Source: a virus
IMG/VR virus record: IMGVR_UViG_3300022561_000567
Coordinates: 1-12,995 of that record
Strand: one strand, 5' to 3'
DNA length: 12,995 nt
Positions within the stretch are counted from its first letter, which is position 1. Each line of letters starts with the position of its first letter. The position numbers were made by a program, and so were the translations under genes. Below are positions 1-12,995 of the stretch, in pieces. The notes under the pieces are model-generated. The model was not told where the DNA came from and did no database searches. It saw nothing but the letters and a program-made list of their open reading frames with translations.

Positions 1-127
1 TTAGTACCGGGCCGTGGATATATTGATATATGGACAGCTCAAAACCGTATATTGACCTGACCACATACCAACATAACCACAACCCCTACAGGCTACGATT
101 TTTATAATTTTCCCAAGAACTGGGGAA
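1..127. repeat. Terminal direct repeat, copy 1 (identical to 12869-12995)
   Basis: I aligned the two window ends by hand. ttagtaccgggccgtggatatattgat...cccaagaactggggaa occurs at 1-127 and again at 12869-12995 with no mismatch. The repeat runs to the last base of the window, as expected for a circular contig overlap or a direct terminal repeat. Confidence 0.95.
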
Positions 128-170
128 CGTTTTTGTTATCTCCAATAGGTAAATATGTTCAAATAAGGTA

Positions 171-192
171 TTGACTATCAATCTAGTATAAT
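171..192 (+). promoter_or_regulatory. Possible promoter for the large non-coding transcript
   Basis: TTGACT at 171-176 and a perfect TATAAT at 187-192 lie in an AT-rich tract just before the GC-richer structured region. The two hexamers are only 10 nt apart, so they cannot both belong to one canonical sigma-70 promoter. The -10 is the stronger element. Confidence 0.35.
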
Positions 193-640
193 GATAGGTC
201 CAGGTGGTGAGTGTAGCAGAGGAAGCCCTGCCCTGTCTAAGTTTGCAGGGCAATTAGGCTTATTTCGGTCCAGTATGGAGCCGCTCGCTTTCGTTGCTTG
301 TACACGTTATCCCTCTCGGTCTGGCATTATGGGTATGGTATCAAACCATGAACGTGTCTGCCTCATCTGCCGCTTGCATTTGCGGCATCCCAGGACGGTT
401 TTTCTCCTAGTGCATGCCCAGGAGATCACTTCAGGAGTCGCACCTGAAGGCATCGAGAAAACTAATATCCTTTTAACGGATGAGCCTCCACTGATGAACG
501 CGGAGCAAGATTCGGCGTCTCTTATGCCCTTCAGGGCATTAAAAAAAGACACCCAGCGAAATTCTTCCAATCGCTGTTTGTCCTACTGTCTGTTCTATTT
601 ATCAACCTATAACTAAATATATCACAATATTAGTTATTTT
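193..640 (+). ncRNA. Large structured RNA candidate, class unknown
   Basis: The segment is visibly GC-richer than its flanks. The overlapping ORFs 191-616 (+) and 307-570 (-) have no Shine-Dalgarno and give Cys/Arg/Ser-rich, non-protein-like translations. Hand folding finds many local helices: 223-227/257-261 with 231-235/246-250, 302-308/351-357 closing a multiloop, 368-373/382-387, 429-435/443-449, 524-529/534-539 and 554-559/571-576. A possible end-closing helix is 194-199/605-610, with 214-220 pairing to 589-597. An AT-only hairpin (ATAACTAA 609-616 / TTAGTTAT 630-637) followed by TTTTTAT could be a weak 3' end. Strand is assigned from the plus-oriented terminators downstream. Confidence 0.5.
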
Positions 641-644
641 TATC

Positions 645-674
645 TTGATTTTCACACCAAGAATGAGGTAAAAT
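645..674 (+). promoter_or_regulatory. Possible sigma-70-like promoter for a short RNA
   Basis: TTGATT (645-650), an 18-nt spacer, then TAAAAT (669-674). It lies about 50 nt upstream of a strong plus-strand terminator, with no ORF in between. Confidence 0.35.
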
Positions 675-680
675 ACATGT

Positions 681-765
681 AAGTATCCAACCTTGCTGAT
701 TGCGTAGAACAGTCAGTGGGACGCACCTCTGAACGGCTTGCCGGCTGTTCAGGGGTTTTTACTTT
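681..765 (+). ncRNA. Small RNA candidate of about 85 nt, or the 3' tail of the large RNA
   Basis: It sits between the putative promoter at 645-674 and the terminator at 726-765. It has an internal hairpin, ctgatt/agtcag, around 696-716. There is no start codon with an RBS. Confidence 0.3.
726..765 (+). terminator. Rho-independent terminator, plus strand
   Basis: A 12-bp stem pairs cctctgaacggc (726-737) with gctgttcagggg (744-755), including two G-U pairs, around the 6-nt loop ttgccg. It is followed by TTTTT (756-760) and cTTTTT. The reverse complement has no T-run, so it works in the plus direction only. Confidence 0.85.
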
Positions 766-873
766 TTATTTGATTAATAGCATATTTCTCCATAAAATTA
801 TTAATTCCTCTAAATAAAACAAAAATTTATAAAATATTGGGGAAGCCGTACCCCTCCATCACATAGACGAAGG

Positions 874-1305
874 CTAATCAAACAACTTTCCCCACCACGA
901 CTTTGGCTTTATATCGTTTTTAATATTTAATAACCGGAGTCTTTCATCCACCATTTTGTAATGCTCATTCAGCATTACGTCTTGCTTGTCCAGTTTTTCA
1001 TTAAGCACTTGAACTTGCTCTTTAAGTGGCTGCAACTCAGCCTGTACGGCACTAGTTACCGCACTTGCTATAGTGCGCGCCATAGCCTGTTCTAGCTCCG
1101 CCACGCTCACTGAGCGCGTTACTGGAATAACTTCAATATCTTGCATAGCCTTGTTGATCGTTTCTGCAGGGATCATCCACTGTAATCCGTAATCGCCAAT
1201 CTGTTTCTCAGCTTCAATTTCTTTTGACTTTATGCGTCTGCGTATAGTATCCTTTGAAACCTTCAATAAATCCGCACACTGTTCGATTGTGAGCCATTCA
1301 GCCAT
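874..1305 (-). CDS. Excisionase-type (HTH_17 / MerR superfamily) DNA-binding protein with a C-terminal coiled coil
   Basis: 143-aa ORF. The N-terminus, LTIEQCADLLKVSKDTIRRRIKSKEIEAEK, is the typical excisionase-family helix-turn-helix. The C-terminal half is heptad-like (LQPLKEQVQVLNEKLDKQDVMLNEHYKMVDERLRLL). A GGAGGT RBS lies 6 nt upstream of the ATG at 1305. Confidence 0.8.
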   Translation of the reverse strand: MAEWLTIEQCADLLKVSKDTIRRRIKSKEIEAEKQIGDYGLQWMIPAETINKAMQDIEVIPVTRSVSVAELEQAMARTIASAVTSAVQAELQPLKEQVQVLNEKLDKQDVMLNEHYKMVDERLRLLNIKNDIKPKSWWGKLFD

Positions 1306-1455
1306 GCTATAACCTCCACACGTTGCTTATATGTAATGCCTTATGATATTGCCATTCGGCACGATGATTATAAATCCTGCCAGTCGTGGCGGTAAAAAGG
1401 TGAAATATTAAAAAGTCTGCATAGGGTATCCCTATAATATTGCATAATGCACATG

Positions 1456-1482
1456 AAAAAAGCAGGGGTATTGGTCCCCTGC
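1456..1482 (-). terminator. Rho-independent terminator for the 2218-to-1504 operon
   Basis: On the minus strand, GCAGGGG accaata CCCCTGC (plus-strand arms 1462-1468/1476-1482) is followed by TTTTTT (plus-strand A-run 1456-1461). It lies directly downstream of the ORF ending at 1504. Confidence 0.75.
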
Positions 1483-1503
1483 AGGGCTGTTATTATTATT
1501 GTT

Positions 1504-1812
1504 CTATCGAACCGAACCGACAAAGTCCACTGTGGAAGATAATGTGTATTTTATTATTCTATTAACCGTACCCTCAAAACTAAGATCCAATTTTTTAGCT
1601 AAAACATCAATTTTAGCTATTAATTCAGCATCATCAATTGTTACAATCAAATCAACACTATCCATAATACACGCCCCTATTTTATTTATTTTGCATAATG
1701 CGACACAATTTGATAAAATAAGTGTATCGCAAGTTCCTGATTCGATCTTGCTGCAATCCCTGGCTCGTTCGCTATTAGTAGTAGTGAGCGGGCTTTTATT
1801 TATTTGTCCCAT
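1504..1812 (-). CDS. Ribbon-helix-helix (CopG/Arc-like) domain protein; start uncertain
   Basis: The C-terminal 50 aa, DLIVTIDDAELIAKIDVLAKKLDLSFEGTVNRIIKYTL, fit the strand-helix-helix pattern of RHH regulators. The long form starts at 1812 and overlaps the upstream stop, with a weak RBS. The internal ATG at 1665 has an AGGGG RBS 8 nt upstream and would give a 53-aa stand-alone RHH protein. The overlapping plus-strand ORF 1499-1822 looks spurious. Confidence 0.6.
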   Translation of the reverse strand: MGQINKSPLTTTNSERARDCSKIESGTCDTLILSNCVALCKINKIGACIMDSVDLIVTIDDAELIAKIDVLAKKLDLSFEGTVNRIIKYTLSSTVDFVGSVR

Positions 1813-2021
1813 TCTCGTTTAATAACTTCATGCGCATGGCAACTTACTAACCATTGCCCCTCAAGGCTCTTTATGACCACCATGAATCGTTCATCAGCAT
1901 CGATACTACTTTCAGTTACTACCATTCCTTTTGGTGGCACGCTCATTGATCCCCTGCAAGCAACAACCGTCATAACGACACTTTTTTCTTCTATTCCGAT
2001 ATTACACGTCCATTTACTCAT
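1800..2021 (-). CDS. Hypothetical protein, 73 aa
   Basis: The ORF is coupled to the upstream gene by an ATGA start/stop overlap at 2018-2021, and its own end overlaps the next ORF. I recognise no motif. Confidence 0.5.
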   Translation of the reverse strand: MSKWTCNIGIEEKSVVMTVVACRGSMSVPPKGMVVTESSIDADERFMVVIKSLEGQWLVSCHAHEVIKREWDK

Positions 2022-2218
2022 TGGTCGGCAGCTCCTTTTTTGGCCTTGCGAAGTTTTTCAACAGCTTCCTCGCTAAATAAGTAATTACGACTACCGGCTT
2101 CGCGCATTTCAGAATCATTAAGTTCTAGCTTGCGTGCCAGTTTAATTACATAAGAAGCATTTAATTTAAGGTCCTCAGCAACTTCACGAGTAATAAAAAC
2201 TGTTTTGACGTCTGACAT
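2018..2218 (-). CDS. Small MerR-like HTH DNA-binding protein, 66 aa
   Basis: The ORF track extends to 2266. The ATG at 2218 is preceded by AGGAGGTGG about 5 nt upstream and lies downstream of a near-consensus promoter, so I use 2218. The HTH-like segment TREVAEDLKLNASYVIKLARKL is followed by SRNYLFSEEAVEKL, which is typical of MerR-superfamily wings. Confidence 0.7.
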   Translation of the reverse strand: MSDVKTVFITREVAEDLKLNASYVIKLARKLELNDSEMREAGSRNYLFSEEAVEKLRKAKKGAADQ

Positions 2219-2237
2219 TAATCCACCTCCTGAGATA

Positions 2238-2266
2238 ATAATACTACGTTCGTTGTCGAATGTCAA
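2238..2266 (-). promoter_or_regulatory. Near-consensus sigma-70 promoter for the HTH operon, with an overlapping palindromic operator
   Basis: On the minus strand, TTGACA (plus 2261-2266), a 17-nt spacer, then TATTAT (plus 2238-2243). The perfect 10-bp palindrome AAACATGTTT (2265-2274) overlaps the -35. Confidence 0.7.
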
Positions 2267-2305
2267 ACATGTTTATAATAATATGTTTAAGGCTTTTTTA
2301 CGTCT

Positions 2306-2395
2306 GATAATAGAAACTTATCGGAAATATAATCGCGATTTTCGTGCATTTCAAATTAACGATAATAGAAACTTATGGATAACTAGAAACTAAAT
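2306..2395. repeat. Direct repeats GATAATAGAAACTTAT, two perfect copies plus one degenerate copy, in a divergent control region
   Basis: Identical 16-mers lie at 2306-2321 and 2361-2376, 55 bp apart. A third copy with a one-base insertion (gataaCtagaaact) lies at 2378-2392. All sit between the divergent genes starting at 2218 (-) and 2646 (+). Confidence 0.55.
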
Positions 2396-2520
2396 TAACA
2401 TAGCAAAAAATATCTACAGTTCACTCCCTGCAGGGATGTGCTCAACCTACCCTCTAACCTCCACACTTCGCCGCTACGCCATTTTATTATATAAGTAATA
2501 CATTTATACAACCTATGTAA

Positions 2521-2576
2521 TATATAAAGTGCTGGTCCTATCTTTAGGACTTCATCAGCACTTTATATATTTTTTT
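2521..2576 (+). terminator. Long hairpin plus T-run upstream of the MazF-like gene (terminator or attenuator)
   Basis: The outer stem pairs tatataaagtgctg (2521-2534) with cagcactttatata (2556-2569). The inner stem is gtccta/taggac (2535-2540/2545-2550), with a 5-nt bulge. It is followed by TTTTTTT (2570-2576). There is no T-run on the opposite strand. Confidence 0.55.
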
Positions 2577-2645
2577 CATTAAAAAGAAGGAAATAACTGG
2601 TTATCGTCTAATAATTTATCTGATTAATAGAAAAGAGGTATTGCA

Positions 2646-3257
2646 ATGTCTGACGAAATAGAATCAGTAGAAGTTCAAACCGCATTGGACGAAATCCAAA
2701 ATAGTCTTGAAGATTTAAAGCAGACTGTCATTATTAAGAATAAAAACCAAAACATTTGGCTAAAAAAAATGGAACATGGCCTAAAGATTATTAAATGGTC
2801 TAAAGAAAAATATAGGATGCAATTTATAGCTCCACCTCAATATGTTTTTCAGCGCGATATTTTCTATTGTCACTTAGGGGTAAATATAGGGCAAGAGGAG
2901 TATTGGGATAGGCCTGTCGTTGTATTGCAAAATGACTTAGGAAATAAAAGCTCCACTACTACAATTATCGCTCCAATTACAACTTGCGAGGGCAGCACTT
3001 TAAAAGAATTAAATGGGGAATGGTTTTTAGACTCGCTTGAATTGGACGGAACAACAAAAAGCAGAAAACTATATTACTTTGAAATCTGCGTAGAATTAGA
3101 ACCTAATTTTAAAAAAGAAATTAAAGGTATTATAAATTTAGCTCAAATAAGAGTCATAAGTAAAAAAAGGCTTATATCTCCTGATGTAGCTAAAATCACA
3201 GTCGGCACGAAAAATAAGATAAACCAATCATTAAAGCGACTTTTAAATATATGTTAA
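2646..3257 (+). CDS. PemK/MazF-family endoribonuclease toxin homologue with an N-terminal extension of about 60 aa
   Basis: 203-aa ORF with an AAAGAGG RBS 7 nt upstream. Residues 70-113, RDIFYCHLGVNIGQEEYWDRPVVVLQNDLGNKSSTTTIIAPIT, closely parallel the Bacillus MazF/NdoA core [43 protein letters not shown]. The C-terminal LAQIRVISKKRL matches LEQIRTIDKQRL. The first 25 residues hold 8 Asp/Glu and look helical. Confidence 0.85.
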   Translation: MSDEIESVEVQTALDEIQNSLEDLKQTVIIKNKNQNIWLKKMEHGLKIIKWSKEKYRMQFIAPPQYVFQRDIFYCHLGVNIGQEEYWDRPVVVLQNDLGNKSSTTTIIAPITTCEGSTLKELNGEWFLDSLELDGTTKSRKLYYFEICVELEPNFKKEIKGIINLAQIRVISKKRLISPDVAKITVGTKNKINQSLKRLLNIC

Positions 3258-3304
3258 AAAAAACCATTGCGCTAGATTGACACCTAGTCTATACTTAAGT
3301 CAAT

Positions 3305-3488
3305 ACAACATTTAGCGTTCGGTACTTTGTACAGAACAAACGGACAACTTTGAGCGGCCAGCATTTTATGCTGGCCAAACGTATAATATCTTTGATAATT
3401 GGGGCATATAATATAAAAACAACTTTTAGCGTCTTAGTTTTTACTAAGACAATAGCCAACTTTTAGCGGCCAGCATCTTATGCTGGCC
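3305..3488 (+). repeat. Four units of a conserved 12-13-mer, (A/C)CAAC(A/T)TT(T/G)AGCG, each followed by a 20-21-nt hairpin
   Basis: Unit 1 is acaacatttagcg (3305-3317) with hairpin 3317-3337 (gttcggtac ttt gtacagaac). Unit 2 is acaactttgagcg (3344-3356) with hairpin 3356-3376 (ggccagcat ttt atgctggcc). Unit 3 is acaacttttagcg (3419-3431) with hairpin 3431-3450 (gtcttagt tttt actaagac). Unit 4 is ccaacttttagcg (3456-3468) with hairpin 3468-3488 (ggccagcat ctt atgctggcc). The stem sequences differ between units but pairing is kept. Two TATAAT boxes (3382-3387 and 3407-3412) separate the two pairs of units. Confidence 0.7.
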
Positions 3489-3524
3489 ATTTACTTTACC
3501 CATTTTTTTTTAATACTTAATAAC

Positions 3525-3552
3525 AAAAAAAAGCCCTGACAATATCGTCAAG
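3525..3552 (-). terminator. Probable rho-independent terminator, minus strand
   Basis: On the minus strand, CTTGAC gatatt GTCAGG (6 bp including one G-U pair), then GC, then TTTTTTTT (plus-strand A-run 3525-3532). Confidence 0.5.
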
Positions 3553-3658
3553 ACTTTATCAGCACAACATATATAATTTTGCTAAGACAATAAAGCACGA
3601 TTGCAATGTCAATAATTATAAAAGTCATGCACGCCTGGTACATCAATAGCAATTCCAC
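3548..3658 (-). CDS. Possible 36-aa hydrophobic peptide (type I toxin-like or holin-like); not in the ORF track
   Basis: I translated this by hand. A GTG at 3658 lies 5 nt after GAGGTG. The product is (M)ELLLMYQACMTFIIIDIAIVLYCLSKIIYVVLIKS, with the stop at 3548-3550 inside the terminator hairpin. In-frame ATGs at 3643 and 3628 would give 31-aa and 26-aa forms. It is short enough to be a chance ORF. Confidence 0.3.
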   Translation of the reverse strand: MELLLMYQACMTFIIIDIAIVLYCLSKIIYVVLIKS

Positions 3659-3705
3659 GCTCTCACCTCATGGCTATTATTGCCATAAATAAGGTATTAA
3701 AATCA

Positions 3706-3900
3706 ATTTGGCGGATGGGACGGATTGGACGGAATTTCAATAAACTCTCTATATATACTATTCTCTCATGATGGTTTTACTATTATTATGTCCATTCCGT
3801 CAAAAAAAGAAATATAAAACAGTATAAAGCCATAGCACGTAAGGGTTTTCGGCATTTGGCGGAAGGGTAAAAAAAGGCGTTTATCCGCCTATTCCGCCAA
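3706..3900. repeat. Cluster of GG(C/A)CGGA(A/T) repeats: three in tandem, plus dispersed direct and inverted copies
   Basis: The tandem run is tggcggat / gggacggat / tggacggaa at 3709-3734. An inverted partner, gtccattccgtc, lies at 3790-3801. The 10-mer ATTTGGCGGA recurs at 3706-3715 and 3854-3863. An inverted TTGGCGGAAT lies at 3891-3900. Confidence 0.55.
3868..3890 (-). terminator. Weak terminator overlapping the stop codon of the 94-aa gene
   Basis: On the minus strand, AGGCG gataaa CGCCT (a 5-bp stem) is followed by TTTTTT. The short stem means low confidence. Confidence 0.4.
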
Positions 3901-4173
3901 TATTTTCTGTTCTTCGTCTTGAAAAAATGTAATTACCTTTTGAATTTTTAATTTCAGGCAATCAACTTCGTCGGTATTTTTATTGAGTTCAAATGCTTGC
4001 ATAGCTGATACTATTATTTTTTCCTTATCATCTAACCTTCCCCATAATTCTATAAATTTAATATGATCATTTTCTTCAGTAGCTTTAGATAAATCACCAC
4101 ATATTTTACATATATTATCTACAAACTCTTGATCCTTGCTAAACAGATCTACCCATTCATACATTTGAATCAT
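3889..4173 (-). CDS. Hypothetical acidic helical protein, 94 aa
   Basis: The ORF has an AGGGGGA RBS 7 nt upstream of the ATG at 4173. The sequence is rich in D/E/K and looks helical. I recognise no motif. It is convergent with the MazF-like gene. Confidence 0.6.
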   Translation of the reverse strand: MIQMYEWVDLFSKDQEFVDNICKICGDLSKATEENDHIKFIELWGRLDDKEKIIVSAMQAFELNKNTDEVDCLKLKIQKVITFFQDEEQKILAE

Positions 4174-4224
4174 TTATTAATCCCCCTATAAATTATTTGC
4201 AAAAACTAATTTTTTATATTTGAT

Positions 4225-4257
4225 ATTCCCTGGCGAAATGTTTTCTATGCAGGGAAT
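4225..4257. promoter_or_regulatory. 8-bp inverted repeat upstream of the 94-aa gene (operator or RNA hairpin)
   Basis: ATTCCCTG (4225-4232) and CAGGGAAT (4250-4257) are separated by 17 nt. The repeat lies about 50-80 nt upstream of the start at 4173. Confidence 0.35.
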
Positions 4258-4380
4258 TTTCATTGTGCCTGTTTGAAATACGCACTTAGGAGTTGACGCT
4301 TTTAGCTCTCAACTCGTGATAATGTTTTGCCATTCGCGGCCGCTCTTTGAACCTTCGGTTATTCCCTATTGGTGAAAATA

Positions 4381-4414
4381 AAAAGAACCTACTAAATTTA
4401 AAGTAGGTTCTTTT
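4381..4414 (-). terminator. Strong bidirectional rho-independent terminator after the tape-measure gene
   Basis: A 13-bp perfect stem pairs aaaagaacctact (4381-4393) with agtaggttctttt (4402-4414) around an 8-nt loop. It is flanked by an A-run on one side and a T-run on the other, so it has a U-tract on both strands. It lies 11 nt downstream of the stop at 4425. Confidence 0.85.
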
Positions 4415-4424
4415 TATTTATTAT

Positions 4425-6863
4425 TTAATAACCATTTGCTGTCTCTCCTAGCGCATTTAATAATGGGACCTTGATCCGGTCGGCCACTTTATCCGCTAGC
4501 GTGCTAATGTCTGTATCGTTATTTACCGTGGCATTTATTGGCATGCTAACTGTGATTGTATTCGTGGCGCCGACAGCCTTGGCTTGCTGCGGGAATTTCA
4601 GTATGTTTGTAATATCGCTAAACCCCTTCATTATTTCAGTTATTTGATATGCACTATTCCCATCAATTACCGTACTTCTTTTCATATCTCCAGGCAGATA
4701 CACGCCGCTTCGATTCCTAGAATAAACCTCTGCCTCTGCCTCTGCTGCCTTGTCTGCTAATACTTTTTCATGCGCTTTTTTATAAGCATCAGCTTTATTT
4801 TCGCCGGCCAATATTGCCGCCTTTACTGCTCTAATTTCCTCGCTTAATTCGGAATTAAGGGTATCTTTAAATAATTTTTGTTTTTGATGCTCAGCCAATT
4901 GTGTGGCTTTTACTTCATCATTGGTCTTTTTGATCCACTCTTGCCGCTCGATATCAATATCACGCAGCCGGTTCTCTAACGACGTGTGACTAATTTTATA
5001 TATTTCCGTTTCCATTTGTTCCGTGGATTTTTTGATTTCCTTGTTTTTATCATCAATAACTTTTTGCTGTTCCTTGGCGTCTTTATCTAAAATTATTTTT
5101 TTCCTGGCAGCGGATATTGTGGCCACGGTTTCATCTGAAACATTTGCCTCGGACAACTTAGCGCTCTTTACATCAACGTCGTGCAACTCATTTTCTAGCG
5201 CCGAATGAGTGGATTTATAAACCTCGTCGGCCATTTCAATTAACGCCGCCTTATTGGCCTTGGCTGCGTCCATTTCTTTTTTCTTAGCCGCAACTATAGC
5301 GCCGGCCTGATCGGCTGCGATCCGCTTCGTTTCCTCTGCTGCTTTTTTAGCATCGGCGACCGCTGTGTCTTTAATCGCTTTTTCATCAGCAGCAAATTTC
5401 GTCTGTACCGCGATTGCGTCAATTGCATCTTGCCGGTAATTATTTATGTGACCTTTTAGCGGCGTTAAATTCATAACGTCATTAACGACATTATCTAAAA
5501 GTGTATGCTTTTTCAATTGCATTAACCCAATTTTTAACTCTGTTAGCGCCTCGGTCGTTGAATGTATGCCGGAAATATCAAAAACAAATTTCGGGACGCT
5601 TAAAATTGCGGATCCCAGGTCTTTAACTAATTTTAAAAATTCAACCCCAACGCCAACCGTCGCGACAATTTCCTCTTTATTGTCTTTTACTGCGGTTATT
5701 AACGTATCAAATCCCGCGATAACTCCGGGCAAAATCTCTTTTGCAATCGGCATTAATGCCATTCCTAGCGCGTTCGACATTTGAGCTGATTCTAGATTTA
5801 AAACCTTAAATTCCACGGCTAAATCATGCGCCTGCTGCGGATCAATACCAATCGTTTTTATTCTGCTTGCGGCCTCCGCATTTATAGCATAATCACGTAA
5901 GACTGGAACCAGCGCGGCGCCTTTTGCCCCTAGAACATCAGCGACAAAGGCCTCTTCTTCTCCTGCTGCAGCCGCGTTTTTATAACCCTGGGCTAGCGCT
6001 GCCAATTGGTCATTCATCGGTAATAATTTTCCAGCTGAATCAAGAATGGAAAAATTAAATAACGTCATTGCATCAGTCAACGCGTTCCCGTTTTTTCCCA
6101 CGTTCATTACTGATTTATCCATTTTTATCATTGTTGAAATAAATATTTGTGAATCAACATCTGAAATTTTTAAAACTCTATTTAAACTTCCGGCCTCCGC
6201 TGCTGTTAAATTTAATCTTGCTGCTAGTTTATACGCTGCATCGCCAGCCTCAACCGCGCCTTTAACGACGTTAAATAAACCGGCTCCACTTGCGGCCACC
6301 GCTGCTAATGCAATCATTTTAGTATTTATCATCGTAAGCGCATTGCCGGCCGACGCGCCCGCGTCCCTAACTCGGCCTAATGATCCGGCCAATAACCCTG
6401 CCGCAGCGCTGGCGGCATTTGTGTTTCCGGTATTCAGCGAACCCCCTGCAGCACCTCCTGCCCTGGCTGCATTAGTTTCCTTCAATTGCCTGGCAAGATC
6501 CGCCTCGGCTTTTTGCTCTCTTAGCAACCTGGTTAAAATTCGCTGACTGGCTGCGTCGTCTGCTCCCTTGGCTGCAACTGATTCCTGGTATGTCGCATTA
6601 ATTAAACTAACCGCCTGCCTTTGTATGTTTAACTGATCGGTCAAATGTTTAGTTTTTACGGCTAGCGCCTCCGTAGACCTCTCGGCGCCGGCGAACGCTG
6701 ACATATCTATTTCCATTCGTAATTTTGATTGCTGCGCCTTGGTCTTTAAACTAGACATGCCTTGATTAACGGTTTTGCTAGCCGTGAGCAAATCAGAATC
6801 TAGCGCCGTCATGTCCAACCCTAACGATATAAATAATTTTTCAATTGTGGTCCCTGCGGCCAT
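4425..6863 (-). CDS. Phage tail tape-measure protein, TP901-family core
   Basis: 812-aa ORF with a GGGGTG RBS. It has an N-terminal coiled coil and an Ala/Gly-rich hydrophobic segment. The core region, AYKLAARLNLTAAEAGSLNRVLKISDVDSQIFISTMIKMDKSV...LGAKGAALVPVL, is typical of tape-measure core domains. The long K/E/A coiled-coil C-terminal half carries an internal repeat, EVYKSTHSALENELHDVDV / EIYKISHTSLENRLRDIDI, encoded near 5180-5230 and 4960-5010. Confidence 0.8.
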   Translation of the reverse strand: MAAGTTIEKLFISLGLDMTALDSDLLTASKTVNQGMSSLKTKAQQSKLRMEIDMSAFAGAERSTEALAVKTKHLTDQLNIQRQAVSLINATYQESVAAKGADDAASQRILTRLLREQKAEADLARQLKETNAARAGGAAGGSLNTGNTNAASAAAGLLAGSLGRVRDAGASAGNALTMINTKMIALAAVAASGAGLFNVVKGAVEAGDAAYKLAARLNLTAAEAGSLNRVLKISDVDSQIFISTMIKMDKSVMNVGKNGNALTDAMTLFNFSILDSAGKLLPMNDQLAALAQGYKNAAAAGEEEAFVADVLGAKGAALVPVLRDYAINAEAASRIKTIGIDPQQAHDLAVEFKVLNLESAQMSNALGMALMPIAKEILPGVIAGFDTLITAVKDNKEEIVATVGVGVEFLKLVKDLGSAILSVPKFVFDISGIHSTTEALTELKIGLMQLKKHTLLDNVVNDVMNLTPLKGHINNYRQDAIDAIAVQTKFAADEKAIKDTAVADAKKAAEETKRIAADQAGAIVAAKKKEMDAAKANKAALIEMADEVYKSTHSALENELHDVDVKSAKLSEANVSDETVATISAARKKIILDKDAKEQQKVIDDKNKEIKKSTEQMETEIYKISHTSLENRLRDIDIERQEWIKKTNDEVKATQLAEHQKQKLFKDTLNSELSEEIRAVKAAILAGENKADAYKKAHEKVLADKAAEAEAEVYSRNRSGVYLPGDMKRSTVIDGNSAYQITEIMKGFSDITNILKFPQQAKAVGATNTITVSMPINATVNNDTDISTLADKVADRIKVPLLNALGETANGY

Positions 6864-7087
6864 AAAGTCACCCCTTTTATAAAATACTTAAATTGTTATT
6901 TCTTTAAATACAATCCCCTGTATATTTGGACTGTAAGACCTCGAAACATAGGCTAAGTCTTAGACTACACCGGTCATGTAGCGGCTTGTGTATTGAGAGA
7001 ATAAGTAGCTTCGGCTTTCCGTAAACTTAATCTTCTTGTAAATACCGGGGGCCCTTACTATTTGCATACCAATACCTTGTTCCATGT

Positions 7088-7115
7088 AAAAAAATAAGGA
7101 CAGCCGAAGCTGCCC
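7088..7115 (-). terminator. Rho-independent terminator after the capsid gene
   Basis: On the minus strand, GGGCAGC TTCG GCTGTCC (7 bp with one G-U pair and a UUCG tetraloop; plus 7098-7115) is followed by TTATTTTTTT. It lies 16 nt downstream of the capsid stop. Confidence 0.85.
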
Positions 7116-7130
7116 CCCATTTTATTTTAA

Positions 7131-8327
7131 TTAAGCTTTGTAAAGTTTTACAAAAGCTTCAGACGCTATTGGTTTGCAGTCGGCCGTTGCCGTTACTTTG
7201 TAATCAATAAGGTTTGATTTAAAAGATGATTCTCGGCTCATTTCAATCAATACATTTGTAAGGTTATAGCCCATATACTGGAAGTTACCGAAGTAAATCA
7301 CATCATCAGCAATAGAATCTGATATGATTACTGGCTTGCCTAGTAAGAAAGCTGGTGCACCTTCAATAGCTGCGTTCTGCACAAATATAGGGCGACCATT
7401 ACTATCAACAATAGAATAGGCTTGATTGTATAGTGTTGCGTTATTCATCGCCCATGATGCACCCGCGCTATATCCACCCTTTAACATCCCAGCTACTGCG
7501 GTATAGTCCTTAAATCCAGGACCGGTAACAAATGTTTTGCTATTCGCTGCAGTAAAGGTAATGCTTGATAGTCCTGCACCTTGATCAATACCAGTACCAA
7601 CCGCGACAGCTGCCTCCATTGCATCTAGCAAGCAATTCGCAAGCTCTCCTGTCAGATATGCTTCAAACGCACCGATGGCCATTGACGATGAGCTTGCACT
7701 GATAGAGAATATTTTAATCAGTTCATAAGCATTAAACATAACGCTCAAAACATTAGGATCAACTGCGGTTACTGGCGCACCCTCAACATGCCACGCCGCA
7801 GCGGATGAAGGACTTGCGACCGGCACACTCAGCTTTGCAGGGATATTAAAGTTCCTGCTTGCCGTTACTAAACCACGAAGGCCGCGCGCTTTAGTGATTA
7901 CTTGATCATAAGTTTGTGTAGGAAGTACGGCCGCTAAACTGGATTGATTGCCAAAGGCTGCGCGTTGTTCCATAATGGCCTTATATGCTCTTTGCTCAAT
8001 ATCAGTTAGTGGCTTGTTTTGCAGTGTCTTGAAAAATGCGTTGCGGTACTCAGGAGTTTTGATGATTGCTTCAACATCAGTCGGCAATTCAACGCTTTGA
8101 GTAGTTGCTCCGGCAATTGGAGTAAAGCTTTGATTATTCATATTTGCCGCACCTCTTTTTTCAATATTGTTTTGAATAACTTCATTCAATGCAGCTAGTT
8201 CAGTTTGCAATTCATCTAAATTAGCTTTATTTTCTGTTCTTAACTCAGTGCGAATCGCCAACTTGCGGACCTCAACTTGTTCATTTGTCATTTCCTTATG
8301 TTTGTTAAAATATTCTGCTACTGTCAT
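7131..8327 (-). CDS. Major capsid protein, HK97 fold, with an N-terminal delta/scaffold-like coiled coil
   Basis: 398-aa ORF. The first 60 aa or so are coiled coil (EQVEVRKLAIRTELRTENKANLDELQTELAALNEVIQN). The body carries HK97-family signatures, AAAWHVEGAPVTAVDP...ELIKIFSIS...YLTGELANCLLDAMEAAVAVGTG. It sits directly downstream of the portal gene. Confidence 0.9.
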   Translation of the reverse strand: MTVAEYFNKHKEMTNEQVEVRKLAIRTELRTENKANLDELQTELAALNEVIQNNIEKRGAANMNNQSFTPIAGATTQSVELPTDVEAIIKTPEYRNAFFKTLQNKPLTDIEQRAYKAIMEQRAAFGNQSSLAAVLPTQTYDQVITKARGLRGLVTASRNFNIPAKLSVPVASPSSAAAWHVEGAPVTAVDPNVLSVMFNAYELIKIFSISASSSSMAIGAFEAYLTGELANCLLDAMEAAVAVGTGIDQGAGLSSITFTAANSKTFVTGPGFKDYTAVAGMLKGGYSAGASWAMNNATLYNQAYSIVDSNGRPIFVQNAAIEGAPAFLLGKPVIISDSIADDVIYFGNFQYMGYNLTNVLIEMSRESSFKSNLIDYKVTATADCKPIASEAFVKLYKA

Positions 8328-8413
8328 TTAACTTCACGCTCCATACTTTGATACACCAATATTAGGGAAGTGTGGCCCAGGTGCTCGGTAAATAACACTT
8401 ATTGTGCCGCCAA

Positions 8414-8485
8414 CCCATCCAGGCTGTCATGTAGGCTGTCCAGCGTCCATGCAAGGCTATATAAAGCCCAATCCAGGCTGTTATG
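8414..8485. repeat. Three copies of AT(CC/GT)AGGCTGT in the portal-capsid intergenic region
   Basis: ATCCAGGCTGT occurs at 8417-8427 and 8471-8481, and ATGTAGGCTGT at 8429-8439. The extended matches are cccATCCAGGCTGTcATGT (8414-8432) and cccaATCCAGGCTGTtATGT (8467-8485). The last copy overlaps the portal stop codon. Confidence 0.55.
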
Positions 8486-9704
8486 TCTGAATATTGTCTA
8501 TTGGTTTTAATAGCTTTTTGTCTACTCCTGCAAGCTGATAAGCTGCGGCGTTTTTTTGATCTACATAATTTAACGACTGCAGCCTGCGCGATCCTTCCTC
8601 GCCTCCTACTGGCGGGAACCCCAGGACAGACAATGCTTGATCTAAAGTTAATAGTGATAATGGCATTAATTCTTTTAACGCCGTTATTTTTGTTTTTTGT
8701 GAAGAAAACGCCATTCTCCCTGCAGTGTCAATGCTAATTGTATTACCCCAGGCTTGTTCCCTTTGCGTGAACATTTTAGCCGTCAAGGCTTGTCCTAGCG
8801 CGTTGGCGAAAGGCTCCAGGCTCGACTCTACGAAGCTAGAATATATATCTTCTGTAAAGGTACCATCAACAATAGCCTGGTTGATTCCTAAAAAACTAAG
8901 AATCTTTTTACTTACTGCCTCAATGTCTGCAGCATTAATAGTTATTGGCGTTTGATTAATTGGCGTATATGTAAACTTTGCATCTAGCGCGGCAATTGTT
9001 GAACCACCTGGCGCCAAATATGTTTTAATAAACTCTTGTCGTTGTTTTTCAAGATCCTCGGGCCTTAGTACGGAACTGTACGAAAGTATAGCTTTGATCG
9101 TTCCGCTAGTTTCAATATTTTTCTTTAATCCATCTGTTTGAGCTGTCGATAATGCAACCGCCGGAAGTATAGCCGCGTTTGAATCTCCTAGTAAGTCATT
9201 ACCATGGAATACTCTGCGAATATGCACGATATCAGCATAAGGCAATATTACTGTTTGCCCTGCAGCGAATATAAACTTGATATATAGCGCGCTTGATTGA
9301 TCTTGAACAAATTGTGCCGACGTCGGTTTTAATGGCCATAATGCATTCACGCTGCCGCCCCGGGACCATTCTATTAGTATAAATAGGTCACTATCGCTCC
9401 AATAAAGTGAAGCGCATTTATAAAGAAATTCACTCGCTGTACTAACCGGATTCGGCTGTATCGAAAGCAATCTATTTAGCTGCTGATCACCCGGACTTTG
9501 CGCGCCACTATAGGCGACTATGTGAGATATTTGCATTTTTGAAGCGTGACGGCTCACACTATCAACTGCGCTGAAAAATACGTCTGACTGTCTCAGATTG
9601 CCGCTAAATGCTGTAGATATGGCATTACCGCCACTAAGCATCATTACTTGTTCAGTTTTTTGCGGCTGTTCACGTGAGAATATTTTTTTTAAATCCTCAA
9701 ACAT
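8481..9704 (-). CDS. Portal protein, HK97 family
   Basis: 407-aa ORF with a GGAGG RBS 8 nt upstream. The pattern IQPNPVSTASEFLYK...LFILIEW...ALWPLKPTSAQFV...YIKFIFAAGQTVILPYADIVHIRRVF matches the conserved core of Phage_portal (HK97-type) proteins. The gene order portal then capsid agrees. Confidence 0.85.
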   Translation of the reverse strand: MFEDLKKIFSREQPQKTEQVMMLSGGNAISTAFSGNLRQSDVFFSAVDSVSRHASKMQISHIVAYSGAQSPGDQQLNRLLSIQPNPVSTASEFLYKCASLYWSDSDLFILIEWSRGGSVNALWPLKPTSAQFVQDQSSALYIKFIFAAGQTVILPYADIVHIRRVFHGNDLLGDSNAAILPAVALSTAQTDGLKKNIETSGTIKAILSYSSVLRPEDLEKQRQEFIKTYLAPGGSTIAALDAKFTYTPINQTPITINAADIEAVSKKILSFLGINQAIVDGTFTEDIYSSFVESSLEPFANALGQALTAKMFTQREQAWGNTISIDTAGRMAFSSQKTKITALKELMPLSLLTLDQALSVLGFPPVGGEEGSRRLQSLNYVDQKNAAAYQLAGVDKKLLKPIDNIQT

Positions 9705-9740
9705 TTATTTTTCCTCCAATTTTAAAATTAAGATAAAAGG

Positions 9741-10004
9741 TTATTTATTTATTTTTGTCAGAAATTTATCCCCGGGAAAATTCCCTGCATACCTAGATCC
9801 TGCAGATACTTGAACGCCTATTTGATTAATGTCAAATCCCATGCGTTTTATCGTTCGCTTGAAATTGCTTAATGGAACACGCCAACCGTATGGAGTTTTT
9901 TCAAACTCAGACCGTATTTTTTCAAAACAAAACCATTGAATTATTCCCGGATGTCCACATAATCGGAGCTTTAACCATTTAATTAACTCAGCATTATGGC
10001 CCAT
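9741..10004 (-). CDS. Hypothetical protein, 87 aa, immediately upstream of the portal
   Basis: The ORF track starts at a TTG (10022). The ATG at 10004 lies 5 nt after GGAGAGG, so I prefer it. It overlaps the preceding ORF by 11 nt, which suggests translational coupling. It occupies the position where a small terminase usually sits, but I see no recognisable motif. Confidence 0.55.
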   Translation of the reverse strand: MGHNAELIKWLKLRLCGHPGIIQWFCFEKIRSEFEKTPYGWRVPLSNFKRTIKRMGFDINQIGVQVSAGSRYAGNFPGDKFLTKINK

Positions 10005-10212
10005 CATTCCCTCTCCGTTCAATTCTTAAAAAATTACTTGGGCTTGCTGCATCGTCGATCCAGCCGTCTGTGCCCATATCCATGGAAAGTACATTTCCGT
10101 CGCTTGTTAGTGCTAAACAAATTATTGGTGATTCTATTTCCTGATTGTCATTTTTATAAATTGCAAATAGATTTTTAGGCGCTGGCATTATTTGAATTAT
10201 TTTATCTGTCAT
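9994..10212 (-). CDS. Hypothetical protein, 72 aa
   Basis: The ATG at 10212 has an AAGGAG RBS 8 nt upstream. It is the first gene after the origin. I recognise no motif. Confidence 0.6.
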   Translation of the reverse strand: MTDKIIQIMPAPKNLFAIYKNDNQEIESPIICLALTSDGNVLSMDMGTDGWIDDAASPSNFLRIERRGNDGP

Positions 10213-10229
10213 GTTTTTATCTCCTTTTT

Positions 10230-10481
10230 GTCTACCCTTTGTCTACCCTTTGTCTACCCTCGCCTAGACACCTTCAACCCTTATGAATACTAGCTTCGTG
10301 ACGTGTGTCTACCCTGTCTACCCAAATTTATACCCCTTTTCCCTGTTTGCCCCTCTATCTGTTTTTTACCAACTCTTTTAATAGAAAAAGGGTAGACAGG
10401 GTAGACAATGCCTTTCAGCCCTTATAAAACCTAGGTTTATTCTTGTCTACCCCCCTAGACATTTGCCTAGACAGGGTAGAC
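10230..10481. repeat. Iteron-type replication origin: nine GTCTACCC repeats plus three CCTAGACA repeats
   Basis: Forward GTCTACCC lies at 10230, 10241 and 10252 (11-bp phasing) and at 10307, 10316 and 10445. Reverse GGGTAGAC lies at 10390, 10399 and 10474. CCTAGACA lies at 10263, 10454 and 10466. The repeats flank a pyrimidine-rich, AT-rich core (10324-10389). The cluster abuts the 3' end of the VapE-like helicase gene and slightly overlaps it. Confidence 0.75.
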
Positions 10482-11933
10482 ATTTTCACGCTCCCAACCC
10501 ATGCTTTTTCCATACCCTGGAATTCTTATTTGCCCTTTTGTTTTAACCCATCCAGGCGCCTGGCTCATTACATCTCTGATTCGTCCTGCAGTTTGAGAAG
10601 TTAAATTTTCAATCCTACCATGTAAACACTCTAACCAAATAATTTCAGTAGACACACGATCACGCTTATTTTTCCCACATGTTATATCTTGATTTTCGTC
10701 AATGTATATTTGCCGCTCATAATCAGTTTTCACTTTCCAATCATATGGCAATGCAATTTCTAAGTAGTTTAATATCCTACCTTCCCATGCGTCGCAAATA
10801 ATAAACTCCTTCTGCACTAATACAGCTGCCTGTTCAATATCATCTGATAAATGTATTGGATCACCCGATTCATGTATCACTTTAGCCTCTGCAAGAATCT
10901 GATCGCGCTCTTTAGTTAAATCATAGAATACATTTTTACGACCACCAGCAAAAACTCTCACCGGCCAATACCTGCGATTTCCTGTAATATCTTTTAAAAA
11001 TTGATCCGAGTTCGTCGTTCCAACCGTTATGCTCATTCTCGGTATTTCCATGACATTTTTACCATATGGCGGTCTATAGCGGTCTATTTGTGCGCTGAAA
11101 AATAATTTTAATCTTTCTGATTCAGTCTTTTTGAGACTAGTTAACTCGCCCATTTCGCACAACCATTTCCCCCTATGTGATTCATAGGTTTTGGCAGGAT
11201 CATTAGTTATTGAAATTGAATCTGTGAACCATTGGCCGCCTAAGATATTGAATAATGTTGATTTTCCTATACCCTGGGCCCCTTTGAGAATTAAGCAGCA
11301 ATCAAATTTCACGCCTGGTTGATAAGCTCGGCGTACTAGAGCAGTCAATGTTTTTCGTGTGACTTGTCGTGTATACGGCGTATCCTCTGCGTTTTGATAG
11401 TCGATCAATAAAGTATCTACCCGCGGGACTCCGTCCCACTGCAGGGTATTTAAATAGTCCAGTAATGGATTATGCTGGATCTCCATGCAAAGCTCAGCAA
11501 AGGAATTATCAATAATACCGGTATTGGAAATACCATATTCATTATGAAAATAATTATAAAGAGCTTTATAATCTCCATCTGACAATAGTTTTTCTGTCGC
11601 TGTACTGTATTTATCGTCCTTCTGCGACCATGGCAGCCCTTTTGCTTTAAATGCGGCCGCGACCGTCATGTCGTAGCTAAATTTATCTTTTAATTTTGGA
11701 TCATTTTTAAAAATAATTAAGCAATTTGATGGAGTTTTTAACACCTTACCTTCGTCATTTCGCTTAAGGCTTCGCGTCCAGTCGGCAGCTGGCAAATTAA
11801 TTATTTTTTTAATTTTTGGATTTTCTGTTTTAGCGGCCGCCGGCGAATTACTATTTCCTTGAAAAGCCTTTAAATAAGCTGCTGATTGTCTACGTTTTGT
11901 CTCTTCTGTTTTGGCGGCCTTGTTAAAATCCAT
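10467..11933 (-). CDS. VapE/VirE-family P-loop replication helicase (satellite or phage Rep-like)
   Basis: 488-aa ORF. It has the Walker A motif LILKGAQGIGKSTLFNIL, then WLCEMGEL (Walker B-like), then IDRYRPPYGKNVMEIPRMSITVGTTNSDQFLKDITGNRRYWPVRV. This is the characteristic VirE/VapE C-terminal signature (RppYg...GTtN...D.TGnRRfwpv). Confidence 0.9.
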   Translation of the reverse strand: MDFNKAAKTEETKRRQSAAYLKAFQGNSNSPAAAKTENPKIKKIINLPAADWTRSLKRNDEGKVLKTPSNCLIIFKNDPKLKDKFSYDMTVAAAFKAKGLPWSQKDDKYSTATEKLLSDGDYKALYNYFHNEYGISNTGIIDNSFAELCMEIQHNPLLDYLNTLQWDGVPRVDTLLIDYQNAEDTPYTRQVTRKTLTALVRRAYQPGVKFDCCLILKGAQGIGKSTLFNILGGQWFTDSISITNDPAKTYESHRGKWLCEMGELTSLKKTESERLKLFFSAQIDRYRPPYGKNVMEIPRMSITVGTTNSDQFLKDITGNRRYWPVRVFAGGRKNVFYDLTKERDQILAEAKVIHESGDPIHLSDDIEQAAVLVQKEFIICDAWEGRILNYLEIALPYDWKVKTDYERQIYIDENQDITCGKNKRDRVSTEIIWLECLHGRIENLTSQTAGRIRDVMSQAPGWVKTKGQIRIPGYGKSMGWERENVYPV

Positions 11934-12096
11934 CTTTAGTCACCAACCGTATGCCGTGATTAATTTTCATCATGTTATTTACCGCGTCCATTGGCACTTT
12001 ATCGGATACCCCAAATAAATTTTTGGCATCAAGTTTTTCCTCGCGTCGTTTGATTTTTCGCTGCTCTCGTTGACGTTCTTTTTGATTTTTTGACAT
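11923..12096 (-). CDS. Small basic protein, 57 aa, translationally coupled to the helicase; not in the ORF track
   Basis: I translated this by hand as MSKNQKERQREQRKIKRREEKLDAKNLFGVSDKVPMDAVNNMMKINHGIRLVTKDGF. An AAAGGAG RBS lies about 10 nt upstream of the ATG at 12096. Its stop (11923-11925) overlaps the helicase start (ATGGATTTTAA). Confidence 0.5.
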   Translation of the reverse strand: MSKNQKERQREQRKIKRREEKLDAKNLFGVSDKVPMDAVNNMMKINHGIRLVTKDGF

Positions 12097-12163
12097 AATA
12101 AAAAACTCCTTTGCGGGTACTACCTTTGCAGCACATCCCGGCTTTATACCTCACTATATACTT

Positions 12164-12190
12164 TATATTATTCATTTGACGAGTATAACA
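12164..12190. promoter_or_regulatory. 27-bp operator box upstream of the small-ORF/helicase operon
   Basis: tatattattcatttgacgagtataaca matches the box at 12772-12798 at 23 of 27 positions. It is an imperfect palindrome and is embedded in A/T-rich -35/-10-like hexamers (TTATAC...TATAAA on the minus strand). Confidence 0.55.
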
Positions 12191-12206
12191 CGTTATAAAA
12201 TCCAGC

Positions 12207-12758
12207 CTAGACTGGATTTATACTAATTATCTTATTTAATCGTTTTATTTCAAGTTTCAATATTTCATTTTGTTCTAAAAGCTTTTCAGTACTTTTTTTA
12301 TAAAAATCTTTTTCTTCAATGATTTTAACAAAATCACGACCAGCTTCCCAATAATAATTCTGCCATAATTCAAAGAGTTTTCTTGATTTAATTCTTTCAT
12401 CCGCTGTCAGATAATCGCAGCTTTCTAAAAGATAATTATGATTAATTTCGGCTTGATCAATTTTTTTATCAATAACATCAATAAGTTCGTTTCTTGTGTA
12501 GCTACGCCCCTTGCGGCCGATAGGCAATATTTTTGACATTTCATCAATAGATATGCTTTCCATTTTCATTAACCACCATGAAGCAAAGAAACATTCAGCC
12601 GTATTATCAGGATAATCACTGAACCGACCTACTCCCCTACCTGTTGATCCACGCTCCGGAGCTGGTATTAGTTCAGCTTTTTCATATCTTAGTAGTGTGC
12701 TTCTACTAGTTTTAACACCCATTTTTATTAGCTTTTGTAAAACTTCTTCAGGACTCAT
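12207..12758 (-). CDS. MerR-type HTH regulator with a C-terminal coiled coil (candidate master repressor)
   Basis: 183-aa ORF with an AGGGGTGAGG RBS. The N-terminus, VKTSRSTLLRYEKAELIPAPERGSTGRGVGRFSDY, follows the MerR HTH-wing pattern (tlRyYek.GLi.p.r...g.R.Y). The C-terminal end is a heptad-like coiled coil (KSTEKLLEQNEILKLEIKRLNKII). Confidence 0.75.
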   Translation of the reverse strand: MSPEEVLQKLIKMGVKTSRSTLLRYEKAELIPAPERGSTGRGVGRFSDYPDNTAECFFASWWLMKMESISIDEMSKILPIGRKGRSYTRNELIDVIDKKIDQAEINHNYLLESCDYLTADERIKSRKLFELWQNYYWEAGRDFVKIIEEKDFYKKSTEKLLEQNEILKLEIKRLNKIISINPV

Positions 12759-12771
12759 AACCTCACCCCTT

Positions 12772-12823
12772 TATACTAATCATTTGATGAGTATAATATA
12801 ACATAATAAAAATACATGTGCAA
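12772..12823 (-). promoter_or_regulatory. Promoter of the MerR-type regulator with an overlapping 27-bp palindromic operator
   Basis: On the minus strand, TTGCAC (plus 12818-12823), a 17-nt spacer, then TATATT (plus 12795-12800). The operator tatactaatcatttgatgagtataata (12772-12798) overlaps the -10 and the start site, which is consistent with autoregulation. Confidence 0.6.
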
Positions 12824-12868
12824 GTCTTTTAGATTAAGTATTTGATTTGTATTAAATTAATGATCAGT

Positions 12869-12995
12869 TTAGTACCGGGCCGTGGATATATTGATATATG
12901 GACAGCTCAAAACCGTATATTGACCTGACCACATACCAACATAACCACAACCCCTACAGGCTACGATTTTTATAATTTTCCCAAGAACTGGGGAA
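12869..12995. repeat. Terminal direct repeat, copy 2 (identical to 1-127)
   Basis: Same 127-nt string as 1-127. The unique length is therefore 12,868 bp. Confidence 0.95.

What the first reader, a model, noticed from the sequence alone, without database searches (positions are those of the whole stretch)
1..12995. The window is a complete 12,868-bp replicon with phage-satellite architecture but no integrase, terminase or protease
Seen in the sequence: an exact 127-nt overlap of the two window ends, and a compact minus-strand gene order. That order runs MerR regulator, small ORF, VapE-type helicase, iteron origin, two small ORFs, portal, HK97 capsid, tape measure, then HTH/RHH regulators. Established knowledge: PICIs, capsid-forming PICIs and P4-like satellites share a regulator / primase-helicase / origin module followed by genes that hijack helper morphogenesis. 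Capsid-forming PICIs do encode their own capsid and portal. As far as I know, they also carry an integrase, a small terminase, a protease and head-tail adaptors. None of those is recognisable here, and the whole coding capacity is visible. Inference: this is an episomal, helper-dependent element, or a packaged satellite genome, of a type that does not fit the described families. A 127-nt overlap is also what a k=127 de Bruijn assembler leaves on circular contigs. That supports circularity but does not distinguish a plasmid-like episome from a packaged concatemer or a DTR genome.
Basis: partly seen in the sequence, partly recalled or inferred. Interest (0 to 1): 0.7.

Follow-up and report, generated by a model that had tools for sequence, protein, structure and literature searches.

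The report
Plasmid-like satellite with capsid, tape measure
This is a complete 12.9-kb circular element, apparently a stripped-down, non-integrating relative of the capsid-forming phage satellites. It keeps only a portal, a capsid protein and a tail tape-measure protein, so it must borrow every other virion and packaging function from a helper phage.

Summary
The window is a 12,868-bp unit with an exact 127-nt end overlap. The same circle was assembled at 100% identity in four other assemblies with different breakpoints, and never in a larger contig.

Profile searches confirm the gene order:
- MerR-like regulator, VapE helicase, GGGTAGACA iteron origin
- portal, HK97 capsid, 812-aa protein, HTH proteins

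The 812-aa protein is a real tape measure protein. It is 67% identical to one in a canonical siphovirus tail module.

No integrase, TerS, TerL, HNH, protease or head-tail connector was found by Pfam, PHROGs, NCBIfam or custom family HMMs run on six-frame translations.

The portal and capsid belong to the Firmicutes capsid-forming PICI (cf-PICI) lineage. About 120 relatives carry Int, portal, protease, MCP, HNH, TerS and TerL. The closest relative is an integrated island in Sporomusa silvacetica with portal, protease, MCP, TMP and integrase, and also no terminase.

- a MazF-like toxin on the plus strand
- about 1 kb of non-coding DNA holding a highly structured GC-rich stretch

Best reading: an episomal, helper-dependent satellite that builds its own shell and tail ruler. 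Satellite tape measure proteins were reported in 2025-26 (PLEs, EPIPs, some cf-PICIs), so this is a new variant of a known kind, not a new category.

The parts
1..127 (.). Terminal overlap, identical to 12869-12995. It marks circular closure of the 12,868-bp unit and lies in non-coding DNA.
   Evidence: Exact 127-nt match. Other assemblies close the circle at other positions.
12207..12758 (-). MerR-like HTH regulator, 183 aa. It is the first gene of the long minus-strand operon.
   Evidence: Pfam MerR 4.8e-05, below the gathering score. N-terminus is 41% identical to the first gene of the Sporomusa island.
11923..12096 (-). 57-aa basic ORF of unknown function.
   Evidence: No family match. Codon score is gene-like.
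10467..11933 (-). VapE-type replicative helicase, 488 aa, with no primase domain.
   Evidence: Pfam VapE-like 4.6e-72. It matches positions 357-795 of 798 in phrog_256, so the N-terminal primase part of that family is absent.
10216..10482 (.). Iteron origin with nine exact GGGTAGACA copies in both orientations, including a tandem array of 11-bp units. It runs into the 3' end of the VapE gene.
   Evidence: 11 matches with one mismatch allowed against 1.3 expected, and 0 of 200 shuffles reach that. Repeat layout. Assemblies differ by one 11-bp unit, 3 versus 2 copies.
9994..10212 (-). 72-aa ORF of a conserved phage family of unknown function.
   Evidence: phrog_8653 2e-21. A 52%-identical homologue lies upstream of the portal in cf-PICI locus L032.
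9741..10022 (-). 93-aa ORF of unknown function. Gene callers give it 87 aa.
   Evidence: No family match. Called as a gene in all assemblies.
8481..9704 (-). Portal protein, 407 aa.
   Evidence: Pfam Phage_portal 3.7e-34. Identity is 78%, 70% and 69% to L138, Sporomusa and L129, and about 40% to cf-PICIs. dN/dS is 0.06 against L138.
8328..8480 (.). 153-nt gap where all close relatives encode an S78 prohead protease. It holds a 19-nt direct repeat, whose second copy (8468-8486) extends just past the gap into the portal stop codon.
   Evidence: No protease remnant by tblastn or HMM. The protease is present in L014, L129 and L138. Repeat D9.
7131..8327 (-). HK97-fold major capsid protein, 398 aa, with an N-terminal delta or scaffold region of about 130 aa.
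   Evidence: Pfam Phage_capsid 1.8e-27 over residues 134-395. NCBIfam major_cap_HK97 9.2e-42. Identity is 68% to Sporomusa and 42-51% to about 120 cf-PICI loci.
7096..7117 (-). Terminator-like hairpin just after the capsid gene. It may act as an attenuator ahead of the tape measure gene.
   Evidence: Consensus scan only.
4425..6863 (-). Tape measure protein, 812 aa.
   Evidence: phrog_18863 1e-102 and TMP phrog_1293 1.5e-9. Homologues at 37-67% identity sit after the tail chaperone gene in siphovirus tail modules. 76% nucleotide identity to the L009 phage TMP. dN/dS 0.11.
4376..4419 (.). Perfect 18-bp stem hairpin after the tape measure gene, likely a terminator.
3889..4173 (-). 94-aa acidic, all-helical ORF next to the tape measure gene. 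Function unknown.
   Evidence: No family match. AF2 pLDDT 64. No significant Foldseek match in PDB or BFVD.
3300..3490 (.). Repeat array: two 55-nt modules, each with a GGCCAGCAT-N3-ATGCTGGCC hairpin, plus four CAACWTTKAGCG 12-mers. Candidate protein-binding site, either a packaging signal or an operator.
   Evidence: Repeats D1, D3 and I4. Four 12-mer matches against 0.02 expected. Function not tested.
2646..3257 (+). MazF/PemK-like toxin, 203 aa, with a 66-aa N-terminal extension and no adjacent antitoxin ORF. It is the only plus-strand gene.
   Evidence: Pfam PemK_toxin 1.5e-14. PDB EndoA/MazF 1e-7. No upstream ORF of 40 aa or more.
2267..2645 (.). Divergent control region. It holds the best sigma-70-like promoter of the window, two 16-nt direct repeats and a perfect 16-nt inverted repeat.
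   Evidence: Consensus matches only.
1504..2266 (-). Three small ORFs of 82 (probably 66), 73 and 102 aa. The first is an excisionase or MerR-type HTH. The C-terminal half of the third looks RHH-like by eye.
   Evidence: phrog_2655 1.4e-5 for the 82-aa ORF. The 102-aa ORF is 51% identical to an ORF of the Sporomusa island. No PDB matches.
874..1305 (-). 143-aa protein: an excisionase-family winged HTH followed by a 63-residue helix. It has its own promoter and terminator. It is not a recognisable small terminase.
   Evidence: HTH_17 3.1e-9. TIGR01764 scores 33.8 bits against a cutoff of 28.8. AF2 model. Foldseek best match is MerR/SoxR at E 0.84. hhalign against the cf-PICI TerS family gives probability 0.3%.
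190..765 (.). GC-rich (0.50-0.53), strongly structured non-coding stretch, followed by a 14-bp-stem plus-strand terminator at 725-765. Candidate non-coding RNA; strand unresolved.
   Evidence: Composition. Fold z-score is -5.2 on the minus strand and -3.2 on the plus strand. The ORFs called here have non-coding codon scores and no RBS. Terminator. Weak Rfam EGFOA hit at 301-416 minus strand, E 0.18.

Best explanation
This is an episomal, plasmid-like, helper-dependent phage satellite, probably of an anaerobic Bacillota host (Sporomusa-like Negativicutes). It descends from the Firmicutes capsid-forming PICI lineage.

Shown:
- It is a closed 12,868-bp unit.
- It encodes a VapE helicase next to an iteron array, a MerR-like regulator and a MazF-like toxin.
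- It has exactly three virion genes: a cf-PICI-type portal, a cf-PICI-type HK97 capsid protein, and a tape measure protein closely related to that of a siphovirus.
- It has no detectable integrase, terminase, HNH, protease, connector, other tail gene or lysis gene.

Inferred:
- It replicates as a plasmid from the iteron origin, with priming supplied by the host or helper.
- The toxin may stabilise it.
- When a helper siphovirus of the L009 type grows, the satellite portal and capsid protein assemble small shells of cf-PICI size.
- The helper's S78 protease matures those shells.
- The helper's HNH/TerS/TerL packages satellite DNA at a mimicked cos or pac site. Candidate sites are the repeat array at 3300-3490 and the 1-kb non-coding region.
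- Helper connectors and tail parts complete the particle around the satellite's own tape measure protein, giving a chimeric tail as shown for PLEs.
For: Circle and size:
- Closure is shown.
- The 12.87-kb unit lies inside the 12.6-14.2 kb range of circular cf-PICI contigs. That fits continued packaging into that capsid type, even though about 2.6 kb of HNH, TerS, TerL and connector genes is replaced by a 2.4-kb tape measure gene.

Replication:
- VapE 4.6e-72 and nine exact iterons.
- Iteron copy-number change is the only polymorphism seen.

Head genes:
- Portal and capsid genes are intact. dN/dS is 0.06 for the portal against L138. For the capsid gene, synonymous sites are saturated against its closest full-length relative, so no ratio could be computed.
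- They group with about 120 cf-PICI loci of uniform layout: Int, primase-helicase, portal, protease, MCP, HNH, TerS, TerL. This matches Firmicutes group 1 of Alqurainy et al..

Sister island:
- The island in the Sporomusa silvacetica chromosome has portal, protease, MCP and a tape measure protein, with no terminase.

Tape measure protein:
- It is 67% identical in protein and 76% in nucleotides to one in a canonical tail module. Identity is 70-92% over residues 1-400. dN/dS is 0.11.
- The window and Sporomusa tape measure proteins are unrelated to each other. Each seems matched to its own helper.
- A second satellite-like island, L013, carries TerS plus a homologue of this tape measure protein.

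Helper functions:
- Phages with this tape measure type encode TerL, portal, an S78 protease (38% identical to the satellite-lineage protease) and MCP.

Precedent:
- PLE-encoded tape measure proteins are built into chimeric tails (PMC12987554).

Missing genes:
-.
Against: - No helper genome, shared cos or pac site, virion-fraction data or read coverage could be examined.
- No non-coding sequence is shared with any phage locus in hand.
- The portal and capsid protein are only 30% and 25% identical to those of the one complete phage with this tape measure type. Compatibility with a helper's terminase, protease and connectors is therefore assumed, not shown.
- Loss of the protease, integrase and the two genes between capsid and tape measure could equally mark decay.
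- The assemblies are 100% identical, so there is no population-level evidence of selection on this lineage itself.
- The subclade is tiny: four protein clusters with portal identity of 69% or more.
- The MazF-like protein has no visible antitoxin, so an addiction role is a guess.
Confidence: 0.55

Rival explanations
1. It is a decaying relic. A cf-PICI-derived element lost its integrase, protease, terminase and connectors, and now survives only as a small plasmid through its helicase-iteron replicon and toxin. It is no longer packaged, and the structural genes are leftovers.
For: - All three closest relatives keep the protease, and the Sporomusa island keeps the integrase, so the window is the most reduced member.
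- L129 shows that this lineage does decay in chromosomes.
- Coding density is low at 75%.
- Plasmid-like features are present.
Against: - Three long structural ORFs, 4.9 kb or 38% of a tiny replicon, are intact, with gene-like codon scores and ribosome binding sites.
- The protease was removed cleanly, with no pseudogene debris.
- The unit length still matches cf-PICI capsid capacity.
- The tape measure protein stays 70-92% identical to a phage one over 400 residues, with dN/dS 0.11.
Confidence: 0.18
2. It is an integrative island. The assembled circle is only the excised or replicating form. Integration would be catalysed in trans by a helper-phage or host recombinase, possibly directed by its two excisionase-family HTH proteins.
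For: - Two excisionase-type HTH proteins are present. The 143-aa one passes the TIGR01764 cutoff.
- The nearest relatives are chromosomal islands with tyrosine integrases.
Against: - None of the 8 contigs carrying the capsid protein is longer than the unit, and none shows flanking host DNA.
- No integrase was found by any profile or by a 38-sequence family HMM run on six frames.
- No tRNA gene (a common integration target) is present.
- The excisionase-type HTH fold is also common in plain regulators.
Confidence: 0.12
3. It is a satellite of a satellite. It borrows terminase, protease and connectors from a co-resident canonical cf-PICI, whose parts match its portal and capsid lineage, and borrows the tail from the phage.
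For: - Its portal and capsid protein are closer to cf-PICI proteins (about 40% and 45% identity) than to the phage with the related tape measure protein (30% and 25%).
- The genes it lacks are exactly the rest of the cf-PICI packaging operon.
Against: - The scan of one genome per species returned only one capsid locus of this family in Sporomusa silvacetica, the terminase-less island itself. At least that sister element has no cf-PICI partner detectable this way.
- No co-occurrence data exist.
- It is unclear why such an element would keep its own portal and capsid genes.
Confidence: 0.07
4. It is an assembly artefact or a mis-circularised fragment of a larger phage.
For: A k-mer-length end overlap is what any repeat-bounded de Bruijn contig can show.
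Against: - Five assemblies with k = 127, 141 and other values give the same unit length at different breakpoints.
- The junction lies in unique, non-repeated DNA.
- No larger contig was found.
- There were no megablast matches in the phage or plasmid collections.
Confidence: 0.03

Closest known systems
Capsid-forming PICIs (cf-PICIs), Firmicutes group 1 (Alqurainy et al. 2023; bioRxiv 10.1101/2022.09.08.507074)
   Same: - Homologous portal and HK97 capsid protein (about 40% and 42-51% identity), in the same portal-then-capsid order.
- A regulator and replication module lies upstream.
- Genome size is in the same 12.6-14.2 kb range.
- It depends on a helper for tails.
   Different: - It has no integrase, S78 protease, HNH, TerS, TerL or head-tail connectors.
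- It carries a tail gene, the tape measure protein, which cf-PICI definitions exclude.
- It appears as a circle, not a chromosomal island.
- It has a helicase only, not a primase-helicase.
Sporomusa silvacetica DSM 10669 chromosomal island (CP155573.1, between minE and ftsW/rodA). Unnamed; found here.
   Same: - Closest full-length relative: portal 70%, capsid 68%.
- Same layout: MerR-like regulator, replication gene, small ORFs, portal, capsid, tape measure protein, small HTH ORFs.
- It also has no terminase.
   Different: - It has a tyrosine integrase, an S78 protease, and a SpoVG-like gene plus a 120-aa gene between capsid and tape measure.
- It has an NrS-1-type primase-polymerase with a D5 helicase instead of VapE.
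- Its 970-aa tape measure protein is unrelated to the window's.
- It has no MazF.
Vibrio cholerae PLEs (Nature 2026, PMC12987554)
   Same: The satellite encodes its own tape measure protein. In PLEs this protein replaces the helper's in chimeric tails. That paper also shows putative tmp genes in some cf-PICIs.
   Different: - PLEs are unrelated in sequence.
- They are integrated, and they remodel the helper's capsid protein instead of encoding their own.
- They also encode a tail chaperone and a baseplate hub.
- Their helper is a myovirus.
EPIPs of Mycolicibacterium (bioRxiv Dec 2025, PMC12822802)
   Same: They are 11-kb satellites that encode both a capsid protein and a tape measure protein, and were recovered as circular contigs.
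   Different: - EPIPs carry TerS, a head-tail adaptor and stopper, a scaffold and a serine integrase.
- The paper lists no portal.
- The host is an actinobacterium.
- No sequence relationship was tested here.
P4 (plasmid state) and integrase-less satellites (MiniFlayer, some VEIMEs; PMC10690885)
   Same: These satellites can persist without integrating. P4 uses the helper's terminase through a copied cos site.
   Different: - P4 encodes no capsid protein, portal or tape measure protein.
- MiniFlayer encodes its own TerS and TerL and has no known plasmid functions.

Membership tests
cf-PICI (11 core components in SatelliteFinder; at least 9 required; PMC10085698) | Integrase | tested here: not met
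   No Pfam, PHROG or NCBIfam hit. An HMM built from 38 family integrases found nothing in six-frame translations at E <= 10.
cf-PICI | Major capsid protein and portal of the cf-PICI lineage | tested here: met
   Capsid 42-51% and portal about 40% identical to about 120 loci with canonical cf-PICI layout.
cf-PICI | Head maturation (S78) protease | tested here: not met
   There is a 153-nt gap where relatives encode it. tblastn and an 85-sequence HMM were negative.
cf-PICI | HNH, TerS and TerL packaging genes | tested here: not met
   Family HMMs (89 HNH, 53 TerS candidates, 71 TerL) found nothing in six frames. The 143-aa HTH protein is unrelated to the cf-PICI TerS family (hhalign probability 0.3%). 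A non-homologous TerS analogue cannot be fully excluded, because 17 of 60 relatives of that protein weakly match TerS phrog_57.
cf-PICI | Head-tail adaptor and connector | tested here: not met
   HMMs of the conserved ORFs after the capsid gene and after TerL found nothing. There were no Phage_HCP or gp10-like Pfam hits.
cf-PICI | No tail or holin genes (forbidden components) | tested here: not met
   An 812-aa tape measure protein is present.
cf-PICI | Primase or replication module and regulator | tested here: inconclusive
   A VapE helicase with iterons and a MerR-like HTH are present, but there is no primase domain and no AlpA match.
cf-PICI | Induction and packaging by a helper phage, with transfer in small capsids joined to helper tails | not testable with these tools
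   This needs culture, virus-like-particle DNA or read data.
Tape measure protein (siphovirus) | Homology to proteins encoded between the tail chaperone and distal tail genes of tail modules | tested here: met
   Five homologues at 34-72% identity (local, partial coverage for some) sit exactly there. phrog_1293 1.5e-9.
PLE-type chimeric-tail satellites | Satellite-encoded tape measure protein plus a tail assembly chaperone | tested here: inconclusive
   The tape measure protein is present. No chaperone was found: there is a 267-nt gap upstream, the 94-aa neighbour has no significant fold match, and phmmer against phage chaperones was negative.
Type II toxin-antitoxin (MazEF) | MazF-fold toxin with an adjacent antitoxin gene | tested here: inconclusive
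   The toxin domain is clear. There is no upstream or downstream partner ORF. The role of the 66-aa N-terminal extension is unknown.
Iteron-type replicon | Clustered direct and inverted repeats next to the initiator or helicase gene | tested here: met
   Nine exact copies within 254 bp, and 0 of 200 shuffles reach the count. Copy number differs between assemblies. Origin activity itself is not testable here.
EGFOA RNA (RF02955) | Score at or above the Rfam gathering threshold | tested here: not met
   26.8 bits against 37.7, E 0.18. No hits in relatives and no pattern hits in viral contigs.

The most novel reading that the evidence does not exclude
The tape measure protein may be a resistant allele in a tail-targeting conflict, like the Rta/TMP logic of PLE11 but in a plasmid-borne relative of cf-PICIs. 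Its flanks are 70-92% identical to a helper-type phage tape measure protein, but residues 400-550 are only 12-38% identical. The satellite, perhaps through the neighbouring 94-aa acidic protein, or a helper-encoded injection block, would disable the helper's tape measure protein while sparing the satellite's. The three genes it keeps (portal, capsid, tape measure) would then be the minimum set needed to make particles that only the satellite can use.
Probability: 0.15. Interest if true: 0.75.

Novelty: new variant of a known kind. Interest (0 to 1): 0.55.

Why it matters
If it is a working satellite, it is the most reduced capsid-forming satellite described so far. It keeps only the shell protein, the portal and the tail ruler. 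It hands off DNA packaging and capsid maturation to the helper, and it persists without integrating.

- That would show that the cf-PICI packaging module can be traded for a tail gene.
- It would add a Gram-positive or Negativicutes example to the newly described theme of satellites manipulating tails.
- It would show that current satellite finders miss such elements by design, because they require an integrase and at least 9 of 11 core genes and forbid tail genes.
- The cultured strain Sporomusa silvacetica DSM 10669 carries the integrated sister island, so the idea can be tested experimentally.

Tried and rejected
- Near-identity DNA searches against the phage and plasmid collections found nothing.
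- Distant DNA searches of the non-coding RNA-like region found nothing.
- nhmmer of all six intergenic regions against 130 loci found nothing. Covariation tests and a search for a shared cos or pac site were therefore impossible.
- The metagenome scan with a narrow capsid alignment returned only ordinary cf-PICIs at 42-51% identity and no new close relatives.
- Viral-contig scans with the tape measure protein and the portal alignment added nothing new.
- The 143-aa HTH protein was tested as a hidden small terminase:
  - The profile search against PDB gave an excisionase (4j2n) and MerR.
  - Foldseek gave nothing significant.
  - hhalign against the cf-PICI TerS family was negative.
  - It is rejected as a cf-PICI-type TerS, but a TerS analogue is not formally excluded.
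- The 94-aa ORF was tested as a tail chaperone, as an HNH or as an Rta-like protein:
  - Weak tblastn hits from HNH proteins (E 0.01-0.03) rest on one CxxC motif, and the HNH HMM does not support them.
  - The fold searches were uninformative.
- The 141-aa plus-strand ORF at 191-616, which all gene callers predict, is rejected as coding. Its codon score is -0.20 against 0.17-0.61 for real genes, it has no RBS, and its start codon overlaps a TATAAT.
- PADLOC found no defence system.
- No tRNA or tmRNA genes were found.
- The sample accessions were not found in the paper library, so the environment is unknown.
- The iteron sequence does not cluster in other VapE-bearing loci.

Full report
**1. 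The observation**

Bases 1-127 repeat exactly at 12869-12995, so the unit is 12,868 bp. GC is 39% over the 12,995-bp window. No ORF spans the junction.

Exact look-ups of the capsid and helicase proteins found the same element in other public assemblies:
- L004 (ENA, k141): 141-nt overlap, 12,868-bp unit.
- L005 (JGI 3300009774): 123-nt overlap, 12,868-bp unit.
- L006 (Logan SRR5829598): contig of 12,898 bp.
- L007 (ENA): 12,857-bp unit.

All are 100% identical apart from one indel, and each is opened at a different place on the circle. All eight contigs that carry the capsid protein fall in the 10-20 kb class. None is larger and none has host flanks. The single difference is one 11-bp iteron unit. 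The circle, or a circularly permuted genome, is therefore real and complete. Because identity is 100%, the samples may be related, so these count as independent assemblies and not as independent populations.

**2. Gene content**

Pfam, PHROGs and NCBIfam give the following on the minus strand:
- MerR-like HTH protein, 183 aa.
- 57-aa basic ORF.
- VapE helicase, 488 aa (4.6e-72). It matches only the C-terminal half of primase-helicase families, so it has no primase domain.
- 72-aa ORF (phrog_8653) and a 93-aa ORF.
- Portal (3.7e-34).
- HK97 capsid protein (1.8e-27; TIGR01554 9.2e-42), with an N-terminal delta region of about 130 aa.
- 812-aa protein.
- 94-aa ORF.
- Three small ORFs of 82, 73 and 102 aa.
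- 143-aa protein with an excisionase-family HTH.

Between the helicase gene and the 72-aa ORF lie nine exact GGGTAGACA iterons in both orientations. With one mismatch allowed there are 11 matches against 1.3 expected, and 0 of 200 shuffles reach that.

It has a 66-aa N-terminal extension and no partner ORF. Coding density is only 75%.

**3. The 812-aa protein is a tape measure protein**

Its homologues are P0002 (67%), P0003 (59%), P0007 (50%), P0010 (37%) and others. They lie in canonical siphovirus tail modules, in this order: head-tail connector, gp10-like, tail completion, tail tube, tail chaperone, TMP, distal tail genes, holin, amidase.
- Against the L009 phage it is 76% identical at nucleotide level over 1.2 kb.
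- Protein identity is 70-92% over residues 1-400 and 64-86% over residues 550-700, but only 12-38% over residues 400-550.
- Overall dN/dS is 0.11.

**4. Where the head genes come from**

The capsid protein has more than 1,300 relatives. Scans of genomes and metagenomes fetched about 120 loci at 42-51% identity. My ORF-by-ORF comparison shows a nearly invariant layout: integrase, regulators, primase-helicase, portal, S78 protease, capsid, ~91-aa ORF, HNH, ~115-aa TerS candidate, 546-aa TerL, ~107-aa connector.
- Several of these occur as 12.6-14.2-kb circular contigs.
- This is the Firmicutes group 1 cf-PICI layout described by Alqurainy et al..
- In none of these loci does a tape measure gene directly follow the capsid gene. 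Three loci carry full tail modules and appear to be ordinary phages.

Only four protein clusters have portal identity of 69% or more:
- The window.
- L138, a 4.4-kb fragment with a primase-polymerase/D5 helicase, portal and protease.
- L129, an island that looks decayed: integrase, portal, protease, capsid and a SpoVG-like gene, then AAA_21/RloB genes and chromosomal genes.
- An island in the Sporomusa silvacetica DSM 10669 chromosome, between minE and ftsW/rodA.

The Sporomusa island encodes, in order: MerR-like regulator, HTH, NrS-1 primase-polymerase with D5 helicase, two small ORFs, portal, S78 protease, capsid (68%), SpoVG-like gene, 120-aa ORF, a 970-aa TMP_3 protein, small ORFs and a tyrosine integrase. 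It has no terminase. The window therefore has an integrated sister with the same portal-capsid-TMP design. The two tape measure proteins show no detectable similarity to each other, which suggests each was taken from, or tracks, its own helper. A further island, L013, combines integrase, primase, D5 helicase, TerS and a homologue of the window's tape measure protein, with no capsid genes.

**5. What is missing**

- All three close relatives encode the protease overlapping the end of the portal gene. The window has a 153-nt gap there, with a 19-nt direct repeat and no remnant.
- I built HMMs from 38-89 copies of each cf-PICI module protein: TerL, HNH, TerS candidate, post-capsid ORF, post-TerL ORF, integrase and protease. 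I searched every six-frame segment of the window and found nothing at E <= 10.
- The 143-aa HTH protein was the best terminase suspect. Its family has 267 members, most of which match excisionase or MerR PHROGs. 17 of 60 also weakly match TerS phrog_57.
- Its AF2 model (pLDDT 78) is a winged HTH plus a 63-residue helix. Foldseek finds nothing significant: the best match is SoxR at E 0.84, and a TerS ranks 47th.
- Profile-profile comparison with the cf-PICI TerS family gives a probability of 0.3%. It passes the TIGR01764 excisionase-domain cutoff.
- The 94-aa neighbour of the tape measure gene is a helical bundle with no informative match.
- The other small ORFs have no matches to solved structures, apart from one 23.6-bit match of the 93-aa ORF to a 109-residue chain named only H12 (8fjg, E 4e-4), which I could not interpret.

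**6. Non-coding parts**

- Positions 190-640 are GC-rich (0.50-0.53 against 0.39 overall). They fold far better than shuffles: z = -5.2 on the minus strand and -3.2 on the plus strand.
- The ORFs called there score as non-coding.
- A 14-bp-stem terminator on the plus strand follows at 725-765.
- Rfam gives only a sub-threshold EGFOA match on the minus strand (26.8 bits against 37.7, E 0.18). No relative shows that family. I treat this stretch as a probable structured RNA of unknown strand and function.
- Positions 3300-3490 hold two 55-nt hairpin modules and four CAACWTTKAGCG 12-mers, against 0.02 expected. This is a plausible protein-binding array and one candidate packaging signal.
- The consensus scan places terminator-like hairpins after the capsid gene, after the tape measure gene and after the 94-aa ORF. 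It places the strongest promoter at the head of the three-small-ORF operon, divergent from the toxin gene.

**7. Mechanism**

Shown:
- A closed small replicon.
- A helicase-plus-iteron module, and a toxin gene.
- Three intact virion genes of two different ancestries.
- No detectable packaging, maturation, connector, tail-tube, lysis or integration genes.

Inferred:
- Plasmid-like replication and maintenance.
- On helper growth, assembly of small cf-PICI-type shells from the satellite's own portal and capsid protein.
- Maturation by the helper's S78 protease. The one complete phage with this tape measure type has such a protease, 38% identical to the satellite-lineage enzyme.
- Packaging by the helper terminase at a copied site, as P4 and cos-type SaPIs do (background).
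- Tail assembly around the satellite's own tape measure protein, as shown experimentally for PLEs.

The unit length of 12.87 kb sits within the cf-PICI range, although about 2.6 kb of packaging genes has been exchanged for a 2.4-kb tape measure gene. That argues the size constraint of the small capsid still applies. I put this reading at about 0.55. The main rival, at about 0.18, is a decaying relic that now lives only as a plasmid. The other rivals are integration in trans, dependence on a co-resident cf-PICI, and an assembly artefact. They are listed with their tests.

**8. Comparison and novelty**

By descent it belongs to the cf-PICI head-gene lineage. By definition it is not a cf-PICI.
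- It meets at most 3-4 of the 11 SatelliteFinder core components, where 9 are required.
- It carries a forbidden tail gene.

Satellite-encoded tape measure proteins are no longer unheard of:
- PLEs build them into chimeric tails, and that paper's Extended Data Fig. 10 shows putative tmp genes in some cf-PICIs (PMC12987554).
- EPIPs of Mycolicibacterium encode a capsid protein plus a tape measure protein (PMC12822802).
- Integrase-less satellites and plasmid states are also known (PMC10690885).

What I did not find described in the papers I read is the combination: a cf-PICI-type portal and capsid, plus a helper-type tape measure protein, with no terminase, protease, connectors or integrase, on a helicase-iteron episome that also carries a MazF-like toxin. 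I rate it a new variant of a known kind, with interest 0.55.

Noticed in passing
window 190-765: GC-rich, strongly structured non-coding stretch (fold z = -5.2 on the minus strand, -3.2 on the plus strand), followed by a strong plus-strand terminator. All public gene callers annotate a 141-aa ORF here that scores as non-coding. There is a sub-threshold Rfam EGFOA hit on the minus strand at 301-416. A 2026 preprint (10.64898/2026.07.01.735769) describes EGFOA RNAs as lying in unusually large gene-free intergenic regions, which fits this setting.
   Followed up: partly
window 10210-10249 (minus strand): The weak Rfam 'DUF2815 RNA' hit consists of the DNA iteron GGGTAGAC plus the ribosome binding site and start codon of the 72-aa ORF. 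The conserved 5' block of that RNA motif is identical to the origin iteron here. At least in this case, the motif may reflect a DNA binding site and not an RNA structure.
   Followed up: partly
window 10227-10259 versus L007: The only difference among five assemblies is the copy number of the tandem 11-bp iteron TTTGTCTACCC: 3 copies in the window and 2 in L007.
   Followed up: yes
window 3300-3490: Two 55-nt modules, each with a GGCCAGCAT-N3-ATGCTGGCC hairpin, plus four CAACWTTKAGCG 12-mers (0.02 expected by chance). They lie in a 631-nt intergenic region between the 94-aa ORF and the convergent toxin gene. Function unknown.
   Followed up: partly
window 4425-6863 (TMP residues 400-550): There is a sharply divergent central segment, 12-38% identical to the closest phage tape measure protein, flanked by regions of 70-92% identity. 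This recalls the short region of the ICP1 tape measure protein that the PLE11 protein Rta targets.
   Followed up: partly
window 8414-8432 and 8468-8486: A 19-nt direct repeat (89% identical) sits in and at the edge of the 153-nt portal-capsid gap, where all close relatives encode the S78 protease. It may be a deletion scar or a regulatory site.
   Followed up: no
window 2238-2266: The best sigma-70-like promoter of the window (TTGACA, 17-nt spacer, TATTAT) overlaps the TTG start of the 82-aa ORF. The true start is therefore probably the internal ATG, giving 66 aa, as the JGI annotation has it.
   Followed up: no
L013 (Logan SRR15035647_12272), 175-9756: A PICI-like island with tyrosine integrase, DnaG-type zinc ribbon, D5 helicase, Terminase_4 TerS, a 207-aa ORF and an 865-aa homologue of the window's tape measure protein (53% identical over half its length). 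It has no capsid genes. This is a second kind of satellite-like element that carries a tape measure protein.
   Followed up: partly
L129 (Ga0316604_10000594), 559-7957: Integrase, portal (69% to the window), S78 protease, capsid and a SpoVG-like gene are followed directly by an AAA_21/RloB pair and then housekeeping genes. This looks like a truncated island of the same subclade carrying a defence-type cargo.
   Followed up: partly
L009, L011, L012 (contig starts): Three independent phage contigs carrying homologous tape measure proteins all begin just upstream of the head-tail connector genes. Their assemblies break at the head-tail module boundary, possibly because head modules vary or are shared in those samples.
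   Followed up: no

Follow-up and report, generated by a model that had tools for sequence, protein, structure and literature searches.

A predicted minus-strand RNA of about 390 nt with a double-pseudoknot core, most likely a divergent relative of EGFOA, in a circular capsid-encoding viral element

The window, the whole stretch of DNA that was analysed, is positions 1 to 12,995 of the IMG/VR virus record IMGVR_UViG_3300022561_000567. It represents a circular element of 12,868 bp, in which positions 1-127 are a repeat of 12869-12995 that arises from assembly overlap. Five assemblies from different samples contain the same sequence at 100% identity, and the circle is opened at a different point in each. 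The element is terminase-less and capsid-encoding. Nearly all of its genes are on the minus strand, and a PemK-type toxin gene is the sole clear plus-strand gene. Apart from the HTH_17, MerR-like and VapE proteins (Table 1), the encoded proteins include a portal, an HK97-type capsid protein, and an 812-aa protein. The largest non-coding gap of the element comprises 983 nt (12759-12868 and 1-873), with the HTH_17 gene on one side and the MerR-like gene on the other, and the region described here sits inside this gap. The original prediction described 193-600 as GC-richer than the rest of the element, and the GC fraction is indeed 0.498 in this part, compared to 0.391 in the whole element, 0.365 at 1-192, and 0.341 at 601-873. 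It is also rich in hairpins.

Table 1. Positions of genes, signals and predicted RNA parts in the window, and of the homologous RNA in a second viral contig
Feature	Position	Strand	Description
HTH_17 protein gene	874-1305	minus	
MerR-like protein gene	12207-12758	minus	
VapE gene	10467-11933	minus	
MerR-like gene promoter (predicted)	12822-12795		
Long G.U-rich hairpin	7-87	minus-specific	Downstream of the RNA, upstream of the MerR-like gene promoter
Terminator-like site (third)	109-127	plus	Found by scan
TATAAT, perfect	187-192	plus	Between palindrome arms TGATAG (176-181) and CTATCA (193-198); region conserved in L274
AT-rich hairpin and T-run, weak terminator-like	609-643	plus	Overlaps the predicted minus-strand promoter
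Promoter-like site and strong terminator	645-674 and 725-765	plus	Hairpin 725-756, then T-run; candidate RNA of ~85 nt
Predicted RNA, ~390 nt	218-609	minus	5' end placed from the promoter at 616-624, 3' end from the hairpin at the L258-terminator position
Extended -10 promoter (predicted), TGaTATATT	616-624	minus	In block GTGATATA, aligned with L258 block GTGATATAC
Hairpin H5, CUCCGC-GUUCAUCA-GUGGAG	486-505	minus	Loop conserved with L258; one G.U; two pairs changed on both sides
Hairpin Hx, AUCC-GUUAAAA-GGAU	467-481	minus	A-U in the window, C-G in L258
PK2 5' strand, UCUCG	454-458	minus	Pairs with 314-318 (CGAGA); in block UCU[C/A]GAUGC; C-G here, A-U in L258
Inserted hairpin I1, CUUCAGG-UGCGACU-CCUGAAG	429-449	minus	
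Inserted hairpin I2, UCUCCUGG-GCAUGCA-CUAGGAGA	403-425	minus	G.U pair, A.C on plus; five pairs changed on both sides relative to L258
EGFOA 5' strand, CCGUCCUGG	390-398	minus	GU[C]CUGG with 319-324 (CCAGAC) forms PK1
Hairpin Pa, UGCCGC-AAAUGCAA-GCGGCA	363-389 (stem 387-368)	minus	Flanks GGGAUGC...GCA.AUGA common to L258
Junction GGCAG	362-358	minus	
Helix P1	351-357 with 302-308	minus	Encloses P2 and P3
Hairpin P2	335-349	minus	
Hairpin P3	311-333	minus	17-nt loop AUAAUGCCAGACCGAGA at 314-330
3' domain	216-289	minus	Hairpin 229-252 at the L258-terminator position, then CUUCCUCU, no U-run
L258 RNA	~2985-2607 of IMGVR_UViG_3300045988_086165	minus	In a 38-kb phage contig

Open frames are present on both strands, as previously noted, and comprise 191-616 on the plus strand (141 aa) and 307-570 on the minus strand (87 aa). 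The claim that they lack a ribosome-binding site and are not real proteins holds. The sequence caatctagtata, upstream of the ATG at 191, has no Shine-Dalgarno motif, and a search of the 141-aa frame against 5.8 billion proteins gives the frame itself as the sole match. Moreover, in the homologous RNA region of a second viral contig, L258, the longest stop-free stretch on either strand is 55 codons and the 141-aa frame is not kept. The region 193-600 is non-coding and its open frames are spurious, because of this lack of a homologue among 5.8 billion proteins and the loss of the frame in L258. The 141-aa frame is annotated by the gene callers in all assemblies. However, it is extremely improbable that the region encodes this protein or the 87-aa one, since the translation contains many Cys, Arg and Ser residues, and the differences between the window and L258 are compensatory within helices. 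An EGFOA-like RNA appears to be mis-annotated here as a hypothetical protein of 141 aa.

At the gathering threshold, no family of Rfam 15 matches anywhere in the window. A search of 1-1000 on both strands with 4227 families at an E-value threshold gives EGFOA (RF02955) as the sole match apart from artefacts. This match covers 301-416 of the minus strand and scores 26.8 bits (E = 0.014), below the EGFOA gathering score of 37.7. The artefacts are microRNA family matches at 7-87, which are due to the long hairpin. EGFOA-assoc-1 (RF02970) has no match in 1-1000 at E <= 10, and the same model detects the EGFOA locus L121 at 249 bits. There are no Rfam matches in the window for ROOL, GOLLD, OLE, HEARO, raiA, group I/II introns, RNase P, tmRNA and 6S, and ARAGORN finds no tRNA or tmRNA in it. 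ROOL, GOLLD and OLE, the large ornate RNAs of phages and Firmicutes, are similar to the window RNA in being structured, non-coding and often carried by prophages. In contrast, the window RNA is much smaller and has another architecture. ROOL and GOLLD are reported to form RNA-only multimers (bioRxiv 10.1101/2024.12.08.627333). The cmscan comparison suggested by the original prediction thus gives only EGFOA, and the region, which had been assigned to an unknown class, is most likely a longer, divergent relative of this family with a sub-threshold score and a match to its core topology and both of its pseudoknots. It is not filed as an EGFOA member because it fails the Rfam threshold.

EGFOA RNA (Rfam RF02955; Weinberg et al. 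2017, PMC5737381) lies in unusually large intergenic regions without protein genes, and two canonical EGFOA constructs are reported to form trimers and dimers in vitro as determined by cryo-EM (bioRxiv 10.64898/2026.07.01.735769). Bona fide loci were obtained by degenerate-pattern scans of viral contigs followed by Rfam confirmation, and seven of them are distinct (L091/L095, L092, L096, L108, L111, L114, and L121). Because MAFFT placed Pa, P1 and P2 out of register in this small seed set, a covariance model built from it would have been inferior to that of Rfam. The consensus of the seven loci consists of a 5' pentamer, a variable linker, CCGUCcUAG, a hairpin, GGcag, and helix P1 enclosing P2 and P3, and P3 bears a 17-nt loop, GUAAAGCUAGACCUgGG. 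From covariation among the loci, we infer a double pseudoknot in this core. PK1 would be formed by GU[n]CUNG with loop positions 7-12 (CNAGAC), and PK2 by the 5' pentamer with loop positions 13-17. The PK1 strands vary between UAG/CUA and UGG/CCA among the loci, and the PK2 strands are CCCAG/CUGGG, CUCAG/CUGAG or CUUAG/CUGGG. When the core segments of the window and the seven loci are aligned, 97.6% of cells are paired and 10 of 16 pairs are changed on both sides, whereas slid controls have 21-53% paired. Pairing is 100% in PK1, where A-U is replaced by G-C, and 97% in PK2, where four pairs have two-sided changes. A description of the double pseudoknot was not found in the literature consulted.

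All EGFOA core elements are present on the minus strand of the window, with order and register unchanged. An EGFOA-type core would be formed by the central 160 nt (458-302), in which the 5' strands UCUCG and then CCGUCCUGG would each pair with the 17-nt loop (AUAAUG-CCAGAC-CGAGA) to form the double pseudoknot. L092 and L096, both bona fide loci, have the same variant of the second strand as the window. The window loop is identical to that of EGFOA at 11 of 17 positions, and four of the six differences are in pseudoknot pairs in which the partner is also changed. The cmscan alignment, the folds and the consensus structure give the same topology, namely a 5' block, a hairpin, and P1 enclosing a hairpin and the hairpin with the 17-nt loop. 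The helix 302-308/351-357, which had been folded by hand as the closure of a multiloop, is real and corresponds to P1. The PK2 5' strand of the window was picked by complementarity to the loop, before the alignment with L258, and UCUCG occurs only once in 630-190.

The window RNA shares with EGFOA the conserved CCGUC.U.G strand, the next hairpin, the GG.A. junction, P1 around two hairpins, the 17-nt loop in register, and both pseudoknots. Its location, a roughly 1-kb non-coding gap of a phage-like genome, is shared as well, as the 983-nt gap is free of protein genes and the gaps of L091/L095, L092/L096 and L108 have about 0.8-1 kb. In contrast, the window loop starts with AUAAU and not GUAAA, PK2 is UCUCG/CGAGA and not CCCAG/CUGGG, and two extra hairpins (~55 nt) lie between the pseudoknot strands. 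Moreover, Pa has 24 nt in place of 14, P3 has only three G-C pairs, and extra domains of ~150 nt on the 5' side and ~85 nt on the 3' side extend the predicted RNA to ~390 nt, compared to ~110-140 nt for EGFOA. A similar size and layout is found in L121, in which EGFOA-assoc-1 abuts EGFOA on one strand (RF02970 then RF02955) to give a composite of ~370 nt with the EGFOA core as its 3' part. However, the 5' domain of the window RNA differs from this composite in lacking an EGFOA-assoc-1 match even at the permissive threshold.

A closer relative of the window RNA is the L258 RNA. An nhmmer search with 190-630 against 2.66 Mb of collected loci detects only L258, with E = 6.7e-8 over ~300 nt, and its best Rfam match is likewise EGFOA at 29.6 bits and E = 0.0031, below threshold. 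L258 was found through a looser pattern scan of viral contigs, in which the other hits were mostly GC-rich chance matches and L258 alone was real. The blocks shared in a MAFFT alignment are GTGATATA at the 5' edge, CGTTCA.CAGTGG, TCT[C/A]GATGC, CTGGGATGC...GCA.ATGAGGCA, and ATAA.GCCAGACC, and these were not specified in the search pattern that found L258. In the PK2 5' strand, one position is C in the window and A in L258, and its loop partner is G and U, respectively. This compensatory change supports the assignment of the PK2 5' strand independently. Across nine helices, 99% of 102 cells pair in the two RNAs, and both bases are changed in 21 of the 51 pairs. The strands were hand-cut, with constant linkers keeping the MAFFT register, and I2, P1 and P3 have no shared sequence. 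As only two sequences are compared, this result indicates hairpins of the same size in the same places between conserved blocks, and is not a statistical covariation test.

The L258 RNA is similar to the window RNA in the promoter block, the H5 loop, the PK2 block, the flanks of Pa, the loop start AUAA, and the overall size. In contrast, P1 of the L258 RNA contains an additional hairpin, no clear P2 is present, and the RNA ends in a clear intrinsic terminator. Moreover, L258 is a 38-kb phage and not a 12.9-kb circular element. As read from its sequence, the RNA strand of L258 has a promoter-like signal of TGGACT, 18 nt and TGaTATACT, and an intrinsic terminator composed of a hairpin followed by seven U. 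The RNA lies with lysis genes on one side and a Rha/ANT antirepressor gene on the other. Two subfamily-specific patterns give nothing besides L258 in viral contigs, and blastn of the L258 RNA against the phage collection gives no match. The window and L258 RNAs could instead represent a separate, undescribed class of ~370-390 nt in phages and satellites that would share with EGFOA only the double pseudoknot, a module also used by a third group (L104, L123 and L129). In the terminase-less element of the window, the RNA might then self-assemble into a scaffold for particle formation or for interference with a helper phage. We regard this reading as improbable.

The folding of 193-640 beats dinucleotide shuffles on both strands, with -150.1 kcal/mol and z -5.28 for the minus strand, and -142.6 kcal/mol and z -3.59 for the plus strand, for which none of 100 shuffles is as good. 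The minus strand is better folded at 399-462 (-21.7 vs -16.4 kcal/mol) and at 459-608 (-45.7 vs -35.4 kcal/mol), whereas the plus strand is better folded at 193-300 (-38.3 vs -29.8 kcal/mol). H5 and I2 each have one G.U pair on the minus strand that becomes an A.C mismatch on the plus strand, and the sequence conserved with EGFOA and L258 is strand-specific to the minus strand. An 18-nt inverted repeat, 580-597/705-722, has one wobble and one mismatch on the plus strand and two mismatches on the minus strand. A 6-bp helix joining the ends of the region (194-199/605-610, ATAGGT/ACCTAT) is present as described earlier, but is probably due to chance because it is short and outside the predicted transcript.

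We therefore assign the functional structured RNA to the minus strand as the most likely one, its 3' end being uncertain, because of the similarity to EGFOA and L258, the G.U versus A.C asymmetry, the promoter and terminator of L258, the shared extended -10, and the folding energies. The original prediction of a structured non-coding RNA stands with regard to its fold and lack of coding, whereas its placement on the plus strand is not supported, as the EGFOA match, the asymmetry, and the L258 signals point to the minus strand.

The plus strand nevertheless has signals of its own. All three terminator-like sites in the region face the plus strand, as does the perfect TATAAT. This hexamer had been proposed as the promoter of the RNA, and it is exact but lacks both a TG extension and a usable -35, as TTGACT lies just 10 nt upstream. 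It is possibly an antisense promoter or an operator. The AT hairpin with a T-run at 609-643 is visible in the sequence as predicted, although its G-C pairs were too few for the scan to flag it. The promoter-like element at 645-674 and the terminator at 726-765, both also predicted, were found by the scan. These sequence signals are real, and an antisense RNA may arise from them.

One alternative is that the functional RNA is a plus-strand transcript, from the TATAAT to 609-643 or to 725-765, and that the resemblance of the minus strand to EGFOA is incidental. The perfect -10, the terminator hairpin at 725-756 together with the terminator-like site at 109-127, the better-than-shuffled plus fold, the better plus-strand fold of 193-300, and the slightly better inverted repeat are in favor of it. 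However, this alternative is unlikely in view of the incomplete promoter, the strand-specific conservation, the promoter and terminator of L258 on the other strand, the A.C mismatches in H5 and I2, and the overall energy and z-score that favor the minus strand. A second alternative is that both strands are transcribed and that a plus-strand antisense RNA, starting from the TATAAT or being the ~85-nt RNA itself, controls the minus-strand EGFOA-like RNA. Such an arrangement resembles the antisense control circuits of plasmids and phages, and the RNA gene is flanked by promoter-like and terminator sites of the plus strand. Moreover, the palindrome around the TATAAT lies in a region that is conserved in the sister contig L274, which suggests a regulated promoter. 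On the other hand, these signals are consensus matches in AT-rich DNA, and the ~85-nt RNA has no overlap with an RNA that starts at ~609. Antisense control of this kind is unlikely.

The minus-strand RNA is probably transcribed from its own extended -10, TGaTATATT, at 624-616. A terminator scan of the region finds no canonical terminator on the minus strand downstream of it. The EGFOA-type RNAs found here are always in non-coding gaps of ~0.8-1 kb at the boundaries of gene modules. The RNA comes after lysis genes in L092/L096, L108 and L258. It lies upstream of the gene for DNA polymerase III alpha in L108 and L121, of ParA in L114, of RHH, capsid and RepA_N genes in L111, and of TerL in L091/L095. 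In L092 and L096, the RNAs are convergent with the next genes, and in L092, AT-rich repeats adjoin the RNA. These contexts bear on whether the RNA works in cis, as a structured leader or as an origin-associated or primer RNA for the MerR-like/VapE/portal/capsid operon. The absence of a minus-strand terminator between the RNA and the next genes, the same-strand position upstream of replication or packaging genes in L108, L121, L114, L111 and L091, and the repeats in L092 are consistent with such a role. In contrast, the L258 RNA ends in an intrinsic terminator, the L092 and L096 RNAs face convergent genes, the MerR-like gene has its own predicted promoter, and L274 lacks the RNA while retaining this promoter and the long hairpin. 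Action in cis has a low probability on this evidence.

The sister contigs L274 and L275 were obtained through homologues of the MerR-like protein, and the L274 protein is 58% identical to that of the window. The long hairpin, the operator-like region and the MerR-like gene promoter are all present in L274, whereas the site of the RNA is occupied by an unrelated GC-rich stretch and a 74-aa open frame. The absence of the RNA from the same site in L274 argues against a core role in the element, and against a need of the element family for it in packaging or replication. The immunity, anti-helper and packaging roles that had been proposed find no supporting evidence. Roles as a leader, as a protein gene or as a core component of the element are all improbable for this RNA. 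It is rather probably a trans-acting folded particle and an accessory cargo of the phage or phage-like element, like 'moron' genes, because L258 forms a closed transcription unit, convergent genes face the RNA in L092 and L096, and L274 is without the RNA. Taken as a whole, the reading that ~609-218 on the minus strand would encode a ~390-nt trans-acting accessory RNA, a longer variant of the EGFOA kind with a double-pseudoknot core, is favored with moderate confidence. By analogy with the EGFOA trimers and dimers in vitro, the RNA may be a homo-oligomeric scaffold, and a self-assembling RNA scaffold is the best available guess because the cryo-EM structures are the only functional data on the family.

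Searches for further relatives covered several collections. Against the phage and plasmid collections, blastn gave no match for 150-800 or for the L092 and L095 non-coding gaps. In viral contigs, an exact 21-mer search gave no match, and the HTH_17 neighbour as a query detects no relatives. Among relatives of VapE (5 metagenome loci, 80 genome loci, and 6 close-relative contigs), nhmmer and motif searches find the RNA in none. L115 and L116 have an HTH_17/VapE gap of similar size, with unrelated content and no Rfam family.

The window and L258 RNAs suggest that the EGFOA family reaches past the Rfam threshold to variants of ~390 nt, at least one of which has its own promoter and terminator, and that the EGFOA core is a double pseudoknot backed by covariation. 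All examples were found in viral contigs, in large non-coding gaps at module boundaries. As only viral contigs were scanned, confinement of EGFOA to phages is not implied. These points offer constructs and predicted boundaries for transcript mapping, structure probing, and assembly assays. Two further loci, L123 and L129, look EGFOA-like by eye and have no EGFOA match at E <= 1.

The first and last 127 nt of the window (1-127 and 12869-12995) are identical. This identity is an assembly overlap; the element itself is circular, with a length of 12,868 bp, and five assemblies of different samples contain it at 100% identity. Neither an integrase nor a terminase is present in the circle. The sole clear plus-strand gene of the element encodes a PemK/MazF-type toxin with an N-terminal extension of ~65 amino acids, and no antitoxin gene adjoining it was identified.

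The gap holding the predicted EGFOA-like RNA differs in content among related elements. Two sister contigs, L274 and L275, were reached through homologues of the MerR-like protein of the window, and the L274 protein is 58% identical to it. The site of the window RNA is occupied in L274 (1-660) by unrelated non-coding sequence of high GC content, together with an open frame of 74 amino acids that is rich in Lys. The second relative, L275, is a very small contig of 4,629 nt in which the MerR-like homologue is encoded together with a rolling-circle Rep protein (REP_ORF2-G2P) and a capsid protein of the HK97 type; the contig bears terminal inverted repeats of 30 nt. L275 may be a minimal capsid-encoding replicon that is kin to the window element.

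A long hairpin separates the RNA gene from the MerR-like gene's promoter. Its minus strand folds with -47.9 kcal/mol (z -7.75), versus -23.2 kcal/mol for the plus strand. L274 keeps this hairpin at 655-780 with the same strand bias. The hairpin could form the 3' structure of an RNA; alternatively, it could be a feature of single-stranded DNA, for example an origin.

Two repeats accompany the window RNA. The inverted repeat encloses 107 nt, inside which promoter-like sites occur in both directions (624-616, minus; 645-674, plus). Its arms could pair as a long-range RNA helix or could be the ends of an invertible promoter segment; no variation was seen at this repeat among the five assemblies. 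The imperfect direct repeat may be due to chance or may be a relic of the acquisition of the RNA as a cassette, and its copy at 142-165 is kept in L274. The GC-rich RNA region sits between the two direct-repeat copies, and the predicted RNA promoter falls within the copy at 606-629.

Features of the window and of the compared loci
Feature	Locus	Position	Strand	Description
Hairpin	window	7-87	minus	~30 bp, G.U-rich
Direct repeat	window	142-165 / 606-629		imperfect, 17/24 bases
Inverted repeat	window	580-597 / 705-722		18 nt, 89% complementary
PemK/MazF-type toxin gene	window	2646-3257	plus	
Non-coding gap	L115	1-811		~800-900 nt, upstream of VapE
Non-coding gap	L116	3687-4577		~800-900 nt, upstream of VapE
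Shared pattern	L104 (viral)	around 1822		
Shared pattern	L123 (viral)		minus	
Shared pattern	L129 (viral)	around 7603-7669	minus	
EGFOA-assoc-1 + EGFOA unit	L121	10793-11165	minus	
AT-rich repeats	L092	5520-5960		motif TTTCATAATAATTATTATGA
AT-rich repeats	L096	matching part		motif TTTCATAATAATTATTATGA

The non-coding gaps of L115 and L116 bear no relation to the window RNA. Both loci are small islands with an integrase, VapE, and a Toprim protein, and L116 also has an HTH_17 gene. The L115 gap contains iteron-like repeats (cgcagagaca, three times), and that of L116 contains duplicated terminator-like hairpins.

Three viral loci (L104, L123, and L129) have in common the pattern ...AAGCCUGC.GAG.GUAAAGCCAGACCUG.G...GCAGGAGA.AUUUCAGAGCA, and a CCGUACUGG strand lies upstream of it in L123 and L129. 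These two, the members of the group that were searched, gave no Rfam match at E <= 1. The three loci may represent an undescribed RNA class with an EGFOA-type loop and pseudoknot module. The pattern locus of L123 adjoins a tRNA.

In L121, EGFOA-assoc-1 (249 bits) ends 11 nt upstream of EGFOA on the same strand, and the two Rfam families may be a single composite RNA of ~370 nt. Downstream of this unit is a 954-aa open frame, equal in length to the DNA polymerase III alpha of L108. In L092 and L096, phages of ~95 kb each, the AT-rich repeats lie immediately 3' of the EGFOA RNA and look like an origin or operator array.

Follow-up and report, generated by a model that had tools for sequence, protein, structure and literature searches.

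A long MazF/PemK toxin with a downstream structured RNA: a candidate type III-like toxin-antitoxin pair

Results

A long MazF gene and an RNA array on a small phage-like element

The locus described here consists of a gene for a 203-aa MazF-family protein and, on the same strand, four motif-plus-hairpin units at 3305-3488. The window, by which we mean the whole stretch of DNA that was analysed (IMGVR_UViG_3300022561_000567:1-12995), represents a complete circular element of 12,868 bp, because positions 1-127 and 12869-12995 form a perfect 127-nt direct repeat. Independent assemblies of the same 12,995-nt contig were present in several metagenomes, and a megablast of the whole window against the INPHARED phages gave no match. 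Among the genes of the element are those for a major capsid protein, a portal, an 812-aa tape-measure-like protein, a VapE-type helicase/primase and an excisionase-like HTH protein, whereas none of the ORFs searched matched a terminase, integrase or protease. We conclude that the element is a satellite-like or miniature phage. Almost all of its genes lie on the minus strand, and the only convincing plus-strand gene is that of the long MazF. The features of the locus are as follows, with R1 denoting a covariance model and A4 its seed alignment, both described below.

2646..3257, plus strand: gene for a long-form MazF/PemK endoribonuclease of 203 aa (ORF, Pfam PF02452, profile, Foldseek, invariant residues)
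2646..2843, plus strand: codons for the N-terminal extension, residues 1-66, a family-specific predicted helical hairpin (AF2 model, profile)
3279..3284, plus strand: TTGACA hexamer, placed where homologues have the -35 box of the RNA promoter (sequence); its -10 partner is weak here
3301..3380, plus strand: RNA module A, units 1 and 2 (R1 66.9 bits, E=3e-10; contained in seed alignment A4)
3305-3316 and 3317-3337, plus strand: motif (ACAACAUUUAGC) and hairpin of unit 1
3344-3355 and 3356-3376, plus strand: motif (ACAACUUUGAGC) and hairpin of unit 2
3415..3492, plus strand: RNA module B, units 3 and 4 (R1 46.7 bits, E=4e-6; outside the seed alignment)
3419-3430 and 3431-3450, plus strand: motif (ACAACUUUUAGC) and hairpin of unit 3
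3456-3467 and 3468-3488, plus strand: motif (CCAACUUUUAGC) and terminator-like hairpin of unit 4, followed by a U-rich tract

The 203-aa protein is a member of the PemK/MazF family

The protein matched the Pfam family PemK_toxin (PF02452) with E=1.5e-14 and 54.6 bits (cut-off 23.1) over residues 69-199, in agreement with the preliminary description of this DNA, which had recognized a MazF ORF of 203 aa. In a family profile search, the nearest solved relatives were the B. subtilis EndoA/MazF structures 4mdx and 1ne8 (E ~1e-17). An AlphaFold2 model of the protein (pLDDT 88, pTM 0.77) consists of a MazF barrel plus extra strands at 117-141, and the top 50 matches of a Foldseek search against the PDB were all MazF-family toxins (target TM score 0.75-0.83), with only the core being covered. 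A search of 5.8 billion proteins returned only 17 relatives of the long MazF, each 200-239 aa in length. R89 and T112/T113 are invariant across 17 homologues, and Arg25 and Thr48 of B. subtilis EndoA, which we take to be the catalytic pair, align with R89 and T112. Hence, the concern raised beforehand that catalytic residues might turn out to be missing on alignment did not materialize. Its sequence, its fold and the residues that align with the catalytic pair all place the long MazF in the PemK/MazF family, and, judged from its sequence, it appears to be catalytically active. Neither PADLOC nor NCBIfam holds a model for the protein, and tblastn searches of phages and of PLSDB plasmids with it gave no match.

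The long MazF carries a conserved N-terminal helical domain

The family is further characterized by an N-terminal extension of ~65 aa, which was predicted to form a hairpin of two helices (residues 2-28 and 35-59; pLDDT 88). The extension is present in all 17 relatives, with W51 invariant; it matched no Pfam family and shows no similarity to MazE/PemI. When a profile of the extension alone was run against 1.84 billion representative proteins, 18 proteins were retrieved, all of which are MazF fusions or truncated fragments, the long ones being fusions of 200-231 aa. We considered a stand-alone N-domain as an ancestral antitoxin and rejected this idea, since all short matches open to inspection are truncated or frameshifted copies. 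At one locus (L261:3001-3622), a frameshift found in two samples splits the long MazF into overlapping ORFs of 65 aa (N-domain) and 151 aa (core), and the RNA is still present downstream.

The preliminary description had put forward a single-chain toxin that is auto-inhibited by an acidic N-terminal domain. The first 25 residues of the window protein indeed contain 8 Asp/Glu and 1 Lys/Arg; this acidity is, however, particular to the window copy and not a feature of the family. In many homologues, the first 25 residues are basic or neutral, and the number of Lys/Arg in the extension equals or exceeds that of Asp/Glu in every homologue, making the domain neutral to net basic. The proposal thus loses its premise: the domain itself is conserved, but its acidity is not, and it never occurs as a separate antitoxin-like protein.

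The long MazF has no conserved protein partner

In the 380 nt upstream of mazF, we found only spurious ORFs of at most 62 aa, none of them on the plus strand with a plausible start context, so that the earlier statement that this region lacks an antitoxin ORF stands. An adjacent co-transcribed MazE/PemI gene, the mark of a type II MazEF/PemIK system, is absent from the long-MazF locus. The neighbours of the long MazF are unrelated between loci, and in every one of these the gene stands alone. Its neighbours in the Bacillus cereus group are a type I restriction-modification system and a serine recombinase; in Clostridium intestinale and metagenomic elements it is adjoined by rolling-circle Rep genes, and in phage-like contigs tape-measure and other phage tail genes are nearby. 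One such phage-like contig bearing another long MazF also contains a group I intron (L011:9221-9466; Rfam 71.7 bits). Because no neighbour from the window, including the 94-aa protein encoded at 3889-4173, has a homologue in 25 other long-MazF loci, we conclude that the long MazF lacks a conserved protein partner.

The 94-aa protein had been named as the more ordinary candidate for a conventional protein antitoxin, and it is small, acidic and nearby. Its gene is, however, convergent and 630 nt off, and the best tblastn match of the protein over the 25 other long-MazF loci reached E=0.18 over 23 residues, which means that it has no homologue near any other long MazF. Nor did it give a significant match in Pfam, PHROG, NCBIfam or PADLOC, the best being far below threshold. 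We regard it as extremely improbable that this protein is the antitoxin.

A structured RNA follows every long-MazF gene

We compiled 27 distinct long-MazF loci from genome, viral and metagenome collections; they derive from the Bacillus cereus group, Clostridium, Thermoanaerobacterium and Desulfosporosinus as well as from phages and plasmid-like elements. In all 27, a motif-hairpin RNA lies just past the stop codon, within about 30-150 nt, and the long MazF is the only gene that is always linked to this RNA in the loci examined. Two units are present per locus, and four in nine of the loci, with hairpins of 8-9 bp and loops of 3-4 nt; a terminator often ends the RNA. The units are preceded by a sigma-70-type promoter-like site, which matches at least 10 of 12 consensus positions within 110 nt past the stop codon in 18 of the 27 loci, a score attained by only 6% of windows drawn at random from these loci. 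In loci with a clear promoter, transcription is predicted to start at a conserved AC(A/U)A, with which unit 1 begins; a similar CAAC stands at the beginning of unit 2.

The hairpins are supported by covariation. In a MAFFT alignment of 17 modules (A4), 95.4% of the cells are paired, whereas this value dropped to 32-40% when the 3' partners were slid by 1-3 columns. Double compensatory changes occur in all 18 pairs of the alignment, and the covariation score was reached by none of 500 shuffles. Many U-G pairs in the stems would be C-A mismatches on the other strand, from which it follows that the functional strand is that of mazF and that the functional molecule is RNA.

The covariance model R1 was built from A4 and run on the window together with 251 fetched loci (252 sources, 1.53 Mb). 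All matches with E<=1 directly follow a long MazF gene, among them 14 modules outside the seed, while weaker minus-strand matches overlap the same palindromic hairpins; in an alignment of 31 model matches, 95.5% of the cells are paired. Over 216 ordinary MazF-family loci, R1 gave no match. The co-occurrence that the preliminary description had suggested looking for in databases is thus seen at 27 of 27 long-MazF loci and at 0 of 216 ordinary ones. At E<=0.01, the model alone detects 21 of the 27 distinct loci; two more (L008 and L020) reached E=0.04-0.05 in the larger search, and four (L019, L177, L253 and L261), whose units have 4-nt loops or a different spacing but are plain by eye, are missed.

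No Rfam family reached its gathering score in the window, whose array was also searched at E<=10, or on the RNA of 15 homologous loci, and exact-pattern scans of IMG/VR for the RNA gave no match. A 'pemK RNA' motif was discarded as a candidate because it did not match; PMC5737381 does not use the term in its main text.

The single-stranded motif is not the same in all clades. The window and B. cereus have ..UUUAGCG, the Thermoanaerobacterium group has ACAACAnAnAUC and UCAAC.., and two further groups have ACUAAUAAUGUGUG and ..UAGCAG, respectively. Motifs are more alike between the two units of a single RNA than between units taken from separate loci (4.45 versus 2.78 of 8 positions; permutation p<0.0002). 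Such likeness within an RNA would be expected if both units were read by one co-evolving partner, for example a homodimeric protein.

The RNA array of the window

In the window, the first motif of the array begins 48 nt past the mazF stop codon, and no plus-strand terminator was found from there to the last hairpin (3468-3488), which itself gives a terminator-like call. The number of units, their distance from the stop codon, the shared strand and the lack of an intervening terminator all agree with what had been reported from the first inspection of the sequence. Each unit consists of a motif such as ACAACWUUUAGC, a single-stranded stretch of ~12 nt, and a hairpin with a stem of 8-9 bp. Modules A and B are two-hairpin direct repeats, which are 112 nt apart and share 78% identity over a 55-nt repeat; the hairpin stems differ between the units of the array. 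Folding of the RNA at 3300-3500 (plus strand) gave z = -5.3 relative to shuffles.

The promoter of the window RNA scored at best 9 of 12 consensus positions, with only the TTGACA box well kept, and read-through from mazF probably supplies most of the RNA. Given this weak promoter, it is not evident that the RNA exceeds the toxin in the window.

Unit 4 (3456-3492) shares a 13-nt identity (CCAACUUUUAGCG), the following hairpin and CAUUU with the enterobacterial RNA SdsR/RyeB. Although it gives the best Rfam score for the RNA, 17.2 bits (threshold 38) with E=1.3, this resemblance is probably due to chance, and we rejected an SdsR identity of the unit.

A second long-PemK family is also followed by a small RNA

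On one of the contigs (L009), there is another long PemK, 199 aa in length, which is unrelated to the first and belongs to a family of 20 members of 193-258 aa with Clostridium, Bacillus, Paenibacillus, Brevibacillus and Schinkia as hosts. Three of its loci were examined:

L009:636-1430, second long-PemK locus
L263:2501-3285, second long-PemK locus
L264:2501-3415, second long-PemK locus

In all three, a promoter, a conserved small RNA and a terminator lie directly past the stop codon. The RNA is composed of AUAUUGA, a GCGC..GCGC hairpin, CUAGCC, a second hairpin and the terminator, and it differs from that described by R1. Few as they are, these three loci suggest that a long PemK with a downstream small RNA may be a recurrent design.

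Discussion

Relation to known toxin-antitoxin systems

MazF is a textbook type II toxin, a type defined by its protein antitoxin MazE, and ToxN of the type III systems has a Kid/MazF-like fold. The long MazF shares its toxin family, its fold and the conserved residues aligned with the catalytic Arg/Thr of EndoA with the type II MazEF/PemIK systems, such as EndoA-EndoAI of B. subtilis and MazEF of S. aureus. It differs from them in that there is no mazE/pemI, in the 65-aa N-terminal helical hairpin and the beta-strands inserted at 117-141, and in the downstream gene for a structured RNA.

With the type III systems ToxIN, CptIN and TenpIN, the long-MazF module has in common an endoribonuclease toxin, a linked non-coding RNA of tandem units and the lack of a protein antitoxin. 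Those systems are found on phages, plasmids and defence islands, the long MazF on phages and plasmid-like elements. The toxin itself belongs to PF02452 and not to the ToxN/AbiQ, CptN or TenpN families; PemK_toxin was the only significant Pfam match, and PADLOC returned none. It also has an extra N-terminal domain. The RNA is located downstream of the toxin gene in every long-MazF locus, usually with its own promoter, whereas that of ToxIN, CptIN and TenpIN is upstream, with a terminator in between. Finally, the RNA of each of the 27 loci consists of two to four degenerate motif-plus-hairpin units of 38-56 nt (the 78% identity of the two window modules illustrates their divergence), in contrast to the near-identical, pseudoknot-forming repeats of 34-45 nt in type III systems. 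The module falls outside ToxIN, CptIN and TenpIN, but the best-supported interpretation is that it works like a type III system.

According to a 2025 survey (PMC12283969), only three type III families are recognised, and in these systems the RNA neutralises the nuclease through direct binding. A further likeness concerns the type III-like AbiF/RCd22 of Clostridioides difficile, for which a preprint (bioRxiv 10.1101/2025.04.15.648962) describes an RNA with two conserved motifs that directly binds and neutralises a prophage-borne toxic protein. The AbiF RNA motif (abiF) nevertheless represents a different family, no Rfam family having reached threshold on the long-MazF RNA. Full-text literature searches turned up no account of a MazF/PemK toxin that has an RNA antitoxin or RNA partner, or of an orphan or solitary MazF with an sRNA. 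Judged from these searches, a MazF gene followed by a probable RNA antidote has not been described before.

Proposed mechanism

We propose that the locus encodes a type III-like toxin-antitoxin pair, in which a true MazF toxin would be neutralised by the downstream RNA, and assign this reading a probability of about 0.55. The RNA is probably the antidote because the long MazF never has a gene for a protein antidote and always has the structured RNA downstream. A MazF held by its own 3'-UTR repeat RNA was one of two options raised in the preliminary description. The strict co-occurrence and the covariation support the core of that idea; the picture of a 3'-UTR repeat does not fit as well, given that the RNA has its own promoter in most homologues and that its units are degenerate.

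In this model, the RNA would be made in excess, from its own strong promoter in most homologues, and in the window mainly through read-through from mazF supplemented by weak internal promoters. Bound directly to the MazF dimer, with one unit per subunit, as a pseudo-substrate or product, it would keep the nuclease inactive as in type III toxin-antitoxin systems. Upon loss of the RNA supply, be it through loss of the element or through transcription shut-off during phage infection, the stable nuclease would be freed and the cell would arrest. Because unit 1 opens with AC(A/U)A and unit 2 with the similar CAAC, cleavage between the units would give equivalent pieces, and the toxin might process its RNA as ToxN does ToxI. 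A role in addiction or abortive infection is plausible, because this system of ~0.85 kb sits on phages and plasmid-like elements and beside restriction-modification genes.

Several observations weigh against an RNA antitoxin. The gene order is opposite to that of ToxIN, CptIN and TenpIN, and no terminator sets the ratio of RNA to toxin. The RNA is made up of simple hairpins of divergent sequence rather than near-identical pseudoknot-forming repeats, and the conserved N-terminal domain of the long MazF could itself be regulatory. The weak promoter of the window RNA also counts against this reading.

Alternative explanations

Linkage and covariation fit any functional RNA partner equally, including a cofactor, a regulator or a preferred substrate. 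The RNA could accordingly serve the toxin as a cofactor, scaffold, preferred substrate or sensor instead of inhibiting it, for example by directing or activating cleavage or by giving rise to stable small RNAs with a function elsewhere. Together with the co-variation of the motifs, the strict linkage and covarying stems indicate a functional partnership but not its sign, and the net-basic N-terminal domain could be an added RNA-binding module. Yet an active MazF without an inhibitor should be hard to maintain, and 27 loci on diverse elements have an intact gene; in addition, strong constitutive-type promoters and tandem units fit an antidote that is supplied in excess. We therefore consider a non-inhibitory RNA unlikely. 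Another possible role for the toxin's own N-terminus would be that of a built-in inhibitor, i.e. a fused antitoxin that blocks the RNA groove until its removal or displacement, with the RNA serving neutralisation not at all or having a different role. Fused single-chain toxin-antitoxins such as EzeT and CapRel exist elsewhere, the locus has no gene for a protein antitoxin, and the domain is conserved, confined to the long-MazF family and packed against the core in the high-confidence model (pLDDT 88, pTM 0.77). The acidity that motivated this idea is, however, not conserved, with Lys/Arg at least as numerous as Asp/Glu in every homologue; the domain is never found on its own beside a short MazF, the short matches being truncated or frameshifted, and it resembles neither MazE/PemI nor any Pfam family. 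Since a fused inhibitor would also leave the strictly linked, covarying RNA unexplained, we judge it to be decidedly unlikely.

A small RNA with its own promoter beside a toxin gene is also reminiscent of some type I systems, and the RNA might base-pair with the mazF mRNA and so repress its translation or reduce its stability in a type I-like or sRNA-type manner. Lying on the same strand as mazF and not overlapping it, the RNA cannot be classed as cis-antisense. With the mazF 5' region (-80..+40), the predicted duplex energies of 18 loci averaged -26.4 kcal/mol for cognate and -27.6 kcal/mol for non-cognate pairs, with scattered ranks, and for the whole mazF mRNA cognate duplexes were likewise no better than non-cognate ones. 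We rejected antisense pairing of the type I kind on these grounds, and base-pairing with the mRNA in general is very improbable.

Wider implications

Returning to the RNA as antidote, we see roughly even odds that the long MazF founds a new type III-like family of RNA antitoxins on a genuine MazF/PemK toxin, distinguished by the inverted gene order, an independently transcribed hairpin RNA and a dedicated N-terminal RNA-handling domain. Such a family may be one instance of a wider theme, in which case many 'orphan' MazF toxins annotated as type II may have RNA partners. If our reading is correct, a MazF lineage in which a structured RNA replaces MazE would bridge type II and type III, implying that the antitoxin type can switch within one toxin family, and it would account for a class of 'orphan' MazF genes to which annotation pipelines give a type II label. 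Given the clade-specific motifs, the RNA-protein pairs would also offer a ready orthogonal set of RNA-nuclease combinations.

Additional sequence features of the element

Several further features were noted in the window. A long imperfect hairpin of ~31 pairs at 7-87, to which several microRNA-precursor models match, lies beside the point at which the assembly closes the circle. At 301-416 on the minus strand, within an 870-nt stretch that has no convincing gene, there is a sub-threshold match to the Rfam EGFOA RNA motif (26.8 bits, gathering score 37.7; E=0.012 when 900 nt were searched). A weak match to the Rfam DUF2815 RNA motif (25.2 versus 41.2 bits) at 10210-10249, also on the minus strand, is located directly upstream of a 72-aa gene (9994-10212).

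The non-coding region from the RNA array to the 94-aa gene contains repeated GGCGGA/GGACGGA-type motifs in direct and inverted orientation (3706-3728, 3854-3867, 3794-3804 and 3883-3900), which could be iterons, a packaging site or a regulator site. Downstream of the 94-aa gene are two minus-strand terminator-like hairpins with U-tracts (3530-3557 and 3875-3890), which would halt transcription before it enters the RNA array and mazF in antisense direction. On the plus strand, a strong hairpin (AAAGUGCUG...CAGCACUUU) at 2528-2575, followed by a U-tract, lies 70 nt 5' of the mazF start. A promoter-like site (2304-2333) is found upstream of this hairpin, which could represent a leader terminator or a small RNA in its own right.

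What the first reader, a model, noticed from the sequence alone, without database searches (positions are those of the whole stretch)
3305..3488. Repeat units that conserve a 12-mer and a hairpin shape but not the hairpin sequence
Seen in the sequence: the motif CAAC(A/T)TT(T/G)AGCG occurs four times. Each copy is followed directly by an 8-9-bp stem with a 3-4-nt loop. Three different stem sequences are used (gttcggtac, ggccagcat twice, gtcttagt). The two ggccagcat copies differ only in the loop (ttt versus ctt). The units come in two pairs (spacing 39 and 37 nt) separated by a 42-nt spacer with two TATAAT boxes. Inference: keeping pairing while the stem sequence changes points to selection on structure, either RNA or extruded single-stranded DNA. 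It does not fit a CRISPR array, where repeats are identical and spacers are unique. It also does not fit simple terminators, because only the last unit has a nearby T-run. Possible roles are protein-binding RNA modules (antitoxin or decoy), processing sites, a packaging (pac or cos) recognition region for a helper terminase, or single-strand initiation signals.
Basis: seen in the sequence. Interest (0 to 1): 0.7.

Follow-up and report, generated by a model that had tools for sequence, protein, structure and literature searches.

The report
RNA partner of a MazF-like toxin
The four "12-mer plus hairpin" units are real and form a conserved small structured RNA that always sits just downstream of a rare long form of the MazF toxin gene and has no protein antitoxin beside it, so it is most likely an undescribed RNA antitoxin rather than a packaging or replication signal.

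Summary
Observation confirmed. CAACWTTKAGCG occurs exactly four times (3306, 3345, 3420, 3457; 0.21 expected). Each copy abuts an 8-9-bp hairpin. The units form two homologous two-hairpin modules (3303-3380 and 3417-3492).

The window is a complete circular ~12.9-kb satellite-like element, but the repeats do not travel with its capsid, portal or helicase genes. They travel with the gene just upstream (2646-3257, +), a 203-aa MazF/PemK-family endoribonuclease with an N-terminal two-helix extension.

About 30 homologous "long-form MazF" loci were examined, in unrelated contexts (Bacillus cereus group, Clostridium, Thermoanaerobacterium, phage contigs, metagenomes). All lack a conserved neighbouring ORF. 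All carry hairpin RNA on the same strand right after the stop codon, nearly always as repeated [single-stranded motif + hairpin] units. 20 of 25 have a near-consensus promoter there.

Stems covary (13 of 15 pairs compensatory; 11 G·U versus 0 A·C). Motif types track toxin clades. About 170 ordinary mazF loci give no covariance-model hit, and neither Rfam nor PADLOC gives a match.

Best explanation: a type III-like RNA antitoxin for a MazF-family toxin. This is inferred, not demonstrated. Pac/cos, sso, iteron, CRISPR and antisense readings are not supported. Novelty: new variant of a known kind.

The parts
2646..3257 (+). Long-form MazF/PemK-family endoribonuclease gene (203 aa), the putative toxin. 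It has an N-terminal two-helix extension (residues about 2-59), a MazF core, and a beta-strand insertion at about 117-148.
   Evidence: Pfam PF02452, E = 1.5e-14. The PDB profile search gives B. subtilis EndoA/YdcE as best hit, 1.4e-17. AF2 pLDDT is 88, and the Foldseek top 50 are all MazF. R89 and T112/T113 are invariant and align with the 'RPV' and 'AAIT' segments of EndoA.
3267..3295 (+). Weak promoter-like site ahead of module 1: TTGCGC-17-TATACT, 8 of 12 matches. A perfect TTGACA at 3277-3282 lies only 7 nt from the -10 hexamer.
   Evidence: Relatives have 10-12 of 12 promoters at the equivalent place. In the window, read-through from the toxin gene is equally possible, because no terminator separates them.
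3303..3380 (+). RNA module 1 (units 1 and 2).
   Evidence: Covariance model R1: 81.8 bits, E = 1e-13.
3306..3337 (+). Unit 1: single-stranded motif CAACATTTAGCG (3306-3317) plus hairpin GTTCGGTAC-ttt-GTACAGAAC (3317-3337, one G·A mismatch).
3345..3376 (+). Unit 2: motif CAACTTTGAGCG (3345-3356) plus hairpin GGCCAGCAT-ttt-ATGCTGGCC (3356-3376).
   Evidence: The orthologous stems in L007 differ by compensatory or wobble changes.
3377..3419 (+). 43-nt A+T-rich spacer with TATAAT at 3382-3387 and 3407-3412. The second box lies 7 nt before unit 3, the same distance from -10 to motif as in relatives. There is no good -35.
3417..3492 (+). RNA module 2 (units 3 and 4).
   Evidence: Covariance model R1: 81.6 bits, E = 1e-13.
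3420..3450 (+). Unit 3: motif CAACTTTTAGCG (3420-3431) plus hairpin GTCTTAGT-tttt-ACTAAGAC (3431-3450).
3457..3488 (+). Unit 4: motif CAACTTTTAGCG (3457-3468) plus hairpin GGCCAGCAT-ctt-ATGCTGGCC (3468-3488).
   Evidence: The scan flags it as terminator-like.
3489..3512 (+). T-rich tail (ATTTACTTTACCCATTTTTTTTT), the probable 3' end of the RNA locus.
3530..3557 (-). Intrinsic terminator of the convergent minus-strand transcription. It marks the right-hand border of the toxin/RNA module.
   Evidence: 12-bp stem followed by TTTTTGTTAT.

Best explanation
Region 3303-3492 encodes, on the + strand, two tandem copies of a ~75-nt small RNA. Each copy consists of two units, and each unit is a conserved single-stranded motif followed by a hairpin. 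This RNA is the dedicated partner of the gene just upstream, a long-form MazF/PemK endoribonuclease.

Proposed mechanism, by analogy with type III toxin-antitoxin systems:
1. The RNA is made in excess, from its own promoters and/or as the 3' part of the toxin transcript.
2. Each unit presents its clade-specific single-stranded motif to the toxin's substrate groove as a pseudo-substrate. Its hairpin docks on the family-specific additions to the protein (the N-terminal helical hairpin and the beta insertion).
3. This holds the RNase inactive. The toxin may also cut the precursor at the motifs into units of about 37-39 nt.
4. When transcription of the element stops, for example on loss of the element or phage-induced shut-off, the RNA decays and the freed RNase arrests the cell. 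That would give the 12.9-kb circular satellite-like element an addiction or abortive-infection function.

Shown here:
- the repeats and hairpins exist
- they are strictly linked to this toxin family, on the same strand
- the stems covary
- motif type tracks toxin clade
- no conserved ORF neighbours the toxin gene
- the toxin keeps the conserved R89 and T112/T113 positions that align with B. subtilis EndoA

Inferred:
- the RNA binds and inhibits the toxin

Speculative:
- processing at the motif, the stoichiometry (one two-unit RNA per MazF dimer), and the trigger
For: Linkage to the toxin gene:
- The protein belongs to a rare family. Only 18 hits came from the 90% clusters, and only 21 clusters at 50% identity reach E <= 1e-30 among 1.84 billion representatives.
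- About 30 distinct homologous loci were examined: B. cereus group chromosome beside hsdR and a serine recombinase, Clostridium intestinale, Thermoanaerobacterium, Desulfosporosinus, Alkaliphilus, Eubacterium, IMG/VR phage contigs and metagenomes. In all of them the 200-340 nt after the stop codon hold hairpins on the toxin strand.
- In nearly all of them these form two or more units of repeated single-stranded motif plus hairpin. L096 and L257 show only one clear unit.
- Four further loci fetched as a prospective test all showed hairpin RNA downstream: two modules in L254 and L255, two units in L256, one unit plus a terminator in L257.
- Hairpin census of the first 330 nt downstream: 26 of 26 long-form loci have at least 3 perfect hairpins, and 23 of 26 share a flank word of 5 nt or more. 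For ordinary mazF loci the figures are 30 of 177 and 14 of 177.

Specificity of the covariance models:
- R1 and R2 hit only the + strand directly after long-form genes. Neither hits any ordinary mazF control locus: R1 was run on about 170, R2 on 71.

Structure is under selection:
- 97.7% of cells pair, against 78% in shuffles and 27-42% in slid controls. 13 of 15 pairs show compensatory changes.
- The second clade gives 13 of 16 pairs with compensatory changes.

Strand and molecule:
- 11 G·U versus 0 A·C in the stems.
- 20 of 25 loci have a promoter matching at least 10 of 12 consensus positions, starting -3 to +70 nt from the stop codon.

No protein partner:
- No conserved ORF of 25 aa or more lies within 500 nt upstream or 700 nt downstream across 22 loci.
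- Neighbouring genes differ in every context.
- The window has no MazE-like small ORF.

Co-diversification:
- Motif types A1, A2, A3, B and C coincide with toxin clades.

Toxin looks active:
- MazF fold, with the conserved Arg and Thr positions retained.

Precedents:
- ToxN-type toxins are structural relatives of MazF with extra elements that bind the RNA (PMC3401426).
- In AbiF/RCd22, an ncRNA with two motif copies neutralises its toxin by direct binding (bioRxiv 10.1101/2025.04.15.648962).
- The unit period of 35-41 nt resembles the 36-nt ToxI repeat.
Against: - There is no experimental evidence of transcription, binding, toxicity or rescue.
- In the window itself the module promoters are poor: 8 of 12 for module 1, and a -10 box without a -35 for module 2.
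- Gene order is the reverse of classical type III loci, where the repeats and a terminator lie upstream of the toxin.
- The units are hairpins of differing sequence, not identical tandem repeats or pseudoknots.
- The CAAC/ACAAC motif is not depleted in the toxin ORFs (20 observed versus 18 expected). This gives no independent sign that it is the cleavage site.
- The N-terminal helical hairpin could itself be an in-cis inhibitor, which would leave another role for the RNA.
- The covariation counts were made on alignments fitted to the model, and the sequences are related.
- Searching for the RNA independently of the toxin was possible only in viral contigs.
Confidence: 0.6

Rival explanations
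1. Cis-acting 3' element of the toxin mRNA. The hairpins would be a stack of terminators or 3'-end stabilisers, or an autoregulatory site where the RNase cuts its own message. No trans-acting antitoxin would be involved. The toxin would instead be restrained by its own N-terminal helical domain, or would be only weakly toxic.
For: - No terminator separates the toxin ORF from unit 1, and the window's own module promoters are weak.
- In relatives the last hairpin of a module is often followed by a T-run.
- The family has a conserved N-terminal extension of unknown role.
Against: - 20 of 25 loci carry a near-consensus promoter between the stop codon and the first unit, and clade A loci have a second promoter before module 2. 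This implies independent and abundant transcription.
- Terminators do not need a conserved, clade-specific single-stranded motif in front of every hairpin.
- Units 1-3 in the window have no T-run.
Confidence: 0.17
2. Base-pairing regulator (type I-like, or a general sRNA). The small RNAs would act by antisense pairing, either on the toxin mRNA to block its translation or on other host or phage transcripts.
For: The RNAs are small, promoter-driven and next to a toxin gene. Their exposed conserved single-stranded stretches could serve as seed regions.
Against: - The RNA lies on the same strand as the toxin gene and does not overlap it.
- Predicted duplexes between 14 modules and their toxin translation-initiation regions are no better than shuffles (z from -0.5 to +2.1).
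- The single-stranded motif changes with the toxin clade rather than with the toxin leader sequences.
Confidence: 0.07
3. DNA-level signal of the mobile element: replication iterons flanking an A+T-rich spacer, a single-strand origin, or a pac/cos recognition site for a helper terminase.
For: - The window is a small circular capsid- and portal-encoding element without a terminase.
- Two pairs of repeats flank an A+T-rich spacer.
- Two relatives lie near rolling-circle Rep-like genes.
Against: - The architecture follows the toxin gene into contexts with no phage structural or replication genes, for example between hsdR and a recombinase in the B. cereus group.
- It always starts within about 70 nt of the toxin's stop codon, on its strand.
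- G·U pairs are tolerated and A·C pairs are absent (11 versus 0). That fits RNA from one strand, not duplex or extruded DNA.
- Protein-bound iterons would conserve sequence, yet the stems vary freely.
- A separate iteron-like cluster exists at 3710-3898.
Confidence: 0.04
4. Guide-like or processed RNA array. The MazF-like RNase would work like Cas6, cutting the array at the conserved motif. The released hairpin RNAs would have a function of their own, such as decoys for a phage protein or sensors, rather than inhibiting the RNase.
For: The layout is a repeated motif plus hairpin next to a sequence-specific RNase, with variable stems between units and between loci.
Against: - There are only two to four units per locus.
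- No effector gene is conserved nearby.
- The variable parts are self-complementary stems, not free spacers.
Confidence: 0.07

Closest known systems
Type III toxin-antitoxin systems (ToxIN, CptIN, TenpIN, AbiQ/antiQ)
   Same: - An endoribonuclease toxin with no protein antitoxin.
- An adjacent non-coding locus made of repeated units of about 35-45 nt. Here the unit period is 37-39 nt, against 36 nt for ToxI.
- Frequent carriage on mobile elements.
- ToxN is a structural relative of Kid/MazF, with extra elements used to hold the RNA (PMC3401426). The long-form MazF likewise has family-specific additions.
   Different: - The toxin is a sequence-level member of Pfam PemK/MazF, not of the ToxN, CptN or TenpN families.
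- The RNA lies downstream of the toxin, usually with its own promoter(s), instead of upstream with a terminator in between.
- The units are simple hairpins whose stems differ from one another, each preceded by a conserved single-stranded motif. They are not near-identical tandem repeats that fold as pseudoknots.
- Inhibition and processing have not been tested.
Type II MazEF / PemIK / EndoA-EndoAI modules
   Same: The toxin has the MazF fold and signature segments (RPVV..QN..ITT..). Its best solved relative is B. subtilis EndoA/MazF.
   Different: - No mazE/pemI-like gene lies upstream or anywhere adjacent, in any of about 30 loci.
- The protein is about 90 residues longer, with an N-terminal helical hairpin and a beta insertion.
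- A conserved structured RNA occupies the neighbouring position.
AbiF / RCd22 (abiF RNA motif) and AvcID
   Same: These are recently described "type III-like" pairs in which a toxin from a family other than ToxN is neutralised by an adjacent structured ncRNA. RCd22 contains two copies of a conserved motif and binds its toxin directly. AvcI RNA inhibits the deaminase AvcD (PMC10511110).
   Different: The toxin folds are unrelated (Abi_2/HEPN-like, deaminase), and so are the RNA sequences and structures. Position relative to the toxin gene was not compared here.
pemK RNA motif (Rfam RF02913)
   Same: A conserved structured RNA that is genomically tied to PemK/MazF-family genes in Bacillota.
   Different: - RF02913 is a 61-nt multi-stem element located upstream of ordinary short pemK genes. 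It was found here in 7 control loci at 36-73 bits.
- It matches neither the window, even at E <= 10, nor 20 long-form loci at the gathering score.
- It shares neither sequence nor architecture with the units described here.

Membership tests
Type III TA (sensu Blower et al. 2012, PMC3401426) | The toxin belongs to the ToxN, CptN or TenpN protein families. | tested here: not met
   Pfam gives only PF02452 PemK_toxin. PDB sequence and fold searches return MazF/EndoA/Kid proteins only.
Type III TA (sensu Blower et al. 2012, PMC3401426) | [quoted passage not shown] | tested here: not met
   The units lie downstream of the toxin, are spaced 39, 75 and 37 nt apart, and have three different stems. 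The criteria are quoted.
Type III TA (functional definition: an RNA antitoxin that binds a protein toxin) | No protein antitoxin, and an adjacent conserved non-coding RNA locus co-inherited with the toxin. | tested here: met
   context and ORFs; RNA models and covariation.
Type III TA (functional definition: an RNA antitoxin that binds a protein toxin) | The RNA binds and neutralises the toxin, and the toxin processes the precursor. | not testable with these tools
   Needs toxicity and rescue assays, co-purification and end mapping.
Type II MazEF/PemIK | MazF/PemK-fold toxin with the conserved catalytic Arg and Thr. | tested here: met
   R89 and T112/T113 are invariant across 17 family members and align with the corresponding segments of EndoA. 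AF2 model plus Foldseek.
Type II MazEF/PemIK | A co-operonic protein antitoxin gene (MazE/PemI: AbrB, RHH or similar) next to the toxin. | tested here: not met
   No conserved ORF of 25 aa or more in the flanks of 22 loci. No candidate in the window. Called neighbours differ in every locus.
pemK RNA motif RF02913 | Match to the Rfam covariance model at the gathering score, upstream of pemK. | tested here: not met
   No hit in the window at the gathering score or at E <= 10, and none in 20 long-form loci. The model does detect its own family in control loci.
CRISPR array | Identical direct repeats alternating with unique spacers of similar length, with cas genes or a leader nearby. | tested here: not met
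   The conserved part is 12 nt. The variable parts are self-complementary stems. There are only four units and no cas genes.
Replication iterons / pac or cos site of the satellite | Sequence-conserved protein-binding repeats linked to the element's replication or packaging genes. | tested here: not met
   The linkage is to the toxin gene, across unrelated elements and chromosomes. The strand-specific G·U pattern points to RNA.
Intrinsic terminators | A G+C-rich hairpin immediately followed by a U-run. | tested here: inconclusive
   In the window only unit 4 qualifies. In relatives the last hairpin of a module often has a T-run. Termination is therefore probably a secondary role of some hairpins, not the explanation of the units.

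The most novel reading that the evidence does not exclude
A true MazF/PemK-family RNase, the archetypal type II toxin, is held in check not by a MazE protein but by a dedicated hairpin-repeat RNA encoded just downstream. This would be a fourth family of type III-like systems. It could also be an evolutionary bridge between MazEF and ToxIN-type modules, with a clade-specific single-stranded motif acting as pseudo-substrate and the toxin's extra domains clamping the hairpins.
Probability: 0.55. Interest if true: 0.85.

Novelty: new variant of a known kind. Interest (0 to 1): 0.75.

Why it matters
MazF toxins are the textbook type II toxins, always described with a protein antitoxin. ToxN-type type III toxins were noted to share the MazF fold, but no sequence-level MazF has been reported with an RNA antitoxin in the literature searched here.

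If the inference holds, four things follow:
- It adds a new toxin/RNA family to RNA-antitoxin systems.
- It shows that one toxin fold can switch between protein and RNA inhibitors.
- It supplies a compact pair of a sequence-specific RNase and its RNA inhibitor.
- It identifies likely addiction or abortive-infection cargo on phage satellites, prophages and defence islands of Bacillota.

The hypothesis can be tested directly, because members occur in sequenced Bacillus cereus group and Clostridium intestinale genomes. It also flags "solitary" MazF annotations as possibly incomplete.

Tried and rejected
Searches that found nothing:
- blastn of 3200-3700 against the phage collection: no match.
- Exact or degenerate unit patterns in viral contigs: none. 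An A2-type pattern gave one chance hit inside a coding sequence with no toxin nearby.
- Rfam, at gathering score and at E <= 10: nothing relevant for the window or for 20 relatives.
- tRNA/tmRNA scan: none.
- PADLOC: no hit for the toxin or its neighbours.
- tblastn of the toxin against plasmids: no match.
- Relatives of the 812-aa neighbour in viral contigs, sought to see whether sister elements carry the module: none.

Tests with no signal:
- Antisense pairing of the RNA with the toxin translation-initiation region: no better than shuffles (the first attempt timed out).
- Depletion of CAAC/ACAAC in toxin ORFs as a hint of the cleavage site: none.

Interpretations rejected: CRISPR, iteron/ori, pac/cos, sso and plain terminators. 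The reasons are given in the membership table.

Technical points:
- MAFFT alignments of whole modules mis-registered the variable stems. Covariation was therefore counted on model-fitted alignments, which lean towards the structure.
- The main text of the paper behind the pemK motif (Weinberg et al. 2017) does not discuss that motif.

Full report
**1. The observation.**
- CAAC(A/T)TT(T/G)AGCG has four exact copies at 3306, 3345, 3420 and 3457, all on the + strand. Dinucleotide-preserving shuffles give 0.21 matches.
- The last G of each copy opens a hairpin:
  - GTTCGGTAC-ttt-GTACAGAAC (3317-3337, one G·A mismatch)
  - GGCCAGCAT-ttt-ATGCTGGCC (3356-3376)
  - GTCTTAGT-tttt-ACTAAGAC (3431-3450)
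  - GGCCAGCAT-ctt-ATGCTGGCC (3468-3488)
- The spacings are 39 and 37 nt.
- The spacer is 43 nt and holds two TATAAT boxes (3382-3387 and 3407-3412).
- A repeat search adds that the region is a diverged tandem duplication of roughly 112-114 nt (78% identity), so it consists of two homologous two-hairpin modules.
- The + strand of 3296-3500 folds far better than shuffles (z = -4.97).

**2. Context.**
- The window carries a 127-nt terminal overlap. The same sequence was assembled at least six times from different metagenomes as contigs of 12.9-13.0 kb with different start points. It is therefore a complete circular element of about 12,868 bp.
- The element encodes an HK97-type capsid protein, a portal, a VapE-type helicase/primase, an 812-aa tape-measure-like protein and several small HTH/excisionase-like proteins. 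No terminase or integrase was found. It looks like a satellite or mini phage-plasmid of a Bacillota host (portal relatives).
- The repeats lie between convergent transcription units. On the left is a + strand gene (2646-3257). On the right is a minus-strand terminator at 3530-3557.

**3. The neighbouring gene.**
- ORF 2646-3257 encodes a 203-aa protein whose residues 69-199 match Pfam PemK_toxin.
- A family profile finds B. subtilis EndoA/YdcE (MazF) as the best solved relative (1.4e-17).
- The AlphaFold model (pLDDT 88) shows an N-terminal two-helix hairpin (residues 2-59), a MazF core and a beta-strand insertion. The 50 best Foldseek matches are all MazF proteins.
- R89 and T112/T113 align with conserved 'RPV' and 'AAIT' segments of EndoA and are invariant in the family.
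- The family is rare. There were 18 hits in the 90% clusters, and only 21 clusters at 50% identity with E <= 1e-30 among 1.84 billion representatives.

**4. The decisive comparison.** I fetched the DNA around homologues in five rounds:
- by exact protein
- from GTDB genomes
- from IMG/VR
- from metagenomes
- four further proteins as a prospective test

About 30 distinct loci encode a full-length ("long-form") relative. Their contexts have nothing in common:
- a B. cereus group chromosome, between a type I restriction hsdR gene and a serine recombinase
- Clostridium intestinale, next to Rep-like genes
- Thermoanaerobacterium, Desulfosporosinus, Alkaliphilus and Eubacterium
- large phage contigs

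Every one of them has two properties.
- No conserved ORF lies beside the toxin gene. An all-against-all comparison of every ORF of 25 aa or more in the flanks of 22 loci found nothing shared, except one pair between two close relatives that lies inside the RNA region.
- The 200-340 nt after the stop codon hold hairpins on the same strand, in nearly all loci as two or more [single-stranded motif + 7-11-bp hairpin] units. Exceptions: L096 (truncated toxin ORF) and L257 each show one clear unit.

In 20 of 25 loci a promoter matching at least 10 of 12 consensus positions begins -3 to +70 nt from the stop codon.

The closest relative is the B. cereus group locus (about 50% protein identity). It reproduces the window's layout unit for unit:
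- ...TTTAGCG-ACTCAAAC-tca-GTTTGGGT
- ...TTTAGCG-GATAGCAT-tca-ATGCTGTCC
- ...TTTAGCG-TTTTGGAC-taa-GTCCAAAA
- ...TTTAGCG-GTCAGCAT-tca-ATGCTGACC

Here the GGCCAGCAT stem of the window changes by compensatory (C-G to U-A or A-U) and wobble substitutions.

**5. Statistics.**
- Covariance model R1 was built from seven modules. It scores the two window modules at 81.8 and 81.6 bits.
- R1 hits only the + strand just after long-form genes of clade A. It gives no hit in about 170 ordinary mazF loci totalling roughly 0.9 Mb.
- On the 20 aligned modules, 97.7% of cells pair, against 78% in shuffles and 27-42% with slid partners. 13 of 15 pairs show double changes.
- A second model for clade B behaves the same way: 13 of 16 pairs have double changes, and there are no hits in the 71 control loci searched.
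- These alignments are model-fitted and the sequences are related, so the numbers overstate independence. The perfect hairpins are nevertheless visible by eye in every locus.
- A model-free census gives at least 3 perfect hairpins in the first 330 nt downstream in 26 of 26 long-form loci, against 30 of 177 ordinary mazF loci. A shared flank word of 5 nt or more occurs in 23 of 26 against 14 of 177.

**6. RNA, and which strand.** The stems contain 11 G·U pairs and no A·C pairs. That pattern is expected only if the + strand transcript is the selected molecule. It argues against extruded DNA and against a minus-strand RNA. Promoter positions agree.

**7. Co-diversification.** The single-stranded motif differs between toxin clades and is constant within them:
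- CAAC/CTTC-N-TTKAGCG (window and B. cereus)
- ACAAC-N6-9 (clade A2)
- CATCGTTTAGTG (A3)
- ACTAATAATGTGT (B)
- ATAGCAG/AGTAGCA (C)

A UPGMA tree of 23 toxins groups exactly by motif type. This is what a specific protein-RNA recognition pair would produce.

**8. Mechanism.**
- The best explanation is an RNA antitoxin of the type III kind for a MazF-family toxin. The single-stranded motif would occupy the substrate groove, and the hairpin would be gripped by the family-specific additions to the protein.
- The unit period is 37-39 nt here and 35-41 nt in relatives. That resembles the 36-nt ToxI repeat, which makes processing into units plausible.
- Precedents for non-ToxN toxins neutralised by adjacent ncRNAs exist: AbiF/RCd22, which has two motif copies, and AvcID.
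- Linkage, structure, strand, absence of a protein partner and an apparently intact active site are shown. Binding, inhibition and processing are inferred.
- Two tests gave no signal: antisense complementarity to the toxin's translation-initiation region and depletion of CAAC in the toxin ORFs.
- Caveat specific to this window: its module promoters are weak. TTGACA at 3277-3282 lies only 7 nt from TATACT, the best canonical pairing scores 8 of 12, and module 2 has a TATAAT without a -35. Here the RNA may be made largely by read-through from the toxin gene.

**9. Comparison with known families.**
- Classical type III loci are defined by a ToxN, CptN or TenpN toxin preceded by a terminator and a tandem repeat array (PMC3401426). 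This locus fails those structural criteria while fitting the functional idea.
- It fails the type II criterion of an adjacent protein antitoxin.
- The known pemK RNA motif (RF02913) is a different, 61-nt element upstream of short pemK genes. It was detected in seven control loci but never in long-form loci.
- No paper in the searchable library describes a MazF/PemK toxin with an RNA antitoxin. That library lacks most subscription journals, so prior description cannot be excluded.

**10. Verdict.**
- The structural inference is right.
- The antitoxin/decoy reading is favoured (confidence about 0.6, and about 0.9 that this is a functional RNA tied to the long-form MazF gene).
- Packaging and replication readings are rejected.
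- Novelty: new variant of a known kind.
- Interest: 0.75.

Noticed in passing
window 1-12995 (whole): The window is a complete circular element of about 12,868 bp. It has a 127-nt terminal overlap and was assembled at least six times from different metagenomes with different start points. It encodes a capsid, a portal, a VapE helicase/primase and an 812-aa tape-measure-like protein, but no recognisable terminase, protease or integrase. This fits a satellite-like or mini phage-plasmid of a Bacillota host.
   Followed up: partly
window 3710-3898: Iteron-like cluster. Seven of the ten window matches to GRCGGAW fall within 190 nt, in both orientations (3710, 3719, 3728, 3858 on +; 3795, 3883, 3892 on -), around an A+T-rich core. 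The stretch is gene-free and bounded by minus-strand terminators at 3530-3557 and 3875-3890. It is a better candidate for an origin or protein-binding site than the finding's region.
   Followed up: partly
window 2304-2577: The toxin leader carries ATACAAC (2506-2512), which resembles the unit motif. A long imperfect hairpin follows (2520-2570), then a T-run (2571-2577) on the + strand. A promoter-like site lies upstream: CTGATA-18-TATAAT at 2304-2333. This could be an attenuator or terminator in front of the toxin gene, or a separate small RNA. It was not seen upstream of the toxin in the four relatives inspected.
   Followed up: partly
window 2000-4500: G+C is 33-34% across the toxin/RNA module and its surroundings, against 39-45% in the structural and replication genes. 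This fits horizontally acquired cargo.
   Followed up: no
L055 2858-2919; L060 2843-2942; L084, L090, L027, L148, L040: The known pemK RNA motif (Rfam RF02913) sits upstream of ordinary short PemK/MazF genes in seven control loci. This is a second, unrelated case of a MazF-family gene tied to a structured RNA. Whether those genes also lack a protein antitoxin was not examined.
   Followed up: no
window 9602-9613 (-): The only other near-match to the 12-mer is CAGCATTTAGCG (one mismatch). It lies on the sense strand near the 5' end of the portal ORF. This may be chance, or it may be a site the RNase recognises in the element's own late mRNA.
   Followed up: no
window 3577-3592: TTTTGCTAAGACAATA is a 94%-identical copy of the 3' arm plus linker of unit 3 (3439-3454). 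It lies beyond the minus-strand terminator and may be a remnant of a decayed third module.
   Followed up: no
L173 1-580; L022 1-208: Two long-form mazF/RNA loci lie just downstream of tRNA gene clusters (seven tRNAs in L173, two in L022). This suggests insertion at tRNA-linked hotspots.
   Followed up: no
L201 1498-2136 and about 130-230 nt downstream: A more distant 212-aa MazF-like protein has an N-terminal extension and a C-terminal coiled-coil tail. It also has two hairpins downstream (GCTCTAAAT...ATTTAGAG, then a terminator-like stem). The toxin-plus-RNA arrangement may therefore extend beyond the 21 clusters counted.
   Followed up: partly
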